Below, in pieces: positions 1 through 64,000 of a DNA stretch of 64,000 nucleotides. Within the stretch, counting starts at the first letter, position 1; the number at the start of each line of letters is the position of its first letter. Position numbers and translations under genes: made by a program. Under the pieces are notes generated by a model. That model did not search any database, had not been told where the DNA came from, and saw only the letters and a list, made by a program, of their open reading frames with translations. The stretch is from Ignavibacteria bacterium (GTDB lineage Bacteria > Bacteroidota > Ignavibacteria > Ignavibacteriales > Ignavibacteriaceae): NCBI GenBank assembly GCA_037447335.1, contig JBBIGV010000011.1, forward strand, positions 8,191 through 72,190. Reading direction: 5' to 3'.

Positions 1-288
1 AAAGTTTATTCATTAAGAGACTTTAAACTGCAATTTATACGCGAGCATGATTTCAGCGCTATCGTGTTTGATGTAAATCAGACTCATTGGGAACAGAGTA
101 TTCTTATCTGTAAAGATTTAAAAAACAACGACCCGCTAAAACGACCGGTTGTCATTCTTTCGAGCGAATTTAATGAGGCAAAAATCCAAAGGTTTTATGA
201 TGCCGGTGCAGATAAATTTCTTGTAAAACCTTTCTCTAAAAAAGAACTTCTCGGCTCGCTTAATGAAACTATAAAAGTTTCAAATTGA
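1..288 (+). CDS. response regulator receiver domain protein, C-terminal part (5' end outside window)
   Basis: The frame is open to the window edge. VVILSS...DAGADKFLVKPFSKKELL matches the C-terminal K-P-F signature of CheY-like receivers. Confidence 0.6.
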   Translation, partial: KVYSLRDFKLQFIREHDFSAIVFDVNQTHWEQSILICKDLKNNDPLKRPVVILSSEFNEAKIQRFYDAGADKFLVKPFSKKELLGSLNETIKVSN

Positions 289-292
289 TTTT

Positions 293-958
293 TCACTTCA
301 TCTTGTATAACTGCCACCACGGTGTTCCCGGCGCCTCATGATGCTCATGATACCCGAAGAAATAACAGCTTAACATCGCAAGCAGATGATTTGGTTTCTG
401 TGTCCGCGCCTTGTGAGGTTCCATCTCCTCAGTATGCGGAAGCATATGCGGGCGATAGGTGCCGAAGTAAAAAAGCTGCAGTGTTCCGAGGAATGCAGGT
501 ATAACCCAAAAACCCCATATTGACGCTTCATTAAAATGCAGCTTTAAATAATTGAATGCTACAGCCATAATGATAAGCTGCATTACTGTTGTATATCTCC
601 AGAGAAAAATTCCCCACCAAATAAAAAAGTTTTGTGATTTCATTTAAAAATCAGGATCATTCTTTTCCCCGGGCGATTTGTGATGCCTGAAGTGATTCTC
701 CTGAAGCTTTTTATAAGACAGTCCGGCAAATAAAAACGATGATATAATTCCCAAAAACCTGTTTACGTTCTTATTCTTTGATATATTACCATGCATTGCA
801 TCATGACCGGTAATAAACAAACCGGTGTACGAGTACGCCTGTATCAGAATGTGTATATAAAATACCGGCGAGAGCGTATCAACATTTACATAAGTCAATA
901 TGTAATACAAGTGAAGAAGCCACGCAGTTATAATTGTTACAGCTATTAATATTCCCAT
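293..958 (-). pseudogene. crtW: CrtW-type beta-carotene ketolase interrupted by one in-frame TAA
   Basis: ORFs 644..958 and 293..643 abut in the same frame and are split only by TAA at 644..646. The joined product carries the ketolase His boxes HDAMHG, HFRHH..DPDF and GYHEHHE. Confidence 0.8.
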
Positions 959-995
959 CTTTTAATATCCGTTTGGTTAATCTGTTATTTTAATT

Positions 996-1640
996 TTATA
1001 TGAACAGCATGAGCAAAATAAAAAAGACAAGCTGTATAATAAAGTAATGATCAAGGATTGCGTAAGATATCTTTAACCTGAGCAAGCCGGTAAAAAGTGT
1101 TGAAATGAAAGTAATACCAAACCATGCATAATAATTTTGTATCGGAATTATATTGTTTCCCCAGTTCCAGTAACCGAGCTTCATAGCCACAGGTTCAAGC
1201 ACCATGTCAAACAACACTGCAAGAGTTGAAGCCAGCAAAGCCACAAGAAAAACATTCCGGTCAATTGTATATGCAATGCTGATTGCGCCGAGCATTACCA
1301 TTACCCAATTAAAACCGATAATCAGCGGCACTTCAAATAACTTTAAGCCTAGAACATCGCCATAAGAATACTCACCAAATATTACTCCTGTTTTTACACC
1401 GTAAGCTTCAAGAATAAAAGTTACTAAAAATGTAATCACAGCCCAGAAAAACAATTTAACATTTGCTTCACGTAAAACAACGTAAAACACAACCGATCCT
1501 GTAATTAAAAGCGTATAGGGTGTCAGCAATAACATCAAACTTTTTAATGAAGCCAACAAATGCCCTATTGTTCCGACAATAAAGATCAGGTATAAAAAAG
1601 AGATTGCTTTTGATTCTGTTAATATTTTCTGTCTTTCCAT
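996..1640 (-). CDS. polytopic carotenoid biosynthesis membrane protein, CruF-like 1',2'-hydratase candidate
   Basis: 214 aa, all transmembrane helices, with a GVIFGEYSYGDVLG..VPLIIGFNW motif. It is embedded in the carotenoid operon and overlaps the upstream gene by 22 nt. Confidence 0.55.
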   Translation of the reverse strand: MERQKILTESKAISFLYLIFIVGTIGHLLASLKSLMLLLTPYTLLITGSVVFYVVLREANVKLFFWAVITFLVTFILEAYGVKTGVIFGEYSYGDVLGLKLFEVPLIIGFNWVMVMLGAISIAYTIDRNVFLVALLASTLAVLFDMVLEPVAMKLGYWNWGNNIIPIQNYYAWFGITFISTLFTGLLRLKISYAILDHYFIIQLVFFILLMLFI

Positions 1641-2707
1641 AATACTTTGCGCGTACGGGTTTTTATAAGTGAGCGTACACCCAATATAAACATAATTATT
1701 ATCTGGAATGGGTGCAGGCTTAGATTTAATACTACCTGCTGCCTGCTTTTTAATGAAACTAAAATTCTGTTCGCGATAATCATGAAGGATGCAATATAAA
1801 CTGCTGCAGATGCCGTCATAATAACCGGAGATAAAAATACCAGTGTCAAAGCAAGCAGTAAAAGAATAAATACAATTGGTGATGTATTAAATCCTGCGTA
1901 AAAATTTTTTGTAAAGCCGTTAAATGCTTCAATGATCCCGCCGTACATCCTGCAAAATATATAATCGCCTCCGAGGAGTGTGATTATTTTAACCTTCTTA
2001 TGCTTAACTGATCGTGCAAGCTCCATGTCTTCAACCAGTTTGTTTCTGACTGCAGCGTGCCCGCCGGAATCTTCATAAGTTTTTCTGTCCCAAAACATAA
2101 ACTGACCATTGGCGGCTACAAATTCCTTTCTGTCCGAGGTGAGCACCTTTTTAAGGGGAAGAAAACTTAAGAGCAGCCAGTTCATAAGAGGGACAGTCAA
2201 TAGCTCTCCAAATGACTTGATGACCTGCGTTGGAAATACCGTAAGCATCTTTGCGTTATTAGCAATCCTTTGTTTTGCAGCGAGAGAAACAGCCTTGCGC
2301 TTCAGCTTTACGTCAGCATCAATAAATAAAAGGAGATTGCCGCCTGAGGCTTTATACAACTGATGGCACGCAAAATTTTTTCCGAGCCAGCCTGAAGGAA
2401 GAACCCCGCCTTTTATTAGTTTAAGGTTTTTAAATTCAGGCAGCATGGCTTCAACTATCCCGGCAGTATTATCGGTTGACTGATCGTCAAGTACAATAAC
2501 TTCATTAATTTTTATATCTTGATCCAAAACACTTTCCAGACACTCTTGAATATTCTTCGCTTCATTTCTTGCCGGAATCAGAACCGATATTTCTGCATCA
2601 ACCTCAAAGTTATTGTATGTCGGCTTTATTTCCGGGGCAGTAATAAAATTGTATGCCGAAATAATTACTGCGATGCCAAGCGGTACAAGAAACAGGAATC
2701 CAAACAT
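1619..2707 (-). CDS. family 2 glycosyltransferase, CruC-like carotenoid glycosyltransferase candidate
   Basis: GT2 signature LIPARNEAKNI..VIVLDDQSTDNT, with flanking TM helices and an operon context next to an acyltransferase. Confidence 0.65.
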   Translation of the reverse strand: MFGFLFLVPLGIAVIISAYNFITAPEIKPTYNNFEVDAEISVLIPARNEAKNIQECLESVLDQDIKINEVIVLDDQSTDNTAGIVEAMLPEFKNLKLIKGGVLPSGWLGKNFACHQLYKASGGNLLLFIDADVKLKRKAVSLAAKQRIANNAKMLTVFPTQVIKSFGELLTVPLMNWLLLSFLPLKKVLTSDRKEFVAANGQFMFWDRKTYEDSGGHAAVRNKLVEDMELARSVKHKKVKIITLLGGDYIFCRMYGGIIEAFNGFTKNFYAGFNTSPIVFILLLLALTLVFLSPVIMTASAAVYIASFMIIANRILVSLKSRQQVVLNLSLHPFQIIIMFILGVRSLIKTRTRKVLWKDRKY

Positions 2708-3363
2708 TAGCTTTGTAACAGATTATTTTTTCCGGGGACAAATTGAACTTCATCAAGTTTTTTAAGATTTACGTGAATAAGTTTATTGTAATGATCAAAA
2801 TTTTCAATCACTTCGCCGGCAGATAACAGTTCGCCGAATCTGCAGATCACAAATGGTTTTCTCTCATTGCCATAAATAATTTTGAAAGCCGCTATTAATA
2901 CCTGAGTGAAGGGTTTCGTATTAATAAACTTTTTTATTCCCTCTTTAATTGATAATGGTCTTTTATCATATGGTTCAATTTCACCTTGCGGATAGAATAC
3001 CACATAATTAAAGGGTGATTTAAGGATTTCCTGCGTATAGCTTATAGTTTCAATTATGCTTTTAGGGTTATTATGATTTATTGAGTAGGCTCCTACCTTC
3101 CTGAAAAACCAATATTTTTTTAATTGTTCTTCAAGCATCAACAAATGTATTTTTTTATCTGTGAATTTCTTCATCACATAATCTACAAAGAAGCCATCCC
3201 ACCAAGAGAAATGATTAGGTGTAATTACCAAACTCCGGCTGTCATCAATATTTGGTTTATCATTAAGCAGATAAATGCCTGAAAAATTCTTTTTTAATAA
3301 TCTGAAGATATAAAAGTCATACAGGGACCTTGCCCATTTTTTATGTTCGGCTTTAATCAGCAT
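2707..3363 (-). CDS. lysophospholipid-type acyltransferase, CruD-like carotenoid glycoside acyltransferase candidate
   Basis: HX4D acyltransferase motif (NHFSWWDG). There is a 1-nt TAATG stop/start overlap with the glycosyltransferase. Confidence 0.6.
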   Translation of the reverse strand: MLIKAEHKKWARSLYDFYIFRLLKKNFSGIYLLNDKPNIDDSRSLVITPNHFSWWDGFFVDYVMKKFTDKKIHLLMLEEQLKKYWFFRKVGAYSINHNNPKSIIETISYTQEILKSPFNYVVFYPQGEIEPYDKRPLSIKEGIKKFINTKPFTQVLIAAFKIIYGNERKPFVICRFGELLSAGEVIENFDHYNKLIHVNLKKLDEVQFVPGKNNLLQS

Positions 3364-3372
3364 AATCTTTCT

Positions 3373-4828
3373 TTACCAAATCTGAAACAATTTTGCCTGA
3401 GAGAATAACGAGTGGTATCCCACCGCCCGGATGAACACTCCCGCCGCAAAAATTAATCCTTTTACCCACCGGGATTTGTTCGGGTGGCGGAGGAATGCCG
3501 AGTATTTACTATTTGAAGAAACACCGTATATACTGCCCCCGATGCTTACGGTGTACTTTTCAAGCATTGGCGGAGTAAGAAAACTTTCAACTGAAATTGA
3601 GTTTTTCAGATCTATCCCAAGTGCTGCATTAATTTTATTTATGGTTCGCTGCCGTGTAACAAAAAGCTGTTCATCCCAATCCTGACCTGAATCGTACGGA
3701 GTATTTATCATTACAAACCAGTTTTCATATCCTTCCGGAGCATCGCCTTTATTAATTTTGGAAGAAATGTATATATAAATTGTTGGATCTTCAAAACAGA
3801 TTTTCCGGATAAATATATCATCAAATTCTTTTTTGTAATCTTCAGAGAAAAGAATATTGTGAGTTTCAAGTTTATCGTGGCTGCCCTTCACACCCCAGTA
3901 AAACACGATCCCGGAAAGATGGCTCAGGCTTTGTCAATTTCTTTTCGTTTTCCGAATAAACATCTTTCAACAGGTACTGATATGTATAATTCACATCAAC
4001 ATTTGAAATAACTATATCGTAATCCATTTCCTGTCCGTTAACAACAATACCCGCTGCTCTGTTATTTTTAATTAATATTTTTTCACCCCGGGCCTCATAA
4101 TTAATTGTAACACCTGAATCAAAGCATAGTTTCTGCAGCGCTTCTGAAATTGAAATTATCCCGCCCTCCGGAATAAAGGCGCCAAGGTTATATTCTACAT
4201 GAGGAATTATGTTAAGCGCAGCCGGCGCGCGGTAGGGATCAGAACCATTGTATGTAGCATAGCGATCGAATAGCTGTACAGTTTTTTTATCCTGGAAAAA
4301 GGATCTGTTTGCCCTGTGCATTGTTCTGAATGGATCAATCTTGTTTAAGCGTAAAAGTGTACTGACAGCTTTGAGGTTAAAATAAGTTTTTATTGAGGAA
4401 GGATTATTATAAAGAAATAAATCTGCGGTGAGATCATATATGTTTTTACAATATTCAAGATACTTTTTAACAGAATAAGCGTTGTCGGCTGTATTCGTTT
4501 CAATCTCCTTTGCAAATTCATCCGGATCTGAATATGCATTAATTACCGTTCCATCCGGATAAAAATATTTACAAACCGGATTAAGTTCACGTATCTGAAT
4601 ATACTTTTCCATCTGCTTGCCGGCAGAATCAAATAATTCTTTGAGAACAAAAGTCATTGTAAGCAGCGAGGGTCCGGTATCAAACCTGAAACCGTTAATT
4701 AATAGATTGCCTGCCTTTCCTCCAGCCGAATTATTCTGTTCAAATATATCCACTTGAAAGCCTGCGTTAGCCAATCTTATTGCTGCTGAAAGACCGCCCA
4801 AATCTGCGCCTATAACTGCTGCTTTCAT
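3373..4828 (-). pseudogene. CrtD/CrtI-family FAD carotenoid desaturase, frameshifted
   Basis: N-terminal GADLGGLSAAIRLANAG..GGKAG dinucleotide fold (3872..4828). The C-terminal half (3373..3906) is in another frame. The junction ..KPEPS / (I)VFYWGVKG places the shift near 3910..3918. Confidence 0.75.
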
Positions 4829-4829
4829 A

Positions 4830-5498
4830 TTAACCCCGGTGTTTAAAGTAGTTATAGAACAGCAGCCAGTAGGAAATCATTGAGAACGAATAGAAAAAAT
4901 CTTCTGCGGGAATTGTAATGATTCGCAATCCGAAAATTTCATTCTCATTATAAGTAACCACAGGCAGAGAGGTAAGAAAATAATTAACTGCAAGGAAAGG
5001 AATAAAAGTAATCAACATTGTTATCCAGTAAACCCGTGACTGCAGCATTGCAGGGTAAAGATATAATGCAGAGGGAAAAAATACTGCTGTAATCATGAAT
5101 ACTGTAAACGTATAAGATTGATCATTAAATATAATCGCTGCTATCAATAATAAAATTACCGGTATAGCAAAAAATGAACGACTTATTTTTAAATCTTTTT
5201 CCCTGAGGTAGAATGATACGGTTTCGTAAATAAAAATGCAGCTATACGGAACAGTGATAAAGAATAAAATTTCTTCAATTGGTAAACGAAACAGCGTTAC
5301 ACCGGTAACATATGCCGGATTAAAAGCCCAGTCGCCGCGCCATGTTGCAAGCACATCCCAGGCTATATAAACCGGGCTGACTACCATCACAGAATTGATA
5401 TAGTATTTCAGATTTTTATAGAATCGAAGGTTCTTTTCATTTGAAAGCAGGAGAGGAATCAGAATGATAAAAATATTTATCAGAAGATAAACACACAT
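4830..5498 (-). CDS. fused heterodimer-type lycopene beta-cyclase (CrtYc-CrtYd, two lycopene cyclase domains)
   Basis: 222 aa membrane protein with the duplicated PxE(E/D) motif (RLPIEEILFF and IPAEDFFY) typical of CrtYcd. Confidence 0.7.
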   Translation of the reverse strand: MCVYLLINIFIILIPLLLSNEKNLRFYKNLKYYINSVMVVSPVYIAWDVLATWRGDWAFNPAYVTGVTLFRLPIEEILFFITVPYSCIFIYETVSFYLREKDLKISRSFFAIPVILLLIAAIIFNDQSYTFTVFMITAVFFPSALYLYPAMLQSRVYWITMLITFIPFLAVNYFLTSLPVVTYNENEIFGLRIITIPAEDFFYSFSMISYWLLFYNYFKHRG

Positions 5499-6067
5499 CG
5501 TTTTGCCAATGATATAGCAATATGCTTAAGCTCGTTAATATTTTCACTGCTGAGGCGGTTGCTTTCAAGCATAAATTCGATTATTCCTTTTTGCAGCGTA
5601 TAGTCAACTTCTGAATAATCACGCTCTTTAAGCAGCTCCACTATAACCTGCTGATCTTCACGTCGTTCTTTGCCGTAGCCTAAAATTCCCGGAAGATGGT
5701 GAAGAATAGAGAATCTTATAAAGCGGATTTCAAGGTCTCTTGGTTCTAGCTGCACTGATTTTTCAAGTATATCCAGAGCAGATATAACATAACTTAATTT
5801 TGAGAAAGGATTGAAAACGTGTTTTGCTTTCAATGCATCCACTGCGCCATAGTATGCAATTATAATAGGCTGCGGACTTTTGGAATAATTTCTATGAAGA
5901 AATCCCTCAAGCGCTGCAAGCTGGCTTTCATCTTCAACAGCCTGATAAAATAGTTCGCGGTTAATCCTGAGGTGAGACGTATCAACTTTAGATTTTTCTG
6001 AAGTAAACGCGTAGGGAGTCTCATTAAGAATGAAAACGAAACAAAAAACTGCAAAAATTATTTTCAT
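5480..6067 (-). CDS. secreted helical protein of unknown function inside the carotenoid operon
   Basis: Signal peptide MKIIFAVFCFVFIL. ATGA overlap with the crtB stop and a 19-nt overlap with the cyclase start. I recognise no family. Confidence 0.5.
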   Translation of the reverse strand: MKIIFAVFCFVFILNETPYAFTSEKSKVDTSHLRINRELFYQAVEDESQLAALEGFLHRNYSKSPQPIIIAYYGAVDALKAKHVFNPFSKLSYVISALDILEKSVQLEPRDLEIRFIRFSILHHLPGILGYGKERREDQQVIVELLKERDYSEVDYTLQKGIIEFMLESNRLSSENINELKHIAISLAKRCVFIF

Positions 6068-6908
6068 CAGGTTATTCTCAGAATTTTTAATTCAAAAAAA
6101 GTTTTTGCAAACAAAGCAAGCTTGGTAAAATTGGAAACCCTTACACGTTTTTTCATCAGGTCTTTAACCTGAAGTTTTCTGATCTTCTTAAAAAGTATCC
6201 AATAATACATATAGGCTGAATAAACTCCAAGCCTCACACCACCAGGCAACCTCTTAATACCCCAGAATGCAAGTTAAAACTCTTTCTGAATTTCGATTTC
6301 AAGTTTTCGTTTATTCTCATCATCTATCAGCGTCATACTGCTAACCCCCGGCAGATAAATCCTTCCCCGTTCGGCAAGATCGCACTTAATGTCGCGCAAA
6401 AAATTTACTTTTTGAAATGCAGAACCTAGTGCACGCGCCGAAGGGACAAGTTTGTCAAATAATTCATTATCATTCCCACAAAACACTTTCAGGCACATCA
6501 GCCCTACTACTTCTGCGGAACCGTAAACGTAGTCATCGTAATGATCTTTTTCATAATAATTATTGTAAAGGTCCAGCTCCATGCTGTTCAGGAAATCAGT
6601 TATATATTTTTTATCAATCCGGTATTCATTCACAGTTTTCTGAAAAGCGTTCAATACGGGATTAACTGAAATGCCTTCACGGATTGCATATTCAGTATCG
6701 CTGCGGAACTGCATAAGCATTTCACGCCTGTTGTAATTGTAAAAGGAATAAACAATTTCATCAGCAAGTCTAACATAGCCGTAAATTGCGTAAATAGCCG
6801 CTCTGTATGCCGGAGCAAAAACTCTTATACCGAGGCTGAAAGAAGTGCTGTATTTTCTTGTGATTAATTTGCGACTTTATAGCTGGTTTTATGATATAGC
6901 TGTTCCAT
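6067..6908 (-). pseudogene. crtB: phytoene synthase with one frameshift and one in-frame TAA
   Basis: The gene is in three pieces:
- MEQLYHKTSYKVAN* (from the ATG at 6908).
- ITRKYSTSFSLGIRVFAPAYRAAIYAIYGYVRLADEIV...GRIYLP, reached by a -1 shift in an A-run at about 6868..6870.
- LAFWGIKRLPGGVRLGVYSAYMYY..KRVRVS, after an in-frame TAA at 6274..6276. Confidence 0.8.
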
Positions 6909-8384
6909 AATCATTCCGGATTCTTTCTGTTACAAGTTTTGAACTGATTATAACCATAGGCAGCCCAGTGCCCGGTGTTGTTGAGGCGCCAACGTAATAA
7001 AGATTGGGAAGCTTCTCATCTTTATTTTTTGGTCTGAATGCGCCTACCTGCATAATGTCATGCGCTAATCCTAGCCCGGAGCCTCTGTAAAGATTAAACT
7101 TCTTTTCCCAGTCCTCCGGTGTAAATACTTTTTTAACAAGAATATTTTCTTTTATGTTAAAGTTTGAACGTTTGCTTAAATCATCTATTATAATATCAGC
7201 GAGTTCTTGCCGTCGCTCCAGTCAGGGTTGTATCGTCTGTCCGGAACCGGGCAAAGAATAAAAATATTTTCACAGCCTTCAGGTTCACAATCAGATGCAG
7301 ACTTTGAAAGGACGTTCACATAGTAATAGGGTTTTTGCGGACTTACGGATGACGTAAAAATCTTATCTGCATAACCTCTGAAATTATTACCAAGAAAATA
7401 ATTGTGGTGCATCAGCGTATCAACCTTTCCTTTAACACCGAGGTAGATTGTAAATGGTGCGAGCGTCCAGTTCATTTTATCCAGCTTCTGTTGACTGAAG
7501 TTCTTTCTTCCAAGCATTTTGCCTCTGAAAGACGCAGCATCTGAATTCGAAACAAAAATATCCGCATTCCATTCTCTGCCGAGGTTATCCATTACCGAAT
7601 ATATTTTCCCGTTCGAATTAGAAATCATCACTACTTCGGTACTAAAAATAAAGTTAACTCCTTTTTCCCAGAGGATTTTCATCAATTCATTAACCAGCGT
7701 ATACATGCCGCCTTCAACCTTCCAGTAGCCATCATGCCTCATTTCGGTATAGTTAAGCAGAGAATAAATTGCCGGGGTCTGAAAAGGTGTTGAACCCAGA
7801 AAAAAAAGCAACCAGAGAAAAATGATCCTAACCTCGTTGGAATTAAAGTTCTTTTCAACTTCCGACCAAAGATTTCTGAAGAGATAGGGCAGGTGCTTCA
7901 TAGGAACTTTTGTAAGTGTATGCAGATACTTAATCAAACTATCAAAATTTGATTTTACAACTTTGTTCTCTGTTTCGTGAAAAAACTGTCCTGCTCTTTT
8001 AAGATACTGCTCAACTTTACCAGCAAGCCCGGGTTCAATATCCTTAAACTCCTCCTCTAATTTTTGAAGGTCTTTCCAAATTCTATAGGATTTTGGATTT
8101 CTTTCAAAGAATACCTGGTAAAGCGGGTCAAGCGGTGTAAGTTTAACAGGATTTTTTAGTCCGCAGCTATTAAACAGTTCGTCAAACTCATAACTCATGC
8201 TCATAAAGGAGGGACCAAAATCAAATGTAAATCCATCTGTTTTAAGCTGATTAAGCCTTCCGCCCGGTGTTGAATGTTTTTCAATTACAGTTACGTCATA
8301 TCCATCCGTGACGAGCCTGAGGGCTGTTGCCAATCCTCCTAAGCCGGAACCAATAATTATTGCTTTCTTATTCGTTTTTTGCAT
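6889..8384 (-). pseudogene. crtI: phytoene desaturase, frameshifted near the C-terminus
   Basis: N-terminal IIGSGLGGLATALRL..EKHSTPGGR. The C-terminal ADIIIDDLSKR...GSGLGLAHDIMQVGAFRPKNKD..LYYVGASTTPGTGLPMVIISSKL is in a different frame. The shift lies near 7201..7208. Confidence 0.8.
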
Positions 8385-8671
8385 AGTTGTAAGTAAAAAC
8401 GAAATTTTGATTCAATTAGTTCCGTGAAAAGAGCCTTTTTTTAAGAATTATGATAATAAGCTGCTTCTTTCACGGACACTGAATTGTATCAGCAAATTTA
8501 ATTTAAAATATTTCTAATAGGTAGATGAGGGAATCCGGTAGACCAGATGATATTGCAAACTATTTCAGGCGGCAAAACATTGATAACTTCAGGCGGTAAT
8601 TTCGCTATAAAGCCAATATAAATATTCCATTTAATGCAGATAATCATTATTTTTAGAAAAAAATTTAGTAT

Positions 8672-9613
8672 ATGTATTTCAATGAACGGAAATACGCAAA
8701 GCCCTTTTTCAAATGAGCTGGCGGCAAAACGCAGTTGTTAAATCAATTTAAGAATTTCTTTCCCGAAGATTTAAAGAATGGCAAGATTAAGTACTATTAT
8801 GAACCATTTCTTGGCAGTGGTGCTGTTTTCTTTTTTATTGCTCAAAATTATCCGATTAAGAAAGCTTTTTTATCCGATATTAATGAAGAATTAATTCTTA
8901 CATATAATGCAGTTAAGAATGACGTTTCAACTTTAATTAAAAATTTAAAGAAATTAAAGCGGGATTATTATTCTTTAAATGAGAAGTATCAGGAATTATT
9001 TTTCTATAAACACAGAGATACATATAATAAGGAGAAATCTAAAATTGATTTCACAGCGTACTCAAAAGAGTGGGTTGTTAGAGCAGCTCAAATGATTTTC
9101 TTAAATAAAACCTGCTTTAATGGTTTATTCAGTTTAAATAGAAAAGGAGAGTTTAATGTTCCTTTTGGCAGATATAAAAATCCAGGGATTCTTAATGAAG
9201 AAAATCTATTACTTGCATCAGAAGTTTTAAAGATCGCGGAAATCAGCCTAACTGATTTTGAATTGATACAGGAGTATATAACTCATGATTTTTTTGTTTA
9301 TTTCGATCCTCCTTACCGACCAATCAGTAAAACTTCAAGTTTCACATCTTATAGCAAACATGAATTTAATGACAAAGATCAGAAAAGACTCGCAAAGCTA
9401 TTCAAAGAATTGGGAATCAATGGAAATAAATTGATGCTAAGTAATTCTGATCCTCATAATGAAAACTCTTCAGATAATTTTTTTGAAAACCATTATTCTG
9501 ATTTTATGATAGAAAAAGTTAAAGCAAGCAGAATGATTAACTGTAAAGGAGATAAAAGAGGTGCGATAAATGAGCTTATAATTACCAATTATAATTTGGG
9601 AGCAATCCAATGA
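8672..9613 (+). pseudogene. Dam-like N6-adenine DNA methyltransferase with an in-frame TGA
   Basis: MYFNERKYAKPFFK-TGA-AGGKTQLL replaces the near-invariant PFLKWAGGK motif (TGA at 8714..8716). Downstream are EPFLGSGAVFF (motif I) and FDPPYRP (motif IV). Confidence 0.8.
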
Positions 9614-9924
9614 ATTATATTCCTTCACCCAATTATTTTAAAATATATTATACTTATCAAAAATATCCAGATATTTTTAAACCAACCGATAGGGTTCCGA
9701 TCAGGAAGATTAAAATTGACAAAAAGAGATTAGATTATTCAAATGATATTTATGAGGAAACAGTAAATGAAATTATCAATAATTTCCACATAGAGGGATG
9801 GGAACCTATTTTTATCACACCGGATTTTTATTTATCTGATGGTCATCACAGACTAAAAGCAGCGAAAAAGATGGGACTAAAATATATTGATGTAGTCATT
9901 GTCGAATACGAAATGTTAAAGTGA
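9610..9924 (+). CDS. ParB/sulfiredoxin-like nuclease domain protein
   Basis: 104 aa with the DGHHRLKAAKKMG motif. ATGA overlap with the methylase stop. Confidence 0.6.
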   Translation: MNYIPSPNYFKIYYTYQKYPDIFKPTDRVPIRKIKIDKKRLDYSNDIYEETVNEIINNFHIEGWEPIFITPDFYLSDGHHRLKAAKKMGLKYIDVVIVEYEMLK

Positions 9925-9975
9925 CTTTATTAATATTTTAAATGAGCTTTTCATAACTATAACAATGAAGTTTTA

Positions 9976-11129
9976 ATGGCTGGTTATCTTTTCAATTTAG
10001 ACAGCATAAATTCTCTTGAACTTTATATTCATAACGGAATTTATTCTACAAAACTATCTATTCCAGCTGGTGTTTGGAAAAACATCATGAGGCAACATTT
10101 GCTGATTATGCGACAATGAAAGAGGGCGATAATGTTTATTTCTTCATAATTAGGAAAATATATGGGGTTGGTGAGTTGGTAAGTGTTGGACGTGATTGCA
10201 AATATTGCAATTTTCCGCATGCTGGGTTACCTCAGAACTTTGAGTATAACAGCATTAGAAATACTTTACTATGGAATGAGGGAAATTTTAATAATAATCA
10301 AAGATGGATATGTTTGTTTAAGCCAGCTCCTTATTTCTTTAGAAATGGGATTGATATGGATGACATATTATCGTCAAATCCGGATTCTTTTAGGATGCTT
10401 CGAGCTTTTTGGAAGGTATCATTTATCAAATTTGATGATGAAGAAAATCAGGCGTTTAGAGATGCCTTGTTAAAATTCAATCAGGATGCGCTGACAAATA
10501 ATCACAATGACGTATTATTTAATTCTAATTTTAGTGAAATGCATGAGAGATTAAGAAATGATTTTGAATTAGAAAATTATTTGCTTGATGTTGGTCCCAT
10601 ATTAGAAAGTTGTTCTGAGAATAATAAGTTAAAACATGAAATGGCAATTGAGGCTGGTTTATTATACCAATTATCTAATGATCACAATCCAACTGAATTA
10701 ATTTTCGGCAGATGGGATTATTTATCACATCAAGTAATTGCTTTGCCATTTAAACCAATTGATTATATGGATAAAATGGATGTTTTTGGTTATTCTTATA
10801 TTACCGGCTATAATCCTACATAGTCGAACTATCTAGTTATTGAGATAAAAAAAGATGAGGCTAAGATTGAAGATTTAGAACAATTAATGAAATATGTCGA
10901 TTGGATAAAGGATGAATATTGTCATGGTGATTATAATATGATTGAAGCATTTTTGGTAGCATTTAATTTTAACGATAGTCTTATTAACCAAAAAGAAAGC
11001 ATTGCATTTAGAAAATTTACTGTGGGTAGACGTCCCGCAAAATCTTTTGAGTGGACAAAATTGCGGTTGATAAGTTATCAGTTTGATAACAGAGAAAAAA
11101 GAATAATATTTAATCCTATTGATGTTTAA
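9976..11129 (+). pseudogene. PD-(D/E)xK restriction endonuclease-like protein with a possible PUA/EVE-like N-domain; frameshift plus in-frame TAG
   Basis: MAGYLFNLDS..PAGVW (ATG at 9976) shifts frame in the A5 run 10078..10082 into HHEATFADYATMKEGDNVYFF. An in-frame TAG at 10821..10823 precedes YLVIEIKKDEA. The nuclease core is MDVFGY...IEIKK. The EVE-like call is inference only. Confidence 0.6.
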
Positions 11130-11904
11130 TTCAGAAATTAATTTAGAGAATACTTCCATGTGGTCCTTTCCCGAGAGGGGGAAATGGGCAACTCACAATC
11201 CAAAATATCGTGGCAATTTTGCTCCACAAATTGCCCGAAATCTTATTCTTAATTATTCTTCTGAGGGAGAATTAATTTTAGACCCCATGGTCGGTTCCGG
11301 AACAACATTGATTGAAGCAAAACTTTTACATAGAAGTGCAGTTGGAATTGACATTAATCCCGAGGCGGTTGAACTATCTAAAAAAGCGCTTGAGTTTAAT
11401 TATAATACTAACAGCAAACAAGGAGTAATTAAAGGAGATGCAAGAGATTTATCTATTTTTGATGATAACCAATTTGATTTAATAATAATTCATCCTCCAT
11501 ATTTGAATATAGTAAGGTATTCAAATGAATAAATACAGGAAGATTTGTCTTCAATTAGCTCATTACCCAAATTTTGTGATGAAATAGAAAAAGTGACGGC
11601 AGAACTTTACAGGGTTCTGAAACCAAATCGTTATTGTGCAATATTAATTGGAGATACGCGCAAAGCACAACATTATGTGCCTATTTCTTATAATGTAATG
11701 GAAAGATTTCTTAAAGCAGGTTTTGCTCTGAAAGAAGAAATAATAAAAGCACAGCATAACTGTGTTAATTCAAAGCGATGGGAATTAAAAGCAAAACAAT
11801 ACAAATTCTATTTAATAATGCACGAGCATCTTTTCGTTTTCCGAAAACCAAAAGCAGATGAAAATCTTTCAAGAATTTCATGGTCAATGAAAAAGAGAAG
11901 CTGA
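11122..11904 (+). pseudogene. N4/N6 DNA methyltransferase with an in-frame TAA
   Basis: LDPMVGSGTTLIEA (AdoMet motif I) and IIHPPY (motif IV). TAA at 11530..11532 splits two same-frame ORFs (..11532 and 11545..11904). Confidence 0.7.
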
Positions 11905-11943
11905 AAGCAGCCACACTGCGCTACGCCCACAGGAAGTGAAACA

Positions 11944-14900
11944 TCAGTTATACTCATCCCAGCTTTTTATTGCCAGGCTCCCATCCTTGTAATGCTTCAT
12001 GGATTTAAAAAATTGTTTGGCGAACTGAACATCCGTAAACAATGGAATATTCAGATCAACAGCCTTTCTTCTAATCAGGTAATCATTATCGAGTTCAACT
12101 TTTTCAGCCGTCTTGGGAATATTTATTACAAGATCTATTTTACCTTCTGCCATATAGGTGAGTATTGAGGGCTCCTGATTCTCGAAGGTCCTGAAAAGAG
12201 GAGTTACTTCAATACCGTTCTGTTTATAGAAATCGGCGGTGCCTTTGGTGCCATAGAATTTGATTCCAATGTTCTGAAGGTAAACCAATTCCTCGATAAG
12301 TTCAGCCTTGCTTTTTAAAACACCTGTTGAAAGCATAATGGCTTTTTGGGGAATTCTGTATCCCGTTGACATAAGGCTCTTTAAAAAAGCCTCGTTAAAA
12401 TCATCGCCAAGGCATGCAACTTCACCAGTAGATGACATTTCAACACCGGTAACAGGATCGGAGCCTTTTAATCTTGTAAATGAAAATTGTGATGCCTTCA
12501 CTCCAACGTAATCAACATCAAAAGACGTCCTGTCTATAATGGGGACTCGCTCGCCCATCATAAGTTTTGTTGCTATTTCAATAAAATTAATTTTTAGTGT
12601 TTTTGAGACGAACGGAAAACTTCTTGATGCACGCAGGTTACATTCTATAACTTTAACTTCATTATCTTTAGCAATAAATTGAATATTAAAAGGTCCTGTT
12701 ATGTTGAGTTCTCTGGCTACTTGTTTTGTTATCAACTTAACACGACGAATCGTTTCCAGATAAGTACGCTGCGGAGGTAAAACCAGCGTTGCATCACCCG
12801 AGTGAACTCCGGCATTTTCAACATGCTCTGAAATAGCCCAGCAAAATACTTCACCATTGTTAGCTACAGCGTCAACTTCAATTTCTCTGGCATCAGTAAT
12901 AAATTTGCTGAGCACAACGGGATGTTCCCTGTTCAGATCGGTAGCTTTTTTAAGATAATCATCCAGTTCGTCTTCAGTAAGGACGATGCTCATTGCTGCA
13001 CCGCTCAGAACATAACTCGGTCGTATAAGAACCGGGTACGTGACTTTATTTGCAAATTCTTTTGCATCTTCGAGGGTCGTTACCTCTTTCCATTCCGGCT
13101 GATCAACGACAATTCTGTCAAGGATATTCGAAAACTTGTGCCGGCTTTCTGCATTGTCTATCTGTACAGGAGATGTGCCAATAATTTTTATACCGGCATT
13201 GTGCAGCCTCATTGCAAGATTATTTGGTACTTGCCCCCCCATGGAAATTATCACGCCTTCCGGTTTTTCTTTTTCATAAATATCAAGAACTCTTTCAAAG
13301 GTTAATTGTTCAAAGTATAGCTTGTTACATATATCATAATCCGTCGAAACAGTTTCAGGATTACAATTGATCATTATAGTTTTGAAATTAAGCTTGTTAA
13401 GTGTCATCACTGCATTAACACAACACCAATCGAACTCAACTGACGAACCAATCCTGTAAGCTCCGCTTCCAAGAACCACAATCTGATCAGGCTCACTGCA
13501 GACAATATCATCATCTTTTCCATGATATGTCAGGTACAGATAATTTGTTTGTGCAGGGAATTCAGCAGCCATAGTATCAATTTGCTTAACTACCGGTAAA
13601 ACCCCGAGTTCTTTTCTTCTATATCTGACCGCCATTTCATTCGAGTTTACTAATGCAGCAATTTGCTGATCCGAAAATCCGTTTTTCTTTGCCTTATGCA
13701 TGAGAGTTTCATCAAGCTCACTTAGCTTTTTACCGGAGATGATTTTATCCATTTCAACAATGTTCTTCATTTTATAAAGGAACCACCTGGTGATTTTAGT
13801 TAAATCGTAAATCCGGTCAATTGAGTAGCCCTCCTGAAGAGCCTGGGCAATGGCGAATATCCGTTTATCGGTTGGATTAGCTAGTTCTTCATCAAGGTTT
13901 TCAAATAAGAAATCGTTACCAACAAAGCCCGCTTTGCCAACTTCGAGCATTCGGATTGCTTTCTGTAAAACTTCTTCAAAGCTTCTGCCAAGCGACATAA
14001 CTTCGCCAACAGATTTCATTTCGCTGCCGAGCTGTGTACTTACTTTTTGAAATTTTTGCAAGTCCCATCTGGGAAATTTTAATGCAATGTAATCAAGCGC
14101 CGGTTCAAAACAAGCTGAGGTTTCCTGCGTGATAATATTTACAACTTCATTGAGTGCATAACCAAGTGCAAGTTTTGTAGCAATGAATGCAAGAGGATAG
14201 CCGGTAGCCTTTGAGGCTAATGCAGAACTTCTGCTTAAGCGTGCATTTACTTCAATTATTCTGTAATCATCGCTGTTTGGATCAAGAGCATACTGAATGT
14301 TACATTCACCGATAACCCCGAGATGTCTTATCAGCTTTATACCGATAGAACGAAGCTTAAAATTTTCCTGTGCTGATAAAGTCTGAACCGGTGCAACAAC
14401 CACACTATCTCCTGTATGGATTCCCATCGGGTCAATATTTTCCATTGAGCAGATGGTAATGCAATTATTGTATTTATCGCGGACAATTTCGTACTCAACC
14501 TCTTTCCATCCGTAAAGAGATTCTTCAATCAAAATTTGTTTTGTGAATGAAAATGCACGCTTTGATTTTTCGATAAGTTCCTGCTTGTTGTTTACTATTC
14601 CGGATCCCAATCCCCCAAGCGCATAGGCTATACGAACCATAACCGGAAAGCTGATTTCTTCTGCTGCTGCGACTGCTTCGTCAACAGAACGAGCAGTTTT
14701 GCTTCGAGCAACTTTTAAACCAACCTCCCCGCATCGCTTTGCGAACAGGAAGCGGTCTTCCGTATCTTGAATTGATTCAACGGGAGTACCGAGAACACGT
14801 ATATTATATTTTTCAAGTATTCCCTGCTCATATAGTTCAACTCCAACATTCAGTGCAGTCTGTCCACCGAACTGAAGCAGTATGCTGTCCGGTTGTTCTT

Positions 14901-15138
14901 TTTGAATTATCTTTTCAACAAATTCTGTTTTAATGGGAAGGAAGTAAACTTTATCAGCAAAGTTTTCGGATGTTTGAATTGTTGCAATGTTAGGATTAAC
15001 AAGTACGGACGTTACCCCGTCTTCTTTGAGCGCTTTTATTGCCTGGCTTCCGGAGTAATCAAACTCGCCTGCCTGCCCGATCTGCAATGCTCCTGAACCG
15101 AGGATCAATACTTTTTTGGGCTTACCTTTTTTTATCAT
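11944..15138 (-). CDS. carB: carbamoyl-phosphate synthase large subunit
   Basis: Intact 1064 aa product with duplicated ATP-grasp halves and a C-terminal MGS-like domain. The alignment-quality match to CarB is recognisable throughout. Confidence 0.95.
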   Translation of the reverse strand: MIKKGKPKKVLILGSGALQIGQAGEFDYSGSQAIKALKEDGVTSVLVNPNIATIQTSENFADKVYFLPIKTEFVEKIIQKEQPDSILLQFGGQTALNVGVELYEQGILEKYNIRVLGTPVESIQDTEDRFLFAKRCGEVGLKVARSKTARSVDEAVAAAEEISFPVMVRIAYALGGLGSGIVNNKQELIEKSKRAFSFTKQILIEESLYGWKEVEYEIVRDKYNNCITICSMENIDPMGIHTGDSVVVAPVQTLSAQENFKLRSIGIKLIRHLGVIGECNIQYALDPNSDDYRIIEVNARLSRSSALASKATGYPLAFIATKLALGYALNEVVNIITQETSACFEPALDYIALKFPRWDLQKFQKVSTQLGSEMKSVGEVMSLGRSFEEVLQKAIRMLEVGKAGFVGNDFLFENLDEELANPTDKRIFAIAQALQEGYSIDRIYDLTKITRWFLYKMKNIVEMDKIISGKKLSELDETLMHKAKKNGFSDQQIAALVNSNEMAVRYRRKELGVLPVVKQIDTMAAEFPAQTNYLYLTYHGKDDDIVCSEPDQIVVLGSGAYRIGSSVEFDWCCVNAVMTLNKLNFKTIMINCNPETVSTDYDICNKLYFEQLTFERVLDIYEKEKPEGVIISMGGQVPNNLAMRLHNAGIKIIGTSPVQIDNAESRHKFSNILDRIVVDQPEWKEVTTLEDAKEFANKVTYPVLIRPSYVLSGAAMSIVLTEDELDDYLKKATDLNREHPVVLSKFITDAREIEVDAVANNGEVFCWAISEHVENAGVHSGDATLVLPPQRTYLETIRRVKLITKQVARELNITGPFNIQFIAKDNEVKVIECNLRASRSFPFVSKTLKINFIEIATKLMMGERVPIIDRTSFDVDYVGVKASQFSFTRLKGSDPVTGVEMSSTGEVACLGDDFNEAFLKSLMSTGYRIPQKAIMLSTGVLKSKAELIEELVYLQNIGIKFYGTKGTADFYKQNGIEVTPLFRTFENQEPSILTYMAEGKIDLVINIPKTAEKVELDNDYLIRRKAVDLNIPLFTDVQFAKQFFKSMKHYKDGSLAIKSWDEYN

Positions 15139-15227
15139 TTTGTTTTAGCTTGTATTGTTATGCCGAACTGTTTTCAGCATGCTTTTTAAATTAACTATCC
15201 CGAAAACGTTACGGGAGGTATTTTGTG

Positions 15228-16298
15228 TTATTTTAATGCACGTACGAACATATCAAAAATAAATTCACAGTCATCAGGACCGGGCGAAGCCTCGGGATGA
15301 AACTGTGCAGCAAAGTACGGTTTCGATATATGAATTATCCCTTCGTTGGTACCGTCATTGTCATTTACAAACCACTCGCGCCAGTCTTCCGGTAAAGTAT
15401 CTGACTGCACAGCATAACCATGGTTCTGAGAAGTTATATAACATCTCTTTGTTCCAAGTTCATTGCAAGGCTGATTGTGCCCGCGGTGACCATACTTCAA
15501 CTTGTAAGTATCTGCGCCTGCTGCAAGCGCAAGTATCTGCGAGCCGAGACAAATACCGAGTATGGGCTGACCATTTCGTAATGCTTTTTTTGTATGTTCT
15601 ATTGCAGCTACGTTCATTTTAGGATCACCGGGACCGTTTGATAGCATAATACCATCAGCTTTTACTGTTGTGAAGTCGTAATCATAAGGAACTCTTATTA
15701 CGGAAATATTACGTCCTAAAAAAGCTTTTATTATGTTGTTTTTCGTACCGCAGTCAACCAGAATTACTTTCTTTTTTCCTTTTCCATATTCGATTGGGTC
15801 TTTAATGCTGACTTCAGAAACCAGGTCCGATTCATTTGGACCATTAAACCCCGGGTCGTTCTTATCATCAATAATTATTTTACCGGGCATTGTTCCTTTG
15901 TCACGCAATTTTCTGGTCAGCATTCTTGTATCAATTCCTGTAATACCCGGTATTCTTTTCTCTTTCATCCAATCGGCTAATGATCTTTCTGCATTCCAGT
16001 GAGAATATTCTTCTGAATAATCGGACACAACTAATGCCCTTATATGAATATTTTCAGATTCGAAGAATTTGTGCAAACCGTTTTCATCTTTATCCGACGG
16101 CGGTACGCCATAGTTTCCGATTAGTGGATACGTGCATACAAGTATTTGTCCGCGATAACTTGGATCGGTGAGAGTTTCAGGGTAGCCAACCATACCGGTA
16201 TTGAACACAACCTCGCCATGTGTATTGCCGGGAAAACCGAAAGATTTTCCTGAAAAGATTGTTCCGTCTTCTAATATTAGCTTTGCTTGCTTATCCAT
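15228..16298 (-). CDS. carA: carbamoyl-phosphate synthase small (glutaminase) subunit
   Basis: 356 aa with the GATase catalytic site GICLGSQILA and HRGHNQP. It lies upstream of carB. Confidence 0.95.
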   Translation of the reverse strand: MDKQAKLILEDGTIFSGKSFGFPGNTHGEVVFNTGMVGYPETLTDPSYRGQILVCTYPLIGNYGVPPSDKDENGLHKFFESENIHIRALVVSDYSEEYSHWNAERSLADWMKEKRIPGITGIDTRMLTRKLRDKGTMPGKIIIDDKNDPGFNGPNESDLVSEVSIKDPIEYGKGKKKVILVDCGTKNNIIKAFLGRNISVIRVPYDYDFTTVKADGIMLSNGPGDPKMNVAAIEHTKKALRNGQPILGICLGSQILALAAGADTYKLKYGHRGHNQPCNELGTKRCYITSQNHGYAVQSDTLPEDWREWFVNDNDGTNEGIIHISKPYFAAQFHPEASPGPDDCEFIFDMFVRALK

Positions 16299-16354
16299 TT
16301 CTTCTATTCTGCTTTAACACAAAAGAATAATATTGCCCAAAAGTGTAACCCATC

Positions 16355-16385
16355 AAAACAAAAAAATAGCCCCATAAGCGGGGCT
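16355..16385 (-). terminator. rho-independent terminator downstream of the T9SS cargo gene
   Basis: On the minus strand, an AGCCCC-GCTTAT-GGGGCT hairpin is followed by a T-run (plus-strand A-run 16355..16367). Confidence 0.6.
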
Positions 16386-16558
16386 GCTTAAAAACGAACT
16401 TTATATTTATATAAGATAGCGTTTTGATTTTCTCTTACCTGTGTTCCTGATTTTGGTTTGCAAATATAAGCGCATCAGCCAATTTCTGCAAGAATTCTAT
16501 TTGCTTCAAAAAAATTTCCTGATTTGAATGCATAGTATAACTTCAAAAGAATTAAAGC

Positions 16559-18292
16559 TTACTTCATCAGAATAAACTTTTTGGTGTCAGTATATTCGCC
16601 TGCTGTAAGCCGGTAGAAGTACACCCCGCTTGTCAGATCTAATAAATTGAATGATACGGTTGAGAACTCAACGCTGTGAGACCCGGCTTCTTTATATTCA
16701 TTTACCAACGATGCTACTTCCCTTCCAAGTAAATCATACACCTTCAATGTTTGAAAAGAAGAGACAGGCGATTGCCAACTGATAATGGTGCCTGAGTTGA
16801 ATGGATTTGGATAATTCTGCTCAAGTAAAAACATTAGGGGAATGTTAACATCAGCTTCAATTTCATTTGAATAAGTGAAAGCGCCATCAAAGTCAATTTG
16901 TTTGAGCCGGTAGAGATATTTGCCTGAATAAATCGTATTATCAATAAAAGAATATGAATGGTCTGAAGTTGATGTACCATTACCTTCCACAAAACCAATC
17001 CGGTTAAATTCTCCTATTTTATAACCATCAGGATCATAAGAATCGGCACGTTCAATTTCAAAGCCGAGATTATTTATTTCGGAAGCGGTAATCCATGATA
17101 ATTTCACGCTTCTGTCAATTACACTTGCAGTGAAGCTGACTAATTCAACCGGGATAACTTCGGGTACGTATGCAGTGGATTCATTTCCATAATAGCTCAA
17201 TATACCTGCGCTGGAGACGGTACATACTCTGTATGAATAAGTCTGATTCAAATCAACGTCATAATCTTCATAAGTAAAAGTGTTTGAATTGGCGGTATGA
17301 ATAGTAACGAATGTTGTTGTATCTGCAGGCAAGCCTTTCTTTCTTTGAATTTGGTAACCTGCAATCGGTTCCGGACTAAAACCCGTATCCCAGTTTAAAG
17401 TAACTTTCTGCACGTCGTAATGTGCAGAAGCACTAAGGAAGGTCGGCGGTCCTGGAGGGGTTAACATCGAAGATACATTTACATTATCAAAATAGAAAAA
17501 ATCAATATTATTTGTATTACCTTTATAATAAAATCCCAGGCGGAAACTGCCCGGTATATATAAATTGAGATATTCGGATGATGGACCTACATTACCGGTA
17601 GCATGCAGCTCCCAAATTGATGTCCATGAATTACCATCATCAAGCGTATAGGCAAATCCGACCACGCATGTATCAGACCACCAGTCAAGAAAATATTTGA
17701 ATGACAAAAACAGATAAAGATTCGCAGCCGAAGGAATTTCCGGTGACATTATATAACTCTTACCGTTGAATATTGGTGTCCAGAAGAAAACCATTTCTCC
17801 CGGCTGCCCGCCGGCATTAGCTGTATTCTTCCTGTCCCAATTGTTTAATCCCTGGGGTCCTTTAACCACCCATCCATCCCAGCCTGTTGCAAAAGTAAAT
17901 TCTTCAAAAAAAACAAATGGCGCCAGAGAAGTAAAATACCAAACCGGCGAAACAGAATTACCTGAACCATCAAACTCAACAACGCGCCAGTAATATCTTG
18001 TATTCTGAGTAAGATTTCCATAGGCTGACAGATGAAAAGATGTTGATGCAGTGGCTGGATATCCGTTTTGAACTCTTACAGCAGTATCAAGATTCGCAAC
18101 TTTTAACGAGTCATTGCTGAAATAAACTTCATTGTAAATTGCAGCGGAAGGATTTTCCCAAATCAAGTTATGGTTGGTCAAATGGATCCCTTTTGCTCCC
18201 GGGGCGGTTGAAGGATTTGTTGCGCTGCCCGGTCCCTGCGCAAATGATAGATTAGTGCTCAGTAAAAAGAAAATGGTAATGAATGATCTCAT
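16559..18292 (-). CDS. secreted multi-domain protein with a T9SS C-terminal sorting domain
   Basis: Signal peptide present. The C-terminus reads LEQNYPNPFNSGTIISW..KVYDLLGREVASLVNEYKEAG..GVYFYRLTAG..KKFILMK. Confidence 0.8.
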   Translation of the reverse strand: MRSFITIFFLLSTNLSFAQGPGSATNPSTAPGAKGIHLTNHNLIWENPSAAIYNEVYFSNDSLKVANLDTAVRVQNGYPATASTSFHLSAYGNLTQNTRYYWRVVEFDGSGNSVSPVWYFTSLAPFVFFEEFTFATGWDGWVVKGPQGLNNWDRKNTANAGGQPGEMVFFWTPIFNGKSYIMSPEIPSAANLYLFLSFKYFLDWWSDTCVVGFAYTLDDGNSWTSIWELHATGNVGPSSEYLNLYIPGSFRLGFYYKGNTNNIDFFYFDNVNVSSMLTPPGPPTFLSASAHYDVQKVTLNWDTGFSPEPIAGYQIQRKKGLPADTTTFVTIHTANSNTFTYEDYDVDLNQTYSYRVCTVSSAGILSYYGNESTAYVPEVIPVELVSFTASVIDRSVKLSWITASEINNLGFEIERADSYDPDGYKIGEFNRIGFVEGNGTSTSDHSYSFIDNTIYSGKYLYRLKQIDFDGAFTYSNEIEADVNIPLMFLLEQNYPNPFNSGTIISWQSPVSSFQTLKVYDLLGREVASLVNEYKEAGSHSVEFSTVSFNLLDLTSGVYFYRLTAGEYTDTKKFILMK

Positions 18293-18685
18293 AATGTTAT
18301 CCTGATTAGTTTCAATTCCTGATCAGCAGCATGAAATGTCAAAAGGGTACAGAAATAATTATATTTTTATGATTTTTTTGTGTCAGTAAGACGAAAGACC
18401 GGTGTAAACCGCCGATTGCAATTTACAGATATTTATGTTAATTGCAATTGGTGAAAGGGCTGCTTACTTAATCGGGAAGTATATCCTGATGAAAAAACTT
18501 AGCAATTAAAAAATATTTTTTGAGACGGTAATGATTTTTCTTAACCACGTATAAACATATGCGCATAGTTTTCACATTGAATTAAATTTGAATCTGTTGT
18601 GTTTTAATAAGTTAAACCAAATGCCAGACTTACACAATTTACATAAACTTAAACCGCTCCCCATGCATAATTCAATTTTTATTTC

Positions 18686-18693
18686 TACATTTG
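18686..18693 (+). promoter_or_regulatory. candidate FCB-type -7 promoter box (TAnnTTTG)
   Basis: TACATTTG, followed by CACAGTAG, lies 95 nt upstream of the PIN-PhoH start. Confidence 0.3.
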
Positions 18694-18787
18694 CACAGTA
18701 GATATTCATTAACCCAAAACGAAAGGAGGTTATTTTATCTTTTGCTTCTCGTTGCGGTAACTACTAATTAACTTAAGGCTGGACCTG

Positions 18788-20146
18788 ATGAAGTCAACAA
18801 AATCTTCCAAACAAAAACCCCCAAAAATTTTTATACTTGATACAAATGTTATACTTCACGATGCTACTTCAATAACTCAGTTCAAGGAAAACGATGTTAT
18901 TATTCCATTAACCGTAATCGAAGAGCTTGACCAGTTCAAGCGCGGCTGCCAGGTTATAAATCTGAATGCAAGAGAATTTGCCCGCACACTTGATTCTCTA
19001 ACCGGAACAGCTATTTTTAACGGGGGCGTTTCACTCGGCAAGGGAAAAGGAAAACTCGGGATTGCAATTTCAAGAGGATTGAGCCAGGAAATAAAAGATA
19101 TTTTCCGCGAGGATAACCCCGATCACAGGATTTTGAGTGTTGCTGTTGAGTGGAGCAAAAAGTTCGAAGGCAAAGCTTCAGTTATTCTTGTTAGTAAAGA
19201 TGTAAATCTCCGGATGAAAGCAAAAGCTCTCGGCATCCATGCTGAGGATTATACAACCGACCATGTTAAAAGCATCGAAGAGCTGTACAGCGGTAAAGCG
19301 GTTATCGAAAATATTGATGATGATCTGATCCTCGATATTTTCCAGCCGCCATATACCATACCGGCAAAACCTCTGCTCAGGAAGCTTAACGGCGAAGCAC
19401 TTCCGAATAAATATTATATTATAAGAAATAACAGCAGGTCCGTGCTCGCTTACCTCGATCACGAAATGAATAATCTCAAAAAAGTTGATAAGGAGGTTGT
19501 TTACGGTATCAAACCGCGTAACGCCGAACAGGCTTTTGCAGTTGATGCGCTTACTAATAATAACATTCAGTTAGTATCACTTACAGGGAAAGCCGGAACG
19601 GGCAAAACACTTCTTGCGCTTGCCTGTGCATTGCAGGTAAGAAAACATTACAGACAGATTTTTGTGGCGCGTCCGATTGTACCGCTGAGTAATAAAGATA
19701 TTGGTTTCCTCCCGGGTGATGTTGAAAGCAAGCTGGCGCCTTATATGCAGCCGCTCTGGGATAACCTGAAAGTAATTCAGGACCAGTTCCCTGAAACCGA
19801 TAAACAGTATCAACTGATTGACACTTTAATTAAAGACGAAAAAATTGTAATCGAACCATTGAGCTATATCAGAGGCAGAAGTCTTCAGCGAATATTTTTT
19901 ATTGTTGATGAAGCGCAGAATCTTACACCGCATGAAATCAAAACGATTATAACAAGGGCAGGCGAAGGAGCTAAGGTTGTCTTTACCGGTGATATTTACC
20001 AGATAGATCATCCTTATCTCGACGGGCAATCCAATGGTCTTTCTTACCTTATAGATAAATTCAAAGGACAGAAACTTTACGCCCACATAAATCTCGAAAA
20101 AGGTGAGCGTTCACTTTTGGCAGAGCTTGCAAGTAACTTATTATAA
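18788..20146 (+). CDS. PIN domain + PhoH-like ATPase (PhoH2/YlaK type)
   Basis: N-terminal PIN (ILDTNVILHD), Walker A GKAGTGKTLLALA and Walker B FFIVDEAQN. Confidence 0.85.
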   Translation: MKSTKSSKQKPPKIFILDTNVILHDATSITQFKENDVIIPLTVIEELDQFKRGCQVINLNAREFARTLDSLTGTAIFNGGVSLGKGKGKLGIAISRGLSQEIKDIFREDNPDHRILSVAVEWSKKFEGKASVILVSKDVNLRMKAKALGIHAEDYTTDHVKSIEELYSGKAVIENIDDDLILDIFQPPYTIPAKPLLRKLNGEALPNKYYIIRNNSRSVLAYLDHEMNNLKKVDKEVVYGIKPRNAEQAFAVDALTNNNIQLVSLTGKAGTGKTLLALACALQVRKHYRQIFVARPIVPLSNKDIGFLPGDVESKLAPYMQPLWDNLKVIQDQFPETDKQYQLIDTLIKDEKIVIEPLSYIRGRSLQRIFFIVDEAQNLTPHEIKTIITRAGEGAKVVFTGDIYQIDHPYLDGQSNGLSYLIDKFKGQKLYAHINLEKGERSLLAELASNLL

Positions 20147-20163
20147 AACCAGACGAGGTATAC

Positions 20164-20982
20164 ATGAAACGATTAGTACTCTTTATTACTTTTATTCTGA
20201 CCGCCTTCTTCACGGCAGGATGCCTGAAAGTAAATACTCTTGTAACCGTAAATGATGACGGATCCGGTACAGTTGAAGAAACAGTGTTTATGAGTAAAAC
20301 CATAATTGAGTTGCTCTCGCAGTTCACTACTGCATTTGCCGAAGATACGGTATCACCCGAACCATTTTCTCTTTTTAATGAAAAAGATATGATTAAAAAT
20401 GCAAGCATAATGGGCGAAGGAGTCAAATATGTATCAGGAGAAATCCTCGCCACCGATACACAGGAAGGCTATAAAGCAATTTACAGCTTTACGGATATCA
20501 ACAAGCTTCGTATAAACAACAATCCTGCTTCGGATATTTCCCTTGGCGATGAAGACCCTGCTGCAAAAGGGGAAGATCAATTCCTCACCTTTACATTTAA
20601 GAAAGGCAAGCCTGCAGTTTTAACTGTTGTTGTTCCACCCCCGACAGAAGCTGAAGAGGAATCAGATGAAGCTGACGATTCTGATTCGGAACAGGAAGAC
20701 ATGATGAACAATCCGTTTATTGCTGATATGATGAAAGAAATGAGCGTATCAATCTCTGTAAAAGTAAACGGATCGATTGTAGAAACTGATGCGGCTTATG
20801 TTGATAATAACATTGTAACATTTCTTGATCTGCACTTTTCCGAATTATTTAAAGACCAGGAAAAATTGAACTCATTACAAAAAGTAAAACCCGGCAATCT
20901 GGATGAAGTTCGTGATATTTTGAAAGATATTCCTGGTATCAAAATAGAAATGAATCCGGTAACAACAATAAAATTCCGTTAA
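20164..20982 (+). CDS. lipoprotein of unknown function with an acidic low-complexity insert
   Basis: Lipobox LTAFFTAGC. Acidic run EAEEESDEADDSDSEQED. Confidence 0.6.
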   Translation: MKRLVLFITFILTAFFTAGCLKVNTLVTVNDDGSGTVEETVFMSKTIIELLSQFTTAFAEDTVSPEPFSLFNEKDMIKNASIMGEGVKYVSGEILATDTQEGYKAIYSFTDINKLRINNNPASDISLGDEDPAAKGEDQFLTFTFKKGKPAVLTVVVPPPTEAEEESDEADDSDSEQEDMMNNPFIADMMKEMSVSISVKVNGSIVETDAAYVDNNIVTFLDLHFSELFKDQEKLNSLQKVKPGNLDEVRDILKDIPGIKIEMNPVTTIKFR

Positions 20983-21081
20983 AGACCGGCTGCACGCATT
21001 TAGATGCAAATTGTTTGATTATTAACGCTAAAGAGTAATGAATGAGCAGCAATTTAACTTGTCTGCCTTAACTAATTACCA

Positions 21082-21089
21082 TAAATTTG
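21082..21089 (+). promoter_or_regulatory. candidate FCB-type -7 promoter box (TAnnTTTG)
   Basis: TAAATTTG lies 43 nt upstream of the ATG at 21132. A TTG sits about 21 nt further upstream. Confidence 0.3.
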
Positions 21090-21131
21090 CACCGTTTCAA
21101 AATCTAATTAATAACTTAAGGGAGAGGTCAG

Positions 21132-21644
21132 ATGAAACTTAGCTCGATAGTGTTTACTTTTGTCATATTCTCATTCTTTACATTTTCTGCGTTTGCACAG
21201 GCAGAAAAATACGGTGAAGAATTGTCACTCACAGAAAAAATTAAAATATCGCAAATACTTGAAAGCCCGCAGGATTACATTGGTAAACGCGTGCTCGTGC
21301 AGGGCGATGTTCTTGATGTCTGCAAAAATTCCGGCTGCTGGATGATGCTGAGAAGCGACAAAGACGGACAGGAGATCCGCATTAAAGTTAAAGACGGTGA
21401 GATTGTTTTCCCCGTTGAAGCAATCGGCGGCAATGCTGTTGTTGAAGGTGAAGTTTACGCAATAGAACTTGATGAAGAAGGCGCAAGAGATTATATGGAA
21501 CATCTTGCAGAAGATGCCGGACTTGAATTCGATCCCACAACTGTTACCGGTCCGATGACTATCTACCAAATTAAAGGACTTGGCGCTGTTATTACTTCTC
21601 CTGTAAAAAGCGGTGATGAGGTTCAAACAGAAACAGAAATGTGA
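21132..21644 (+). CDS. secreted DUF4920-like protein
   Basis: Signal peptide, a CKNSGCWMML motif and a GGGAGAGG Shine-Dalgarno sequence upstream. Confidence 0.6.
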   Translation: MKLSSIVFTFVIFSFFTFSAFAQAEKYGEELSLTEKIKISQILESPQDYIGKRVLVQGDVLDVCKNSGCWMMLRSDKDGQEIRIKVKDGEIVFPVEAIGGNAVVEGEVYAIELDEEGARDYMEHLAEDAGLEFDPTTVTGPMTIYQIKGLGAVITSPVKSGDEVQTETEM

Positions 21645-21726
21645 GTATAGAATTTATGCGCTGATGTTAATATGCTTTCTTACATATTAACTTTCAGAAT
21701 TATTTAAACCGGGCAAGTTGAATTTT

Positions 21727-21777
21727 AACCTTCAGTGTTAGAAAGTGCTAAAGCACTATACGCTGAAGGTTTTTTGT
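21727..21777 (+). terminator. rho-independent terminator (long compound hairpin)
   Basis: AACCTTCAG ... CTGAAGGTT arms enclose an inner AGTGCT-AA-AGCACT palindrome and are followed by TTTTTGTT. Confidence 0.6.
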
Positions 21778-21822
21778 TATAATTTTAAGAGATATTATCA
21801 ATTTGAGTAATAGCATCTTTGC

Positions 21823-22143
21823 ATGTTGCGTCATAATGAAAGATTACAATGTGTTCCTGCTCAGTTTGCCTTGTATCAAAACTATCCCAACCCGTTCAAT
21901 CCAGTAACAAGTATGCAGTATGCAATAGACGGCCCGCCTGACGGCGAGGCTGGTAGGCAATTTGTAACCCTATAAGTTTATGATGTTTTGGGCAAAGAAG
22001 TTGCAACGCTTGTTAATGAATATAAAGAAGCAGGCAAGCACTCTGTTGAGTTCAATGCAACGGGACTTCCTTCAGGAGTTTACTTTTACAGGTTAAACGC
22101 CGGCAGCTTCTCCGAAACGAAGAAGATGATATTGCTGCGGTAA
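21823..22143 (+). pseudogene. orphan T9SS C-terminal sorting domain fragment with an in-frame TAA
   Basis: VPAQFALYQNYPNPFNPVTSMQY...VTL-TAA-VYDVLGKEVATLVNEYKEAGKHSVEF..GVYFYRLNAGSFSETKKMILLR, with the TAA at 21973..21975. No cargo domain lies upstream. Confidence 0.7.
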
Positions 22144-22145
22144 AA

Positions 22146-22197
22146 AAAGATGACATCTTTCGATGTGCAAAGCAGTTGCATAAAAGATGTCATCTTT
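22146..22197. terminator. bidirectional terminator between convergent genes
   Basis: Perfect 15-bp inverted repeat AAAGATGACATCTTT / AAAGATGTCATCTTT, flanked by an A-run on the left and a T-run on the right. Confidence 0.7.
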
Positions 22198-22205
22198 ATT
22201 TTTCT

Positions 22206-23261
22206 TTAATCCTGCTTGTGAAACTGGACGCTTTCTTCTTTAACAAAATTTACAAGCGCCTTTACGTTTTCGGGATTTATATCCGGCAGAATCCCATGAC
22301 CAAGATTAAAAATATGTCCCTCTCCTTTCCCGTATGAATTGAGAACGCGCTTTACTTCATTCTTAATGAAATCCTTGCTGCCGTATAAAACAGTTGGGTC
22401 AAGATTGCCCTGCAATGCAACATTGCCATTTGTAACCGCACGAACTTCGCCGAGGTCCATAGTCCAGTCAAGTCCGAGCACATCAGCGCCGCATTTTGAC
22501 ATCTCTTTTATTTTGTAATGAACTCCCTTTGCAAAAAAGATAACCGGCTCATCTTTTCTTTTAATTCGTGAAATGATCTTCTGAACGTATTGAAGAGAGA
22601 ATTCTTTAAAATCTTTCGGGGAAAGTATTCCTCCCCAGGTATCAAAAATCTGGACTGCATCTGCGCCCGCTTCAATTTTGGCCGAAAGATAATCAGTAAT
22701 TACATCTGAAAGTTTATTTAGCAGCGAATGTGCAAGCCCGGGATTATTATAAATCAGCTTCTTTACCTCAGAAAAATTTTTTGAGCCTTTTCCTTCAACC
22801 ATGTAAGTTAGCAATGTCCATGGCGACCCGCTGAAACCAATTAAAGGAACGCGACCTTTCAATTCTTTTTTTGTAAGCGAGACTGCGTCAAGAACATACT
22901 TAAGCTCTTTTGATGGATCAATTTTTTTCAAACGCTGAGAATCCGATTCATTCCTTACAGGCTTCGGAAACACCGGACCTTTTCCTTCATCCATAATCAG
23001 TTCCATGCCCATCGCTTCGGGAATTACAAGTATATCTGAAAAAATAATTGCAGCATCAACACCAATTATATCAATCGGCTGAAGAGTAACTTCTGCTGCT
23101 AATTCAGGCGTACGGCACATAGTTAAAAAATCATGCTTTGCTCTTACTGCGCGGTATTCGGGCAGGTATCTTCCCGCCTGCCGCATAATCCATATCGGTG
23201 TCCGATCAACTTTCTGTCTTTTACAGGCTCTTAACAATAAATCGTTTTGAAGCTGGTTCAA
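22206..23261 (-). CDS. hemE: uroporphyrinogen decarboxylase
   Basis: 351 aa with the IWIMRQAGRYLPEY signature. Confidence 0.9.
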   Translation of the reverse strand: MNQLQNDLLLRACKRQKVDRTPIWIMRQAGRYLPEYRAVRAKHDFLTMCRTPELAAEVTLQPIDIIGVDAAIIFSDILVIPEAMGMELIMDEGKGPVFPKPVRNESDSQRLKKIDPSKELKYVLDAVSLTKKELKGRVPLIGFSGSPWTLLTYMVEGKGSKNFSEVKKLIYNNPGLAHSLLNKLSDVITDYLSAKIEAGADAVQIFDTWGGILSPKDFKEFSLQYVQKIISRIKRKDEPVIFFAKGVHYKIKEMSKCGADVLGLDWTMDLGEVRAVTNGNVALQGNLDPTVLYGSKDFIKNEVKRVLNSYGKGEGHIFNLGHGILPDINPENVKALVNFVKEESVQFHKQD

Positions 23262-23272
23262 TTTATCTCCGG

Positions 23273-24088
23273 TTAATTTTCTGTTTTTGATTGATAGTAT
23301 TTGATTACTGATTCTGCTAACGCTTCTATTGTATATTCTTCCGGCTGCACTGAAACTGTAACCCCTTTATCTTCAATTGCAGTTCTGGTTGTTGGTCCAA
23401 TCGCTGCAACATCAACTTGCCTGAAGTACCCCAGTATATCCTGAATTTCCATGATTGAAATAAAATTTTCAAAAGTTGAAGGACTTGTGAAAACGAATAA
23501 ATCAATTTTGTTTTTCTGTAATTCATCTTTGCAGGAAGCTGTTTTATCTGCATCGGGTTTGCCAACATTGTAAACGGGAACGGCTTTGACGACAGCGCCC
23601 GTTTTTTCAAGTTCAATACGCAGTTCATCTCTTCCGATTGCAGAGCACGGAATAAAAATTAATTTATCTTTAAGAACAAGCTGGGATAAAGATCGCAGAA
23701 TACCCATTGCACTGAAATCATCCGGAATAATACTCACAGGTATGCCGCTGCTTGCGCATTTAGCCGAGGTTTTATTGCCCACTGCAACAACTGTTGTGTT
23801 TTTATAGTCCATTATTTTTTTTATGACTGTTAATCTTTCACAAAACATTTTAACAGCATTTGAAGACGTAAAAATAATATAATCCGGCTGCGTAGCATTC
23901 AAAACAACATCATCAAATTCCCTCCAGCTATCGGGCGGAATAATATTAATAGCAGGAAAGATTATAACTTTTGCACCGAGGGATGTAAACAACTTAGCTG
24001 ATTCGCCGGACTGTTCATGCGCACGGGTTATAACAATGGTTTTATTTTTTAAAGGAAGAGAATTAAGGCTGTAAAATGCAGAGTGCAT
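23273..24088 (-). CDS. hemD: uroporphyrinogen-III synthase
   Basis: 271 aa with HemD-like two-lobe repeats, sitting between hemC and hemE. Confidence 0.75.
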   Translation of the reverse strand: MHSAFYSLNSLPLKNKTIVITRAHEQSGESAKLFTSLGAKVIIFPAINIIPPDSWREFDDVVLNATQPDYIIFTSSNAVKMFCERLTVIKKIMDYKNTTVVAVGNKTSAKCASSGIPVSIIPDDFSAMGILRSLSQLVLKDKLIFIPCSAIGRDELRIELEKTGAVVKAVPVYNVGKPDADKTASCKDELQKNKIDLFVFTSPSTFENFISIMEIQDILGYFRQVDVAAIGPTTRTAIEDKGVTVSVQPEEYTIEALAESVIKYYQSKTEN

Positions 24089-24133
24089 GTAATCTCTTTA
24101 ATCAGTTAAAGTGTTATTTATTGCAGCCATACC

Positions 24134-24739
24134 TTAATTCACTCTCCATTCATTCACAGATACGATCGTTCCATCTGATGGTTCAATAAGCATTTCTTTA
24201 CCATTGCCGCGGTATCCGTGTGCGCCCTCGCTTTCGGAAAAAGTATTAAGGATATGCCACAGATATTTTTTGTTCTTTGCGTTCCAGAGAAAACCAATCT
24301 TCCATTCATTTATACCCTTTTCAAAATCGTTTTGCAATGCGATTTCCTCTGCCTGCATCTGATTTATATTAAATTCACATTCGCCGCTATAGCAATCCGG
24401 TATGCCTGAAGCTGTTTCGGGCTGAATAACGTTACCGCTTGTATCGGTTCTGAATTCAATTACAGTATTTACAAATGGCTTCTCCGGGATGATAAGGCGA
24501 TAAATCATCAGGTAGCCATCGTCAATTTTTTTTGTTCTGCGGAAGTCCTGTGAGATATAATTGTTAAAAATTTCTGTTCCTGTTGAAGATATTATGAACT
24601 CATCGGCTTTTTTCTTTACATGCTCAGGAACGGTAGATTCTTCCTGCGCATCGCATCTGCTGCAGGCACAGGATGCAAGAACAAACATCAATGTTAGTGT
24701 AACTACGGTGAAAGTAAAAAGGAATAATAATTTTTTCAT
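24134..24739 (-). CDS. lipoprotein of unknown function embedded in the hem operon
   Basis: Signal/lipobox LMFVLASC. 4-nt overlap with the hemC stop. Confidence 0.55.
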   Translation of the reverse strand: MKKLLFLFTFTVVTLTLMFVLASCACSRCDAQEESTVPEHVKKKADEFIISSTGTEIFNNYISQDFRRTKKIDDGYLMIYRLIIPEKPFVNTVIEFRTDTSGNVIQPETASGIPDCYSGECEFNINQMQAEEIALQNDFEKGINEWKIGFLWNAKNKKYLWHILNTFSESEGAHGYRGNGKEMLIEPSDGTIVSVNEWRVN

Positions 24740-25683
24740 TTAACGATCCTTGAGTTAGAGTAAATTTCATCGAGAATTTTTTTTGCACCGGCTTTAAGCA
24801 AATCTTCAGCAAGCTGTATTCCGGTTTTTTCGGGCTGCTTTGCACTGCCGCGCACTTTTTTTCTGAATGTCAGGCTTCCATCAATTGAGCCGACCATAGC
24901 ATCGAGATATAATCCGTTTAATTTAACTTCTGCATATGCACCGATAGGCACCTGGCATCCGCCTTCAAGCCTTCGAAGCAGTGATCTTTCAGCCAGTACT
25001 GCCTTGAATGTATTTGCGTGATGCAGCGGCAGGAGAATTTCTTCAACAAATTTATTTTCCTGGTGTATTTCGATTCCGAGCGCGCCTTGTCCGACAGCCG
25101 GAAGTATTAAGTCCTTCGGTATTATAGAAGAAATATATTTTTGCAGCTTTAGTCTTTCCACACCGGCGCGGGCAAGTATAATTGCATCCCAATCGGAGCT
25201 TAAAAATTTATTTATGCGTGATGGCACATTCCCGCGAAGATCAACTATATTAATATCGGGGCGAATATGCAGCAACTGGCATTTCCTTCTGAGCGAACCG
25301 GTTGCTACAACAGCATTTTCTTTGAGATCAAAGATTGTCATTTTCGTTTTACGGGTAATCAACACATCCTCAACATCATGTCTTTTTGTTACTGCGGCTA
25401 ATTTCAAGCCATCAGGAATTTTCGTCTGAAGATCTTTAAGGCTGTGAACAGCAAGATCAATTTTCCCGTTCAGCAATTCTGTTTCAAGCTCTTTTGTGAA
25501 AAGACTTTTATCGCCAATTTTTGACAATGCGACGTCAAGAATTTTATCGCCTTTGGTTTTTATTATCTTTATATGAACCCTGAGAGAGCGATGTTTCTTC
25601 TCAAGTTCTTTCTTTACGAAGTTTGCCTGCCAGAGCGCAAGCTCGCTTCCTCTCGAACCAATAACGATTTTCTTTTTATTCAT
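24736..25683 (-). CDS. hemC: hydroxymethylbilane synthase (porphobilinogen deaminase)
   Basis: 315 aa containing IGSRGSELALWQA and a C-terminal cofactor Cys (GGCQVPIG). Confidence 0.9.
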   Translation of the reverse strand: MNKKKIVIGSRGSELALWQANFVKKELEKKHRSLRVHIKIIKTKGDKILDVALSKIGDKSLFTKELETELLNGKIDLAVHSLKDLQTKIPDGLKLAAVTKRHDVEDVLITRKTKMTIFDLKENAVVATGSLRRKCQLLHIRPDINIVDLRGNVPSRINKFLSSDWDAIILARAGVERLKLQKYISSIIPKDLILPAVGQGALGIEIHQENKFVEEILLPLHHANTFKAVLAERSLLRRLEGGCQVPIGAYAEVKLNGLYLDAMVGSIDGSLTFRKKVRGSAKQPEKTGIQLAEDLLKAGAKKILDEIYSNSRIVK

Positions 25684-26965
25684 TTTTCTTTTCTTCGTTA
25701 GAATTATGCTGAAGCCCGAAAATTTCGCGTATAATGCTGATCTTCATAGCAGATTCATCCCGGCTTTCTGATGAGTCATTAAACTTTTTCAGTTCCACAC
25801 TTGGCTGATGAAGCAATTTGTTAACAATTCTTTTTGTAATAATATCGAGCTTTTCCTGTTCTTCTTTTGAGAACCTGTTTTTGTTCTTTTCAACTTCTTC
25901 ACGCCGTATTGATTCAAAATGATTGCGCAAAGATTTGATTGTGGGTGCTGCCTGTAAAGAATTATACCAGTTAAAAAAGGCTTCAATCTCTTCTTCAACA
26001 ATTCGTTCTACTTTAGGAATTTCTTCACGTCGTTTATTTAGATTTTGTTCAACGATGATGTTAAGAGAGTCTATGTCATGATAAAAAACATAATCAATAT
26101 GAGTTGAAGCAGGATCAATATCACGCGGTACGGCAATATCCATTAAAACCATTTCCGCATTATTGCGTTTCTTCATAGCCGATGCAATATCGGTGCGTGT
26201 TAAAATTATTCCTTCAGAACTTGTAGCACTAACAACTATATCGAACTTGTGAAGGTGTTCCTTGAAATTATTAAACGGGAAGACAGCGGTTTTAAGTTCT
26301 TCTGCAAGCCGCTCGGCTTTCTCAAAAGTCCGGTTTGTAAGGGCTAACCTGCCAACGCCTCTGCTGCGCAAATGTTTGGCAGCTATCTCACCGGTTTCAC
26401 CTGTTCCGATAACGAGCGCGGATTTTTTGCTCAGATTAGCAAATATTTTTTCAATCAGTTGAACGGCTGCAAAACTTACTGTTACAGCACCTTCGCTTAT
26501 CGCAGTTTCGGTTATTGCACGTTTACCGACTTTTGCTGCATGATCAAAAAGTCGTTTCATCAGAAAGCCGGAAAACTCTGCATCCTCCGCTAATTGAAAA
26601 GAATCCTTAACCTGCTTATAAATCTGATTATCACCAATCAGCATCGAATCAATCCCCGCAGCTAATCTGAATAAATGACTTACAGCAGATTTGGCATTAT
26701 AATTCTGAAAATGTTCGGGCTTTACATCGGTAACAGATTTCTGATTAATAATATATTGCTGCAAATCGGTGTGAGACAATTCCGGATTTACTGGTATTCC
26801 ATAAATTTCAGTCCGGTTGCAAGTAGATATAACAAGCCCTTCGGCAAGCAAACTGCCTTTAATCTGTTTTATAAGATTAGTTATTTCATCATTACTGAGA
26901 TGCAAAGCTTCTCTTAATTCAACCGGTGCGGAACGATGATTTATTGAAATGCTTAACAGGTTCAT
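25676..26965 (-). CDS. hemA: glutamyl-tRNA reductase
   Basis: 429 aa with the catalytic motif STCNRTEIY and the NADPH fold VIGTGETG. Confidence 0.9.
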   Translation of the reverse strand: MNLLSISINHRSAPVELREALHLSNDEITNLIKQIKGSLLAEGLVISTCNRTEIYGIPVNPELSHTDLQQYIINQKSVTDVKPEHFQNYNAKSAVSHLFRLAAGIDSMLIGDNQIYKQVKDSFQLAEDAEFSGFLMKRLFDHAAKVGKRAITETAISEGAVTVSFAAVQLIEKIFANLSKKSALVIGTGETGEIAAKHLRSRGVGRLALTNRTFEKAERLAEELKTAVFPFNNFKEHLHKFDIVVSATSSEGIILTRTDIASAMKKRNNAEMVLMDIAVPRDIDPASTHIDYVFYHDIDSLNIIVEQNLNKRREEIPKVERIVEEEIEAFFNWYNSLQAAPTIKSLRNHFESIRREEVEKNKNRFSKEEQEKLDIITKRIVNKLLHQPSVELKKFNDSSESRDESAMKISIIREIFGLQHNSNEEKKNE

Positions 26966-26971
26966 ACTTGA

Positions 26972-27796
26972 TCAATAAAAAGAATGAAAACTTTTAGCCA
27001 GAAAGTTGGTTATCATAGTTGAAAAGATAGCCAGCAGAAATCCGAGAATAGATAAGAATATAACTTTCTTCCCCCGCCATTTACCAAAAATTTTGCTTGC
27101 TATTCCTATTCCGTACAAAATCCAGACAAGTGAAGTCCCTACTATTTTCGGATCGGTAAAAGAGAAATCAGGAAATGCCATAGGCAGCCAGATTATACCT
27201 ATAACAATTGCGATGCTTAACAAAATAAAACCGATAACAGCCGAATAAAAACTTAACCGCTCAAGTACTTCAAGGCTTGGAAGCCGGTTAAATATTAATC
27301 CGAAGCGGTTATCTTTTATATCTTTATATAATACCAGGTATAAAAACCCGTAAACTGCCGAAATGGTGAAACCAGAATAGCCGAGCAGCGCACTGAAAAC
27401 GTGAGAACCCAGAAGGTTGCTTCGTAAAACTTCGCGCACTTCAACCAGGTCTTCTATAAATATTGAAGATATCGTTTGGAAGATAAGTGAAATAATTATA
27501 ATGAACGGACCAGTGCCGCGAATATCTGTGATAAGCTCCAGAAGGAAATAGGAGAAACAAACCGAAAAGGCAAGCACGGTAAAAATTTCAAATACATTTG
27601 TTATTGGAGGATGATCAAACTCAATAGTCCTCATCCCCAAATAAACGGTATGCACCAGAAGAGTGATAAAAAGAAACAACCTTTTATAGTTATCCAGCTT
27701 TTTATCACCCTTAGTGAAGGCAACAGCATATATTCCGAATGATACAAAGTATAAAAAGGGCAAAAGCACATTCAGAAAATCAATAGCAGAATTCAT
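26972..27796 (-). CDS. cytochrome c assembly (CcsA/HemX-like) membrane protein
   Basis: 274 aa polytopic protein immediately upstream of hemA, which is the usual position for this family. Confidence 0.55.
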   Translation of the reverse strand: MNSAIDFLNVLLPFLYFVSFGIYAVAFTKGDKKLDNYKRLFLFITLLVHTVYLGMRTIEFDHPPITNVFEIFTVLAFSVCFSYFLLELITDIRGTGPFIIIISLIFQTISSIFIEDLVEVREVLRSNLLGSHVFSALLGYSGFTISAVYGFLYLVLYKDIKDNRFGLIFNRLPSLEVLERLSFYSAVIGFILLSIAIVIGIIWLPMAFPDFSFTDPKIVGTSLVWILYGIGIASKIFGKWRGKKVIFLSILGFLLAIFSTMITNFLAKSFHSFY

Positions 27797-27843
27797 ATAA
27801 TTCCTTAAATCAGCTTATTGCAGTATGGTCAATTACAAATCTT

Positions 27844-28713
27844 TTACTGACCGCCAAGAATAATCGGCAGCCCATCTTTACCCGAACCAATCACAACAAC
27901 TTTAGAGTTAGGTGAATTTGCAAGTTTTTCGGTTGCTTCGATTCCCTTCCATCTGAGTAATTGTTCGCTGATACCTTTGGAGACAATATCCTGAAAGTCT
28001 GCAATACCTTTTGCTTCGATTCTTTTTCTTTCTGCTTCCTGAGTTTCTCTCTGAAGGATGAACTGCATACGCTGGCTTTCCTGTTCAGCTTTTAACTTTT
28101 CTTCTATAGATGCAGTCAGACCCGCCGGGAGTTTTATCTGCCGCATAGGAACAGCTTCAATAGTGATACCTCTTGGTGTTATCAACGAAGATAATTCAGA
28201 TTCGATTTCCTTTGTAAGCTTTTCCCTGTCGGCAGTGTAAAGGGAACGGGCTTCATACTTTGCTGTAACGCCTCTTACCACCGATCTGAACTGCGGTATG
28301 ATGATTTTCTCAAGATAATTCTCTCCGACAGTTTTATAAATTTTATTTGCATTTTCAAAACTGAGGCTGTAAAGAAGGCTTATCTCAAGTTCAACACTCA
28401 AACCTTCTCTTGATGGAACATACATAATTTCTCTGATTTCCTGTGTACGGGCATCGAACTTTACTATGTTAGCCATAGGATTAACAATGTTAACACCGGG
28501 GTAAAGAGTTTGATCGCTTACGCGCCCAAAAAAATCTATCACACCAACATGCCCTGCAGGAATTACCGTCCACAACTGAAGCACTGCAATAAGTAGTGCG
28601 ACGATTAATCCGATTAACGAAAATGATGCTTCCGGTTTATTAAAGCGTTTTTTTGCATTAACATAAACAAACCCGGCTACAACAGCAGCTAACAATGCAA
28701 CAATAAATAACAT
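27844..28713 (-). CDS. SPFH/band 7 (prohibitin-like) membrane protein
   Basis: N-terminal TM helix, an SPFH core and a C-terminal coiled coil (EQESQRMQFILQRETQEAERKRIEAKG). Confidence 0.8.
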   Translation of the reverse strand: MLFIVALLAAVVAGFVYVNAKKRFNKPEASFSLIGLIVALLIAVLQLWTVIPAGHVGVIDFFGRVSDQTLYPGVNIVNPMANIVKFDARTQEIREIMYVPSREGLSVELEISLLYSLSFENANKIYKTVGENYLEKIIIPQFRSVVRGVTAKYEARSLYTADREKLTKEIESELSSLITPRGITIEAVPMRQIKLPAGLTASIEEKLKAEQESQRMQFILQRETQEAERKRIEAKGIADFQDIVSKGISEQLLRWKGIEATEKLANSPNSKVVVIGSGKDGLPIILGGQ

Positions 28714-28814
28714 AATATTCCTCTCTTGTTCTGATTAAAATCTTTTCAAATATAGTATTAGTTTTTCTGAATAGAAACCTATGATATGATAACATGGAAT
28801 CGGCAGTAATAAAA

Positions 28815-28954
28815 GGGGCTCTGACCAAAATGCAGCACAGATTACTAATCTGTGCTGCAATGAATTTGAATTTAATCTGAAATCAGACATAAAAATTCAA
28901 AGTTGTTTGAAAATTTACTTTTCCCAAAGGGATGGATTCCCATTGGTCAGCCCC
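28815..28954 (+). repeat. palindromic intergenic repeat element, copy 1 (MITE/REP-like or structured RNA)
   Basis: Near-identical to 39548..39665. Termini are GGGGCT(CT)GACCAA / TTGGTCAGCCCC. Internal perfect hairpin GCAGCACAGATT-ACT-AATCTGTGCTGC. It carries an extra insert of about 22 nt relative to copy 2. Confidence 0.8.
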
Positions 28955-28966
28955 ACCTCAAAAAAA

Positions 28967-29419
28967 TTATTTTTTATATTCTTTCAGGAATCCCATAAAT
29001 TCAATGCGATGAGATTCTTCCATTCCGAGCAGTTGGATACAAAGATCCTGTGTTACATAATCCACACCATCACATAGTTTAATGAGCTTACCATATTGTT
29101 CGATAGCTCCGTTTTCAGCTTCGATAACACCTTCTATTACAGAAACAACATCTGTTGTGTCTTCTTTGGTCTGAAGGTATGTTTGTACTGCTTTAAAATT
29201 CATAGAGCCCGGCACTGTGCCGCCAAGTTCTTTGATTCTTTTTGCAAGGCGCTGTGCATGGGAAATTTCTTCAGTAACATCGGCAGCAAGAGATTTTTTG
29301 ATTTCTTCTGCTCTTACACCGTCAAGGTTGATTGAATTGGAAATGTAGTTCATTACTGTTTCGATTTCCATCCAATAGCTTTTAATTAAGTTTTCGATTA
29401 TTTCTTTTTTGTTTGACAT
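28967..29419 (-). CDS. ferritin-like / Dps-like four-helix-bundle protein
   Basis: 150 aa containing MEIETVMNY...EEISHAQRLAKRI...EESHRIEF di-iron type ligand spacing. Confidence 0.65.
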   Translation of the reverse strand: MSNKKEIIENLIKSYWMEIETVMNYISNSINLDGVRAEEIKKSLAADVTEEISHAQRLAKRIKELGGTVPGSMNFKAVQTYLQTKEDTTDVVSVIEGVIEAENGAIEQYGKLIKLCDGVDYVTQDLCIQLLGMEESHRIEFMGFLKEYKK

Positions 29420-29427
29420 AACTTCTC

Positions 29428-30732
29428 CTAATAGATTGTTTTTTTGATTAGTTTGATTTTGTTGCCTTTGACTTTTGAAAATTCCAATGAGTTATAAATT
29501 CTTTTTAATGAATTATCTATTTGATTTTTTTTGTCGGTTCTGATTTCGCCGATGATCATATCTTTTGTAAGATGATCACCTGTTTTAACATTAAGTATAA
29601 TTCCTGCTTTATGATCGATTACCTCATCTTTTGTAAGACGACCAGCGCCAAGCTCAAGTGCTGCCATTCCTATCATATATGTATCAATGCTTTTTACACA
29701 GCCGGAAGCAGGACTGTATAGCTTAATATTATATTTAGAACGGGGATACAAATCAGGATTACTAATTATTTTAATATCTCCGCCTTGCAGCCTGACTATC
29801 TCTAAAAATTTATCATAGGCTTTACCGCTCATTAAAATTTTTTTTGCCTTTTCAGTACCTTCCTTTATAGAGCCGGCTTTCCCGCCTAAAAAAATCATCG
29901 CTCCGGACAAAGTAACAGACAATTCGTATAAGTCTGAAGAATCATCTCCTCTAAGCACATTAAGCGATTCATACACTTCAAGCCAGTTGCCGATATAATT
30001 GCCGAGAGGTTGATTCATATCTGTTATAAAGGCGATTACCTTTTTCTTAAAAGATTTTGCCGTTGAGATCAAGGAATCAGCAAGCACCAACGCTTCCTTT
30101 TCACTCTTCATAAAAGCGCCGTTACCGGTTTTCACATCAAGCACAAGTCCGTCAATTCCTTCAGCAAGTTTTTTGCTCATTATGCTTGCTGTAATAAACG
30201 GAACGGATTCAATTGTTGCCGTTGCACTTCTGAGAGCGTAAATAAGTTTATCAGCAGGAGCAATTTCCTTCGTCTGCCCTATAAGCGCCGCCCCACATTT
30301 TTTCAGAACATATTTAAATCTGTTGAGATTCAAACTTGTATTAAAACCCGGTATTGATTCGAGTTTATCGAGAGTGCCGCCGGTATGTCCTAAACCTCTT
30401 CCCGAAATCATCGGAACATATATGCCTGCAGATGCTGCAACAGGTGCAATTATCAGTGAGGTTTTATCGCCAACACCTCCGGTAGAATGCTTGTCGATTT
30501 TATAGCCTTTTATACTGCTTAACTCAACTAACTTACCTGAGTGCAGCATAGATTTGGTCAGGGCAGATGTTTCTCTTTTATTCAAACCATTAAGAAAACC
30601 AGCCATTAAGAAGGCAGCAAATTGGTAATCAGGGATTTTCCCGGATGAATAGCTTTTGATCAGAAAATCTATTTCAATATCAGATAATGACTCACCGTCT
30701 CTTTTCTTTTGGATAATTTCCAACGAATTCAT
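29428..30732 (-). CDS. deoA: thymidine (pyrimidine-nucleoside) phosphorylase
   Basis: 434 aa with KHSTGGVGDKTSL and SGRGLGHTGGTLDKLESIPGF. Confidence 0.9.
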   Translation of the reverse strand: MNSLEIIQKKRDGESLSDIEIDFLIKSYSSGKIPDYQFAAFLMAGFLNGLNKRETSALTKSMLHSGKLVELSSIKGYKIDKHSTGGVGDKTSLIIAPVAASAGIYVPMISGRGLGHTGGTLDKLESIPGFNTSLNLNRFKYVLKKCGAALIGQTKEIAPADKLIYALRSATATIESVPFITASIMSKKLAEGIDGLVLDVKTGNGAFMKSEKEALVLADSLISTAKSFKKKVIAFITDMNQPLGNYIGNWLEVYESLNVLRGDDSSDLYELSVTLSGAMIFLGGKAGSIKEGTEKAKKILMSGKAYDKFLEIVRLQGGDIKIISNPDLYPRSKYNIKLYSPASGCVKSIDTYMIGMAALELGAGRLTKDEVIDHKAGIILNVKTGDHLTKDMIIGEIRTDKKNQIDNSLKRIYNSLEFSKVKGNKIKLIKKTIY

Positions 30733-30914
30733 AGTGCAAATTTAAGAATAAATGCTTTCTATTCCGATTAAACAGATCACTTGTGTTTGTGAAAGTCCAT
30801 TACTTAAAATGTTTAACTAACAGCATCTAAACTATTACAGATTATTTGGTTAGCCGCATTGAAATGTTTATTTTAAGCACTTCAAATTTCAAACAAAAGG
30901 AGTAAATCTGTTTA

Positions 30915-32693
30915 ATGTTGTTTCAGAAAAGAACACATACATGCGGTGAATTACGCGAAAAAAATATTGGTGAGAGAGTTATACTCAACGGCTGGGTTGA
31001 TACGCGGCGCGATCTGGGCGGTTTAATATTTATCGAATTGCGGGATCGTTACGGAATAACACAAGTGGTTTTTGAGCCAACTTACAATGAACCGGCACAT
31101 TATAAAGCAAAAAATCTACGCAGCGAGTTTGTAATTTCTGTTGAAGGTGTTGTGCGAAAAAGACCTGAAGGAACAGAGAACACAACTCTTGAAACAGGTT
31201 TGGTAGATGTAATGGTTGATAAGCTCGTTATCCTTAATGAAGCCAAAACACCGCCATTCCCGATAAAAGATGAAATAGATACACACGAAGACAGCAGATT
31301 GAAATACAGATACCTCGATCTAAGAAGACCTCTGGTTCAGAAAAATTTATTGCTGCGGCATCGGATGTATCAGCTTACAAGAAAATATTTTGATGAAAAT
31401 AATTTTGTTGAAATTGAAACCCCCGTCCTAATGAAAAGCACACCGGAAGGTGCGCGCGATTTTCTTGTGCCAAGCCGTTTGCACAAAGGTAAGTTTTATG
31501 CACTGCCGCAATCTCCGCAAACATATAAACAGCTTCTGATGGTGTCAGGGTTTGACCGCTACTTCCAGATAGTTAAGTGTTTCAGAGATGAAGACCTTCG
31601 CGCCGACCGCCAGCCGGAGTTTACACAAATTGACGTGGAAATGTCGTTCGTTGATCAGGAAGATATTTTTGAAATGGTTGAAGGTTTGATGAAGGTTCTT
31701 TTCAGAGAAATCCGGAACAGAGAACTTCATACACCTATTACCAGGTTATCATTTACCGAAGCGATGGAAAAATACGGGAGCGATAAACCTGATCTGCGTT
31801 TCGGACTTCAGATGGTTACCCTTAACTCTGTTTTTCAGAATACTACATTCAAAGTTTTTGAAGATCAGATTAAAAATGATGGAATCATAACCGGTCTTCT
31901 TGCACCCGGCTGCGGTGACTATACACGCAACCAACTGGATGTACTAACAGATTTCGTTAAAAAGCTCGGCGCCGGCGGTTTAATCTGGATGCGGGTAAAG
32001 GATAATGGTTCGGGGTCAGAGCTTGAAGCGCCTATTGCAAAATTTCTTTCACTGGAAGAAAAGAACGGAATCATAAACAGTCTTGATGCTAAAGCAGGTG
32101 ATTTAATTTTTATTTTATCCGGTCCGTGGTTAAAGGCTCTTTCAATTATGGGCGCACTCAGGCTTGAGATGGCTAAAAGACTTAACCTTATAAAAGAAGA
32201 TGCTGAACCCCACTTACTTTGGGTAACAGATTTCCCGCTTCTGGAATGGGATGAACACACAAAAAGATATTATGCAATGCATCATCCGTTCACATCTCCC
32301 CGGTGGGAAGATATTCCGTTGATGGATACAGACCCGGGAAAAGTAAAAGCCCGTGCATATGACCTCGTTCTTAACGGTAATGAAATTGCAGGCGGCAGCA
32401 TTCGTATTCACAATTCCGAACTGCAGGCAAAAATGTTTAAGCTGCTGGGCATTAGTGAAGAGGAAGCAGAGTACAAATTCGGATTTTTAATGAATGCATT
32501 TAAATACGGCGCACCGCCGCACGGCGGGATTGCTTTCGGTTTCGACAGAATGGCGATGATCTTTGCAGGCGAAAATTCTATTAGGGAAGTTATTGCGTTC
32601 CCCAAAACAGCAAGCGCCATATCACTTATGGATGAATCTCCCTCTACAGTTGCAGAAGAACAATTAACAGAGCTTCATATTAAAATCAGATAG
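30915..32693 (+). CDS. aspS: aspartate--tRNA ligase
   Basis: 592 aa with the class II motifs FRDEDLRADRQPEFTQID and GGIAFGFDR. It ends with TAG. Confidence 0.95.
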   Translation: MLFQKRTHTCGELREKNIGERVILNGWVDTRRDLGGLIFIELRDRYGITQVVFEPTYNEPAHYKAKNLRSEFVISVEGVVRKRPEGTENTTLETGLVDVMVDKLVILNEAKTPPFPIKDEIDTHEDSRLKYRYLDLRRPLVQKNLLLRHRMYQLTRKYFDENNFVEIETPVLMKSTPEGARDFLVPSRLHKGKFYALPQSPQTYKQLLMVSGFDRYFQIVKCFRDEDLRADRQPEFTQIDVEMSFVDQEDIFEMVEGLMKVLFREIRNRELHTPITRLSFTEAMEKYGSDKPDLRFGLQMVTLNSVFQNTTFKVFEDQIKNDGIITGLLAPGCGDYTRNQLDVLTDFVKKLGAGGLIWMRVKDNGSGSELEAPIAKFLSLEEKNGIINSLDAKAGDLIFILSGPWLKALSIMGALRLEMAKRLNLIKEDAEPHLLWVTDFPLLEWDEHTKRYYAMHHPFTSPRWEDIPLMDTDPGKVKARAYDLVLNGNEIAGGSIRIHNSELQAKMFKLLGISEEEAEYKFGFLMNAFKYGAPPHGGIAFGFDRMAMIFAGENSIREVIAFPKTASAISLMDESPSTVAEEQLTELHIKIR

Positions 32694-32746
32694 TCGCTGA
32701 AGCATATTCGGATAACGGGGAGGCAAAGAATTTTTTATATCGGCTG

Positions 32747-34366
32747 ATGAATAAAATTCCCAAACCATCACATATTCCTTTCCTGATTAACACGGCAATT
32801 TTTTTGCTGGCTGTTTATCTGTTACTTAACCAATCGCTGGCATCTAACGATGGAAAGCTGACTTACAACCTTGACGATGCTTACATCCATCTTGCAATCG
32901 CTAAGAATTCAGTTGAGCATTCGGTGTGGGGTGTAACCTCAGATGGATTTACATCTTCATCATCTTCTCTGTTGTGGACATCTGTGCTTATAGTTCTGTA
33001 CAAGGTTACCGGCGAACTGGAAAGCCTGCCGTTCATACTTAATGTTTTAATTTCTCTGCTGTTATTGTACGTTGTTTACAAAGAACTGCGCAAACATTTC
33101 AACAACGTCTTTTTATTAACGATTTTGCTGGCGGCGATACAAGCTGCGATACTTATTCCTTTTCATGTTTTCTCCGGGATGGAGCATATTCTTCACATGC
33201 TGCTGACACTTTTGTTTATAAGATTACTGCTCAATTTTATAAGCAATGAATCAACTAAATCAGAATTAGCTTATCTTCTTGTTATTACATTCTTACTCAC
33301 TTCTGTAAGATTTGAGTCTGTCTTTCTGATCTTTGCTTCAATTATTCCTCTGGCAAAGGAAAAAAGATATGCAGTATTATCTACTCTGATATTGTTCGCA
33401 TCGCTGCCTGTTATTATTTACGGATACTATTCACTTAATAACGGGTGGTATTTTCTGCCGAACTCCGTTTTGCTTAAGGGCAATCAACCTGAAGTATCAT
33501 TTTTATCTTTAATTGTTTTTGTACTTAAGCCGATCGGCGGATTGTTTAAGTACAGCATTCATTTACTGGCAATAATTGCATTACTGCTGTTGGTGTACCG
33601 GATGCAAAAATTATCAAAGGAACAAAAATATTTTTTATTTCTGTTCGGCGGTACACTTTTATTGCACCTGCTGTTTGCCAGAGTCTCGGGCACATTTAAT
33701 ATTGAGGGAGGAATAAGGTATGATTCATACCTGATTCTGACGGGGCTGTTGTTAGCAGTTATTCTTACATCAGGAAAGATAAAGGAGATATTTAGACTAA
33801 AAAATTTCCGCAGCAGCCCGGTAAGCCAAAACATTTTAAACATTGCACTCATATTCATCTTCGCTTTCCCGCTTCTTTACCGTGGAGTTGTAATAACCAA
33901 AAAAACTCCTGTTGCAACAACAAATATTTACCAGCAGCAGATACAAATGGGAAAATTTTTTTCAATATATTTCGACGGGCAAAATGTCGGTGTTAATGAT
34001 ATCGGGGCTGTATCATTAATAAAAGGAAGCAATGTGGTTGATCTATGGGGACTCTCCGATATAGAAGCAGCTATTGCAAGAGTTGAAAAAAGATATACAT
34101 CCGGATTTTTAGTTGATTTGATTCATAAAAAAGATGTTAAGGCGCTTGCAATTTATGACCTCTGGTTTGAAAAGTATCCCTTATTAAATAGTTCACTGGT
34201 TAAAGCAGGCGAATGGGAAATAAAGAACAACATAATCTGCGGCGACAGCATCGTGTCTTTTTATGCTCCTGATTCAATATCAGCATTAGAATTGTCCGAA
34301 AAACTAACTCAATATTCTGACCAGTTACCGGGATCAGTCATTGTCAGAAATTATTTTCAAAAATAA
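32747..34366 (+). CDS. large polytopic membrane protein, possibly a GT-C-fold glycosyltransferase
   Basis: 539 aa with about 12 TM helices, an acidic first-loop motif NLDDAYIH and a soluble C-terminal domain. The family assignment is tentative. Confidence 0.4.
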   Translation: MNKIPKPSHIPFLINTAIFLLAVYLLLNQSLASNDGKLTYNLDDAYIHLAIAKNSVEHSVWGVTSDGFTSSSSSLLWTSVLIVLYKVTGELESLPFILNVLISLLLLYVVYKELRKHFNNVFLLTILLAAIQAAILIPFHVFSGMEHILHMLLTLLFIRLLLNFISNESTKSELAYLLVITFLLTSVRFESVFLIFASIIPLAKEKRYAVLSTLILFASLPVIIYGYYSLNNGWYFLPNSVLLKGNQPEVSFLSLIVFVLKPIGGLFKYSIHLLAIIALLLLVYRMQKLSKEQKYFLFLFGGTLLLHLLFARVSGTFNIEGGIRYDSYLILTGLLLAVILTSGKIKEIFRLKNFRSSPVSQNILNIALIFIFAFPLLYRGVVITKKTPVATTNIYQQQIQMGKFFSIYFDGQNVGVNDIGAVSLIKGSNVVDLWGLSDIEAAIARVEKRYTSGFLVDLIHKKDVKALAIYDLWFEKYPLLNSSLVKAGEWEIKNNIICGDSIVSFYAPDSISALELSEKLTQYSDQLPGSVIVRNYFQK

Positions 34367-34398
34367 AAAAGGTGAGTTTTTAATACTCACCATATTTT
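34365..34398. terminator. bidirectional terminator between convergent genes
   Basis: GGTGAGT-TTTTAAT-ACTCACC hairpin (34371..34391), with an A-run before it and a T-rich tract after it. Confidence 0.6.
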
Positions 34399-34422
34399 AA
34401 TTAGTTAATGATTAAACAGTTA

Positions 34423-35577
34423 CTACTCGTAGTAAGAAATAATAACCGGTCTTTCCGAAGCTGGTCCAACACCCCCAACCTTCCAGAAAGGAGCAGTTAA
34501 AACTTCTGAAGCTGGTCTGTAATAAATCTCTGTTCTTCCTTTAAATTCAAATATGCCTTTTGCAGTCATACTTCCATAAAGTTTGGATTTGCTGCTAAAT
34601 GAAATTTTTCCATATGAAAAAAGCTGTGCTCTGATAGTAGTATTGTTTCCACATTCCACATTTCCTTTTGCATAAATACCAAGATTGCTGGAATTCGGGT
34701 CTTCTGAAAGAATTGAAATATTTGCCGTTACATTAACATTACCTTTAACAATGTAAACACCATAACCCATAAAAGTACCGCTTATATTAAGATTGCCGCA
34801 GACATAAATGATTTTTGGATTATCTTTTGTTCCAAGTAATGTTGTACCGCTTACATTGAGATTTCCTTTATGAACTTCTGCTGCAATATCAATGTAATCG
34901 TCCGGTTCAAATGCGGGGATTTCAATTTCGTCACTCTGATAATGATTCGGACTTCCATCCGGATTAACATTAGGCACTATTTGAGTATTTAATCTGTGCC
35001 CCGGATTAGAGCTTGCAACGCCCTTATATGTAAGAAATCCTCTTATAAGGTTATTGCCATTCATTGTAAAATTTTTATTGGTATGAACATTTGAATTCCA
35101 GTTTGAGTTGTTATCGTCCCTGATATTCACATTCTGAATTGATATGTTTTCATCGGAAGCCATTGCATACTTCATAAACGGCGGTAAATTCCCCTTGGAT
35201 GCATTTGGTGATGGCAGCTCAACTACTGTTCTTATAATGTGTTCCTGGCTGCCGGATTTACCAACGGCAGTTATCAAGCGTCCGTGCTTCAATCCTTCAT
35301 CAGGACCATTAAAGTATTTGCTGGTTGTTTTCTGAATGGTTATTTCAACATCACCTTGATGAAGCTGGACTGATTTTGTTCCGGTCCACGATGTATCCAT
35401 TGAAAGGTCTTTGATTGCAATCTCTATTCCTGCTGAGGCATTATTCTTTGCATGCACATTCTCATATTCTGAAACAGAATTAGAGAACATGGAAGTATTA
35501 CTCCTGTTCATATTCAAACTCATAACCGAGAATATTAAGCTTGCACCTAAAACAACTATCAGCAGCATTTTGCCCAT
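34423..35577 (-). CDS. pilin-like N-terminus + beta-helix-like repeat protein, paralogue A (PilX-like minor pilin or tip protein candidate)
   Basis: The start is taken at MGKMLLIVVLGASLIF. Repeated GN(V/L)N(V/I)xG units are present. The C-terminus is YYRPA..L..PFWK.GG...RPVI.SYYE. I judged it by eye to be a clear paralogue of 35813..36970. Confidence 0.6.
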   Translation of the reverse strand: MGKMLLIVVLGASLIFSVMSLNMNRSNTSMFSNSVSEYENVHAKNNASAGIEIAIKDLSMDTSWTGTKSVQLHQGDVEITIQKTTSKYFNGPDEGLKHGRLITAVGKSGSQEHIIRTVVELPSPNASKGNLPPFMKYAMASDENISIQNVNIRDDNNSNWNSNVHTNKNFTMNGNNLIRGFLTYKGVASSNPGHRLNTQIVPNVNPDGSPNHYQSDEIEIPAFEPDDYIDIAAEVHKGNLNVSGTTLLGTKDNPKIIYVCGNLNISGTFMGYGVYIVKGNVNVTANISILSEDPNSSNLGIYAKGNVECGNNTTIRAQLFSYGKISFSSKSKLYGSMTAKGIFEFKGRTEIYYRPASEVLTAPFWKVGGVGPASERPVIISYYE

Positions 35578-35617
35578 TTTACAAACCAATAATTAAGTTA
35601 AACATAACTCAATTATG

Positions 35618-35632
35618 CAACTACCGTGCAAA
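35618..35632 (-). promoter_or_regulatory. shared 15-nt promoter/operator motif TTTGCACGGTAGTTG upstream of paralogue A
   Basis: On the minus strand it lies 40 nt upstream of the ATG at 35577. It is 14/15 identical to 38111..38125. It resembles the sigma54 consensus TGGCACG-N4-TTGC except that -24 GG is TG. Confidence 0.4.
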
Positions 35633-35751
35633 AGAAAAAGGCTAAAAACGGAGCAAAATCAAGCCTTTTTGCCCCAATTGATGTATCGAAATGATAAGGA
35701 GGATAATAATGAATCAGGAGAATAATTTGATATTTTGAAGTGAATAATACA

Positions 35752-35788
35752 GCGTAAAAATAAAAAAGGTGAGCACCGGGCTCACCTT
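35752..35788 (-). terminator. rho-independent terminator of the upstream minor-pilin-like operon
   Basis: 9-bp stem AAGGTGAGC / GCTCACCTT (35766..35788) with a minus-strand T-run. Confidence 0.7.
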
Positions 35789-35812
35789 CGTTAAAAATAA
35801 TCGGGTTGAAAT

Positions 35813-36970
35813 TTATTCGTAGTATGAAAGTATAACCGGTCGTGTGGCAATTGTCCCGCCACCGCCGGTTTTCCAGAAAGGAGATGACAATTCATCTGCT
35901 GCCGGTCTGTAATAAACTCCAACATTGCCATTAAAGTTAACTTTACCCTGTGCTGCCATGCTTCCGTGGACGCTGACATTACCATTAAGATTAATATCCT
36001 CAGAAGACAACAATTGGGCTTTTACGGTTACATTACCATTCATATTTATATTACCCTTTGAGTAAAGCCCAAGGTTACTGGATGTAGGGTCAATACCCAG
36101 AATATTAACATTACCGTTAATTGTTGTTGTTCCCTTAACAATAAATACTCCATAACCTTTAACATTACCATTAAGCGTCAGATTTCCACCTACATAAATA
36201 ATGCTCGGGTTATCTTTGGTGCCGAGTGTAAGATTACCGCTTACACTGTAATTACCCATATGTTTATGAGTTGCCAAACCGATATAATCCTCGGGGTTGA
36301 AATCAGGTATTTCAATCTCAGGCGATTTAAAGTGAACGGGATCCCCGTTAAGGTTTACATTAGGTTTAATATTGGTGTTTAATCTGTGCCCCGGAGTTGA
36401 GCTTGCTGTTCCTGTATATGATAAAAATCCCTTAATTGTTGGATTACCCGTCATTCTGAAATTTTTATTTGTATGAACATTGGCATTCCATAACGGGTTA
36501 AAGTCGTCTCTTACCTGCACATTGCCTGTCAGAGCAAAATCTTCTCCCGAAGCAATTGCATAAGTTAAAAACGGCGGCACTTTCCCAGGCGGTCCGGAAG
36601 AAGTTGGAAGCTGTATAACGGCTCTTATTATATGAGTCTGATCTCCAACCAAGCCGGTTGAGGTAACAAGTCTTGCGCCTATCAATCCTTCATTCGGTCC
36701 GTTGAAATACCTGCTTTGAGTGTTCTGAACAGTGATGGAAACGTTACCCTGATAAAGAGTCCGTTTGTTCACACCAGCCCACGCAGTATCGACAGAAAGA
36801 TTCTTTATTGCCAGCTCAATGCCCGCTGCAGCATTGTTTTTTGCGTGAACGCTTTCGTATTCCTGTACCGAATTTGTGACCATTTCGGTATTGCTGGTGT
36901 TCATATTCAGGCTTATCAGCGAGAATATTACGCCTGCGCTCACAACCACAATTAATAACATTTTGCCCAT
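35813..36970 (-). CDS. pilin-like N-terminus + beta-helix-like repeat protein, paralogue B
   Basis: MGKMLLIVVVSAGVIFSLISL followed by NGNV-type repeats (NLNGNVSVHG, NFNGNVGVYY). It has the same conserved C-terminus as paralogue A. Confidence 0.6.
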   Translation of the reverse strand: MGKMLLIVVVSAGVIFSLISLNMNTSNTEMVTNSVQEYESVHAKNNAAAGIELAIKNLSVDTAWAGVNKRTLYQGNVSITVQNTQSRYFNGPNEGLIGARLVTSTGLVGDQTHIIRAVIQLPTSSGPPGKVPPFLTYAIASGEDFALTGNVQVRDDFNPLWNANVHTNKNFRMTGNPTIKGFLSYTGTASSTPGHRLNTNIKPNVNLNGDPVHFKSPEIEIPDFNPEDYIGLATHKHMGNYSVSGNLTLGTKDNPSIIYVGGNLTLNGNVKGYGVFIVKGTTTINGNVNILGIDPTSSNLGLYSKGNINMNGNVTVKAQLLSSEDINLNGNVSVHGSMAAQGKVNFNGNVGVYYRPAADELSSPFWKTGGGGTIATRPVILSYYE

Positions 36971-37042
36971 TTTATTTAACCTTTATGTTAGTTTTTATTA
37001 AATCCATTTCGTTTCTCATCTTAGACTGAATCAGGAAGCTAA

Positions 37043-37570
37043 TTATAAGTTCCTCGGGAAAAATCTTCTCTTCCATGAGCCGGATACTTCGCCCTTTGAA
37101 TCTTTGAAGGAATCTTCTTTAAAAATTAATTCAATAGATATACTTTTGACTTTACTTGCTGCCTGGGTAACAATGCCTTTATCATCGTAACCTTCAACAA
37201 TAAATTTCTGAACCGGTGTAGTCCATTCGGTGACCGGGCTGCTGGTTCTTCTTTTTAACTCTACGATGCCCTGCCCTTTTGCAACTGAATAATAAACTGT
37301 GTCAACAACACCGTTATTATCCAGGTCGGCGAGAAAGGTTATAGAGGTTCCGGAAATATTTAATATTTTATCGCTGGCAGAAACCCTGTAGCCAAGTTTC
37401 TGAAAATCATGTTCGATTATTGCTCCAATCTCAGTTGCTGATCTTTGGGCAATTTCACTAAGCTTGGTTTCCTGGGATTTGGCGGAGAAATGAAAGGTTA
37501 ACCCTATTAAGGATAATAGTACCATTCCGCCAATTATATAAGATCCGGCTATATCTAATATGTGATGCAT
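37043..37570 (-). CDS. minor pilin-like protein (N-terminal hydrophobic helix, no canonical leader)
   Basis: MHHILDIAGSYIIGGMVLLSLIGLTF followed by a soluble beta-rich domain, in operon context. Confidence 0.45.
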   Translation of the reverse strand: MHHILDIAGSYIIGGMVLLSLIGLTFHFSAKSQETKLSEIAQRSATEIGAIIEHDFQKLGYRVSASDKILNISGTSITFLADLDNNGVVDTVYYSVAKGQGIVELKRRTSSPVTEWTTPVQKFIVEGYDDKGIVTQAASKVKSISIELIFKEDSFKDSKGEVSGSWKRRFFPRNL

Positions 37571-37576
37571 AATTAT

Positions 37577-38062
37577 TTAATAACTTTTGTATGAATAAAT
37601 TCTTACTGTGTCTGTCATAAACGGATGTGTTACTGTAACCTGGATTCTTTTAAGTCTTGAACGAACCAATAATGTGTCTATTCCATTATGTTCATTCACG
37701 TAATGAACCCTTGCTAAAAGATCAAAATTCCCACCGCGTAAGGTAGAATCTATCCTTGGGTGGAAATTGTAATCGTCAACATCATTAAACGTTGCAAATG
37801 TTTCACCAGGTTCGGGGCCCATAAGGTTTGGTGGTGTCAGTATATTAATATCAGATAGGATCGGGTTGCCAACCACAAAATGATCAAAGGCTTTTTCGGT
37901 GATTTCATTGATCAGGTTCTGCCCGACCGATGTTGCCATAACAATATATTCGGCGGAGAGCTTCTGCTCTTCGGAGCTTATAATTGTGCGGTTGACGTTT
38001 AACGCCAGAAGGGAAAAGAGAAAGATGCCGCCTATTACTAAGTATGTTTGTACGTTACTCAT
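37577..38062 (-). CDS. minor pilin-like protein (N-terminal hydrophobic helix, no canonical leader)
   Basis: The start is taken at MSNVQTYLVIGGIFLFSLLALNV. The longer TTG-initiated ORF reaching 38113 overlaps the promoter motif. Confidence 0.45.
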   Translation of the reverse strand: MSNVQTYLVIGGIFLFSLLALNVNRTIISSEEQKLSAEYIVMATSVGQNLINEITEKAFDHFVVGNPILSDINILTPPNLMGPEPGETFATFNDVDDYNFHPRIDSTLRGGNFDLLARVHYVNEHNGIDTLLVRSRLKRIQVTVTHPFMTDTVRIYSYKSY

Positions 38063-38110
38063 CTGAGGGCTTAAGATTGAGTTTATGATTATTATTTGAT
38101 AATACAAACA

Positions 38111-38125
38111 CAACTATCGTGCAAA
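38111..38125 (-). promoter_or_regulatory. shared 15-nt promoter/operator motif TTTGCACGATAGTTG upstream of the minor-pilin-like operon
   Basis: On the minus strand it lies 48 nt upstream of the ATG at 38062. It is 14/15 identical to 35618..35632. Confidence 0.4.
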
Positions 38126-38235
38126 TCTTTTTTATGCTTTTTCGAATGATTTCAAGCAGTACCTGTATTTAATGTGTATCAGCATGAAAAAAAGTTGCAT
38201 CTCAATCTCAGATTTACTCATAAAAAATTCCATCT

Positions 38236-38247
38236 ATTACCGGTAAT
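38236..38247. promoter_or_regulatory. perfect 12-bp palindrome ATTACCGGTAAT in the divergent pilin control region
   Basis: It is self-complementary. Related sites are TAACCGGTAAT at 38301..38311 and AATTACCGGT at 39724..39733. Confidence 0.3.
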
Positions 38248-38567
38248 AAATTGACTTATTATTAATTCGATTTAAATCTATTAGGATATTATATAATTAT
38301 TAACCGGTAATATTTACATTTTTAGATCCTGTAAAATCCATTTTTCTTAGAATTTTAGCTTCATCACTTTTATAAATTGTGCATTCGATAATTAACAATG
38401 TGTCCACAGAAATTAATACTGGAATTTAATGAGTGAGTTGTTTGATTGCCTTCTTAAAAACGGGTAAAAATTTATATTATTAGTAATAATTACACGTAAT
38501 AACTTCCATAGTTACCGATGCAAGTCCAACCCATCAAATAACTTATTGTAAAGAAATAAGTTACAGA

Positions 38568-38584
38568 TTGGCACAGAATTTAAT
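38568..38584 (+). promoter_or_regulatory. weak sigma54-like promoter candidate upstream of the first pilin gene
   Basis: In TTGGCAC-AGAAT-TTAAT the -24 element is perfect and the -12 element lacks GC. It lies about 47 nt upstream of the TTG at 38631. Confidence 0.25.
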
Positions 38585-38630
38585 GAGTTATATGCGAGTT
38601 CGAGTAATTACAAAATGAAAGAAAAGGAAA

Positions 38631-39011
38631 TTGGGACAGCAACAGTTATTACTAATAGTCCTTGGAATAATAGTCGTAGGAGTAGCCGTTGCATTTGCAA
38701 TTGCAATGTTCCGGCAGGGAGCTATTGACTCCAAGAGAGACCTGGTAATGAATGAAAATGCTAACCTTGCAAACATGGCAATTCAATATTATAGAAAGCC
38801 TCAGATGCTTGGAGGAGGAGGAAATACTTTTTTGGGCTGGGCTATTCCCTCAGAACTTATAATAACAGCCAGCGGAAATTACTGGGCAGAAGTTTACCAG
38901 GATAGCGTCGTTATAATAGGTACAGGCAATGACGTTGTTAATGGCACAGATTCTGTAAGAGTAAGAACAACAGTTACAGCAAATACACATTTTTCTTTAA
39001 TAGTTCATTAA
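38631..39011 (+). CDS. major pilin candidate P1 (leaderless, non-canonical)
   Basis: TTG start preceded by AAGGAAA. N-terminus MGQQQLLLIVLGIIVVGVAVAFAIAMF followed by an amphipathic helix. It shares a YY(R/K)KP..GGGGNTF.GW.IP motif with P2. Confidence 0.6.
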   Translation: MGQQQLLLIVLGIIVVGVAVAFAIAMFRQGAIDSKRDLVMNENANLANMAIQYYRKPQMLGGGGNTFLGWAIPSELIITASGNYWAEVYQDSVVIIGTGNDVVNGTDSVRVRTTVTANTHFSLIVH

Positions 39012-39070
39012 ACGTTCTTTTAACTTATTAACCTAACTAACATTATCAACAATCGTAAGGAGATCTAATA

Positions 39071-39436
39071 ATGGGTCAACAACAACTTCTCTTAATCGTG
39101 CTTGGCGTTATCATAGTAGGTATCGCTGTTGTAGTCGGTATCAACCTGTTCAATGCGAGCGCGGAAGAATCAGCAAAAGATTCGATTGTATCTGAGGCAA
39201 CAAACCTTGGCGCAATGGCTCAGCAATATTACAAGAAGCCAACCTCCATGGGCGGCGGTGGAAATACTTTCACAGGATGGACAATCCCGACTAATCTTGA
39301 CTCCACTGCTAATGGACAATATGCACCAACTGTTGCTCCTCAAGAGGTTACTATAGTAGGTACACCACATAATTATACCTGGACAGTAACTACAACCGTT
39401 ACACCAAACACAATATCATCTCAGGGTAGCTGGTAA
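39071..39436 (+). CDS. major pilin candidate P2 (leaderless, non-canonical)
   Basis: ATG with an AAGGAG Shine-Dalgarno sequence. An in-frame TAA 15 nt upstream excludes a longer leader. N-terminus MGQQQLLLIVLGVIIVGIAVVVGINLF, with a Thr-rich C-terminus. Confidence 0.65.
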   Translation: MGQQQLLLIVLGVIIVGIAVVVGINLFNASAEESAKDSIVSEATNLGAMAQQYYKKPTSMGGGGNTFTGWTIPTNLDSTANGQYAPTVAPQEVTIVGTPHNYTWTVTTTVTPNTISSQGSW

Positions 39437-39466
39437 TAAAATATTATCACTTCTTATATGATTACT

Positions 39467-39498
39467 AAGGCTGCTAAAAAGGCAGCCTTTCTTTTTTT
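39467..39498 (+). terminator. strong rho-independent terminator after the pilin genes
   Basis: AAGGCTGC-TAAAAAG-GCAGCCTT followed by TCTTTTTTT. Confidence 0.8.
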
Positions 39499-39547
39499 AA
39501 ATCTGTACCGCGTTGATATGAGTTATTATAAATTTCAATCCCTTGTA

Positions 39548-39665
39548 GAGGCTGACCAAAATGCAGCACAGATTACTAATCTGTGCTACGATGACTTTGA
39601 ATTTAATCTGAAATCAGACATATAAATTCAGAGTTGTTTGCAAAATTTACTTTTTGGTCAGCCTC
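39548..39665 (+). repeat. palindromic intergenic repeat element, copy 2
   Basis: Same orientation and near-identical sequence to 28815..28954. Termini are GAGGCTGACCAAAA / TTTTGGTCAGCCTC. Confidence 0.8.
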
Positions 39666-39830
39666 CTTTATTTAAAAATGCAGAAGATGTATTATCAATT
39701 ATCAATAAGTAATTTTTCTTCAGAATTACCGGTCAACTTATCCCAAAACCACCAAACTTGTTTCTTTTTTACCGATTTTTTACAGGCATGAAAATTGATT
39801 TATTCAGATAGAATTTTTAAAGGTATTATA

Positions 39831-41288
39831 ATGATTGAATTAAGATTTACAGCAGAAAAAATGAATGGGCAGGTTATAACCGGTACCCTTTCAGCAAAGT
39901 CTTTTTCTGAAGGCAAAAGGAAAATATCCAGGCTCGCCGAAAAGAACCAGTTGAAGATCAAAATTATCGAAAAGAAATCCACCTTTATTTATAAGGTAAG
40001 AAAGGGTAATGAAAAATCCCAGACCGGTGAGCAGAAAGCATTTACAAAACACGAAGTGCAGGAAGCCCTTGCAAGAATGGGTTATACGGTTCTTTCCATA
40101 AATAAAAAACTGCTGAACATCCGCAGAACACCACCCTTATCCGAAATCGTTACATTTGTGAAAATCAGCGCTGAGTTATTAGATCAAAAGCTCGCTTACA
40201 GCGAAATACTTACTTTATTAATTAACGATACAGAAAACAGAACTCTGAAAGAAACCCTCAGGGAAATAAACAGCGAGTTAAAAAAAGGCGCTGATAGTGA
40301 AGCTACTTTTCTCAAATACCAATCTGTATTCGGGAAGTTTACCGCATATATGCTCGGTCTTGCTTCCAAGAGCGGTAACATGGCGGAAATCTACAAAGCT
40401 ACGGCTAAGTTTCTTGAGCGGCGCCAGGAGTTCAAGAAAAATCTCCGTAGTGCTCTTATTACTCCTGCTGTAACAATCTTTGTTCTATTTCTTGCAGTTA
40501 TGTTTTATGTTGCTTACATCTTCCCTGAAACTGCGCTGCTGTTCATCAAATTCGGAATTGAAGTACCCCCGATGACAGCATTTACACTTTTGATAAGCGA
40601 TTTTATAGTTGATAACTTTTTGCTTGTTACATTAGCAGCCATTGCCCCGCCGATTGCAATCTGGCAATACAGCAAAACTAAAAAGGGGAAGCTGGTGGTT
40701 GATAAATACCTGCTAAACATGCCGGTTATCGGTTCGCTGATTCACAAAACTGTAATTGAAGTTTACTGCCGCGTATTCTATACTCTTTACAGCGGTTCTG
40801 CAGAAAGTATAGAGCCCATAAAAATTGCCGCCGAAGCCGCCGGTAATAAGTATTTTGAAGACAGGATCAAAAATGTCGCTATTCCATTAATGATCAAAAA
40901 AGGTGTAGGAATTACTGATGCATTCGTAGCCAGTGGAGTTTTTACCGATACTGCAATCTCCAGGCTTCACTCTGGAGAAGAGACGGGAACCATTAAAAAC
41001 ACATCCTTACAGTTGGCTAATTATTACGAAAGCGAGACGGTTTATAAGCTTAAAAACCTGATAGAGTTGATTCAGGTTATTATTGCTATGATTATCATGG
41101 TAGTAATGATTGCATTAACGCTTGTTTCTGCTGAAACAGCTACAGTAAGACCAAAGAACCCGGGACTTACCGGTTCACTGCACGATCAAAATACTACTAT
41201 TTATGCAGACAGGAATAATATTTGTTTCAACCAGCCGGAATTGACAGGTTTTTTTGCCGGGGATCAATCCGTGCTTAACAAATGCTGA
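39831..41288 (+). CDS. pilC: PilC/GspF-family platform protein
   Basis: Two T2SS-F type repeats with 3-4 TM helices. The start is taken at MIELRFTAEKMNGQVITG. There is a tail of roughly 50 aa after the last TM helix. Confidence 0.8.
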   Translation: MIELRFTAEKMNGQVITGTLSAKSFSEGKRKISRLAEKNQLKIKIIEKKSTFIYKVRKGNEKSQTGEQKAFTKHEVQEALARMGYTVLSINKKLLNIRRTPPLSEIVTFVKISAELLDQKLAYSEILTLLINDTENRTLKETLREINSELKKGADSEATFLKYQSVFGKFTAYMLGLASKSGNMAEIYKATAKFLERRQEFKKNLRSALITPAVTIFVLFLAVMFYVAYIFPETALLFIKFGIEVPPMTAFTLLISDFIVDNFLLVTLAAIAPPIAIWQYSKTKKGKLVVDKYLLNMPVIGSLIHKTVIEVYCRVFYTLYSGSAESIEPIKIAAEAAGNKYFEDRIKNVAIPLMIKKGVGITDAFVASGVFTDTAISRLHSGEETGTIKNTSLQLANYYESETVYKLKNLIELIQVIIAMIIMVVMIALTLVSAETATVRPKNPGLTGSLHDQNTTIYADRNNICFNQPELTGFFAGDQSVLNKC

Positions 41289-41321
41289 TTATTCATTACT
41301 AATAAATTCACAGGTTAATAG

Positions 41322-43115
41322 GTGATGATAGATACCAATCTTGAAATGACTGACAAAATCGGTTATCTGCTTTTCAAAAAAGGGATAATTGATGCACAGA
41401 TGCTTGAAAAGGCGCTCACTGCTAAGTCAAACGATAGAAGTAAAATAAAACGTAACCTTGCACAAATTCTTGTTCAGGATTTTGGTTTTGACCACGATAT
41501 GATTTTCAGAGAAGTGGCAATACTTTATGCATTCCGTGAACTCGATACCGCAGTTGAAGATATACCTCCGCAGCGTCTGGAAAGCATTAAGCAGCGGGTA
41601 AACAATGCCGGCGAAGTTCTGAAAAATCAGATGCTCGAGCATAAAGTTATTCCCTTTATGTACGATGAAAGAATTAAGGATAAACTTATACTTGCAGCAA
41701 TTGATCCGACCGACAGGAATATCCCTAAAATAGCGTTTGGTCTTAATGCAAAGAAGTATGAAGTAATCTATATTAAAAAGCGCGACTATGAAAAACTGAT
41801 CAATACAATTCTTCCGCCCGAGAACGTATATCTGAAAATGATGGAAGAAGCCGAGCCCGAATTTCAAATTGATAAAGATGAAACCGGGCTGGATGAAGAA
41901 GCGCTTGATGCAGAAATAAACCGCAGTGCATTAATTAACCTTGTTGAAGGCGCCCTGGTTGAAGGTGTAAGAAGAGGCGCCAGCGATATTCACTTCGTTC
42001 CTATATCGAATAATAAAACTGAAATTCTTTTCAGGGTTGATGGTGGTCTGCTGCTGTGGCACATCCAGGAAAGCACTTTGCCCGAAGCTGTTGTTGCGGT
42101 TGTTAAAGATCGATCAAAAGGCATGGACCGGTTCGAAAGAGAAAGAGCACAGGATGGTTTTATTCAAAGAGAAATTGACGGCATCGTAATTCGTTTCAGG
42201 GTTTCTGTCCTTCCTATGGTAGGTACAGAACTTAAAAATAAATTCGAAAGCGTTGTAATAAGAATTCTTGACGACAGGAAAGTAATAAGAGACCTCGATA
42301 AGCTCGGCTTAACCGGTTATGCAAGAGATGTTTTTGTTAAAGCAATAAATCAACCGCAGGGAATGGTAATCTTAACAGGACCGACGGGAAGCGGAAAGAG
42401 CACAACTCTTGTTGCAGCATTATACCAGGTAGTAGATCCATCCGTTAACGTTCTTACTGTTGAAGACCCCGTTGAGTATGTTATTGAAGGCGCAAGGCAG
42501 CTTAAGATCGGTTACAAAATGAATTTTGAGCAGGCAATCCGATCCATTCTTCGTCATGACCCTGACATCGTGCTGGTTGGTGAGATGAGAGATAAAGAAA
42601 CTGCTGAAACTGCAATAAAGCTTGCAAACACCGGTCACTTAACATTCTCAACTCTTCACACTAATGACGCACCGAGCGCAGTTGCGCGTTTATACAAAAT
42701 GGGTATTGAACCTTTCCTTATTGCTTACGCCATTAATTTGATTGTTGCGCAAAGACTTATCAGAAAACTTTGCCCGGATTGTAAAAAGAAGGTTGCAAAC
42801 TTTGACGAAGAATTCATGAATTCACTGGGACTGAACATTGCTGAGTGGAGAAACTATATCATTTACGAACCCAGAGGCTGCGACAAATGTAATAAAACTG
42901 GTTACAAAGGTCGGCTTGCAATTCACGAAGCTCTTTACTTTACCAAAGAGATAAGACAAATTATCGTTCGCTCCGGCGTTGAAGTTGATGAAGAAAAAAT
43001 AAGAATTCAGGCAAAGAAAGACGGATCTCTGAATTTGCGTGAAGCCGGTTTCGAAAAAGTAAAACTCGGCTTAACATCTCTCGAAGAAGTTATTGCCGGA
43101 ACAACTGATGAATAG
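41322..43115 (+). CDS. pilB: PilB/GspE-family assembly ATPase
   Basis: GspE N-domain, Walker A GPTGSGKSTT, Walker B DPDIVLVGEMRD, His box GHLTFSTLHTND and a tetra-Cys motif CPDC..CDKC. Confidence 0.9.
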   Translation: MMIDTNLEMTDKIGYLLFKKGIIDAQMLEKALTAKSNDRSKIKRNLAQILVQDFGFDHDMIFREVAILYAFRELDTAVEDIPPQRLESIKQRVNNAGEVLKNQMLEHKVIPFMYDERIKDKLILAAIDPTDRNIPKIAFGLNAKKYEVIYIKKRDYEKLINTILPPENVYLKMMEEAEPEFQIDKDETGLDEEALDAEINRSALINLVEGALVEGVRRGASDIHFVPISNNKTEILFRVDGGLLLWHIQESTLPEAVVAVVKDRSKGMDRFERERAQDGFIQREIDGIVIRFRVSVLPMVGTELKNKFESVVIRILDDRKVIRDLDKLGLTGYARDVFVKAINQPQGMVILTGPTGSGKSTTLVAALYQVVDPSVNVLTVEDPVEYVIEGARQLKIGYKMNFEQAIRSILRHDPDIVLVGEMRDKETAETAIKLANTGHLTFSTLHTNDAPSAVARLYKMGIEPFLIAYAINLIVAQRLIRKLCPDCKKKVANFDEEFMNSLGLNIAEWRNYIIYEPRGCDKCNKTGYKGRLAIHEALYFTKEIRQIIVRSGVEVDEEKIRIQAKKDGSLNLREAGFEKVKLGLTSLEEVIAGTTDE

Positions 43116-43136
43116 CGGGTTAAATTTTTTAACCGC
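43115..43136 (+). terminator. hairpin between the pilB and pilT homologues (possible attenuator)
   Basis: GCGG(G)TTAAA-TTT-TTTAACCGC. No clean T-run follows it. Confidence 0.3.
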
Positions 43137-43268
43137 TTCCCTGTTCTTTAACAGAATGACAGAGCTTTAAGTTCTATAACTGTTTTGAATATTATCAACT
43201 AACAGAATTCGCCTAAATAACAACATAAGATGATTTGGCTTATTGTTTGAAATTTATTCAGATAGCTA

Positions 43269-44552
43269 TTGTCTTTTAGAAATTTACATTATAATTTAAT
43301 AACTATCATTGGAAGTCGTATTGTGGCAATAACTGCAGGAAAAAATATACTGGTAAATTTTTCAGAAAACATTCCGGCATCCTTAACCGGTCCGGACAGA
43401 GCTGCCTATATACTCGAAAATATAGACCGGCTTGAGGTTGATGAAAAAGTTGCTCTTCGTAATCTCTTTAACAAATTGCTAACCAGCATGATTGAAAGAG
43501 ATGCCTCCGATATTGAAATAGGCGGGCACGGAAACGAAGGCTATATATGGATGAGAGTGCACGGAAAGAAACAGCGTATTTCCGATTTACCCCAATTCTC
43601 TCTTGATGAAACTGCTATCCTCATAATCAATCTGCTTAATGCAAATCAGAGAAAGTATCTTTCGCTTACCCGAAACCTTGATTTCAGCCATACATTTTTT
43701 TATGAGAGGAAGAAAACAAACATTCGTTTCAGAGCGGATGCTTACTTTGACCTCGATACTCTCGCATTGAATATGCGCGCCATCAATGCAACCATCAGAC
43801 CTTTTTCTTCACTTGGTTTTCATCCTGTTGCGGCAAAGATGATGAGTCATACCTATATCAAGTTCGGGCTGTCTCTTGTAACAGGAATTACCGGTTCCGG
43901 TAAATCTACAACTCTGGATTCAATAATAGATGAACATAATAAGATAGACCCCTGCCATATTGTTATAATAGCTTCGCCTGTGGAATATGTTCATAAATCG
44001 AATGTCTCGATAGTAAGGCATAGAGAAGTTGGACGGGATGTGCTTTCATTCAAAGATGGTGTTACGCAATCATTACGACAGGACCCCGACATAATTGTTA
44101 TTGGTGAAATGAGAGACCCCGATACTATCCTTGCTGCTCTTGAAGTTACGGATACCGGGCACAAAGTTTTTTCTACTTTACACACATCATCTGCATCAGA
44201 ATCAATTGACAGAATAATCGCAGAAGTTCATCCGAATGAGCAGGAACGTGTAAGGAACAGGCTTGCAGATGTTTTAATATCTGTAGTATCTCAAAAGCTT
44301 GTCCCAAGCCTTGATGGTAAGCAGGTGCTCGCTAAAGAAGTGCTGATCGTTACACCAAGTGTTAAAGCAGCAATAAAAAATAATAACGTAAGCGAAATTT
44401 ATATGATGATAAACCAGGGTGCCAACCAGGGTATGATAACAATGGAGCAGGACCTTAAGCGGCTTTATCTTGAAAAAAAGATTTCGCTTGAAAATGCAAT
44501 AGCATATGCAAATAATAAAACAAGAATTCAGCAATTACTGGCGGCAGCATAA
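43269..44552 (+). CDS. pilT: PilT-family retraction-type ATPase with an N-terminal extension
   Basis: Walker A GITGSGKSTT, DPDIIVIGEMRD and GHKVFSTLHTSS. The start is uncertain (TTG at 43269 or GTG at 43323). Confidence 0.8.
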   Translation: MSFRNLHYNLITIIGSRIVAITAGKNILVNFSENIPASLTGPDRAAYILENIDRLEVDEKVALRNLFNKLLTSMIERDASDIEIGGHGNEGYIWMRVHGKKQRISDLPQFSLDETAILIINLLNANQRKYLSLTRNLDFSHTFFYERKKTNIRFRADAYFDLDTLALNMRAINATIRPFSSLGFHPVAAKMMSHTYIKFGLSLVTGITGSGKSTTLDSIIDEHNKIDPCHIVIIASPVEYVHKSNVSIVRHREVGRDVLSFKDGVTQSLRQDPDIIVIGEMRDPDTILAALEVTDTGHKVFSTLHTSSASESIDRIIAEVHPNEQERVRNRLADVLISVVSQKLVPSLDGKQVLAKEVLIVTPSVKAAIKNNNVSEIYMMINQGANQGMITMEQDLKRLYLEKKISLENAIAYANNKTRIQQLLAAA

Positions 44553-46094
44553 ATGAAACCTGTAGTATCGGTATATTGTGAAGGCAATGATACAAAGATT
44601 GCCGTTTTTAGTGCAGAGAACGGTAGGATTAAAGTACTAAGAAGCGCATCTTTTGATGTGATGCAATCGGCAATGAGACTCGATGACGGTATAGCCGACC
44701 TTGCCCTTGAAGGTACCGACCTTGATCTTGAACAGATGAAAAAGCAGGGTGTCGAGTCTGATGGTTCGGTTAATGTTTCTGCCATCAGCTCGATAAATGA
44801 ATCACTGCGCGGAACAAATCTCAGTAAGTGTGATTTTATTACTGCACTCACTGAACCTTCTGTTTATTATCATGTCTTTGAAGGTTCTAAGCAGGCTCGC
44901 TCTTCCAAACTTAACGCAGATATTGCTCAGGAAATTCTCAATACAAAAGGAATCGGTGTTGATAAAGACACACTTGGCTATGTTGAATTGTCTGATAAGT
45001 CTTTGTTTGCAGCATTCATTGCGGGCGATGTAAATTGCTTTAAGCTTATAAATGCGCTGGCTAACTTCAATAACAAGCGTAATTATAAGATCACATCGGT
45101 TAAAAGTTGTGAAATATCACTTGCTTATTATGTAGCAAAAAGAAAGAAATTCTTTCCTGATGATTACTCGCTGATTGTCTATATAGGCAAAGAATACAGC
45201 AAGTTGATTTTCCTGCATGGCAGAAAATTAAAGCACATTGGCGCTACAATTGACATCGGTACACTAAATCTCCACACTTATGATGTTTACTTCTCCAAGA
45301 TACTTTTGGAAATGGAGAATGGTGGAATAAGTTCTCTTGATAATATTATCGTTTGCGGTGAGGATGATTCAGAAAGCCTGATACTATCTTTCTACGGAAC
45401 TTTCCCTGAAGCAAATGTGTCAAGATTAGAGTTTGAAGACCTTGATCTTACCGGGTTAAAACCTGAAGAAAGAGAAATCTTTTCTGCATTCAGCGTGCCC
45501 ACTGCCATAGCTATTGAATATTTCGATGAACTTAAGCAGGAGTATAAAGGCATAAACCTCCTGCCAAAGTATGTAAAAGAAGATCAGAAATTTTTCCAGT
45601 TTGGCTGGCACGGCTATCTGATGCTGCCTATACTATTCCTTTCCGCTTTGTTTATCACACAACAGATATTAAATAACCAGAGCACGATCAAACAACTGGA
45701 TAAAGAAATTACCGAGCAGACCATCCTTGTTAAAGAAAATCAGCAAATACTTTCCCAGATTGCTGAACTGGAAGCTAAGATAAGCAGCTTCGACAGGACA
45801 CAGGCAATCCTTGATTCGGTCTCTGTCGGCGCTGGTATCTGGACAAAAGTGGTTACTCATATTGCAGAGTTTTTTGGCGCCAGGAAAAACATCTGGCTAA
45901 CAAAACTTTCGCAGGATGGAAGCAACGTGGTGCTAGAAGGTTATGTGCTATCTAAAAATGTTCTAACAGATTTTGCTTATTCTATAGATTCGGCAATTCT
46001 CAAAAGTGTTTTTTATGAGGCTCTCAGGGAGAAGGACACTTATAAGTTTATGATCATCTTTAACCTTTCACAATTTCCGGAAGCAGATAAATGA
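44553..46094 (+). CDS. PilM-like actin-fold protein fused to a PilN-like TM + coiled-coil module
   Basis: 513 aa. The N-terminal roughly 340 aa are PilM-like, followed by the TM helix GYLMLPILFLSALFITQQIL, a coiled coil and a C-terminal alpha/beta domain. Confidence 0.65.
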   Translation: MKPVVSVYCEGNDTKIAVFSAENGRIKVLRSASFDVMQSAMRLDDGIADLALEGTDLDLEQMKKQGVESDGSVNVSAISSINESLRGTNLSKCDFITALTEPSVYYHVFEGSKQARSSKLNADIAQEILNTKGIGVDKDTLGYVELSDKSLFAAFIAGDVNCFKLINALANFNNKRNYKITSVKSCEISLAYYVAKRKKFFPDDYSLIVYIGKEYSKLIFLHGRKLKHIGATIDIGTLNLHTYDVYFSKILLEMENGGISSLDNIIVCGEDDSESLILSFYGTFPEANVSRLEFEDLDLTGLKPEEREIFSAFSVPTAIAIEYFDELKQEYKGINLLPKYVKEDQKFFQFGWHGYLMLPILFLSALFITQQILNNQSTIKQLDKEITEQTILVKENQQILSQIAELEAKISSFDRTQAILDSVSVGAGIWTKVVTHIAEFFGARKNIWLTKLSQDGSNVVLEGYVLSKNVLTDFAYSIDSAILKSVFYEALREKDTYKFMIIFNLSQFPEADK

Positions 46095-46981
46095 ACAGGA
46101 AAATAATCAGTACGCTCGGACTTGTCGGTTTGCTCGTTATCATCCTGCTGCTTGGCGGATTATATATATTTCTCTTTCAAAGAGGTGACCTTGAAACGAA
46201 AAGAGAAAAATTAAAAGAGCTTAAAGCTTATGATTACGATACAGATCAGCTTTTAAATCAGCTTGAAACTCTTGAATTGCGGTCTGCCGTTCTGGATTCA
46301 ATACTTGCAGCAAGAAAGTTTAATATACCCTATGATATTTCATCAATTAAGTTCTATGATTTTCTTAATAACATAAGCCGAAGTTTTTCTTCAAGCACAC
46401 AGATAGATATTGAATACATGGAACAAAAAGCCGATAAAGAATTTCAGTTTTATGAATATAAAATCGGCGGCACAGGTCCATTCAGTGATTTGTACAAATT
46501 ACTGGTTGCTATCGAAAACAGTAAAGAGCTGAAAAAGATAAACTCGGCAATGATGAATAATTATGTCGGCACCGATGAAGACGGCTACCCACAGTTTATG
46601 GTAAGTTATGTGCTCAATGTAAAAACATACTTTGCTGATAATAACAGATTTACTACTGCGGATTTTGTTGAAAATGATTTATCGGCAAGACCTGTTTATG
46701 ATGCATTCTTTCCGCTTATACGAAACGAAATACCTCCAAACATAGATATGCTGCTTGACGTTCAAGGCGCAAGGCTGCTTGCTCTTATTCCGGAAGGCGC
46801 ATTTCTTTCCGACAGCCGGGGTAATACCTATCTGATCTGGGAAGGCGACCCGGTATATCTTGGATATCTGACAAAAATAGACTACGATCATAATATGGTC
46901 AGCTTTATTCTGAATAAAGGTGGAATTATTGAAAAAGTGGACCTTGAGCTGGCTCAGGAAGATAAAACAAAGAAGAAATAA
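46091..46981 (+). CDS. PilO-like protein fused to a PilP-like C-terminal domain
   Basis: TM helix and coiled coil, then a ferredoxin-like core (YEYKIGGTGPFSDLYKLLVAIE), then PilP-like FFPLI...LLALIPEGAFLSDSRGNTYLIWEGDPVYLGYLTKID. Confidence 0.55.
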   Translation: MNRKIISTLGLVGLLVIILLLGGLYIFLFQRGDLETKREKLKELKAYDYDTDQLLNQLETLELRSAVLDSILAARKFNIPYDISSIKFYDFLNNISRSFSSSTQIDIEYMEQKADKEFQFYEYKIGGTGPFSDLYKLLVAIENSKELKKINSAMMNNYVGTDEDGYPQFMVSYVLNVKTYFADNNRFTTADFVENDLSARPVYDAFFPLIRNEIPPNIDMLLDVQGARLLALIPEGAFLSDSRGNTYLIWEGDPVYLGYLTKIDYDHNMVSFILNKGGIIEKVDLELAQEDKTKKK

Positions 46982-46998
46982 TATAGTGAGAGATTAAC

Positions 46999-48228
46999 AT
47001 GAAAAAGTTTTTTGTCTGTTTCGTTATTGTAATTTTTGCTGCCGGAAGTTTTTACCCGCAGCGTCACCTTGAAAAGCAGTTCAAGGGTTATACTAATCCC
47101 GAAGAGCTTGTTTCTTTATCGCCCGATATTTCGTTCAATCAGGCTGTTGAACTGCTTAGCAAAGTAAGCGTAAATATTACCGGCAAGAAAATAATTTCTA
47201 CTGTTGACCGGAGCGAACCTATCGGGATGGATATTCGCAATATGCCTTACGATAAGGTGCTGGTTATTTTGGTTCAATATGCAAATCTTCTTTTTGAAGA
47301 AAGAGAAGATGTGATTGTTATTAAAAGAAAGGGGGAAGAGAAAGAGAAAAGCCCGGAAACTTACGCGGCAGTTGATAGTCGTGAAGTAAAAATATCAGCA
47401 GTATTTTTTGAAATGGATGTAAATGCTTCCAAAGAAAGAGGTGTTAACTGGAAATTTTTGCTTTCAAAAAAGGGACTTGATATTGGCAGCGAAATGCGCT
47501 CTTTTACCGAACAACAGCAAACGGGCGGGCAGCAGCAAACACAGCAAACACCGGAGTTTAAAGTTGGCGGCTCTTCAACTTTTGATGCCGGCGGTTTCTT
47601 TGGTGAAGCTACTGCAATGTTCAAATTTTTTGAAGAAGAAAATCTCGGCGAAATCATCGCAAGCCCAAACATTATCGTTCGTGACAGAAACCAGGGAAGA
47701 ATTCAGGTGGGTTCCGATTTCTCTGTAAAGCAGCGTGATTTTGCAGGAAATATTGTTGAAAGTTTCTTCCCTACGGGCACAATAATTGAAGTTACTCCAT
47801 ATGTCTATAACGAAGAAGGCATAAATTATATGCTTCTTGATATTAAAGTTGAAAGAAGCTCGTTCGTTCAGGGTGAAGTTACAACCGAAGTCAGGAAAAC
47901 AACTGCTAATACGCAGGTTATTATGTTGGATGAAGAAGAAACTGTTATTGGTGGTTTATTTATAAATGAAGAAATAAAAATTAGAACCGGAATTCCGTTT
48001 CTGAAAGACCTGCCCTGGTGGGTATTTGGCATAAGATACCTTACTGGCAGCGACCAAACAGTTCTGAGAAAAAAAGAACTGGTTATCTTAATAAAGGCTG
48101 AACTTGTGCCAACTTTGAAAGAAAGAATTGCAGGTACTAAATCAAGTTCACCAATAAGAGATGAAATTTTAAGGAACAGAGATAGAATCCGGTATTATCA
48201 GTTCAATCAATCAACCGATGGAAATTAA
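46999..48228 (+). CDS. pilQ: short secretin (PilQ/GspD family)
   Basis: Signal peptide and an N0/STN-like domain. Secretin core IIASPNIIVRDRNQGRIQVG...GGLF...IPFLKDLPWWVFGIRYL. Q-rich insert QQQTGGQQQTQQT. Confidence 0.8.
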   Translation: MKKFFVCFVIVIFAAGSFYPQRHLEKQFKGYTNPEELVSLSPDISFNQAVELLSKVSVNITGKKIISTVDRSEPIGMDIRNMPYDKVLVILVQYANLLFEEREDVIVIKRKGEEKEKSPETYAAVDSREVKISAVFFEMDVNASKERGVNWKFLLSKKGLDIGSEMRSFTEQQQTGGQQQTQQTPEFKVGGSSTFDAGGFFGEATAMFKFFEEENLGEIIASPNIIVRDRNQGRIQVGSDFSVKQRDFAGNIVESFFPTGTIIEVTPYVYNEEGINYMLLDIKVERSSFVQGEVTTEVRKTTANTQVIMLDEEETVIGGLFINEEIKIRTGIPFLKDLPWWVFGIRYLTGSDQTVLRKKELVILIKAELVPTLKERIAGTKSSSPIRDEILRNRDRIRYYQFNQSTDGN

Positions 48229-48234
48229 AATAAG

Positions 48235-48600
48235 ATGGAATCAATTCTAATAGTAGATGACGACTTAAATCTCTGTCTCGCACTTAAGGATGAACTGATT
48301 GAAGTTGGTTACGATGTTAATTTCGTAAACGACGGCGATCAGGCGCTGAACTACCTTGAGAGCAGCACGCCGGATCTTATTTTACTCGACCTGAAAATGC
48401 CAAACAAAGATGGTTTTGAAGTTCTTAAAGAACTCAATCAAAAAAACATAAAAATTAAAGTGATCGTTTTAACAGCTTATGCCGATGTAAAAAGTGCGAT
48501 AGATTCGGCAAAAATGGGGGCAAATGATTTTATTGCCAAGCCCTACGATTTTGATGAATTGTTAATTACGATAAGAAAGGTGCTCCAAAGGGATCAATAA
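48235..48600 (+). CDS. single-domain CheY-like response regulator
   Basis: 121 aa with DD..D(LILLDLKMP)..T..K(AKPYD). Confidence 0.85.
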   Translation: MESILIVDDDLNLCLALKDELIEVGYDVNFVNDGDQALNYLESSTPDLILLDLKMPNKDGFEVLKELNQKNIKIKVIVLTAYADVKSAIDSAKMGANDFIAKPYDFDELLITIRKVLQRDQ

Positions 48601-48602
48601 GT

Positions 48603-51600
48603 ATGAAAATAAGTCTGAGAATTTTACTTATAAATTTTGCAATTGTGGCTATAATAATCGGAAGCTCCGCTTTCGCTTTTTATTCTATAGTATATAATGT
48701 CCTTTCATCACAGCAATCAAAATATCTGCGAACATCAGTAAATGATTTTTCATATACATTCCGTCAGGCATTGTTAAACTCCGAAGACGAGTTCATCGGT
48801 GTGTATGAACGCAGTATAGCTTTGGGTAACGGGTTTGAGAATGTTCCGGGTAAAGATCTCGACTTTATTTTAGAATCAACCGGTCCGGAGAATCAAATAA
48901 CAAAAAAATGGGTGAAAGATTTTGTTTATCTAACAGATAAGTCATTTACCCTGAATGAATTCATTAAAGATAATCCGTTTATTTTAATCAGTTCTTTTGT
49001 GGATCAAAATAACGTAGCGTATCACTACGGCAGGCTTGTTACTGATGAATTTATGGACGAATTATCCAAGCGGGTAAATGCAGAGCTGGCTTTGATAGTA
49101 GATAATACTCCCATTACTCTCTCAAACGAATCTTCCAACCAGAGACATATTTTTAATCTATCTGAAGCATATAAATCTCTTAAAGGCAAAGGCAGCTATG
49201 AGATAATGTCAGAAGGTTCGGAGAACTCAAACATTTTAGCGGCGCTTATATCACCAACATCGCTTACCGGAGAAAGGTTTAACTTTGATTTCCTGGTATT
49301 CAGCTCACTTGATGAGGCGGATGCACTTAAAGAAAGCGTGAGAGACTTTCTATTAATAATTGGTTTTGCGGGTGTGTTTTTATCGTTAATTCTTTCATCT
49401 CTGTTTACAGAACCGCTGCGCAAACAGATTACCGCATTAAATAAAGCTACAGAGATTACCAAAGAGGGTAATTTTCATAATCGTATAGAGGTTAGAACAA
49501 AAGATGAGATAGGTCAGCTTGCAGCCGCATTTAACTCAATGCTTGTTGAACTCGAAAAGAATCAACGGGCAAAGAATGAATATTCGGAATTTATTACCCT
49601 GATTAACCAAAACCCCACGCTGAAAGAAATTTCAGATGCTTCGCTTAGAAAGATAATACGTACTTGCGGCTTTAACGTTGGCGCACTCTATACCGTTGAG
49701 GATGATACGGTTACTATCGCTTCATCCTACGGACTAAATGAAAACGAAAATAAAACCGGCAATCCAATGTTATTCGAGCCGGTACTGAAAAACAAGGAAA
49801 CAATTGAAATTACTTCCTCTGATAAACTGCCGGTTGTTTCCGCGGGGCTTGTTTCAATTGAATTGAAATATTTATTAATACTTCCGATTGTATATCACAA
49901 CAAAGTTATCGCAATACTTGAGCTTGGAGGTTTAACCCAGCCATCCGGGGAAGCGCGTGATTATCTTTCAAAGATCCAGGAGCAGCTTGCAATCGGTCTT
50001 ACAAATGCAACAGCTTTTGTAAAGATGGAAAACCTTGTTGCTGAACTTAAAGTTCTTAACGAAGAATACCAGAAACAGAACGTGCAGATTACACAGCAGA
50101 ATGAAACTCTTGTTGAACTTCACAATGAACTAAAAGAAAAAGCTGCTGAACTTGAAATCCAGAGAGACCGGGCTGAAGAATCAACAAAAGTTAAATCTCA
50201 ATTCCTCGCAAGCATGTCGCATGAGCTTCGCACCCCGATGAATTCTATTTTAGGATTAACCGAGCTTATCCTGGAAAAAGCGCAGCTTAAAGGAAAGAAC
50301 AGAGAACGTCTCGAAGTTGTGCTTAAAAGCGGCCGAAGACTCATGAATCTTATTAACGACATTCTTGATCTTTCTAAGATCGAAGCAGGTAAAATGGAAA
50401 TTAAGGAAGAAGATGTCATCCTGCAGGAATTAGTTGAAGAGGTAGAGACTTCCATTTCTCCGCTTGTAATGGGTAAAGATATTGAATTCCGGGTAACACG
50501 CGATATCAACACAAATGTTGTTATACACACAGATAAAGGCAGAGTTGTCCAGGTGCTGATAAATCTTCTCGGTAATGCAGTCAAGTTTACCGAGCGAGGT
50601 TTTGTTGAATTTAATATTGGTTCTGCAAATGAAAGACTTGTTTTCAAAGCAATTGATACCGGAATTGGTCTGTCTGAGGAAGATCGGAAGATTATCTTTG
50701 AAGAGTTCAGACAGGTTGATGCATCAACAACACGAAAATACAGCGGTACCGGGCTCGGGCTGGCAATCTCAAAAAGAATTGCTGATTTATTGAGCGGTTC
50801 GCTAACAGTTACAAGCGAGCCTGGCAAAGGTTCAACCTTCACTTTTACAGTTCCGTTGAAATTTGTCGAGATAAAAGATACCGAAGATGTTATTGAAGAA
50901 CATCCGAAAGTTAATATTGATATTCTCCGCAAAAACAGAAAGAACCCGATCCTTGTAATTGATGACGACCCCGAGATCAGGTATACTATAGGGCAATATC
51001 TTACTTCCAAAGGTTACGAGGTAGTATATGCTGAAGATGGTGAACAGGGAATGGAAAAAGCATTGATGGTTCAGCCTTTTGCAATTACGCTCGATGTAAT
51101 GCTTCCCAATAAAGATGGCTGGACGATACTGAAAGAACTAAAAGAACATCCGCAGACAAAGGATATCCCGGTAATTTTGCTTTCAATAATCGGCGATCAG
51201 AATCTTGGCTACGGTTTAGGGGCATTTGAATACTTTGTAAAACCCATTTCTGCTGATAAGCTGCTAACTGCATTTGATAGGCTCGAAAATCTCGCTAACA
51301 AGCGTCCGGAAAAAATTGTTATTGTTGATGATGATGAACTGGAATTCGAAAAGTTTAAAAGGGCTTTCAAAAATGAAAAAATAAGAATTGATTATATACA
51401 GGATAGCGAGCTTGCATACAGCAAAATACTGGAAATCCAGCCTGACCTTATCATTCTTGATCTGATGATGCCAAAAGTTGATGGGGTTACTCTTTCACAT
51501 AAGCTGAAGTCAAGCAAAGATACCAAGCATATTCCGGTTATTATTAGTACAGCAAAAGACTTGAGTGACGACGAGAAAAATTCTCTCTATAATATTGTGG

Positions 51601-52169
51601 AAGAAATAACCGTAAAGTCCAAGGGGCACCCTCTTGATGTACTTAAAGTAGTGCGTGACCGGATCAGAGAACATGAAGCTTATTCAATTTCCAAACATGT
51701 TCCCGAAATAGTTGAAGACGATATCGAAGAAGAAGATGAGGAACTCGAAATGCAAACAGAAATTACGTTACCTGATTTTAATTCAGATGATAATAATAAG
51801 AGTGTGGTTCTGATTGTTGATGATGATCCGGATACTCTCTTCACTTTAAATGAAATAGTGCAGGCATGTGATTGCCATACTCTCCTGGCAAAAAGCGGAA
51901 AGGAATGTTTGAATATGCTTCAGCATTGCTCACCCTCTCTCATTCTTCTTGATATAATGATGCCAGAAATGGATGGATTCCAGGTTCTTAATAAAATCAG
52001 GGAGAATTCTGTGTGGGCACAGATTCCTGTTTTTGCAGTAACGGCAAAAGCAATGTCTGGAGATAAACAGGTGATTTTAAAAGCCGGGTTTGACGATTAC
52101 ATTCCAAAGCCGGTAAACCCGGGTATAATTGCATTTAAAATTGAAAAAATCCTAACGAAAGCGATATAA
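48603..52169 (+). CDS. hybrid sensor histidine kinase with three receiver domains
   Basis: Two TM helices flank a sensor domain of about 230 aa. These are followed by HAMP, a GAF-like domain, the H-box SHELRTPMNSILG, G2 GTGLGLAISKRI and three REC domains (LDVMLPNKDG, LDLMMPKVDG, LDIMMPEMDG). Confidence 0.85.
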   Translation: MKISLRILLINFAIVAIIIGSSAFAFYSIVYNVLSSQQSKYLRTSVNDFSYTFRQALLNSEDEFIGVYERSIALGNGFENVPGKDLDFILESTGPENQITKKWVKDFVYLTDKSFTLNEFIKDNPFILISSFVDQNNVAYHYGRLVTDEFMDELSKRVNAELALIVDNTPITLSNESSNQRHIFNLSEAYKSLKGKGSYEIMSEGSENSNILAALISPTSLTGERFNFDFLVFSSLDEADALKESVRDFLLIIGFAGVFLSLILSSLFTEPLRKQITALNKATEITKEGNFHNRIEVRTKDEIGQLAAAFNSMLVELEKNQRAKNEYSEFITLINQNPTLKEISDASLRKIIRTCGFNVGALYTVEDDTVTIASSYGLNENENKTGNPMLFEPVLKNKETIEITSSDKLPVVSAGLVSIELKYLLILPIVYHNKVIAILELGGLTQPSGEARDYLSKIQEQLAIGLTNATAFVKMENLVAELKVLNEEYQKQNVQITQQNETLVELHNELKEKAAELEIQRDRAEESTKVKSQFLASMSHELRTPMNSILGLTELILEKAQLKGKNRERLEVVLKSGRRLMNLINDILDLSKIEAGKMEIKEEDVILQELVEEVETSISPLVMGKDIEFRVTRDINTNVVIHTDKGRVVQVLINLLGNAVKFTERGFVEFNIGSANERLVFKAIDTGIGLSEEDRKIIFEEFRQVDASTTRKYSGTGLGLAISKRIADLLSGSLTVTSEPGKGSTFTFTVPLKFVEIKDTEDVIEEHPKVNIDILRKNRKNPILVIDDDPEIRYTIGQYLTSKGYEVVYAEDGEQGMEKALMVQPFAITLDVMLPNKDGWTILKELKEHPQTKDIPVILLSIIGDQNLGYGLGAFEYFVKPISADKLLTAFDRLENLANKRPEKIVIVDDDELEFEKFKRAFKNEKIRIDYIQDSELAYSKILEIQPDLIILDLMMPKVDGVTLSHKLKSSKDTKHIPVIISTAKDLSDDEKNSLYNIVEEITVKSKGHPLDVLKVVRDRIREHEAYSISKHVPEIVEDDIEEEDEELEMQTEITLPDFNSDDNNKSVVLIVDDDPDTLFTLNEIVQACDCHTLLAKSGKECLNMLQHCSPSLILLDIMMPEMDGFQVLNKIRENSVWAQIPVFAVTAKAMSGDKQVILKAGFDDYIPKPVNPGIIAFKIEKILTKAI

Positions 52170-52174
52170 TTATT

Positions 52175-52843
52175 ATGAAAAAAATTCTTGTTATAGACGA
52201 TCTTCCCGAAAACGTTTTTCTTCTTCAGGACAGGCTGGAACATGAAGGATACGAGGTGATAACAGCTTATGAAGGCAAAACGGGTATAAACAAAGCTATT
52301 AACGAACAACCGGATTTGATCCTTTTAGATATAATGATGCCGGAAATTACAGGCATTGAAGTTTGTAAAACTTTGGTCAAACACCCGGCAACCGAGAACA
52401 TTCCAATAATTCTTGTTACCGCAAAATCAGGGGCGGAAGATACAAGAGAAGGACTGGAAGCCGGTGCATTCGATTATATTAAAAAGCCATTCCACCGGAT
52501 TGAATTGCTTGCGCGTGTTCAATCTGCGTTAAAACTTTCTGAGGCGCATAAAATGATTCTTGAAGCCGAGAAGCGAAGTACTTATGCCGCGACAATCGTA
52601 ACAACCAACCATACTATCAAGCAGCCGCTTACATTGCTAAGTCTTTCTTCTGCAGCAATAAAAAGAGAGTTGAACAAAGAAGAGATTTCCAAAGAAGCTT
52701 TGCTGAAGAGGCTTGCCTACATTGACACTGCCATTAAAGAAATTAATGATGTGCTTAACCAGCTTAATACGATTAAAAAGCCGGTGTTCGGGAACTATGT
52801 TAAAGATATTCAGATGATTGATGTTGGCAGTCAGGCAGAATAA
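52175..52843 (+). CDS. response regulator with a DHp-like C-terminal domain lacking an ATPase domain
   Basis: REC domain (LILLDIMMPEITG..KKPF) followed by a helical segment with the H-box-like motif TNHTIKQPLTLL. Confidence 0.7.
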   Translation: MKKILVIDDLPENVFLLQDRLEHEGYEVITAYEGKTGINKAINEQPDLILLDIMMPEITGIEVCKTLVKHPATENIPIILVTAKSGAEDTREGLEAGAFDYIKKPFHRIELLARVQSALKLSEAHKMILEAEKRSTYAATIVTTNHTIKQPLTLLSLSSAAIKRELNKEEISKEALLKRLAYIDTAIKEINDVLNQLNTIKKPVFGNYVKDIQMIDVGSQAE

Positions 52844-54829
52844 TCAGAGCAGATTTTTTATTTTTCTCAGCAGTGTATCGAACTCATAAGGTTTCGGCAG
52901 AACTGCTGTTATACCAATGGCTTCCAGGTCAAGCTTATCTGTAATTCCCAGGCTTCCGGATGAAAGTATAAGCGGAATGTTATACTCCAGCTCTCTTATT
53001 TTTTTGATACAGTCGATCCCGTTCATTTCCGGCATATTGTAATCTATTATTGCCAGGTCAACTTTAATTTCTTCAATAAGAACCTTCAGTGCTTCAACAC
53101 CCGTCCCAACCTTAATTACGTTGTATCCGTTAGATTCAAGCAGTTCGCCTAACAGATCTCTTAACATTATTTCATCATCAGCTAATAGAATAATTCTTTC
53201 CCCAACAATCTCTTTTTCGGCTGACATTGGTTCGTACGCCGGAAGGAAAACCGTAAAGGTGGTTCCTTCATCCGGTTTACTCGTTACTTCAATATGACCG
53301 TTGTGTGATTTTACAATGTTGTGAGTTACATACAAACCAAGGCCCGACCCCGAACCGGATGCCCTGTCCTTTGTAGAGAAGTACGGGGAAAATATATTCC
53401 TGAGATTTTCTTCTGCGATTCCTGAGCCTGTATCCTGAACGGAAATCGTTACATATGAGCCTTTGTTTAAATACGGGTAATTGATGATCAGCTTATCATC
53501 TATAACTAAATTTTTACCGGTTATTTTAAGTTTGCCTGAACCTTCCATTGCTTCTTTAGCGTTTACGCACAAGTTCAAGAGCACCTGATATATTTCGGTT
53601 CCATTACCGAGTATATCAAAAAGTTTTTCATTGGCTTCCAGTTCAAATTTCATCCGCGATGGAAATGTTTGTGAAATTACCTTTGATATTTCCATAAGAA
53701 GGTAATTTGGTTTAATCAGTTCCTCGCGTTTGGGTGTTGGTTTACCAAAGGTAAGCACTCCTTGAATCAGGTCTTTTGCTCTTACCGAACAGCTTTCGAT
53801 ATTTTCAAGTAGTCTTGGAATCGGATCTTCATTCGGAACTTTCTTTTTTAAAAGATTGAGGCTGCCGAAAATATTAGATAAAAGATTACTGAAATCATGT
53901 GCCATACCACTTGTAAGCTTACCAATTGTTTCGAGCTTCTGTGCCTGAAGCAGGCTGCTTTCAAGTGTGTTATTTATTTCCCTGATCCGAATATTTGTAA
54001 CTGCGAATGATAACAACGTTGTAAATAAGCTAATATCATCATATGCACCGACATTTTTTTCGTTATTTCTGCTGCTAAAAATTATTGCGGCAATCAGTTG
54101 ATCTTGATTTAAAGCAGGGGCAACAATCAGGGATTCACTTTTAAGCAGTGCTGATAATCCGAAACCAATATTTGTTTCCTCATTTGTTGTTAACAATATC
54201 CGCTTGTTAATTGTTAACCACTTATTTATGAAATTAAAATTCGAAATTATTTCTTTTTCAAAGGCAGGGAAAGATGGAATTAGCTTTTCCGCGTCCTCAA
54301 CAAAAATCCGGGTTCTGTTATCTGAATCATAAACAATGGCAATGCCAAATTTCATATTGAAGGTCCGAACACAGGCTGAGAGAATTTCAGGTACAACATT
54401 CTCAATTGAATTTTCATTAAGCAGAACTGAGAATATATGTGTCAGTTCTTTTTGTAAAGAAGGAATAACCTGATCCGCTTGAAACTTTGTATGAGATTGA
54501 TCTGTAACGGATGCCGTTTTTTCTGCTTTAATAAGAAAGGCATCTGTCTTATTATCCGATGTTAATGGAATTACACTGATCAGAAGTTGTTTGCTTTTAA
54601 TATTCAGCTTTATTTGATTAAATGATGGCGGTTTTGAGACTATATTGGTTTGTTCGGTTTCGAATAATGCTGCGGCATTTCTTCCTTTTATCCGCTTTTC
54701 ATCAATCAGCTTTTTGAAATTATCATTAAACCATAAAATCTTCAGCTCTTTATCGGCGATAGCAATAGCTGACCCCACTCCTTCAAGAATTTCTTTAAGA
54801 GCATATTTCGAAATAATTTTTTCCAGCAT
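52844..54829 (-). CDS. PAS/GAF sensor histidine kinase with a C-terminal receiver
   Basis: H-box GMAHDFSNLLSNIFG, N/G boxes (LNLCVNAKEA, GSGLGLYV) and a REC domain (AIIDYNMPEMNG). Confidence 0.85.
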   Translation of the reverse strand: MLEKIISKYALKEILEGVGSAIAIADKELKILWFNDNFKKLIDEKRIKGRNAAALFETEQTNIVSKPPSFNQIKLNIKSKQLLISVIPLTSDNKTDAFLIKAEKTASVTDQSHTKFQADQVIPSLQKELTHIFSVLLNENSIENVVPEILSACVRTFNMKFGIAIVYDSDNRTRIFVEDAEKLIPSFPAFEKEIISNFNFINKWLTINKRILLTTNEETNIGFGLSALLKSESLIVAPALNQDQLIAAIIFSSRNNEKNVGAYDDISLFTTLLSFAVTNIRIREINNTLESSLLQAQKLETIGKLTSGMAHDFSNLLSNIFGSLNLLKKKVPNEDPIPRLLENIESCSVRAKDLIQGVLTFGKPTPKREELIKPNYLLMEISKVISQTFPSRMKFELEANEKLFDILGNGTEIYQVLLNLCVNAKEAMEGSGKLKITGKNLVIDDKLIINYPYLNKGSYVTISVQDTGSGIAEENLRNIFSPYFSTKDRASGSGSGLGLYVTHNIVKSHNGHIEVTSKPDEGTTFTVFLPAYEPMSAEKEIVGERIILLADDEIMLRDLLGELLESNGYNVIKVGTGVEALKVLIEEIKVDLAIIDYNMPEMNGIDCIKKIRELEYNIPLILSSGSLGITDKLDLEAIGITAVLPKPYEFDTLLRKIKNLL

Positions 54830-54833
54830 TATT

Positions 54834-56204
54834 CTAAACTTGCTTTATGCTGTATTTCTTTATTTTAGTGTACAAAGTTTTGGGGCTTATACCAAGCTGA
54901 CTTGCAGTTAAGGTTCTATCCCATCGGTTACGCGTGAGAATTCTTTCAATGTGCCATTTCTCGACATCCTCCATGCTCACAAGTTCATCAATATTTACAT
55001 TTTTATCTGCATACACATGGTGTTTCGATTGCGCAATATTTATCGGAAGGTTAAGATCTTCCGGTTTTATACTATCATCTTCAGCAAAGATCAAAGCACG
55101 TTCAATAATGTGGTTCAATTCACGAATGTTGCCGGTAAAATTATAGCTCATTAATGCTTGTTCGGCTTCGGGAGTTAATCTTTTGGGGGACCTGATAGGT
55201 GATTTCGTCTCGAGAAAATGATTTGCCAGCAGCAGTATGTCTTCCCTTCTATCTCTTAACGGTGGTATTGTAAGAGTAATAACATTTAGCCTGAAAAGAA
55301 GATCCTTTCGGAAATTTTTCACATCGGCTTCTTCAAGCAGGTTTCTGTTAGTTGCACCGATAACCCTCACGTTTGATGTAAGATTAGTTATTCCACCAAT
55401 TCGTCTGTATTCACCATTCTCAAGAAATCTTAAAAGTTTGGGTTGAAGTGTAAGGCTAAGTTCACCTATCTCGTCCAGAAAGAGAGTTCCGCCATGAGCT
55501 ATCTCTACCAATCCCTGCTTGGTGGATTTAGCATCCGTGAATGCGCCTTTTTCATGCCCGAATAATTCACTTTCGATTAGCTGGTCCGGAAGCGAGGCGC
55601 AATTTATAACCACAAACGGCTTATCCTTCCTTGCAGAATGATTATGGATGTATTCAGCAAATAATTCTTTCCCTGTCCCGGTTTCACCTTCAATAAGCAC
55701 ATTCGAATCTGAAATAGCAGATTTATTAGCAAGGTTTATTATACGTTGAATTGCAGGGCTGTTGCCAACTATTCTGTGAGGGTGCTTTTTATTTACCTGG
55801 CTGGCAAGAATTGTGGTTTTTACCAATAATTCTTTATGCTCCAGCGCTCTATTAATTATCAATAAGAGCGTTTCAAAATCATAGGGCTTTGTAATAAAGT
55901 CATATGCTCCAAGCTTAATACAATCAATTGCTTTTCGCATTTCTGATTGAATTGATAATATTACAATCTGTATGGAAGAATTATATTCAGAAACAAATTT
56001 GAGAACTTCTTCACCCTGAACTTCTTTCATGCCAAGGTCGAGAAGTACAAGATCATAATTCTTTCTCTTAATGGCATCAATTGCATCTGCGCCGTCATAA
56101 ACGGTATCAACGGAAGTGAAGCCTTCTCCGAGTAATTGCTCTTTTAAAAGGTAACATAGAGTTTCTTCATCGTCACAAACCAGAATTTTAGAATTTTTAG
56201 CCAT
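54834..56204 (-). CDS. sigma54-dependent (NtrC/PilR-type) response regulator
   Basis: REC domain, an AAA+ domain with Walker A GETGTGKE and the GAFTDA sigma54-contact loop, and a C-terminal Fis-type HTH. Confidence 0.9.
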   Translation of the reverse strand: MAKNSKILVCDDEETLCYLLKEQLLGEGFTSVDTVYDGADAIDAIKRKNYDLVLLDLGMKEVQGEEVLKFVSEYNSSIQIVILSIQSEMRKAIDCIKLGAYDFITKPYDFETLLLIINRALEHKELLVKTTILASQVNKKHPHRIVGNSPAIQRIINLANKSAISDSNVLIEGETGTGKELFAEYIHNHSARKDKPFVVINCASLPDQLIESELFGHEKGAFTDAKSTKQGLVEIAHGGTLFLDEIGELSLTLQPKLLRFLENGEYRRIGGITNLTSNVRVIGATNRNLLEEADVKNFRKDLLFRLNVITLTIPPLRDRREDILLLANHFLETKSPIRSPKRLTPEAEQALMSYNFTGNIRELNHIIERALIFAEDDSIKPEDLNLPINIAQSKHHVYADKNVNIDELVSMEDVEKWHIERILTRNRWDRTLTASQLGISPKTLYTKIKKYSIKQV

Positions 56205-56297
56205 ATCCCTCTCGGAAATTTATGTTCGTTTTAAGCAAATTAACTTATGTTTGGAATAAAAAATCTAATACTATATATTTCAAGTTCTAAAAAATCA

Positions 56298-56369
56298 GGG
56301 CGCGTAGCTCAGGGGTAGAGCATCTGCCTTTTAAGCAGAGGGTCGGTGGTTCGAGCCCACCCGCGCTCA
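56298..56369 (+). tRNA. tRNA-Lys (anticodon UUU)
   Basis: Hand-folded cloverleaf:
- Acceptor GGGCGCG/CGCGCTC.
- D arm GCTC..GAGC.
- Anticodon stem TCTGC/GCAGA with loop CTTTTAA.
- T arm GGTGG-TTCGAGC-CCACC.
No encoded CCA. Confidence 0.9.
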
Positions 56370-56724
56370 CTAAAACCCGGTTTTACCCGGTTTTTTTTTA
56401 TTTAGTTTTCATCTTTTATTACTTGAGCCGCTATATAGTCAAATCCTTACTGATCCCTGAGTGCGTGCAGAAAAAAATTACTTGTGGTTCAAATCAGTAT
56501 GAGTTTAAATAAAATGCTTGAATTTATCCGTTTCAATATAAACACAATCTGCATATAACAGCAAGCAAGACGACAATCCTTTAATATATCCGAATAACCA
56601 CTGTAAATTTACGAAATCTTAACGCAATAATAACAGCTTTCGATAAGCATTCAAGATTGTATTTAAATTTTAAGAATACATCTATATATTGTTTACACAA
56701 TAATATTCAGTAAATGCGTTTATT

Positions 56725-57066
56725 ATGGGCGAAATTGTTTTATGGACGATAATCCGTACCGTCATTTTAATACCACTGCTCTGGCTGGCACAGCCGTACA
56801 TTGATATGAAGTTTTGGTGGCTTGTTGCTGCTATGGCTGTCTACGGATTTGTTATTCACCCTGCTATTGTACGATACAGAGTGTTTGAAGAAAAAAATCA
56901 AGATATAATTGAATCAACACTTTGCTCTACCTGTAAGCATTTCGATAAATCGGCTGTTCTTTGTATGAAATATGACAAACATCCTACAAAAGATTTTTTG
57001 CCATGTGAAGGACTTGATTGGGAGCCGAATCTGGATTCAGGTATGAATGCAGAAAAAACTTTATAG
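56725..57066 (+). CDS. small membrane protein with a Cys-rich C-terminal segment
   Basis: Two TM helices, then CSTCKHFD..C..C. Confidence 0.4.
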   Translation: MGEIVLWTIIRTVILIPLLWLAQPYIDMKFWWLVAAMAVYGFVIHPAIVRYRVFEEKNQDIIESTLCSTCKHFDKSAVLCMKYDKHPTKDFLPCEGLDWEPNLDSGMNAEKTL

Positions 57067-57186
57067 TAATTATTCGGACCAACTCCGCTCTCAGTGATCC
57101 GATGTCCCATTTAATCCAACCTGTGTCACTATTGAATCAGTCAACCAAATGATGTTCAATAAATAACTTTAAATAGGAGGAGAATC

Positions 57187-58407
57187 ATGAAAAAGGGATT
57201 TTGTTCGGTCTCGATAGGGATTGTGTTAATACTTTTAATGAACTGTTCAGTCTACACTCAAAGCTGGACAATTCAGAACAGCAACACAACTCAACAACTA
57301 AAAGGTATTCATATGGTTAATGAACTTGTCGGTTGGATTTGTGGTGATGGCGGCGCTTTGCTACATACTACAACCGGGGGTCAGACCTGGACACCTGTTC
57401 CGATTATTGCTGCTGATCTTCATAGTGTGGTTTTCAAAGATCAGAATACCGGAATTGTTGTTGGTGATAACGGTATAATCTTAAGAACTACTAACGCCGG
57501 AACTAATTGGAATCAGGTTAACAGCACAACTTCATCTCAATTAAGGGCTGCTGCAGTGAGCAACGCGGGGATATTCTAGGCAGCAGGCAGAGATGGTGCC
57601 ATAGTGAAATCAACAGATGATGGCGCTACCTGGACATCTCAAAACAGCGGAACAACCGCTCGCTTCAGAGGAATTGCAGCAAGGGGTACCAGCTTTGCCT
57701 GGGCAGTTGGCGAAGATGGAATGATCAAACATACTGCAGCCAGTGGCGCTTCATGGTTTAACCAGACAAGCGGAACACCGGACGATCTTCATGATATTCA
57801 ATTTCTGTCAGATTCTGAAGGCTTTTCCGGCGGCAGCGGATCTAAAATTATCTATACTAATAATGCTGGTAGTGTCTGGTCTGACAGATCAACCGGGATT
57901 ATTACGGGTATAAACGGAATTTTCTTCCTTAATACTAATTCAGGATATGCAGTCAGTGATAATGGTCTGATATACGTAACTAACAATGGCGGCGTGAATT
58001 GGTTAACCCAACCAAGTAATACAACACAAACTTTAAATGAAATCTTTTTTGTCAGTGAAAATAAAGGCTGGGCTGTTGGTGATTTTGGAACCATTGTTCA
58101 CTTCAGTGCATCTGCTACCAGCATTGATAATCAGTTATTATTGAATTAGTTTTCACTTGAACAAAATTTCCCTAATCCATTTAATCCGGTTACCGCTATC
58201 AGTTTTTACATTCCTGAAAATTATTTTGTTACTCTGAAAGTGTATAATGTAGTTGGCAGAGAAGTAGCTCTGTTGATAAACGATAATCTCCCCTCCGGCA
58301 GGTACAGTTATAATTTTAGTGCAGATAATTTAGCATCAGGAATTTACTTTTATGAGCTTTCTGCGGGTAACTTCAGACAGGTAAAAAAAATGATACTAAC
58401 TAAATAA
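57187..58407 (+). pseudogene. BNR/Asp-box beta-propeller (Ycf48-like) T9SS cargo with two in-frame TAG codons
   Basis: Three same-frame segments are split by TAG at 57577..57579 and 58147..58149. There are six SxDxGxTW-like repeats, and the terminal segment is a T9SS CTD (LEQNFPNPFNP..GIYFYELSAG). Confidence 0.8.
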
Positions 58408-58429
58408 ACAAAAAACAGAGAGGTTATAG

Positions 58430-59227
58430 ATGTCCAAAAAAAACAGAACTGCAATAAACAGCCTGATACTTTTAGCAGTGGCGCTTGCTTTTGTAACTTT
58501 TGCATTCAGGGACGGAGTTACCGGAAAAACTTTTAAAAATGGTAACGGTTGTGATTGTCACGGAGCTGCACCATTTGCAAATGTAACCGTTTCTATCACA
58601 GGTCCCGATGAACTTACCATAGCTGAAACAGCAACATACACTTTAGTTATTTCAGGTGGACCGCTGCTTGCGGGCGGCACTAACATTGCTGCCTCTGCAG
58701 GTATACTCAATACAGTATCCGGCGCCGGATTACAAAAAATAGGCGATGAATTAACACACGTTCAACCAAAGATGCCTCTTGCTAACGAAGTTTCTTTTGA
58801 ATTCTCTTTTACTGCACCATCTGATACCGGCTCTGTTACGCTTTATGCGAATGGAAACAGTGTTAACCTTGATAATTCAAACAGTGGTGACCAATGGAAT
58901 TTTGCACCAAATAAAACTATTAATGTAGTTTCCACAACTAATGTTGAAGAGCAGTATCTGCTCACTTCATTTAAGCTAAATCAGAATTACCCTAATCCGT
59001 TTAATCCTTCTACTATAATAAGCTTTACGCTTGCTGCTTCTGAAAAAGTAAGCCTGAGTGTTTATAATATTCTTGGCGACGAAGTTGCAAAACTGGTATA
59101 TGATGTACTTGGTGAAGGATATCATTCCTTCGACTTCAATGGCAGTGATTTGGCTTCCGGTGTGTATTTCTACAAACTGTCTGCAGGGAATTTTGTTGAT
59201 ACAAAAAAGATGGTCTTGCTGCAGTAA
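58430..59227 (+). CDS. secreted protein with a T9SS C-terminal sorting domain
   Basis: N-terminal TM/signal sequence, and the C-terminus LNQNYPNPFNPSTIISF..GVYFYKLSAGNFVDTKKMVLLQ. Confidence 0.75.
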   Translation: MSKKNRTAINSLILLAVALAFVTFAFRDGVTGKTFKNGNGCDCHGAAPFANVTVSITGPDELTIAETATYTLVISGGPLLAGGTNIAASAGILNTVSGAGLQKIGDELTHVQPKMPLANEVSFEFSFTAPSDTGSVTLYANGNSVNLDNSNSGDQWNFAPNKTINVVSTTNVEEQYLLTSFKLNQNYPNPFNPSTIISFTLAASEKVSLSVYNILGDEVAKLVYDVLGEGYHSFDFNGSDLASGVYFYKLSAGNFVDTKKMVLLQ

Positions 59228-59314
59228 ATAATACCTCTCTATTATACCGGCTGCTCTAATTTATTTATCCTGAATATTTGAATTGAGAGCAGCTATTTTC
59301 TTAATTTTCCTCCG

Positions 59315-59587
59315 ATGAAATTAAATAAAAAATCTCTGTTCGGTTCAATAATAATCATAATAATTTTTAGCTGCACGGGACTTACTTCCGTTTATTTGTC
59401 TGCAATTATTATGAATGCCCTTGGGTTTGATAAATGGAGCCTGCCGTATATCCTTGGATATATTTTTATCATACTGCCCGTGTATCACCTTTTACTGCTG
59501 GGCTATGCATTTTTATTTGGCAAATTCAGTTTCTTCTATGATAAAATAATACGCGTTATAAATAAGATCCGAAGCATCTTTACTTAA
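59315..59587 (+). CDS. small membrane protein
   Basis: 90 aa with two predicted TM helices. Confidence 0.4.
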   Translation: MKLNKKSLFGSIIIIIIFSCTGLTSVYLSAIIMNALGFDKWSLPYILGYIFIILPVYHLLLLGYAFLFGKFSFFYDKIIRVINKIRSIFT

Positions 59588-60051
59588 TCGACCGCAGCGC
59601 TTCTCTGATAAACGATATAATCTGTAAGTACCGGATTAAACCCAAGTTCTCTCATCCTTAAAGCAATCTGCCCGCGATGGTATGAAGAATGATTTATTAC
59701 ATGAGTAAACACATCAGTATAAGAACTTTTAAAACTATCACCTATCGAATTTTTATAAGCGAATTCTTTATTCCAGAAATACTCATCCGCCGATGAAAGC
59801 AATTTTAGCCATTGGTTGGTGTTATTCAGAAATTCCCCGGACAATTTTTCCAGAGGAAATTGATGCCATGGCCTGATAAGATTATCTCCCCTTCCCGATA
59901 TTCTATCGTACCAAAGTATCTGCGCAGAAATTATATGATTAAGAATACTTAGCATTTTCTCGTCTGAAATCTTCCCGGATATTACAGAGTTTAACACTGA
60001 TTCGTTTGCCCATTGATTATAGTTAAGAAGCGATTTAAAAAAAGTTTTCAT
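59584..60051 (-). CDS. DinB-family four-helix-bundle protein
   Basis: 155 aa with a His triad pattern (HIISAQ.., HVINHSSYHRGQI). Confidence 0.7.
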   Translation of the reverse strand: MKTFFKSLLNYNQWANESVLNSVISGKISDEKMLSILNHIISAQILWYDRISGRGDNLIRPWHQFPLEKLSGEFLNNTNQWLKLLSSADEYFWNKEFAYKNSIGDSFKSSYTDVFTHVINHSSYHRGQIALRMRELGFNPVLTDYIVYQRSAAVD

Positions 60052-60081
60052 ACGAATCTCCTTGTCATTTAGAATTAGATT

Positions 60082-60867
60082 TTATTTGCTCATAAGTGCT
60101 ATAATCCTTGTTGGGGCGCCGCTGCCGGCTTTTATCTTCATTGGAAGAGCGATTACAGAAAAATCTTTCGCTGGTAATTGATCGAGGTTTGCAACGTTTT
60201 CAAATATCGGGATATTATTATTTCCAAGAATAACATGTGTTTCAAACAATTGCGATTTTCCATAATCAATACTCGGTGTGTCAATTCCGATTGCTTTTAT
60301 TTTCCTTTCATTAACCAGCCACTCGGCGCCGTGCGGGTGTAAACCGGGAAAGCTTAATTTATTTACTGCCTCAATGCCTCTCTCGTCCGTTCCCATATAC
60401 AGTTTTCTGTCAGTCCAGAATTCTCCGAAACCGGTTTTAATCAGCACTATTGAGCCGGCTGGAATTTCACCGTGTGATTCTTCCCAATCAAGAAAATCTT
60501 CAACAACTACTCTGTAGTCACGATGTTCAGCGCATTGCATTGTTACATCAACAATAATTGCCTTACCAATCAGATTCTCAAGGGGAATTTCGTCAACACT
60601 TTGTCTGCCCTCATAAAAATGGATTGGTGCATCAGTATGTGTGCCTCCGTGTTCAGCCGTACAGAATTTATTAGCCGCATAGAAAAAACCCTTCTCAGTA
60701 TGCCCGAATGACTGAACCGTTAGTTTAAATCCTTCTTCCGTGGGCCAGAAAATCGTATTCTCATCAAAATCATATGTAAGATCAATAAACTTATATCCTT
60801 CAAATTGTGAAAAGCCAACAGGCTGTATAAGCCCGGCGATTAAAATTGCCAGATATATCTTTTTCAT
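60082..60867 (-). CDS. cyclase-family protein (kynurenine formamidase-like)
   Basis: HGGTHTDAPIHF metal motif. The start is taken at MKKIYLAILIAG (signal peptide). Confidence 0.75.
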   Translation of the reverse strand: MKKIYLAILIAGLIQPVGFSQFEGYKFIDLTYDFDENTIFWPTEEGFKLTVQSFGHTEKGFFYAANKFCTAEHGGTHTDAPIHFYEGRQSVDEIPLENLIGKAIIVDVTMQCAEHRDYRVVVEDFLDWEESHGEIPAGSIVLIKTGFGEFWTDRKLYMGTDERGIEAVNKLSFPGLHPHGAEWLVNERKIKAIGIDTPSIDYGKSQLFETHVILGNNNIPIFENVANLDQLPAKDFSVIALPMKIKAGSGAPTRIIALMSK

Positions 60868-61057
60868 TTCCTTCTCCTGAATTTTTGATGAATAAAATAT
60901 AATTTCCACCTTCAAATAGCTATAGTTTCTTTTTCAACACCGTAATATCACTTGATTCGGTTTTCATATTTGTTTATGTTCGAATGCACTAACGTTCACC
61001 TTTTAGAACTCATCGCATTGCAGCGAAATTTCACACCGATATCTGACGAGGTAGAAA

Positions 61058-61783
61058 ATGAAAATAATGTTCCCGTTACTAATACTGTGCCTTATAACTT
61101 ATAACATTCAGGCTCAGGAAATTGAGGCAAAGCTTGGGGGCGCCACTATAAATCAGGGTTTCAGCGTTAAGGACAACCTGAACAACTCTCTTTTGCGTGT
61201 AAGGGGTGACGGCAACGTTGGCATTGGTCTTACCTCACCAATAGCAAAGATGCACATTCTTTCAGCAAGCACAGGGCTGTTGGTGCAAACCAATCATACT
61301 ACCGATTACGCATATGGAATTTTATCCCGCGTTAATCGCGATCTTGCAAAAGGATTCGGCATTCAGAACAGTGGCATCGAAAATGTCTCGATGTACGGCA
61401 ATGGAAATGTTTTTATGAAAGGCAATGTTGGAATAGGAACTGCTATCCCAACCGATTCAAGGCTTGCTGTTGATGGAATAATAAAATCCAAAGAAGTGCT
61501 GGTTACACTAAATAACTGGCCCGATTTTGTTTTTTATGATAACTATAGCCTGCTTCCACTTGCGGAGCTTGAAGGCTTTGTTAAAGATAAAAAACATCTG
61601 CCCGGAATCCCATCCGAACAGGAAGTGATTGATAACGGTTTGATGCTTGGTGACATGCAATCAAAACTTCTGTTGAAAATTGAAGAGCTTACTTTATATC
61701 TCATAGAACAAAACAAAAAAATCATCAGGCTTGAAAAAGAATTATCCGAGCTGAAATCGTCTCTCAATACCGAACCACAATAA
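61058..61783 (+). CDS. secreted protein with a C-terminal WPDFVF..LPGIPS motif and a coiled coil
   Basis: Signal peptide. The conserved FCB-type C-terminal module ends in a leucine-rich coiled coil. Confidence 0.5.
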   Translation: MKIMFPLLILCLITYNIQAQEIEAKLGGATINQGFSVKDNLNNSLLRVRGDGNVGIGLTSPIAKMHILSASTGLLVQTNHTTDYAYGILSRVNRDLAKGFGIQNSGIENVSMYGNGNVFMKGNVGIGTAIPTDSRLAVDGIIKSKEVLVTLNNWPDFVFYDNYSLLPLAELEGFVKDKKHLPGIPSEQEVIDNGLMLGDMQSKLLLKIEELTLYLIEQNKKIIRLEKELSELKSSLNTEPQ

Positions 61784-61811
61784 GCAATACTCATTTACAG
61801 CCGGAATAGAA

Positions 61812-62933
61812 ATGAAATCAACGACAATTTTTATCCATGTAACAATATTTGTTTTGTATTCACATCACAGCTTTTCTCAGGAAGCAACATACGAGTTTAA
61901 CTGGCTGAAATACTATGAGGCAGCAGAAGGTAAAGCGGTTGGGATATGGCCTCACTGGAATCGATGGCTTGAAATTGAACGGGTGAAAGACCTTCATTAT
62001 TATAAAGGATTTAATTACATCTTTGCTTATCCTGATACGAACCCGCCGGTTTATAACAACATTTTAGCCGCCGGCTATGAACCATCTAAAATAATGGTAA
62101 AGATTGATTATGAGGGGAAATATACTTATCCCGCTACTGCCAACTTTCCTCAGTCATGGGCTTACTACGTTGATGAACCGGCTGATCATAACTTTCCCTA
62201 TATCTGGTTAAGCGAAGTAAAGAATTTTGTTAACACGAACTTTCCCGGTTCACGATTTGCAATCAGCGGGTATAAACGTAACAGCCAGCTTGTTAATTAT
62301 GGCGGACTTGCCGATGATGTGATGTTCAGCAGTTATAAGCATTGGTGGACTATACTTGGCATATGGGTTTCCTGTTGCCCCGAAGACCCCGACCAGAGAT
62401 CTGACTGGTCTGACATGAAAAATATTTTCGGCAATAAATTTTCGATGACATGGATAGGTGCGCACAAAGATTTGAATGAATATCCGCAGCTTTTGGCTCA
62501 TGCTAAAAATATTGGGCTTCAAAGAATCTGGCTGTATCAGCATGATGAAGTCTGGGATGATGATAATAATATAGAACAGTTTCTGCACCATGCGGCCTTA
62601 AATGGTTACATGAAAGTTTTTTACAGACAGGTTCGGGATAAAATTCAAAACGGTCAGCGAATTGGCAGACAATTTTTAGGAACGGTTTATCCTGACGCTA
62701 TACCATCAATTTATGACCATACTACTTTAACATTTAATCAGAATATCGAAATAAATAATAACCGTGTTGATGATTACTATGCCTTGAATTCAATTACTGC
62801 AGGAGGCGCCTACACTTTCACTGTGCCGCCGCAAGTGCAAGCCAGCTTTAACTCTCACGGTTCAATAAGATTAAGACCCGGTTTTCATGCTAAATCGGGA
62901 AGTGAATTTAATGCTTACATCGGAGATCGTTAG
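61812..62933 (+). CDS. secreted protein of unknown function
   Basis: Signal peptide. The C-terminal IRLRPGFHAKSGSEFNAYI resembles the coathanger-stack type tail seen in FCB surface proteins. It ends with TAG. Confidence 0.5.
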   Translation: MKSTTIFIHVTIFVLYSHHSFSQEATYEFNWLKYYEAAEGKAVGIWPHWNRWLEIERVKDLHYYKGFNYIFAYPDTNPPVYNNILAAGYEPSKIMVKIDYEGKYTYPATANFPQSWAYYVDEPADHNFPYIWLSEVKNFVNTNFPGSRFAISGYKRNSQLVNYGGLADDVMFSSYKHWWTILGIWVSCCPEDPDQRSDWSDMKNIFGNKFSMTWIGAHKDLNEYPQLLAHAKNIGLQRIWLYQHDEVWDDDNNIEQFLHHAALNGYMKVFYRQVRDKIQNGQRIGRQFLGTVYPDAIPSIYDHTTLTFNQNIEINNNRVDDYYALNSITAGGAYTFTVPPQVQASFNSHGSIRLRPGFHAKSGSEFNAYIGDR

Positions 62934-62939
62934 AGAATA

Positions 62940-63734
62940 GTGTTACAAGCTGCTATTAAAATAATTTTATTATCACTGCTTTTGATTCACACAGCGGCTG
63001 CCGGCGGTTCTGAAATCAGAATTTCAAATCTTGGACTGATATTCGTTCCGCAGGGTTCACAGCTTTGTGCGGATACAATTTTTGTAGAAGAAGGCGGCAC
63101 TTACATTACTGAAATTCCCGAAGGAACCTGTCCAACCGCTCATATAACAGGCGGCGGAACTATTGTGCTGCCTGTTGAATTAGCATCCTTTACGGCAAGT
63201 ATAAAAGACGGATTTGTGTTTCTGAATTGGATTATTGAAACAGAAGTGGACAATTATGGCTTTGAAATTCAACGTTCCAACGACAGCACATCAAACAAAT
63301 GGCAAAAGATTGCATTCGTTCCCGGCTCCGGCAACAGCAATTCGCCTAAAGAATATCATTATACCGATAAAAACCTGACCGGAGGTTCAGAATTCTTTTA
63401 CAGGCTGAAGCAAATTGATTCGGACGGACAATTCACTTTTTCAGAAATTATCAGCATTGTAAATCTTCCGCTGCAGTTCGAACTTCATCAGAATTATCCC
63501 AATCCGTTTAATTCCAGTACGGTTATCACTTTCGCGATCCCCGAAAAGACAAAAGTTGTTCTTAACATATACAGCTTACTTGGAGAAAAAATATCAGAAG
63601 AGTTTAACAAGGAACTCGATCCCGGTTTTTATGAGGTGAACCTGACTCTTAATAACCTTAGCAGCGGTGTTTACATTTACAGTATTGAAACAAAGAATAA
63701 TATCGCGGCAAAGAAAATGATATTATTACGATAA
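62940..63734 (+). CDS. secreted protein with a T9SS C-terminal sorting domain
   Basis: GTG start and a signal peptide. The C-terminus reads LHQNYPNPFNSSTVITF..GVYIYSIETKNNIAAKKMILLR. Confidence 0.75.
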   Translation: MLQAAIKIILLSLLLIHTAAAGGSEIRISNLGLIFVPQGSQLCADTIFVEEGGTYITEIPEGTCPTAHITGGGTIVLPVELASFTASIKDGFVFLNWIIETEVDNYGFEIQRSNDSTSNKWQKIAFVPGSGNSNSPKEYHYTDKNLTGGSEFFYRLKQIDSDGQFTFSEIISIVNLPLQFELHQNYPNPFNSSTVITFAIPEKTKVVLNIYSLLGEKISEEFNKELDPGFYEVNLTLNNLSSGVYIYSIETKNNIAAKKMILLR

Positions 63735-63927
63735 TTTATACATGGTGGTTAAAACATTTCGTTTGCTTAGTCCTGCTTTATTCCCTTCTTCATCATTTTA
63801 ATTCTTGAAGCGGATAATTATTTTAAAATAAGTGGATAAAGACAATTATTTTTTTAACTTATATCATCAAAAGACCGGGTGTAACTATAACACTCCCCGA
63901 TTCAGTTTAACTTAACAGGAGGAATTA

Positions 63928-64000
63928 ATGAACAGAAATGATGTGAAAACTTTGATGTCGTTCAGAGAATATCCGTGTGTTTCTATAATTTTGCCGACGC
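63928..64000 (+). CDS. 5' end of an unidentified CDS (continues beyond the window)
   Basis: ATG preceded by AGGAGG. The frame is open to the window edge (MNRNDVKTLMSFREYPCVSIILPT). Confidence 0.4.
   Translation, partial: MNRNDVKTLMSFREYPCVSIILPT

What the first reader, a model, noticed from the sequence alone, without database searches (positions are those of the whole stretch)
293..8384. Complete-looking keto-carotenoid glycoside ester pathway that is genetically dead
**Predicted product.** The nine-gene operon encodes everything needed for a monocyclic 4-keto, 1'-hydroxy, 3',4'-didehydro carotenoid glycoside fatty-acid ester (salinixanthin/flexixanthin type). The genes are CrtB, CrtI, CrtYcd, CrtD, CruF-like, CruC-like, CruD-like and CrtW.

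**Lesions.**
- crtI is frameshifted (about 7205).
- crtB has a frameshift (about 6869) and a TAA (6274).
- crtD is frameshifted (about 3914).
- crtW has a TAA (644).

**Consequence.** With both committed steps broken, the organism should be unpigmented. The retained operon structure, with coupled overlaps, suggests the decay is recent.
Basis: partly seen in the sequence, partly recalled or inferred. Interest (0 to 1): 0.7.

Follow-up and report, generated by a model that had tools for sequence, protein, structure and literature searches.

The report
Dead carotenoid pigment operon, Ignavibacteria MAG
An uncultured Ignavibacteriaceae bacterium carries the nine-gene operon its relatives use to make a red keto-carotenoid glycoside ester, but frameshifts and stop codons have recently broken four genes, including both first steps; this is a clear but ordinary case of pigment-pathway decay.

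Summary
Window 8384..293 (minus strand) holds crtI-crtB-orf195-crtYcd-crtD-cruD-cruC-cruF-crtW. This is the gene set of the Ignavibacterium album cluster, which makes 1'-OH-torulene and deoxyflexixanthin.

I aligned the window to an intact relative (L082, 88.6% nt identity). All five reported lesions are present:
- crtI: -1 nt at 7209/7208.
- crtB: -1 nt at 6868/6867 and a TAA at 6276-6274.
- crtD: -2 nt at 3920/3919.
- crtW: a TAA at 646-644.

- crtD: a second deletion (-1 nt at 3454/3453).
- crtW: a one-codon deletion inside the third His box.
- crtI: a compensated -1/+1 shift that garbles four near-invariant residues.
- crtB: D54Y in the first DxxxD motif.
- orf195: a stop-loss.

The lesions recur in three assemblies and are not in long homopolymers. 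The 5.4-kb flank has no coding indels, so they are not artefacts.

dN/dS stays low (0.09-0.22), and two nonsense hits imply about 0.005 neutral substitutions per site. The decay is therefore recent.

The kind of event is ordinary: a new, decayed member of a known operon type. Whether the organism lacks pigment cannot be tested from one contig.

The parts
8385..8530 (-). Conserved 5' non-coding leader or promoter region of the operon. Homology to the intact relative L082 ends at 8530.
   Evidence: blastn and MAFFT alignments to L082. One 1-nt indel at about 8467.
6889..8384 (-). crtI (phytoene desaturase) pseudogene. A -1 nt deletion at 7209/7208 truncates the product at 398 of 498 aa and removes the C-terminal FAD-binding motif. 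A compensated -1/+1 shift at 7820-7797 changes SLVA to LWLL.
6067..6908 (-). crtB (phytoene synthase) pseudogene. It has a -1 nt deletion at 6868/6867 after codon 14, D54Y in the first DxxxD motif (6750-6748), S176C in the second motif, and TAA at codon 212 (6276-6274).
5480..6067 (-). orf195, an intact uncharacterised gene. The product has an N-terminal hydrophobic helix followed by a TPR-like all-alpha repeat. The ancestral TGA stop is lost (A->T at 5495), which adds 5 aa.
4830..5498 (-). crtYcd, a fused heterodimer-type lycopene cyclase with two Lycopene_cyc domains. The ORF is intact and carries S2C.
3353..4828 (-). crtD (1-hydroxycarotenoid 3,4-desaturase) pseudogene. It has a -2 nt deletion (TC) at 3920/3919 and a -1 nt deletion (T) at 3454/3453. 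About 155 codons between them are out of frame.
2707..3363 (-). cruD-like acyltransferase, intact ORF.
1619..2707 (-). cruC-like family-2 glycosyltransferase, intact ORF.
996..1640 (-). cruF-like carotenoid 1',2'-hydratase (Caroten_synth), intact ORF.
293..958 (-). crtW (carotenoid 4-ketolase) pseudogene. Codon 105 is TAT->TAA (646-644). A 3-nt deletion at about 352-347 changes the third His box from HxEHH to HEHH.

Best explanation
The region is a recently inactivated copy of the carotenoid operon typical of Ignavibacteria. In intact relatives the pathway would run as follows. CrtB makes phytoene and CrtI makes lycopene. CrtYcd forms the single beta-ring. CruF hydrates the other end to a 1'-OH group and CrtD introduces the 3',4' double bond. 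CrtW adds the 4-keto group. CruC glycosylates the 1'-OH and CruD acylates the sugar. The product is a deoxyflexixanthin-type glycoside ester.

In this lineage the operon has taken small deletions, two nonsense mutations and active-site missense changes in crtI, crtB, crtD and crtW. No phytoene or lycopene can therefore be made from this locus. The five genes with open frames (orf195, crtYcd, cruD, cruC, cruF) are left without a substrate.

Shown here: gene identities, every lesion, their absence from close and distant relatives, their recurrence in independent assemblies, and low dN/dS. Inferred: the loss of pigment, neutral decay after selection for photo- or oxidative protection was relaxed, and the order of events.
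For: **Gene families.**

**Intact relatives.** An intact nine-gene cluster with the same order and the same downstream neighbours occurs in a relative at 88.6% nt identity (L082). That relative is seen near-clonally in about 18 Logan contigs from many runs. At least 37 of 60 species-level relatives have all eight core genes intact.

**Lesions.** They were mapped base by base. All net coding indels are deletions, and none lies in a homopolymer longer than 3 nt except the compensated T-run pair.

**Reproducibility.** The same lesions are present in CAYSPC010000011.1, the Logan SRR11582151 contig and the window. These differ by a single SNP at 4788.

**No intact allele.** No copy closer than 89% identity exists among 5.8 billion protein clusters.

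**Clean flanks.** Four genes and 1,724 codons have no indels and no stops.

**TAA is a normal stop.**

**Recency.** dN/dS is 0.09-0.22. Neutral divergence since inactivation is about 0.005 per site (95% CI 0.0006-0.019), against dS of 0.18-0.72 to L082.

**Chemistry and knockout phenotype.** The I. album chemistry is in PMC3362086. A crtB/crtI knockout of Rhodothermus marinus, which has a related pathway, is colourless with no detectable carotenoids (PMC7414004).
Against: - Only one 64-kb contig of a metagenome-assembled genome is available, so a second functional crtB/crtI elsewhere in the genome cannot be excluded.
- No reads were available. Allele frequencies and the linkage of the lesions on one haplotype are therefore unverified.
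- Five genes have no frame-disrupting lesion. The post-hoc probability of this is 0.008 for these specific genes. Under the unbiased null, the probability that 8 lesions hit 4 or fewer of 9 genes is 0.20.
- The excess of derived amino-acid changes on the window branch is not significant. Relaxed constraint is not directly shown.
Confidence: 0.85

Rival explanations
1. The lesions are sequencing or assembly artefacts and the operon is intact in the living organism.
For: The source is a MAG from a co-assembly. Four relatives whose MFD isolate names suggest (from my own knowledge, not tested here) long-read assemblies also show broken crt genes that may be errors.
Against: - The lesions are identical in three assemblies, including an independent Logan assembly of a single run.
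- Three of the lesions are substitutions (two TAA codons and D54Y).
- The frame-breaking deletions lie in non-homopolymer or very short repeat contexts.
- There are no coding indels in 5.4 kb of adjacent flank.
- The rest of the window has normal long ORFs and 89% coding coverage.
Confidence: 0.04
2. The contig is a consensus of several co-existing haplotypes, each carrying only one or a few loss-of-function alleles. No single cell would then have all the lesions, and some cells might still be pigmented.
For: At least two haplotypes exist (C/T at 4788). The lesions lie hundreds of bases apart, beyond what short reads can link directly.
Against: - Two different assemblers chose the lesion allele at every site.
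- No intact or partly intact allele of this lineage is on record.
- Even a single crtB or crtI lesion abolishes the pathway.
Confidence: 0.07
3. The broken genes are still expressed as functional products through recoding. Possible routes are programmed frameshifting, stop-codon read-through, or split subunits such as the two crtW halves joined by a TAAATG stop-start junction.
For: In crtW the codon after the TAA is ATG, so the second half could in principle be re-initiated.
Against: - No slippery heptamers are seen on reading the sequence at the deletion sites; no formal scan was run.
- The shifts are of different kinds (-1 and -2).
- TAA is the main genuine stop.
- The third His box of CrtW, the DxxxD motif of CrtB and a conserved CrtI segment are also damaged.
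- No relative shares any of these features.
Confidence: 0.02

Closest known systems
[quoted passage not shown] 2012, PMC3362086)
   Same: The enzyme set and the predicted products are the same: 1'-OH-torulene and deoxyflexixanthin, probably as glycosyl fatty-acyl esters. Both belong to the same bacterial class. More than 37 Ignavibacteria relatives share the operon order.
   Different: I. album's genes work and its pigments were detected by HPLC. The window copy has four genes broken by at least eight disabling lesions.
Intact cluster of the nearest relative (Logan contigs L082-L095, e.g. SRR18243706_170523)
   Same: It is 88.6% identical at the nucleotide level over window 8530..1. It has the same nine genes, including orf190/195, the same overlaps and the same downstream histidine-kinase neighbours.
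   Different: All nine genes are intact (498, 280, 190, 222, 492, 218, 362, 214 and 222 aa). The upstream flank differs. In the window a low-GC methyltransferase island starts 146 nt upstream of crtI.
Rhodothermus marinus / Salinibacter ruber salinixanthin-type gamma-carotenoid acyl glycoside pathway (CrtB, CrtI, CrtY, CrtO, CruF, CruC, CruD; PMC7414004)
   Same: The chemical logic is the same: a monocyclic 4-keto carotenoid with a 1'-O-glycoside fatty-acid ester. Knocking out crtB/crtI there gives colourless cells. This is the phenotype predicted here.
   Different: The ketolase there is CrtO, not CrtW. cruF is fused to crtB. The operon layout and the phylum differ, and that pathway is functional.
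Unitary pseudogenes in free-living bacteria (general phenomenon; from established knowledge)
   Same: The lesions show a deletion bias and a mix of small indels and nonsense mutations. They are concentrated in a pathway that has presumably become dispensable. The window also holds other nonsense-interrupted genes.
   Different: Nothing differs mechanistically. This is simply an unusually clean multi-hit example, and a close intact comparator is available.

Membership tests
CrtI-type phytoene desaturase (NCBIfam TIGR02734) | Sequence match above the curated cut-off. | tested here: met
   The L082 orthologue scores 393.6 bits against a cut-off of 238.1. The window N-terminal fragment matches Amino_oxidase positions 1-276 of 443 and NAD_binding_8. 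It is 76-89% identical to full-length CrtI proteins.
CrtI-type phytoene desaturase (NCBIfam TIGR02734) | An uninterrupted reading frame of about 495 aa that includes the C-terminal conserved FAD-binding segment. | tested here: not met
   A -1 nt deletion at 7209/7208 ends the frame at 398 aa. The C-terminal 100 aa are in another frame. Residues 190-193 are also garbled.
Phytoene synthase CrtB (Pfam SQS_PSY) | Domain match above the gathering score. | tested here: met
   103.7 bits against a cut-off of 26.
Phytoene synthase CrtB (Pfam SQS_PSY) | Two Asp-rich (DxxxD) motifs and a continuous ORF. | tested here: not met
   The first motif DEIVD is DEIVY in the window, at a column where 99% of 76 orthologues have D. 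There is a frameshift after codon 14 and a TAA at codon 212.
1-hydroxycarotenoid 3,4-desaturase CrtD (NCBIfam NF042421) | Equivalog-level match and a continuous ORF. | tested here: not met
   The L082 orthologue scores 514.5 against a cut-off of 500. The window copy has -2 and -1 deletions that put about 155 codons out of frame.
Carotenoid ketolase CrtW (membrane di-iron desaturase superfamily) | Three His boxes (HDAMH, HxxHH, HxxHH) in a continuous ORF. | tested here: not met
   Boxes 1 and 2 are present. Box 3 is shortened from HxEHH to HEHH by a 3-nt deletion. There is a TAA at codon 105. CrtW is the best NCBIfam hit for the intact L082 orthologue, but at 217.5 bits it is below the equivalog cut-off of 350.
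Heterodimer-type lycopene cyclase CrtYcd (TIGR03462 / PF18916) | Two lycopene-cyclase domains and an intact ORF. | tested here: met
   The score is 100.9 bits against a cut-off of 39.4, with two matched stretches. The ORF is 222 aa, equal in length to the orthologues.
CruF carotenoid 1',2'-hydratase | Caroten_synth domain; equivalog-level match. | tested here: inconclusive
   Pfam PF04240 scores 90.4 against a cut-off of 25. The NCBIfam CruF equivalogs score 74.6 and 30.2, below their cut-offs of 154.7 and 300. The name 'CruF-like' rests on the domain match, operon context and the literature.
CruC glycosyltransferase / CruD acyltransferase | GT2 and lysophospholipid-acyltransferase-type domains adjacent to each other within a carotenoid operon. 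| tested here: met
   PF00535 scores 68.3 and PF01553 scores 34.4. The two genes overlap by 1 nt. Substrate specificity cannot be tested here.
Ignavibacterium-type deoxyflexixanthin glycoside ester operon | Gene set crtI-crtB-(orf190)-crtY-crtD-cruD-cruC-cruF-crtW in one co-directional operon. | tested here: met
   The order is the same in L082 and in dozens of GTDB species representatives.
Ignavibacterium-type deoxyflexixanthin glycoside ester operon | Production of the pigment. | not testable with these tools
   This needs HPLC of a culture. The I. album data are in PMC3362086.
Pseudogenised (decaying) operon | Frame-disrupting lesions relative to intact orthologues that recur in independent assemblies. 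| tested here: met
Pseudogenised (decaying) operon | Relaxed selective constraint (raised dN/dS, or an excess of derived changes on the lineage). | tested here: inconclusive
   dN/dS is 0.09-0.22 in the cluster against 0.05-0.085 in the flanks. Derived changes number 38 vs 25 (p=0.13). Deviations at conserved columns number 16 vs 7 (p=0.09). This fits very recent inactivation but is not significant.

The most novel reading that the evidence does not exclude
The decay may not be simple neutral drift. Two readings remain open.

(a) Loss of pigment was selected in this lineage's habitat. The cluster would then have been hit repeatedly in the genes that matter.

(b) The five genes that keep open frames are retained because they act on another lipid. 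These are the TPR-like orf195, crtYcd, cruD, cruC and cruF. If so, the tailoring half of a carotenoid operon would be being repurposed.
Probability: 0.08. Interest if true: 0.5.

Novelty: new member of a known kind. Interest (0 to 1): 0.28.

Why it matters
- **Dated example of pathway loss.** This is a clean natural case in an uncultured Ignavibacteriaceae lineage. An intact sister cluster at 88.6% identity allows each lesion to be polarised.
- **Annotation warning.** Pipelines that count crt gene hits would wrongly score this MAG as carotenogenic.
- **Lead on orf195.** It flags a conserved, uncharacterised TPR-like gene inside these operons.
- **Limits.** The finding does not change what is known about carotenoid biosynthesis or about pseudogene formation.

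Tried and rejected
- **The window is I. album JCM 16511.** Rejected. The best genome-collection hit is 76% identical. Exact-protein look-up places the window on a MAG contig essentially identical to GCA_964432855.1 CAYSPC010000011.1.
- **TAA is reassigned or read through.** Rejected. TAA ends 28 of 48 other ORFs.
- **Homopolymer sequencing errors.** Rejected from the deletion contexts and the clean flanks.
- **The methyltransferase island removed the promoter.** Not supported. A leader of 146 nt upstream of crtI is retained and conserved with L082. The upstream neighbour varies among relatives anyway. The sigma-70 scan gave nothing above shuffled expectation.
- **Lesions avoid the five intact genes non-randomly.** Not significant under the unbiased null (P=0.20).
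- **ORFs 37043-37570 and 37577-38113 are a split gene.** Rejected. They are two separate small proteins, each with its own N-terminal hydrophobic segment.
- **Habitat of the samples.** A literature search for the SRA run accessions found nothing.
- **Function of orf195.** The PDB fold search gave only weak TPR-type matches (no E<=0.001, TM<=0.47). No function could be assigned.
Full report
**1. What is at the coordinates**

Window 8384..293 carries nine co-directional minus-strand genes with overlapping or nearly abutting ends. Pfam and NCBIfam scans gave these assignments:
- crtI: Amino_oxidase/NAD_binding_8.
- crtB: SQS_PSY, 103.7 bits.
- orf195: a 195-aa ORF with no family.
- crtYcd: a two-domain lycopene cyclase; TIGR03462 scores 100.9 against a cut-off of 39.4.
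- crtD.
- cruD-like: a PF01553 acyltransferase.
- cruC-like: a GT2 glycosyltransferase.
- cruF-like: a Caroten_synth protein.
- crtW: an FA_desaturase-type ketolase.

For the broken genes I scored the intact orthologues of the nearest relative. crtI_fam scores 393.6 (cut-off 238.1). The CrtD equivalog scores 514.5 (cut-off 500). CrtW is the best hit at 217.5, below its equivalog cut-off of 350.

This is the gene set reported for Ignavibacterium album. That organism makes 1'-OH-torulene and deoxyflexixanthin, probably as glycosyl fatty-acyl esters (PMC3362086).

**2. Where the sequence comes from**

A scan of one genome per GTDB species found 368 relatives, all Ignavibacteria. The best was only 76% identical in CrtI. 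Exact-protein look-up placed the window's proteins on NCBI MAG contig CAYSPC010000011.1 (GCA_964432855.1, 72,353 bp). They also occur on a 30-kb Logan contig from run SRR11582151. Across the overlaps, 12.7 kb with the MAG contig and 7.2 kb with the fetched Logan locus, the window differs from both only by a single SNP at 4788. The window is therefore from an uncultured Ignavibacteriaceae population, not from I. album JCM 16511.

**3. The comparator**

The CrtY protein clusters at 90% identity or more with proteins from about 18 Logan contigs from many sequencing runs. These contigs (L082-L095) are 99.6-100% identical to each other. They are 88.6% identical to window 8530..1.

They carry all nine genes intact: 498, 280, 190, 222, 492, 218, 362, 214 and 222 aa. 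They also have the same downstream neighbours, a 506-aa hybrid kinase and a 437-aa GAF kinase. More distant relatives also have intact clusters. At least 37 of 60 loci with enough sequence have all eight core genes in single frames.

**4. The lesions**

tblastn with intact orthologues and nucleotide alignment to L082 give the following.
- **crtI.** A G is deleted between 7209 and 7208, so the frame ends at 398 of 498 codons. The conserved C-terminal segment YYVGASTTPGTGLPMV falls in another frame. A -1/+1 pair in two T-runs (7820-7797) converts SLVA to LWLL at four columns conserved in at least 95% of 79 orthologues.
- **crtB.** The ATG is at 6908. A G is deleted between 6868 and 6867, after codon 14. 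The first Asp-rich motif carries D54Y (DEIVD to DEIVY; 6750-6748). Codon 212 is TAA (6276-6274).
- **crtD.** TC is deleted between 3920 and 3919, and a T between 3454 and 3453. The two deletions sum to 3 nt, so only the roughly 155 codons between them are out of frame.
- **crtW.** Codon 105 is TAT->TAA (646-644). A 3-nt deletion at about 352-347 shortens the third His box from HxEHH to HEHH.
- **orf195.** The ATGA stop/start overlap has become ATGT at 5495. This adds 5 aa to orf195 and gives CrtY S2C.

Five more were missed.

**5. Real or artefact?**

- The same lesions are present in three assemblies made by different assemblers.
- Three are substitutions.
- The frame-breaking deletions are not in long homopolymers.
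- The adjacent 5.4 kb of flank, aligned to L082, has no coding indel or stop in 1,724 codons. Its only two 1-nt gaps are intergenic.
- The rest of the window has normal long ORFs and 89% coding coverage.
- TAA is the commonest genuine stop, ending 28 of 48 ORFs. Recoding of TAA is therefore excluded.
- The nearest CrtI in a collection of 5.8 billion protein clusters, apart from this truncated one, is the 89%-identical L082 type. No intact allele of this lineage is on record.

I put the artefact explanation at about 4%. A mixed-haplotype consensus gets about 7%. Reads would be needed to settle either.

**6. How old is the decay?**

- dN/dS between the window and L082 is 0.09-0.22 for the nine genes. 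It is 0.05-0.085 for four flanking genes. Most of the divergence (dS 0.18-0.72) therefore accrued under purifying selection.
- I polarised amino-acid differences with 29-79 outgroup orthologues per gene. The window branch has 38 derived changes and the L082 branch 25 (p=0.13). Deviations at highly conserved columns number 16 vs 7 (p=0.09), and four of the 16 come from the single compensated shift.
- About 4.8% of random substitutions in these genes create stops. Two nonsense hits therefore imply about 42 neutral substitutions, or about 0.005 per site (95% CI 0.0006-0.019). That is a few percent of the branch length.

The absence of frame-breaking lesions in five genes is not significant under the unbiased null (P=0.20).

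**7. Mechanism and consequence**

Shown: both committed enzymes are multiply disabled at this locus, and so are CrtD and CrtW.

Inferred: no C40 carotenoid is made. The best available experimental parallel is a crtB/crtI knockout in the related Rhodothermus marinus pathway. It is colourless, with no carotenoids detectable by DAD or MS (PMC7414004).

Also inferred: selection for the pigment was relaxed and the operon is drifting, with the deletion bias usual for bacterial pseudogenes.

Homology with L082 stops 146 nt upstream of crtI. There a low-GC (28-30%) methyltransferase island begins. However, the leader is retained and upstream neighbours vary among relatives. I therefore do not claim that promoter loss was the trigger.

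**8. Comparison and novelty**

Both the operon type and the process (pseudogenisation of a dispensable pathway) are known. This is a new, decayed member of a known kind. A close intact comparator makes it well documented. It is not surprising to a specialist, so I score interest at 0.28.

**9. Things seen in passing**

- Two further nonsense-interrupted genes lie in the window. One is a Type II DNA methyltransferase with a TAA at 11530-11532; both halves match one PADLOC model. The other is a Ycf48/BNR-like gene with a TAG at 57577-57579.
- The orf195 family is uncharacterised and confined to Ignavibacteria-type genomes. The AlphaFold model is confident (pLDDT 87.6) and shows an all-alpha repeat. 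PDB matches are only weak TPR-type hits, including a bacterial sterol transporter.

Noticed in passing
window 11119-11904 (+), stop at 11530-11532: A Type II DNA methyltransferase is split by an in-frame TAA. The two halves match positions 13-144 and 154-249 of the same PADLOC model, PDLC03376. This is a further nonsense pseudogene outside the carotenoid cluster.
   Followed up: yes
window 8530-11940: A low-GC (28-30%) island lies between the crt leader and carB. It holds a Dam-like D12 methyltransferase (8735-9613), a small ParB-like/DUF1015-like ORF (9610-9924), unknown ORFs of 249 aa and 80 aa, and the broken methyltransferase. It is absent from L082 and from all 80 relatives, so it is probably horizontally acquired. 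No restriction endonuclease was recognised.
   Followed up: partly
window 57187-58149 (+), stop at 57577-57579: A Ycf48/BNR-repeat (PSII_BNR) gene is interrupted by an in-frame TAG. The N- and C-terminal ORFs match profile positions 6-98 and 235-302.
   Followed up: partly
window 5480-6067 (-); L082:9432-10004: orf195/orf190 is a conserved uncharacterised gene between crtB and crtY in 29 of 80 relatives, including Melioribacter. It has no Pfam or NCBIfam match. All 40 homologues are of the Ignavibacteria type, and those that carry a name are annotated 'hypothetical'. The AlphaFold model (pLDDT 87.6) shows an N-terminal hydrophobic helix followed by a TPR-like helical repeat. The weak Foldseek hits include a bacterial sterol transporter (7t1s_B, TM 0.44). 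It may be a carotenoid-handling or chaperone protein.
   Followed up: partly
window 1-288 and L081:12420-15257; L082:15217-18054: A hybrid histidine kinase/response regulator (506 aa) and a GAF histidine kinase (437 aa) lie convergent to crtW. The 506-aa protein is a conserved neighbour in 37 of 80 loci. The pair are candidate regulators of the operon. Both are intact here, with dN/dS of 0.05-0.07.
   Followed up: partly
loci L014, L023, L032, L039 (MFD MAGs); L037, L043, L052, L059, L062, L074; L055, L064, L065, L069, L073: Gene content and integrity vary among relatives. Four MFD-series MAGs, probably long-read assemblies, have 1-3 crt genes with frameshifts or stops; these may be errors. 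About six loci lack crtW. About five lack cruD-cruC-cruF-crtW. The tailoring end of the pathway is therefore naturally variable.
   Followed up: partly
window 4788: This is the only difference between the window and the other two assemblies (C vs T on the minus strand, within the crtD N-terminal part). At least two haplotypes therefore share all the lesions.
   Followed up: yes
window 22206-24088 (-): The haem biosynthesis genes hemE (URO-D) and hemD (HEM4) are adjacent and intact. This is ordinary context.
   Followed up: no

Follow-up and report, generated by a model that had tools for sequence, protein, structure and literature searches.

Why should an environmental bacterium carry many disabling lesions in a few of its genes and none in the long reading frames around them? 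The window analysed here, a stretch of 64,000 nucleotides, corresponds to the MAG contig CAYSPC010000011.1 of GCA_964432855.1 (Ignavibacteria), whose source run is labelled as a subsurface metagenome. It holds at least 13 net disabling lesions, namely eight stops on the coding strand (TAA at 644-646, 6274-6276, 11530-11532 and 21973-21975; TGA at 8714-8716; TAG at 10821-10823, 57577-57579 and 58147-58149), each inside a frame whose homologue alignment continues past the stop, and five net frameshifts. Beyond these there are one compensated frameshift pair, in crtI, and two missense changes that alter invariant functional residues, one from Asp to Tyr in the DxxxD motif of crtB and one from Gly to Asp in the GxGxxG motif of crtD. 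Three units are affected, a carotenoid operon, a restriction-modification (R-M) cassette and two cargo genes of type IX secretion (T9SS), with several independent lesions in each of crtB, crtD, crtI and the nuclease gene. An earlier, sequence-only reading had proposed twelve lesions confined to carotenoid, R-M and T9SS-cargo genes. All eight of its stops lie where it placed them, its four frameshifts (in crtD, crtB, crtI and the nuclease gene) are found at or near the positions it gave, and the confinement holds within the window and for ~75 kb in all, but the total was an undercount, which also passed over the compensated pair and the two motif-killing missense changes.

The largest affected unit comprises nine genes on the minus strand in the order crtI-crtB-(195-aa ORF)-crtY-crtD-cruD-cruC-cruF-crtW, an order that also holds across the 80 Ignavibacteria genome loci used for comparison, and four of the nine (crtI, crtB, crtD and crtW) are broken. 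Pfam and NCBIfam matches, synteny and the published gene list (PMC3362086) identify it as a carotenoid operon of the deoxyflexixanthin type. Its gene set is identical to that of the Ignavibacterium album-type cluster for deoxyflexixanthin and 1-OH-torulene (PMC3362086), from which it differs in the disruption of those four genes. In a gene-by-gene comparison with four relatives, the best identities are 50-74%.

The heaviest damage lies in the genes for the early steps and in crtD. The crtI phytoene desaturase pseudogene (6889..8384) has lost one base at about 7211-7213: alignments in frame -2 (residues 6-391) and frame -1 (residues 392-496) meet at 7212, and all 160 of the 160 relatives listed match the query only to residue 391-397, about the frame break. 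Upstream in the same gene, a T6 run has become T5 within 7815-7824 and a T7 run T8 within 7797-7809, a compensated pair that changes SLVA, invariant in 79 of 79 relatives, to LWLL; a 1-base shift restores SLVA. More speculatively, this pair may be a trace of selection that acted on crtI until not long before the gene was lost. In the crtB phytoene synthase pseudogene (6067..6908; Pfam SQS_PSY) an A-run at 6876-6878 is short by one base, which puts the N-terminus MEQLYHKTSYK in one frame and SRKLITRKYSTSF in another. The codon at 6748-6750, in the DEIVD motif, encodes Tyr where 76 of 76 relatives have Asp, and the TAA at 6274 occupies a position filled in relatives by Lys (25), His (10), Glu (7) and others. 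The crtD-like desaturase pseudogene (3353..4828) aligns in three segments, in frames -3, -1 and -3, with intact orthologues of 502-516 aa. Its frameshifts are a 2-base deletion of CT at 3910-3922 and a 1-base deletion at 3446-3459 that the sequence-only reading had missed, and reference position 21, in the GxGxxG motif, is Asp instead of the Gly found in 53 of 53 relatives. These two motif changes lend indirect support to the view that neither CrtB nor CrtD would be functional. With these lesions the first committed steps of the pathway would be blocked, and pigment is therefore not expected.

At the far end of the operon, the crtW-type carotenoid ketolase (293..958; Pfam FA_desaturase) is split by the TAA at 644 into pieces that match positions 26-129 and 133-248 of the NCBIfam BCarotKetCrtW profile; a single blastx alignment spans the stop, where relatives have Tyr (29) or Asn (16). 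The other five genes are intact, with no excess of change at conserved sites. Three of them, cruF (996-1640; Pfam Caroten_synth), the glycosyltransferase cruC (1619-2707; Pfam Glycos_transf_2) and the acyltransferase cruD (2707-3363; Pfam Acyltransferase), are colinear with relatives over their full length and deviate at 0 to 1 near-invariant sites. The remaining two are the lycopene cyclase crtYcd (4830-5498; Pfam Lycopene_cyc) and the 195-aa conserved ORF (5480-6067), for which a family search gave no match and which 45 relatives likewise have between crtB and crtY. These five genes may retain some function, or may simply not have been hit yet. Substitutions at near-invariant sites initially looked elevated in crtI (7/224), crtB (3/90) and crtD (3/80). 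Three of these 13 deviating sites lie at frameshift boundaries and four make up the compensated frameshift block, which leaves a modest 6 of ~387, and we do not rely on this signal.

How unusual such damage is can be judged from 160 related loci, 80 from metagenomes and 80 from genomes. In the metagenome loci, 5 of 356 near-complete crt genes are broken; the genome loci include two broken cases from short reads and four long-read MAGs with many frame breaks. At the background of 5/356, the probability of four or more broken genes among eight crt genes is 2.6e-6, a figure that is only approximate because the operon has nine genes, not eight.

Next to crtI lies the second unit, on the plus strand, in which all three R-M enzymes, two methyltransferases and a nuclease, are broken. 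The first gene encodes a Dam-family (D12) adenine methyltransferase (8672..9613), whose read-through product covers positions 2-253 of 253 of Pfam MethyltransfD12 and 2-267 of 267 of TIGR00571 dam. Its TGA replaces the Trp of KPFxKWAGGK, and the frame view bears out the earlier suggestion of a TGG to TGA change. An intact 104-aa ORF follows (9610..9924), putatively ParB-like from its sequence, with a weak PADLOC match to the N-terminus of a methyltransferase model; it was not found in the two homologous cassettes examined (L178 and L179). The putative restriction nuclease (9976..11129, 384 aa read through) has a frameshift from A6 to A5 at 10078-10082 and a TAG at 10821, aligned with Lys (9) or Arg (5) directly before a conserved E-x-K. 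It has 1369 homologues; among the best 120, the majority measure 379-398 aa and align with 97-100% of the query at 54-63% identity. The protein matches no restriction-enzyme model and, a weak NucS_C match aside, no Pfam model; its candidate role comes from a PD-(D/E)xK-like D...ExK segment and from its place between two methyltransferases, as in L178 and L179. The last gene, an N4/N6 DNA methyltransferase (11119..11904; Pfam N6_N4_Mtase), is interrupted by the TAA at 11530; homologues reach 86% identity, and the closest carry Lys at the stop (YSKEKIKEDLS). Within the cassette the nuclease was probably lost first, ahead of both methyltransferases. Since the island has a GC content of 31-33% against ~38% around it, and many phyla contain close homologues of its genes, it fits a dispensable acquired element. 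Upstream of crtI, where synteny was compared as a test of the island as an insertion, relatives carry unrelated genes.

Type II R-M systems such as DpnII, MboI and LlaDCHI have two methyltransferases, one of the Dam class and one of the N4/N6 class. PADLOC assigns both methyltransferases of the present cassette to type II, and the order of Dam (D12) methyltransferase, putative nuclease and N6_N4 methyltransferase is shared with those systems and recurs in L178 and L179. The specificity is presumably for GATC. Unlike those systems, the cassette has a putative nuclease from an uncharacterised ~384-aa family, an extra ORF (the putative ParB-like one) and inactivated enzymes. L179 additionally carries a DpnII-family endonuclease.

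The third unit consists of two separate plus-strand genes. The one at 57187..58407 encodes a T9SS cargo protein with a hydrophobic N-terminus, a PSII_BNR/Ycf48-like propeller and a sorting domain; read through its two TAG codons in a single frame, it covers PSII_BNR 6-302 of 303 together with Por_Secre_tail. The first TAG (57577) falls on the Trp position of a repeat, Trp being the commonest aligned residue (16), and the second (58147) lies in a linker. A search for orthologues found only relatives of 35% identity or less, so the ancestral codons rest on repeat and domain alignments. The other stop, at 21973, had been assigned to a T9SS-cargo gene, yet it lies not in a whole gene but in an already truncated, orphan C-terminal sorting-domain remnant of ~100 aa (21838..22143; Pfam Por_Secre_tail). 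This remnant aligns solely with the C-terminal 90-100 aa of proteins that are 335-926 aa long, has no cargo domain upstream and follows a complete DUF4920 gene (21132-21644). The proposed Lys to TAA change in this domain stands, as Lys occupies the site in 149 of 220 aligned domains.

The rest of the window is clean. In 50.1 kb of other, uninterrupted ORFs we find 0 lesions despite 372 homopolymers of at least five bases, and the 26.9 kb covered by homologue alignments hold no lesion besides the known stops. Ten of the 13 net lesions lie within 10.9 kb of the 64 kb (P = 3.5e-6; 2e-5 corrected). Given that the read-through products span Pfam or NCBIfam profiles or homologues end to end, and that the eight stops and five net frameshifts are reproduced in a second assembly, we hold it about 85% probable that these are true pseudogenes of a natural, uncultured Ignavibacteria population, formed by ordinary decay after the loss of purifying selection, a cause that the sequence-only reading had also listed. 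Selection would have been lost on carotenoid synthesis, on the horizontally acquired R-M cassette and on individual T9SS cargo proteins, after which ordinary spontaneous mutations would have built up neutrally, as substitutions that make stops or destroy catalytic motifs and as slippage indels in short repeats. The first dead gene strips value from the rest of its pathway or cassette, and lesions therefore accumulate in that unit.

It is conceivable, if improbable, that a transient mutator with a defect in mismatch repair, proofreading or oxidative-damage repair produced a burst of mutations, of which selection left only those in dispensable genes. In its favour, lesions are dense for a stretch of 64 kb, several indels are of the slippage type, and Lys AAR to TAR changes (A to T) account for 4 of the 7 polarisable nonsense changes, with P ~0.016 under a uniform spectrum, a post hoc value from seven events and inferred ancestors. 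However, neutral decay yields the same pattern and makes a mutator unneeded. Several kinds of change occur side by side (A to T, G to A, T/C to A and G to T), and most of the polarisable nonsense changes are transversions, unlike the transition-dominated signature of mismatch-repair defects. No repair gene lies within the window, and the ancestral states come from relatives no closer than ~75% identity. In the search for sister strains by which to polarise the changes, the public-run index returned the source run only, exact-protein look-ups matched only the MAG and the Logan contigs of the source run, and no CrtI relative exceeding 76% identity turned up in scans of GTDB species genomes or JGI metagenomes. 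The earlier statement that there is no single mutational signature is roughly right, save for the weak Lys to stop excess.

That the lesions are sequencing or assembly errors, or that the MAG is a chimeric consensus of strains, is very unlikely. The sequence is a metagenome-assembled contig, most of the indels sit in short repeats, and long-read MAGs among the relatives are full of frameshifts, all of which would suit error. Yet the Logan single-run assembly of the same run, with a word depth of 24-25 (~25x), agrees at every lesion, including all twelve of those first proposed, and the split genes are likewise called on its contigs. It differs from window positions 1-12000 only at 4788 and shows zero differences in the stretches that hold 21973, 57577 and 58147. 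Position 4788, in crtD, is polymorphic (Ser or Leu), so some heterogeneity exists, and this one SNP separating the assemblies also counts in favour of errors or a chimera. Moreover, eight of the lesions are substitutions, missense changes at invariant catalytic residues accompany them, and the many homopolymers in the other 50 kb of ORFs are free of frameshifts. A search for literature on the source run accession found none.

Functional interruptions, whether read-through or recoding by a suppressor tRNA, selenocysteine or programmed frameshifting, or else phase-variable switches, appear extremely unlikely. TAA, TGA and TAG end 32, 10 and 7 of the 49 intact ORFs, and codon reassignment is excluded because all three stop codons terminate normal genes, as had been argued from aspS and the pilB homologue, which end in TAG, and from crtB and the receiver gene, which end in TGA. 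No SECIS element or suppressor tRNA was found in the window, where the only tRNA is tRNA-Lys(UUU) with no further Rfam hit, and on these grounds we reject recoding and suppression, even though an eRF1-like (baeRF) gene starts at ~63928. R-M genes are often phase-variable through homopolymers, but the runs here are short (A5, A3), the TGA stands in place of an invariant Trp and not at a Cys or Sec position, and further lesions in the same genes are missense changes in catalytic motifs and indels outside repeats. That a cultured strain became domesticated in the laboratory, one of the causes first proposed, has nothing in its favour and is refuted by the provenance of the sequence, an environmental MAG from a subsurface run.

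Pseudogenisation under relaxed selection would here be recent. With nonsense making up ~4.4% of random substitutions, the eight stops in 8.9 kb suggest ~2% neutral divergence. This is an ordinary case of gene decay, with no bearing on a long-standing open question. It is a clean and well-controlled example of how a whole pathway in an environmental genome decays through multiple hits, and it cautions against scoring the MAG as a carotenoid producer or an active R-M carrier even if the majority of the genes are "present". Given raw reads together with the remainder of the MAG, such decay could be used to derive a natural mutation spectrum and the order of gene loss.

It is tempting to ask why the pigment became dispensable, and the dark habitat weakly suggests itself. 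Dark-living lineages such as cave animals show regressive loss of pigmentation, and we put forward as a tentative and rather doubtful idea that this lineage is midway through such a loss after a move into the dark subsurface. As in cave animals, pigment synthesis is breaking down in an organism that was sampled from a place without light; crtB and crtI, for the committed early steps, and crtD are hit most heavily while the tailoring genes are still intact. Were the idea correct, the operon would parallel, in a microbe, the pigment loss of cave animals. A weaker addition to the idea is that the Lys AAR to TAR excess might reflect an unusual mutation spectrum biased from A:T to T:A. Against darkness as the cause, several other subsurface Ignavibacteria keep the operon intact, among them those from CROMO (L087), Mont Terri (BRH_c32, L140) and an African mine (L136). 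Another parallel is the formation of pseudogenes under relaxed selection in lineages that became restricted to a host or shifted in niche, such as Mycobacterium leprae and Salmonella Typhi. Unlike these, the present lineage is free-living and environmental and gives no sign of genome-wide reduction in the ~75 kb seen here, but it shares with them nonsense and slippage frameshift mutations, multiple lesions per gene, and the clustering of lesions in dispensable pathways while housekeeping genes are spared.

Four genes of the minus-strand carotenoid operon (293-8384; nine genes) are broken, the first committed steps among them, and so are all three enzymes of the putative restriction-modification island, the nuclease having been struck twice. 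The eight in-frame stop codons from which the sequence-only reading started are all present on the coding strand, and in each case the interrupted frame keeps matching homologues beyond the stop. Within the operon, TAA 644 in crtW occupies a position that is Tyr in 29 homologues and Asn in 16, and TAA 6274 in crtB one that is most often Lys (25), followed by His, Glu, Asp and others. Within the island, TGA 8714 replaces the Trp of the motif KPFxKWAGGK in the Dam methyltransferase, TAG 10821 falls in the 384-aa nuclease where homologues carry Lys (9/15) or Arg (5/15), and TAA 11530 in the N4/N6 methyltransferase corresponds to Lys in the nearest homologues. Both TAG 57577 and TAG 58147 lie in the BNR cargo gene of type IX secretion (T9SS; 57187-58407 (+)), at the Trp position of the repeat and at a variable linker residue, respectively. 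A further T9SS-cargo lesion had been placed at TAA 21973, where 149 of the 220 domains aligned have Lys; the stop is real, but the feature it interrupts (21838-22143) is a C-terminal sorting domain alone, with no cargo domain upstream, a remnant whose truncation predates this stop or is unrelated to it. At 21844-22263 the Logan word depth climbs from 25 to more than 300, and the 30-kb Logan contig stops at 22025; the assembly graph fragments here because the conserved sorting-domain sequence is common to many genes and organisms in the sample.

The four reported frameshifts also proved genuine. In crtD a 'CT' is lost from a TCTCT repeat (3910-3922), in crtB the loss of one A from an A4 run (6876-6878) cuts off the first 11 codons from the remainder, in crtI one base is lost near 7211-7213, and in the nuclease gene an A6 run has become A5 (10078-10082). 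The list was incomplete, however, as it overlooked a second crtD frameshift (3446-3459), which regains the original frame for the last ~35 codons, a compensated slippage pair in crtI, and two missense changes in catalytic motifs. The crtI pair, in two T-runs ~12 bases apart, turns SLVA, invariant in 79/79 relatives, into LWLL. In crtB the second Asp of the DEIVD (DxxxD) motif is Tyr (Asp in 76/76 relatives), and in crtD the second Gly of GxGxxG is Asp (Gly in 53/53 relatives).

That the lesions are not read errors is borne out by the independent Logan assembly of the source run, which is identical to window 1-12000 at a word depth of 24-25 but for one base, and identical over the stretches holding 21973, 57577 and 58147. 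The differing base, 4788 in the crtD pseudogene, is G in the MAG contig (Ser, the conserved residue) and A in the Logan contig (Leu), showing that the population is not fully clonal. No frameshift was found in 49 uninterrupted ORFs (50.1 kb, with 372 homopolymers of at least 5 bases), and in the coding frames of the 26.9 kb with homologue alignments the only in-frame stops are the known ones at 644, 6274, 21973, 57577 and 58147. Codon reassignment is excluded, as the earlier reading had argued: normal genes end in TAA (32), TGA (10) and TAG (7), TAG terminating aspS and the pilB homologue and TGA terminating crtB and the receiver gene. The sole RNA gene of the window is a tRNA-Lys(UUU). An eRF1-like gene (Pfam baeRF_family3 and family6, 361 aa) begins at 63928-64000 and runs on in L165 (7596-8681); no link between it and the in-frame stops was found. 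The type IV pilus or T2SS-like locus at 37043-48228 is uninterrupted, both in its T2SSF, two T2SSE ATPase and secretin genes and in its ORFs without a family match (126, 121, 161-178, 175, 513 and 296 aa).

How unusual is such an accumulation? Of the 80 GTDB loci, those with crt lesions belong to a soil MAG, a deep-mine MAG and four MAGs presumed to be long-read. In the soil MAG (L101) the crtI GxGxxG motif is interrupted by a nonsense codon, the deep-mine MAG DeMMO6_3 (L120, 14860-14960) carries a crtD frameshift close to the C-terminus, and another related locus, L197, has both a stop in the acyltransferase gene and a crtW frameshift; these lesions are independent of those in the window. The four presumed long-read MAGs (MFD; L093, L102, L111, L118) have numerous frame changes in crtD, crtY and the glycosyltransferase gene, with up to 10 stops in crtD of L093; these breaks we assumed to be homopolymer assembly errors rather than biology. 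In 80 metagenome loci the near-complete crt genes number 356, of which only 5 are broken; at that rate at least four broken genes of eight would arise with P about 2.6e-6, an approximate value because the operon really has nine genes. The lesions are also concentrated: a stretch of 10.9 kb in the 64 kb holds 10 of the 13 net ones (corrected P about 2e-5).

Most probably, purifying selection was lost and neutral decay then followed; the pattern is the textbook one, since there are several independent hits per gene and missense changes in catalytic motifs, lesions cluster by functional unit and housekeeping genes are untouched. About 4.4% of random substitutions create a stop, so the eight stops in 8.9 kb correspond to a neutral divergence of roughly 2%. 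The decay is therefore recent, in keeping with orthologue identities that are still high and with an operon free of large internal deletions. Darkness as the reason for pigment loss is plausible but unproven, as the operon is intact in three other subsurface Ignavibacteria MAGs and carries a single frameshift in one more. A mutator episode need not be invoked: the polarisable nonsense changes (four Lys AAR to TAR, two Trp TGG to TGA or TAG, one Tyr to TAA) do contain an excess of Lys, with P about 0.016 calculated post hoc on inferred ancestors, but their spectrum is mixed, with transversions in the majority. Laboratory domestication is excluded, since the source is a MAG of an environmental, uncultured lineage. 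This provenance follows from distant relatives and a single public run: the nearest relative of CrtI among GTDB species genomes and JGI metagenomes has just 74-76% identity, and a search of the public-run index returned no near-identical sequence outside the source run, SRR11582151 ('subsurface metagenome', 2020, 449 million bases), whose Logan contigs also carry the window; no sister strain is thus at hand. Homologues of the window genes come overwhelmingly from Ignavibacteria MAGs. Of the proposed causes, only relaxed selection gains support. Over the ~75 kb of genome covered, the observation is confirmed and extended, its interpretation is partly supported, and the phenomenon is an ordinary one. 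Its chief use is to correct the annotation of MAG GCA_964432855.1, whose contig CAYSPC010000011.1 (72,353 bp) includes the window sequence.

The restriction-modification island (8672-11904; GC 31-33% vs ~38% in its surroundings) encodes the Dam-class methyltransferase, a small, tentatively ParB-like ORF, the 384-aa protein (9976-11129 (+)) and the N4/N6 methyltransferase. The 384-aa protein has 1369 matches in many phyla, most of the best 120 being ~384 aa long, and a conserved D...ExK, PD-(D/E)xK-like segment; no Pfam, NCBIfam or PADLOC model exists for it. In unrelated metagenome contigs (L178, L179; 384-aa homologue at 4001-5155) the genes again stand in the order Dam, 384-aa protein, N4/N6 methyltransferase, once together with a DpnII endonuclease. 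The protein belongs to a large uncharacterised family, likely one of undescribed restriction endonucleases. The ORF called ParB-like (104 aa, 9610-9924 (+)) overlaps the Dam stop codon (ATGA) and has no counterpart in the two homologous cassettes examined; given its weak similarity to the N-terminal end of a methyltransferase model of 436 aa, it could be what is left of a domain. As a whole, the gene order of the island resembles DpnII/MboI-type systems with two methyltransferases.

The carotenoid operon, in the order crtI-crtB-(195-aa ORF)-crtYcd-crtD-cruD-cruC-cruF-crtW, is colinear with its counterparts in the 80 Ignavibacteria genome loci used for comparison. The 195-aa ORF (5480-6067 (-)) has a hydrophobic N-terminus and no Pfam or NCBIfam match; its place between crtB and crtYcd is the same in 45 related loci of Ignavibacteria (30-54% identity), which makes it a probable, as yet uncharacterised, operon member. 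The operon matches the cluster of Ignavibacterium album, which makes deoxyflexixanthin and 1-OH-torulene (PMC3362086).

Follow-up and report, generated by a model that had tools for sequence, protein, structure and literature searches.

An AT-rich block of four genes lies between crtI and carB in an uncultured Ignavibacteria-type bacterium, and it raises two questions: what kind of system these genes formed, and why all three enzyme genes are disrupted while the small ParB-like gene is still open. The block covers positions 8672–11904 of the DNA stretch analysed here (64,000 nucleotides; hereafter the window), with all genes in the same orientation. The original prediction considered the order of methylase, ParB-like gene, nuclease and second methylase not to be textbook, and suggested that the enzymes were lost by post-segregational disarmament. 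We regard the block, with high probability, as an acquired and recently dead Type II restriction-modification (R-M) cassette of the GATC, DpnII/MboI kind, whose decay took place within a wider neutral gene loss.

Gene content, composition and boundaries

All features originally described for the block were found. The first gene (8672–9613, plus strand) is a pseudogene of a Dam/DpnM-like, D12-class N6-adenine DNA methylase with a premature TGA at codon 15 (8714–8716). It reads MYFNERKYAKPFFK*AGGK, and alignment with the intact relative in the sister cassette L015 agrees that the stop replaces the W of PFLKWAGGK. The family assignment is clear (PF02086, 1.4e-56; TIGR00571, 267 bits against a cut-off of 115; PADLOC models MTase_II and oMTase), and the closest solved relative of the intact ortholog is DpnM (2dpm, 6.7e-50). 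Low-level readthrough of a TGA at a Trp codon is possible, so the Dam gene is perhaps not fully null. The second gene (9610–9924, plus strand) encodes a 104-aa ParB/Srx-fold protein with a DGHHR motif; its start codon and the Dam stop codon share the sequence ATGA (translational coupling), and its reading frame is uninterrupted, as predicted. It is followed by the pseudogene of a 384-aa two-domain nuclease (9976–11129, plus strand).

The fourth gene (M2; 11122–11904, plus strand), which begins within the last bases of the nuclease gene, is a pseudogene of an N6_N4-family DNA methylase (PF01555, 1.1e-29; PADLOC MTase_II PDLC03376, 5e-75 over the full length) and shares 83% amino-acid identity with the intact L015 protein. 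Its TAA (11530–11532) stands where intact relatives have K, which bears out the predicted second methylase with GSG and HPPY motifs and a stop. These motifs occur in the order I then IV. The match to the solved DpnA is partial (8e-6) with permuted motif order, and this weak likeness to DpnA sits less easily with a DpnII/MboI-like cassette.

The block has a GC content of 30.6%, compared with a mean of 38.0% (sd 1.8%) across the 3.2-kb windows of the genome, of which only 0.16% are as low. None of 40 family- or order-level relatives has a DNA match to it, and sister cassettes are located in unrelated contexts, all of which supports the prediction of a horizontally acquired R-M module. On the left, an intergenic spacer (8385–8671, plus strand) separates the cassette from the start of crtI on the minus strand, and on the right a 39-bp spacer (11905–11943) leads to the stop codon of carB, which is intact and convergent. 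Flanking repeats, an integrase or a tRNA were not found at the block edges, and the DNA similarity to L015 begins at 8690, within the Dam gene. Comparison of the crtI-carB junction, proposed as a check of the insertion, did not give a clean insertion site, because none of the 6+4 nearest genomes available has the two genes side by side and relatives carry T9SS cargo genes 5' of crtI.

GATC avoidance was also considered as a trace of past restriction and is uninformative. The observed/expected ratio of GATC in the genome is 0.73 (mild avoidance), much weaker than for GGCC (0.14) and CATG (0.58), and the island contains 6 GATC sites where about 9 are expected.

Lesions and decay of the cassette

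Both predicted lesions of the nuclease gene are present in the alignment to its family. Family residues 1–38 and 35–383 match two different frames, and the switch falls within 10077–10098, a stretch which contains an A5 run (10078–10082), indicating a one-base frameshift. Where the window has the TAG (10821–10823), the residue is K or R in 20 of 21 homologues.

A frameshift in a homopolymer is suspicious, and a TGA in place of Trp would fit a code-4-like reading or readthrough, so that the stops and the frameshift might be sequencing or assembly errors, or recoding signals, in a functional cassette. The original prediction had itself named sequencing artefacts among the findings that would overturn it. 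However, the Logan assembly of run SRR11582151 aligns without gaps to window positions 4074–16823 and is identical at 12,749 of 12,750 bases; position 4788, which lies beyond the block, is the only mismatch, and every lesion of the block is reproduced in this independent assembly. An alternative genetic code or recoding was rejected: TGA, TAG and TAA all occur, so that no single reassignment accounts for them, and table 11 gives uninterrupted reading frames for about 45 other genes of the window. Moreover, the window holds at least 12 lesions of this kind and every one lies in an accessory gene, a bias that random error would not create. We thus consider a functional cassette behind false or recoded lesions hardly credible.

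The same distribution bears on the cause of the damage. Besides the block, crtW, a crtD-like gene, crtB, crtI and two T9SS cargo genes are broken in the window, while carB and about 45 other genes, housekeeping genes included, are intact; this points to a general decay of dispensable genes. The decay of the cassette is recent, judged from sequence divergence: dN/dS against intact relatives is 0.03–0.12 (with dS saturated), the branch of the window's sequence is no longer than others, and the nuclease departs from its family at 3 of 115 invariant positions, within the range of intact homologues (0–4). The one or two inactivating mutations of each enzyme gene arose lately, in the course of this wider neutral decay.

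The statement that every enzyme gene is broken and the ParB-like gene is spared is true as a description, since three enzyme genes are disrupted, but it carries no statistical meaning. With four randomly placed lesions, the ParB-like gene escapes with a probability of 0.66, and the full pattern (all enzymes hit, ParB-like gene spared) arises by chance with a probability of 0.28. Selected disarmament would mean that a toxic nuclease was lost first, through post-segregational killing or autoimmunity, that the methylases then became useless, and that the ParB-like gene was co-opted by the host. The broken state of all catalytic genes beside an open small gene, and the two lesions in the nuclease against one in each methylase, are in line with such a course. 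Against it stand these chance probabilities and the carotenoid and T9SS genes, which are unrelated to the cassette and carry lesions at similar densities. The genome also has another Dam-family gene that is intact (C17:41811–42683); it may already protect GATC and could also have removed any addiction, and among the genomes compared no relative is close enough to order the events. Disarmament is therefore not required by the pattern, and we judge it very unlikely. The locus is a routine case of an acquired defence cassette that rots in a genome which sheds dispensable genes, and the locus itself says little more.

The nuclease family and the ParB/Srx-fold protein

The nuclease has 1369 homologues of about 384 aa (55–63% identity, 99–100% coverage), and every member of this family of more than 1300 proteins is annotated as "hypothetical". 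Structure prediction of an intact homologue (P0001; AF2 model, pLDDT 87) and Foldseek agree with the proposed reader-like N-domain joined to a PD-(D/E)xK nuclease. The best matches of the N-domain are MJECL36, YTH m6A readers and the EVE-type enzyme VcaM4I, and the C-domain, which carries D270...E291-x-K293, matches NucS/EndoMS. The protein is thus modelled as a YTH/EVE-like PUA-fold N-domain followed by a NucS-like PD-(D/E)xK C-domain. Assignment as a NucS/EndoMS mismatch endonuclease was rejected, since the NucS_C profile stays below the Pfam cut-off (18.7 bits vs 24; PRK04247, 17.9 vs 216) and the N-domain has a different, YTH/EVE-like fold. The protein matches neither the DpnII family (PF04556) nor any PADLOC restriction endonuclease, and it forms a separate, unnamed family outside all characterised restriction-enzyme families. 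No homologue was found in the phage collection, and our literature search found no paper on this family, nor one on Sau3AI-like cassettes with a third gene.

In order to characterise the contexts of the family, we summarized 80 genome loci, and 73 of them carry Dam, N6_N4, C5-methylase or Sau3AI-family genes. The nuclease is linked to Dam in 21 of the 80 genomes, including 18 two-gene cassettes of Dam and nuclease with spacers of about 10–30 nt and no other nuclease. It is linked to a C5 methylase or a Sau3AI-family gene in 50 genomes; in 45 of the 80 species genomes both genes are present, and homologues (47–55% identical) lie between them. For example, such three-gene Sau3AI-type loci exist in Pedobacter glucosidilyticus DSM 23534 and on the Clostridium tagluense plasmid pCM008-D. 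In these C5-linked loci the nuclease may not be a plain restriction enzyme, because the two genes around it already make a complete R-M pair.

These contexts bear on how the nuclease reads DNA. Its N-domain fold is otherwise seen in modification-dependent nucleases (PMC7641849), and it looks odd beside a methylase under our main reading. VcaM4I (EVE-HNH), MspJI and the YTH-McrB system of Thermococcus gammatolerans likewise have a reader-fold N-domain fused to, or working with, a nuclease (PMC7641849). Each of these enzymes occurs alone and cleaves modified DNA, whereas the 384-aa family is almost always in an operon with a methylase, for which reason the nuclease is most likely blocked, not triggered, by methylation. 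The opposite reading would take the 384-aa protein as a modification-dependent, Type IV-like nuclease and the block as a methylase with a methyl-directed nuclease. It draws on the structural matches of the N-domain, on the prokaryotic fusions of YTH/EVE-like and PD-(D/E)xK domains described as restricting modified DNA (PMC7641849), and on 7 of the 80 loci, which have no methylase nearby. However, Type IV PUA nucleases stand alone without a cognate methylase for the same site, while 73 of the 80 loci here directly adjoin methylase or GATC R-M genes, and in the 18 tight Dam-nuclease cassettes a nuclease set off by m6A at the shared site would kill its own host. Furthermore, comparison of the Dam-linked and C5-linked subfamilies gave 0 group-specific positions against 116 shared conserved ones. 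We consider such a modification-dependent nuclease improbable here. With no residue separating the subfamilies, the nuclease is apparently not tuned to one methyl mark, and the idea that its reader domain was retuned between m6A- and m5C-linked forms was discarded.

For the 104-aa protein, a ParB N-domain/sulfiredoxin fold is predicted with high model confidence (AF2, pLDDT 95.5), with Foldseek matches to pNOB8 ParB-N, sulfiredoxin, ParB-CDP, PadC, Noc and KorB (probability 1.0; TM 0.5–0.59). By profile, it stays below the cut-offs of Pfam ParB_N and NCBIfam parB (parB_part, 17.7 bits vs 58), and DUF1015 (20.6 bits vs 25.8) and SerK (26.7 bits vs 380) are likewise sub-threshold. A profile search gave 113 representatives, among them two fused forms, Dam with the ParB-like domain (P0141) and the ParB-like domain with an N6_N4 methylase (P0170). 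In 70 of 80 metagenome loci the gene adjoins Dam- or M2-type methylases, so it is an accessory gene linked to methylases and not an oddity peculiar to this locus. To see whether the gene takes the place of an HTH controller protein, such controllers were sought at the loci by tblastn; this insensitive search gave hits in 10 of 80 and 2 of 80 loci. The DGHHR motif occurs in 5 of the 113 representatives, which excludes that it is a damaging change of DGQHR.

Links between ParB and methylases were noted earlier (PMC4738411). The ParB-methylase fusions of phages and plasmids in the ParB/Srx superfamily have the same fold, including versions fused with D12 and N6_N4 methylases. Unlike these fusions, the protein here stands alone with 104 aa and a DG(Q/H)HR motif, and it has neither an HTH nor a dimerisation domain.

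Recurrence of the cassette and its proposed function

Dozens of metagenome contigs have the order of Dam, ParB-like gene, variable nuclease and M2. Over the Dam, ParB-like and M2 genes, the block is 72–82% identical in nucleotide sequence to its sister cassettes L015 and L018, and these lie in other genomic contexts with unrelated nucleases in the middle slot. This slot holds MutH/Sau3AI-family nucleases in sister cassettes, and swapping has filled it with nucleases of at least four types that are unrelated to one another. The cassette type is interesting and uncharacterised, and the dead locus is an ordinary example of it.

The view that this arrangement is not a textbook one was not supported or is overstated, since M-R-M order with two methylases is known for GATC systems and the ParB-like gene recurs at its metagenome loci. 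The MboI system has the gene order M-R-M. DpnII of Streptococcus pneumoniae (dpnM-dpnA-dpnB) is arranged as M-M-R and follows the two-methylase logic of such systems (PMC3573125, PMC4738411). The block shares with both a Dam/DpnM-like D12 methylase and a second methylase of the N6_N4 family. It differs from them in its nuclease, which has the YTH/EVE-like and NucS-like domains in place of a DpnII/MboI-family protein, in the extra ParB/Srx-fold gene between Dam and the nuclease, in an M2 that is weakly DpnA-like with motif I before IV, and in having only pseudogenes for its enzymes. Sau3AI-type GATC systems, composed of a C5 methylase and a Sau3AI/MutH-family endonuclease, are connected with the block in two ways: homologues of the window's nuclease are embedded in them in 45 of the 80 genomes, and MutH-like nucleases fill the slot in sister cassettes of Dam, ParB-like gene and M2. 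In contrast, the window contains no C5 methylase or MutH/Sau3AI-family gene, and its methylases are of adenine/N6_N4 type.

We infer GATC as the probable recognition site from the MutH/Sau3AI-family nucleases in sister slots, the DpnM-like Dam, the 73 loci linked to methylase or Sau3AI-family genes and the 18 two-gene cassettes. An intact cassette would use its two methylases to mark recognition sites in the host, most probably GATC. Incoming DNA without this mark would be cleaved by the NucS-like PD-(D/E)xK domain of the 384-aa nuclease, with the YTH/EVE-like N-domain as a putative reader of DNA or bases. A joint action of the ParB-like protein with the methylases is suggested by its fusion to both methylase kinds elsewhere.

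A bolder reading, which we hold as possible and still doubtful, goes further. The reader-fold nuclease would be more than one further GATC isoschizomer: it would be licensed by an unmodified flipped base, opposite to all characterised PUA-domain nucleases, and would serve both Dam (m6A) and Sau3AI-type (m5C) GATC systems, in the latter as a conserved third gene beside an R-M pair that is already complete. With it, the ParB-like protein would count as a new factor associated with methylases and would define a modular cassette type of Dam, ParB-like gene, swappable nuclease and M2.

The intact relatives matter for two widespread, uncharacterised parts of GATC-type R-M systems. One is the nuclease family, which has the fold of a modified-base reader yet stands beside methylases, often as a third gene inside Sau3AI-type systems; the other is the ParB/Srx-fold protein, which is either coupled with methylases of the Dam and N6_N4 types or fused to them. 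In addition, nuclease swapping between flanking methylases as similar as those of the sister cassettes provides a natural set of probable isoschizomers, and the swappable cassette offers a handle on how R-M modules recombine. An intact cassette with two nucleases side by side comes from a Mariniphaga MAG, in the order Dam, ParB-like gene, 385-aa nuclease, MutH-like nuclease and M2.

The decayed restriction-modification block

Four co-oriented plus-strand reading frames occupy 8672-11904, flanked on one side by crtI, which starts at 8384 on the minus strand, and on the other by the convergent carB, whose stop lies at 11944. This block is a Type II restriction-modification (R-M) cassette, probably of the GATC type, which was acquired horizontally and has recently been inactivated; its architecture is recurrent but unnamed. 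The first gene (8672-9613) is a Dam-like methylase pseudogene with the translation MYFNERKYAKPFFK*AGGK, in which TGA (8714-8716) occupies the position of the Trp of PFLKWAGGK in the intact relative on metagenome contig L015. Its stop codon is overlapped, as ATGA, by the ATG of the ParB-like gene (9610-9924), an open frame of 104 aa. The nuclease pseudogene starts at 9976, and its homology changes frame after about 35 codons: in tblastn with an intact homologue, residues 1-38 and 35-383 are matched in two frames, and the switch lies inside 10077-10098, a stretch containing an A5 run (10078-10082). A second nuclease lesion is the TAG at 10821-10823, where 20 of 21 homologues carry Lys or Arg. 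In the second methylase pseudogene (M2; 11122-11904), TAA at 11530-11532 replaces a Lys of intact relatives. Judged by these translations and alignments, the original prediction described genes and lesions rightly in every particular.

Gene 1 is a D12-class methylase (PF02086, 1.4e-56; TIGR00571, 267 bits) and matches the PADLOC models for Type II and orphan methylases. Among solved structures, its intact ortholog is closest to DpnM from the DpnII system (2dpm, 6.7e-50), with E. coli Dam ranking behind. M2 is covered along its whole length by the PADLOC model MTase_II PDLC03376 (5e-75) and also matches PF01555; its GSG motif (motif I) comes before HPPY, and similarity to solved DpnA is weak.

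That the lesions are sequencing artefacts, the alternative named in the original prediction, is contradicted by L027, a Logan assembly contig from run SRR11582151. This contig encodes the same 249-aa nuclease fragment and is identical, gap-free, to 4074-16823 of the window at 12,749 of 12,750 positions; the sole mismatch (4788) lies outside the block, so that the two assemblies agree across all of it. A changed genetic code was also considered and ruled out, because all three stop codons occur as lesions. About 45 other window genes are open under table 11.

Acquisition and decay

The block is horizontally acquired. Its GC content is 30.6%, compared with 38.0 ± 1.8% for 3.2-kb windows of the genome (0.16% of windows are equally low), and no DNA match to it was found in 40 family- or order-level relatives. 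The predicted insertion is supported by these two results, but comparison of the crtI-carB junction gave no clean empty site: carB and crtI are not adjacent in the nearest genomes examined, and the collection contains no second genome of the genus. Flanking repeats, an integrase and a tRNA were searched for around the block and none was found.

Compared with intact relatives, the block genes show dN/dS of 0.03-0.12 with saturated dS, and the window branch is no longer than others. The nuclease deviates at 3 of 115 invariant positions, and intact homologues at 0-4. Therefore, the genes were under purifying selection until recently.

Other broken genes in the window belong to accessory functions, while housekeeping genes are intact. 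Among them, nonsense codons interrupt crtW (TAA 644), crtB (TAA 6274), a T9SS C-terminal-domain remnant at 21814-22140 (TAA 21973) and an Asp-box propeller T9SS cargo gene at 57190-58407 (TAG 57577 and 58147). Frameshifts break crtI near 7205 and a crtD-like desaturase near 3914, whose ORFs 3872-4828 and 3373-3906 form a single gene in relatives. Apart from its lesions, the carotenoid operon (296-8384) is syntenic with four family relatives. Counting R-M, carotenoid and T9SS cargo genes together, the 64 kb contain 12 or more lesions; nonsense codons make up 8, an unusually high share.

It had been proposed that the loss of all three catalytic genes could reflect post-segregational disarmament of an acquired defence module. 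Acquisition and the loss of all three enzymes agree with this, but the decay is shared by carotenoid and T9SS genes, and chance can account for the pattern: four lesions scattered at random over the four genes miss the ParB-like gene with probability 0.66, and hit all three enzymes while missing ParB with probability 0.28. Thus the observation behind the original prediction was confirmed and its interpretation borne out in part; the decay is ordinary and belongs to a broader shedding of accessory genes.

Elsewhere, the same genome encodes an intact second Dam-family methylase (C17:41811-42683; 290 aa, PFLKWPGGK). It shares 43% identity with the Dam protein on L015, the intact relative of the block's. 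Divergent from it are an N6_N4 methylase of 459 aa and an ORF of 300 aa, and the whole region (C17:41811-45422) is probably another R-M system. This methylase may still supply GATC methylation and, if GATC-specific, would have abolished any addiction to the block's cassette. Genome-wide, GGCC is strongly avoided (observed/expected 0.14), suggesting long coexistence with a HaeIII-type system; CTAG (0.34) and CATG (0.58) are low and GATC (0.73) mildly low.

A reader-fold nuclease family

What makes the block interesting is its intact relatives: this family of nucleases and the ParB-like proteins that accompany methylases. Read across its lesions, the nuclease has 1369 end-to-end matches among proteins about 384 aa long (99-100% coverage, 55-63% identity) from many bacterial and some archaeal phyla. 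Every named one is called hypothetical, and no paper on the family was found. Two domains are seen in the AF2 model of P0001, an intact homologue (pLDDT 87, pTM 0.86): an N-terminal half similar to MJECL36, to YTH m6A-reader domains and to VcaM4I, an EVE-type enzyme, and a C-terminal half similar to NucS/EndoMS, in which D270 and E291-x-K293 are invariant. This model supports the suggested PUA/EVE-like reader domain joined to a PD-(D/E)xK nuclease.

In 80 species-representative genomes, 21 nuclease loci are Dam-linked, 18 of which are two-gene Dam-nuclease cassettes without other nuclease. At 45 of 80, a C5 cytosine methylase and a MutH/Sau3AI-family endonuclease flank the nuclease, which forms a conserved third gene between them. 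Seven loci show these contexts in part, and at another 7 a methylase was not detected. For example, Pedobacter glucosidilyticus DSM 23534 (L063, 2393-6554) carries overlapping genes for an HTH protein, a C5 methylase, a 389-aa protein and a Sau3AI-like enzyme. The same order is found on Clostridium tagluense plasmid pCM008-D, where RefSeq lists the homologue as 'hypothetical protein' beside 'Sau3AI family type II restriction endonuclease' and dcm. Dam-linked (19) and C5-linked (47) homologues have 116 conserved positions in common and no position separating them, so the nuclease seems, by sequence, to do the same job in both settings. The Dam and C5/Sau3AI linkage makes GATC the most probable site, and linkage to methylases in Dam-type cassettes favours methylation-blocked over methylation-dependent cleavage.

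The ParB-like companion and its modular cassette

Sequence matches of the ParB-like protein (SerK, parB_part, DUF1015) are all sub-threshold. Its AF2 model (pLDDT 95.5) matches the pNOB8 ParB N-domain, sulfiredoxin, CDP-bound ParB, PadC, Noc and KorB, and the ParB/Srx fold is confirmed at the level of this predicted structure. Profile search gave 113 family representatives, mostly stand-alone proteins of 90-150 aa; the DGHHR variant occurs in 5 of them, so it is not evidence of damage. Among the fusions examined, two are informative, a D12 methylase with a ParB-like domain (P0141) and a ParB-like domain with an N6_N4 methylase (P0170).

The M-ParB-R-M order defines a modular cassette that recurs and whose nuclease is exchangeable: it is found in sister cassettes, and a Dam and/or N6_N4 methylase adjoins the ParB-like gene in 70 of 80 metagenome loci. 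The order is therefore no oddity of this genome. Usually Dam lies 6-33 nt upstream, followed after the ParB-like gene by a 0.5-1.3 kb slot (MutH-like, PDDEXK_11, 186-aa protein or unknown genes) and then M2. An intact cassette in a Mariniphaga MAG (L038) contains Dam, ParB-like (44% identical), a 385-aa nuclease (66% identical), a MutH-like nuclease and M2. The nearest ParB-like relatives (69% identity) are on metagenome contigs L015 (Dam, ParB-like, 186-aa ORF with MutH-like gene, M2) and L018 (ParB-like, PDDEXK_11 nuclease, M2), whose Dam, ParB-like and M2 genes share 72-82% DNA identity with those of the window, while the middle slot is unrelated. On L018 (339-1331), a 65-aa ORF lies upstream of the ParB-like gene and the PDDEXK_11 nuclease fills the slot. 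The L015 slot (1634-2819) holds the 186-aa protein, without Pfam match, and a short MutH-like ORF, which lacks about 50 N-terminal residues of its L038 counterpart and may itself be damaged.

Follow-up and report, generated by a model that had tools for sequence, protein, structure and literature searches.

A family of palindromic intergenic repeats, probably of the REP/REPIN/BIME kind, with two copies in an Ignavibacteria contig

Two copies of a palindromic element occur in the window, by which we mean the whole 64,000-nt stretch of Ignavibacteria DNA analysed here, and we think it reasonably likely that they are members of a non-autonomous family of palindromic intergenic repeats of the REP/REPIN/BIME kind. 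The REP/BIME-like reading given in the original prediction is borne out, in that the repeat is palindromic, dispersed and of the REP/BIME/MITE kind, and the family shares with REPs and REPINs the properties of being extragenic, palindromic and present in many copies without target-site duplication. Arms of the form G-R-GGCTGACCAAAAAG and CTTTTTGGTCAGCC-Y-C are common to all elements; this 16-nt arm and its reverse complement define the family, enclosing a variable interior of lineage-specific hairpins. A keyword search of the literature, exclusive of the supplements of a large MITE survey, returned no description of such a family, and a search with the sequence of the arm brought up nothing but unrelated matches, COI primers among them. 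The family as such seems to be undescribed, although its kind is an ordinary one, REP/MITE-like.

Small palindromic repeats shape bacterial intergenic DNA: transcripts end at them, mRNAs are stabilised by them, assemblies break at them and rearrangements start from them. Beyond the Proteobacteria they are poorly catalogued. With its simple 16-nt signature, the present family allows such elements to be picked out in Bacteroidota, Ignavibacteria and other groups, and it connects CGTC-tagged hairpins with RAYT-like genes in Bacteroidota. If a single enzyme recognises the shared arm, it would offer a tractable system for the single-strand transposition of hairpins. The gain for annotation is modest: the elements are best treated as repeats and masked, so that no genes or small RNAs are called in them.

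Copy 1 (28815..28954, plus strand, 140 nt) lies between a ferritin-like gene and a Band 7 gene, and copy 2 (39548..39665, plus strand, 118 nt) between the terminator of a 121-aa ORF and a T2SSF gene. The two like copies in one orientation that had been predicted at these places are indeed there; the repeat extends over 96 nt without gaps at 93% identity, and a 23-mer common to both occurs exactly twice in the window, against an expectation of 0 from 100 shuffles. Two copies are thus documented in the source contig of 72 kb, the remaining 8.4 kb of which holds no third copy. The window has no solitary copies, and a likeness to DNA uptake sequences was set aside for this reason. The element contains only short ORFs in inconsistent frames, in agreement with its description as non-coding, and the two sequences are true copies of a non-coding and probably selfish DNA repeat. 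The stop codon of the ferritin-like gene (150 aa, 28967..29419, minus strand) is 12 nt away from copy 1, which in turn is situated approximately 100 nt upstream of the Band 7 gene. Upstream of copy 2, the 121-aa ORF (39071..39436, plus strand), called a pilin in the original prediction, had no match in a Pfam search; it has its own terminator (39467-39489, followed by a T-run), after which copy 2 comes, and the T2SSF (PilC-like) gene lies 130 nt downstream of the copy.

The arms of copy 2, GAGGCTGACCAAAA (39548..39561) and TTTTGGTCAGCCTC (39652..39665), are 14 nt long and 100% complementary. In copy 1 the left arm, GGGGCTCTGACCAAAA (28815..28830), differs from the family arm by an insertion of 2 nt, which limits its pairing with the right arm, CATTGGTCAGCCCC (28941..28954), to 8 + 5 nt; terminal inverted repeats of 12–14 nt, as first described, apply to copy 2 but not to copy 1. 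Hairpin 1 has 14 bp with 1 nt between its arms in copy 1 (28831..28859, minus strand) and 11–12 bp in copy 2 (39563..39589, minus strand), which corrects the perfect 12 bp first given for it. On the minus strand of copy 1, TTTTGG comes after this hairpin and makes an intrinsic-terminator-like site that faces the ferritin-like gene; in copy 2 the hairpin is likewise terminator-like on the minus strand. Hairpin 2 consists of TTTGAATTT...AAATTCAAA around CTGAAATCAG in copy 1 (28865..28901), and has 12-nt arms of 92% complementarity in copy 2 (39594..39634). The extra insert reported for copy 1 is present, at a size of about 20 nt and not 22 nt (28923..28942, CCCAAAGGGATGGATTCCCA); located just inside the right arm, it forms a small hairpin of its own. 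Small palindromic insertions of this sort are also carried by other family members. Both window copies fold well as RNA and as DNA on either strand (z-scores of -7.0 to -9.7, with 0/200 shuffles as good). The stem tag reads GTAG...CTAC in related Ignavibacteria copies, as against GCAG at the same position in the window copies.

Exact 36-mer and 20-mer queries of genome, metagenome and viral collections gave no useful match, and the family was found solely by a gapped search using both arms. This returned about 60 elements of 111–137 nt, carried by 30 or more genomes whose labels are Bacteroidota, Ignavibacteria, Fibrobacter, Treponema, Cetobacterium, Bacillus methanolicus and Brocadiaceae. Some of the odder phylum labels belong to MAGs and could be due to errors of binning; for Bacillus methanolicus the copies were found in isolates. 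Where the search pattern left an arm position free, conservation is still 65–96%. The interiors can be sorted into at least 24 unrelated classes, and are near-identical between multiple copies of one genome. One Chitinophagaceae MAG has the element at no fewer than 10 loci, and there are several copies per genome elsewhere. Every family copy is intergenic, in either orientation, with the upstream stop codon nearer than the downstream start codon, typically 5–50 nt past the stop. A recurrent neighbouring gene was sought around the family copies without success, the apparent clusters being T9SS cargo proteins and housekeeping genes. Viral contigs contained no copies, and plasmids none save a diverged one on pBM69.

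Both window copies are missing at the orthologous loci of Ignavibacteriaceae relatives whose AspRS is 92% and 82–83% identical, and they are a recent gain. In the closest relative (92%), the site of copy 1 is occupied by a hairpin of 37 nt, CGGAGGCTGAC-17 nt-GCAGCCTCCG, whose stem has the same base. In Cyclobacteriaceae, the site 3' of a kynurenine monooxygenase gene holds the full element in one genome and, in two others, a 33-nt hairpin, AGGCGTCAGACCGC..GCGGTCAGAAGCCT or a close variant; one family copy reads AGGCGT-GGGGCTGACC...GGTCAGCCCC-ACGCCT, and is thus nested in the outer stem of this 33-nt hairpin. These two natural ‘before and after’ sites suggest that the element inserts into existing hairpins. 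As a repeat of the REP kind, it would work at the DNA level, alike on both strands, and would enter, or take over the top of, resident hairpins just 3' of genes without target-site duplication. Its gain and loss would be quick on an evolutionary scale; decayed family copies are also present.

The likeliest mobiliser, to be named only tentatively, would be a RAYT/TIRYT-type Y1 (HUH) transposase, acting in trans on the folded single strand. The 33-nt hairpin, which is related to the family repeat yet distinct from it, flanks single-copy RAYT-like genes in Cyclobacteriaceae (Pfam Y1_Tnp; NCBIfam NF047646, 69.5 bits), one of which is 1.4 kb from a family copy, and the tagged hairpins inside the elements, GTAG..CTAC in Ignavibacteria copies and CGTC/TGTC-AT.. 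in others, match the kind described for REPs. The source contig of 72 kb contains no Y1 transposase. Each RAYT-like gene examined has its own lineage-specific flanking hairpin, different from the family arms, and this fits poorly with one arm sequence across phyla.

Published precedents are TIR families that flank RAYT-like ‘TIRYT’ genes, and long palindromes with REP dimers nested in them (Di Nocera et al. 2013, PMC3733652). As in the present family, these have outer palindromic arms around GTAG- or CGTC-tagged hairpins, and the Cyclobacteriaceae element, lying in the outer stem of a hairpin that flanks a RAYT-like gene, resembles the TIRYT pattern; the precedents differ in sequence and in the taxa concerned (Anabaena, Halothiobacillus, Stenotrophomonas and Acidobacteria). 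Some TIRYT TIRs share GGGGWSAS (PMC3733652), which is close to the family GGGGCTGA, although the match is inexact. The family arm GGGGCTGAC fits GGGGWSAS only with one extra base, and no flanked TIRYT gene was seen. REPINs, the REP doublets associated with RAYT (Y1 HUH), are like the family in being extragenic and about 100 nt long, with two conserved inverted ends and a less conserved middle; both form a long hairpin on either strand, lack target-site duplication, often lie behind genes and number in the tens per genome. They differ in that REP units are small palindromes with an unpaired GTAG tag, whereas the 16-nt arms of the family are not self-palindromic as classical REP units are, and pair only with each other; in that REP sequences are species-specific, whereas the family arms recur over the labelled phyla; and in that REPINs are mobilised by RAYTs, whereas no RAYT-like gene bounded by the family arms was found among the six clusters of RAYT-like proteins looked up.

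ERIC/IRU and Correia (CREE) elements are imperfect palindromes of 100–155 nt in transcribed intergenic regions, with variants that carry internal insertions, and they affect termination or mRNA processing; no dedicated transposase is known for either. They resemble the family in size, in being intergenic palindromes and in their internal insertion variants, without sequence similarity to it; Correia elements differ in having 26-bp TIRs and a TA duplication, and ERIC in being conserved over the whole length and occurring in Enterobacteria and Vibrio. Integron attC sites, which come directly behind an ORF, are folded single strands of 57–141 nt whose ends are conserved and whose middle varies, and the family is like them in each of these respects. 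The attC core (R'' RYYYAAC / R' GTTRRRY) is missing from the family, whose arms read GGCTGACC / GGTCAGCC, and attC sites form cassette arrays, whereas the family elements are dispersed among housekeeping genes with no integrase; attC was rejected for want of the core sites.

It is unlikely, if conceivable, that the arms mark a cross-phylum superfamily of mobile palindromes with an undescribed mode of propagation, in which a REP or terminator hairpin already at the site has its top replaced by the element and the target is not duplicated. A horizontally spreading single-strand enzyme, Y1/HUH-type or other, would then recognise the folded arm. Such a mode would account for the identical arms across phyla, the lineage-specific interiors, and the orthologous sites with either a short hairpin or the full element.

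We regard as improbable a classical MITE, in which a DDE-type insertion sequence, reduced by internal deletion, would be moved by cut-and-paste via its 16-nt terminal inverted repeats. MITEs are small elements without coding capacity, present in many copies in either orientation and bounded by terminal inverted repeats, here a perfect 14 nt in copy 2 and 16 nt in the family consensus against the usual minimum of 10–15 bp. MITE superfamilies such as Tourist and Stowaway have the same ends and unrelated interiors, a pattern that the family resembles. Against this, target-site duplications, a check named in the original prediction, were not found: direct repeats of 2–9 bp at seven offsets (0–6) were no more numerous around 60 copies than in the shuffled control, even though near-identical, presumably recent copies from the same genome were included. 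No longer element or insertion sequence bounded by the same ends was present in about 450 kb of family loci, transposase genes do not recur near family copies, and the plasmid and viral collections yielded only the diverged pBM69 copy. The suggestion of a MITE, in the strict sense, is thus not upheld. A likeness to the ends of Tn3, ISL3 and mariner elements was dropped, since these require target duplications, which are absent here.

Improbable to a similar degree is a functional RNA, either a small RNA gene or a 3'-UTR terminator or stabiliser, maintained by selection on RNA structure and repeated only secondarily. In keeping with this, the folds are very stable, the usual position is 5–50 nt 3' of stop codons, hairpin 1 with TTTTGG resembles a terminator, the left arm and hairpin 1 are invariant across six Ignavibacteria copies, and compensatory changes occur in two subfamilies (2/40 and 7/42 predicted pairs); stem conservation, however, is mostly plain sequence identity. 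Rfam matched the element neither in 18 family loci nor in the window, where the best scores on it were 24–26 bits against thresholds of 80–82 and the sole match was a tRNA elsewhere. The strand co-transcribed with the upstream gene gives no signal of selection on RNA structure, with 16 copies folding more stably on the sense strand and 15 on the antisense strand (Wilcoxon p = 0.85), and orientation relative to neighbouring genes is random. The gene ahead of copy 2 is already provided with a terminator, and the terminator-like hairpin of copy 2 is in the wrong orientation. Taken with the decayed copies and the absence of the element from orthologous sites of close relatives, these results do not favour the strand-specific structured small RNA that had been proposed. 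Likenesses to the Ro-binding helix of Y RNA and to the acceptor stem of tmRNA/tRNA were dropped, as they amount to only 5–8 nt, with no Rfam match.

A role in termination may still be a side effect, in that the element would bring a hairpin and a T-run with it. Both copies have the sequence form of an intrinsic (Rho-independent) terminator on the minus strand, a G+C-containing hairpin followed by a T-run; in a scan for this sequence pattern, hairpin 1 with TTTTGG behind it matched in both copies, its stem having 13 pairs in copy 1 and 12 in copy 2. The same scan gave no other terminator-like site between the stop codon of the ferritin-like gene and copy 1. Judged from sequence, copy 1 probably ends the ferritin-like transcript or makes it more stable on that strand.

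An invertible DNA switch, common in Bacteroidota, in which a site-specific recombinase would flip a segment of about 90 nt at its inverted repeats, is very improbable: the short segment between inverted repeats of 14–20 nt is suggestive, but interiors are multi-copy and near-identical within a genome, orientation is constant across independent samples of a locus (L058/L103/L104/L106; L084/L102; window vs L002), and recombinase genes do not recur nearby. The GGCTG...CAGCC hairpin was also considered as a general motif of these genomes and rejected: it is slightly commoner than expected by chance, but most cases are a single conserved terminator 3' of the 121-aa ORF.

The repeat element put forward in the original prediction is real, and both copies lie where it had placed them, their alignment spanning the whole of the shorter one. 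Copy 2 (window 39548-39665, 118 nt) is bounded by perfect terminal inverted repeats of 14 nt; copy 1 (28815-28954, 140 nt) ends in the same way, with its left arm interrupted by a 2-nt insertion and an additional small hairpin of ~20 nt (28923-28942) immediately inside its right arm. The copies share one orientation and an ungapped core of 96 nt with 93% identity, and a 23-mer common to both is found exactly two times in the 64-kb window and never in 100 shuffles. Each contains a strong hairpin 1, of 14 bp in copy 1 and 11-12 bp in copy 2, and an A+T-rich hairpin 2; on both strands, as RNA or as DNA, its fold stability exceeds that of shuffled sequences by 7 to 10 standard deviations. The element is non-coding, as had been proposed: ORFs crossing it are short and their frames differ between the copies. 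An independent Logan assembly of run SRR11582151 holds the same sequence as the window; its 10.7-kb contig (L002) starts and ends inside the two copies, and the repeat thus breaks de Bruijn assemblies. The window belongs to the 72-kb contig CAYSPC010000011.1 of MAG GCA_964432855.1, and its aspartyl-tRNA synthetase comes nearest to proteins named Ignavibacteriaceae or Ignavibacterium. The remaining 8.4 kb of this source contig contains no further copies.

The stop codon of a ferritin-like gene (150 aa, minus strand) lies 12 nt before copy 1, and ~100 nt past the copy comes a Band 7 gene, also on the minus strand. Copy 2 is found behind a 121-aa ORF (plus strand), which had been labelled a pilin and had no match in a Pfam search, and 130 nt upstream of the T2SSF gene. 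In both copies a terminator scan found hairpin 1 followed by TTTTGG on the minus strand, the pattern of an intrinsic terminator. The site in copy 1 faces the ferritin-like gene, for which no other terminator-like site was found, and the sequence suggests that this copy probably also acts as the terminator of that gene. The site in copy 2 points away from both neighbouring genes, and that copy has no obvious use; the 121-aa ORF has a clear terminator of its own. The GGCTG...CAGCC stem of the latter is kept, with differing loops, in four related genomes (window 39467-39489; L094:18559-18579; L098:17866-17882; L100:16765-16794), and in L098 it reads ATGAGGCTGA-TTTAC-TCAGCCTCAT, the 10 outermost nt of the family arm.

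Exact long-word searches of genome, metagenome and viral collections gave no match. Relatives were recovered from contigs representing one genome per species with a gapped pattern consisting only of the 10 + 10 bases that the two copies share at their ends, and all counts from this search are lower bounds among the matches listed. About one third of the matches were chance occurrences inside G+C-rich genes, near the estimated number, and the rest were real, giving a family of at least about 60 elements of 111-137 nt, and one of 56 nt, in at least 30 assemblies. Carriers are labelled Chitinophagaceae, Terrimonas, Cyclobacteriaceae, Cytophagales and Bacteroidales on the Bacteroidota side, and otherwise Ignavibacteriaceae, Melioribacter, Fibrobacter, Treponema, Cetobacterium, Bacillus methanolicus PB1 and Brocadiaceae. 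Their arms have the consensus G-R-GGCTGACCAAAAAG, and arm positions not forced by the pattern are also conserved (85%, 65%, 96% and 93% outside the core; 87% and 87% inside). The interiors sort into 24 or more classes that show no detectable similarity to each other, the largest being those of Chitinophagaceae (19 copies), Cyclobacteriaceae (10) and Treponema (5), and they seem to grow by the addition of hairpins, as judged from their sequences. The class of the window recurs in four Ignavibacteria-type copies and seven metagenome contigs; its left arm and hairpin 1 do not vary and the remainder has diverged, some copies having decayed ends or being truncated. Viral contigs yielded no copies and plasmids only one, diverged and unannotated, on pBM69 of B. 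methanolicus MGA3 (L109:4001-4086, NZ_CP007740.1 51239-51324), where it adjoins radC and both arms are decayed. The family as such appears to be undescribed, since Rfam has no model of it and no paper with its sequence was found in the literature searched.

In kind the element is familiar, and its best placement is among the REP/REPIN-like palindromic repeats. Three identities had been proposed for it (MITE, REP/BIME-like insulator, small RNA), among which the REP-like one fits best as regards the kind of repeat. All copies are intergenic. Where the flanking genes run in tandem, the element sits nearer the stop codon upstream, at a median of ~26-50 nt, than the start codon downstream, at ~100-120 nt. 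The proportions of tandem, convergent and divergent contexts are about those expected from random intergenic placement, and orientation relative to neighbours is random, as in the Chitinophagaceae class, where our own tally gave four copies sense and four antisense to the upstream gene. No recurrent protein family was found beside the elements, the few neighbours in common being T9SS cargo proteins and housekeeping enzymes. The consensus folds of the two largest classes are stable, yet they consist mostly of unchanged bases, and of the pairs predicted just 2 of 40 and 7 of 42 have a double change. In a comparison of 32 copies whose upstream gene is clear, the fold was more stable on the strand co-transcribed with that gene in 16 cases and on the other strand in 15 (Wilcoxon p = 0.85), and a search of the window and 18 family loci against Rfam gave no family at threshold, the best sub-threshold element matches being far under their cut-offs. 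A strand-specific RNA gene or riboswitch-like element is hence disfavoured by the lack of strand bias, the few double changes, the random orientation and the decayed copies; the evidence speaks for a palindrome whose importance lies in the DNA, or in both strands alike. A MITE in the strict sense is judged unlikely from the absence of target-site duplications, which were sought at 7 offsets and 6 lengths and gave the same counts as a control pairing left and right flanks across copies; nor did any family locus hold a longer element between the same arms. An invertible switch is rejected, as orientation was identical in independent samples of three loci.

At the orthologous loci of relatives with 92% and 82-83% identity in aspartyl-tRNA synthetase, gene order is kept and both window copies are absent. 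The copy 1 site in the 92% relative holds a 37-nt hairpin, CGGAGGCTGAC-17 nt-GCAGCCTCCG, whose stem base matches the element arms and whose outer flanks are alignable. A cleaner case lies downstream of the kynurenine 3-monooxygenase gene in Cyclobacteriaceae, where two genomes carry the hairpin AGGCGTCAGACCGC-TCCAG-GCGGTCAGAAGCCT, or a close variant of it, 33 nt in length, and a third has, at exactly the same place, a full element ending ...GGTCAGCCCC-ACGCCT. Another family copy reads AGGCGT-GGGGCTGACC...GGTCAGCCCC-ACGCCT and so sits within the outer stem of a hairpin of the 33-nt type; flanks immediately outside the arms are complementary somewhat above controls. The element may thus enter hairpins already present behind genes, or replace their top.

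In Cyclobacteriaceae the 33-nt hairpin recurs as a dispersed repeat and flanks a gene whose 194-aa product has both the HUH and the tyrosine motif of IS200-like Y1 transposases. This protein matches Pfam Y1_Tnp weakly; in NCBIfam it scores best against the model for REP-associated tyrosine transposases (69.5 bits, cut-off 80). In L003 the gene (7045-7629, minus strand) lies between hairpins at 7008-7041 and 7644-7677, and likewise in L114, L115 and L118; one such RAYT-like gene has a family copy 1.4 kb away. Many homologues exist in Bacteroidota; they are single-copy and syntenic, some sources name them RayT, and their flanking hairpin differs lineage by lineage. Y1 transposases use folded single strands as substrate and leave no target duplication. 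A mobiliser of this type fits the placement, fold and target data, and we infer that a RAYT-like Y1 transposase may move the family. No RAYT-like gene bounded by family arms was found among those inspected. RAYT/REP pairs co-evolve fast, which does not predict one arm sequence across phyla. The Cyclobacteriaceae hairpin and the family arms have a common core, CTGACC / GGTCAG, with 8 of 10 bases identical in an end-to-end alignment. Many interiors contain CGTC- or TGTC-tagged hairpins with stems beginning AT, and the Ignavibacteria class carries GTAG...CTAC; by such tags Di Nocera et al. defined REP superfamilies (PMC3733652). The same 2013 survey records REP dimers nested in long palindromes and 'TIRtrons', RAYT-like genes between TIRs, some of these TIRs having a common motif GGGGWSAS, and states that no dedicated transposase belongs to CGTC REPs (PMC3733652).

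Several minor observations were made. The Cyclobacteriaceae RAYT-like genes lie between the kynureninase and kynurenine 3-monooxygenase genes, and their flanking hairpins are CGTC-tagged (AGG-CGTC-AGACCGC...). In the window, tandem paralogues of ~385 aa (34423-35589 and 35813-36970, both minus strand; ~70% DNA identity), one with a weak DUF7305 match, belong to a type IV pilus-like cluster that also includes minor-pilin-sized ORFs (37043-38113), the ORFs of 126 and 121 aa, T2SSF and T2SSE. Contigs of the 92% relative that reach the 121-aa ORF (L094:18512-18697, end of L097) stop ~185 nt past it, which suggests a different repeat or branch point there. The start of the source contig, outside the window (L131:19600-19841), carries tandem copies of a ~47-nt unit (GTTAGAGCGGGAGTAGCCTAAGCGGCTGCCCATCTCTTCCAACTGAGT); three or more identical units are visible and no spacers separate them. 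Small palindromic insertions of 12-22 nt recur in loops inside family members (window 28923-28942; L058, L084, L102 and L105, in the hairpin 1 loop; L044, L077, L052 and L089), and one is polymorphic between samples of a single locus (L058 versus L103, L104 and L106).
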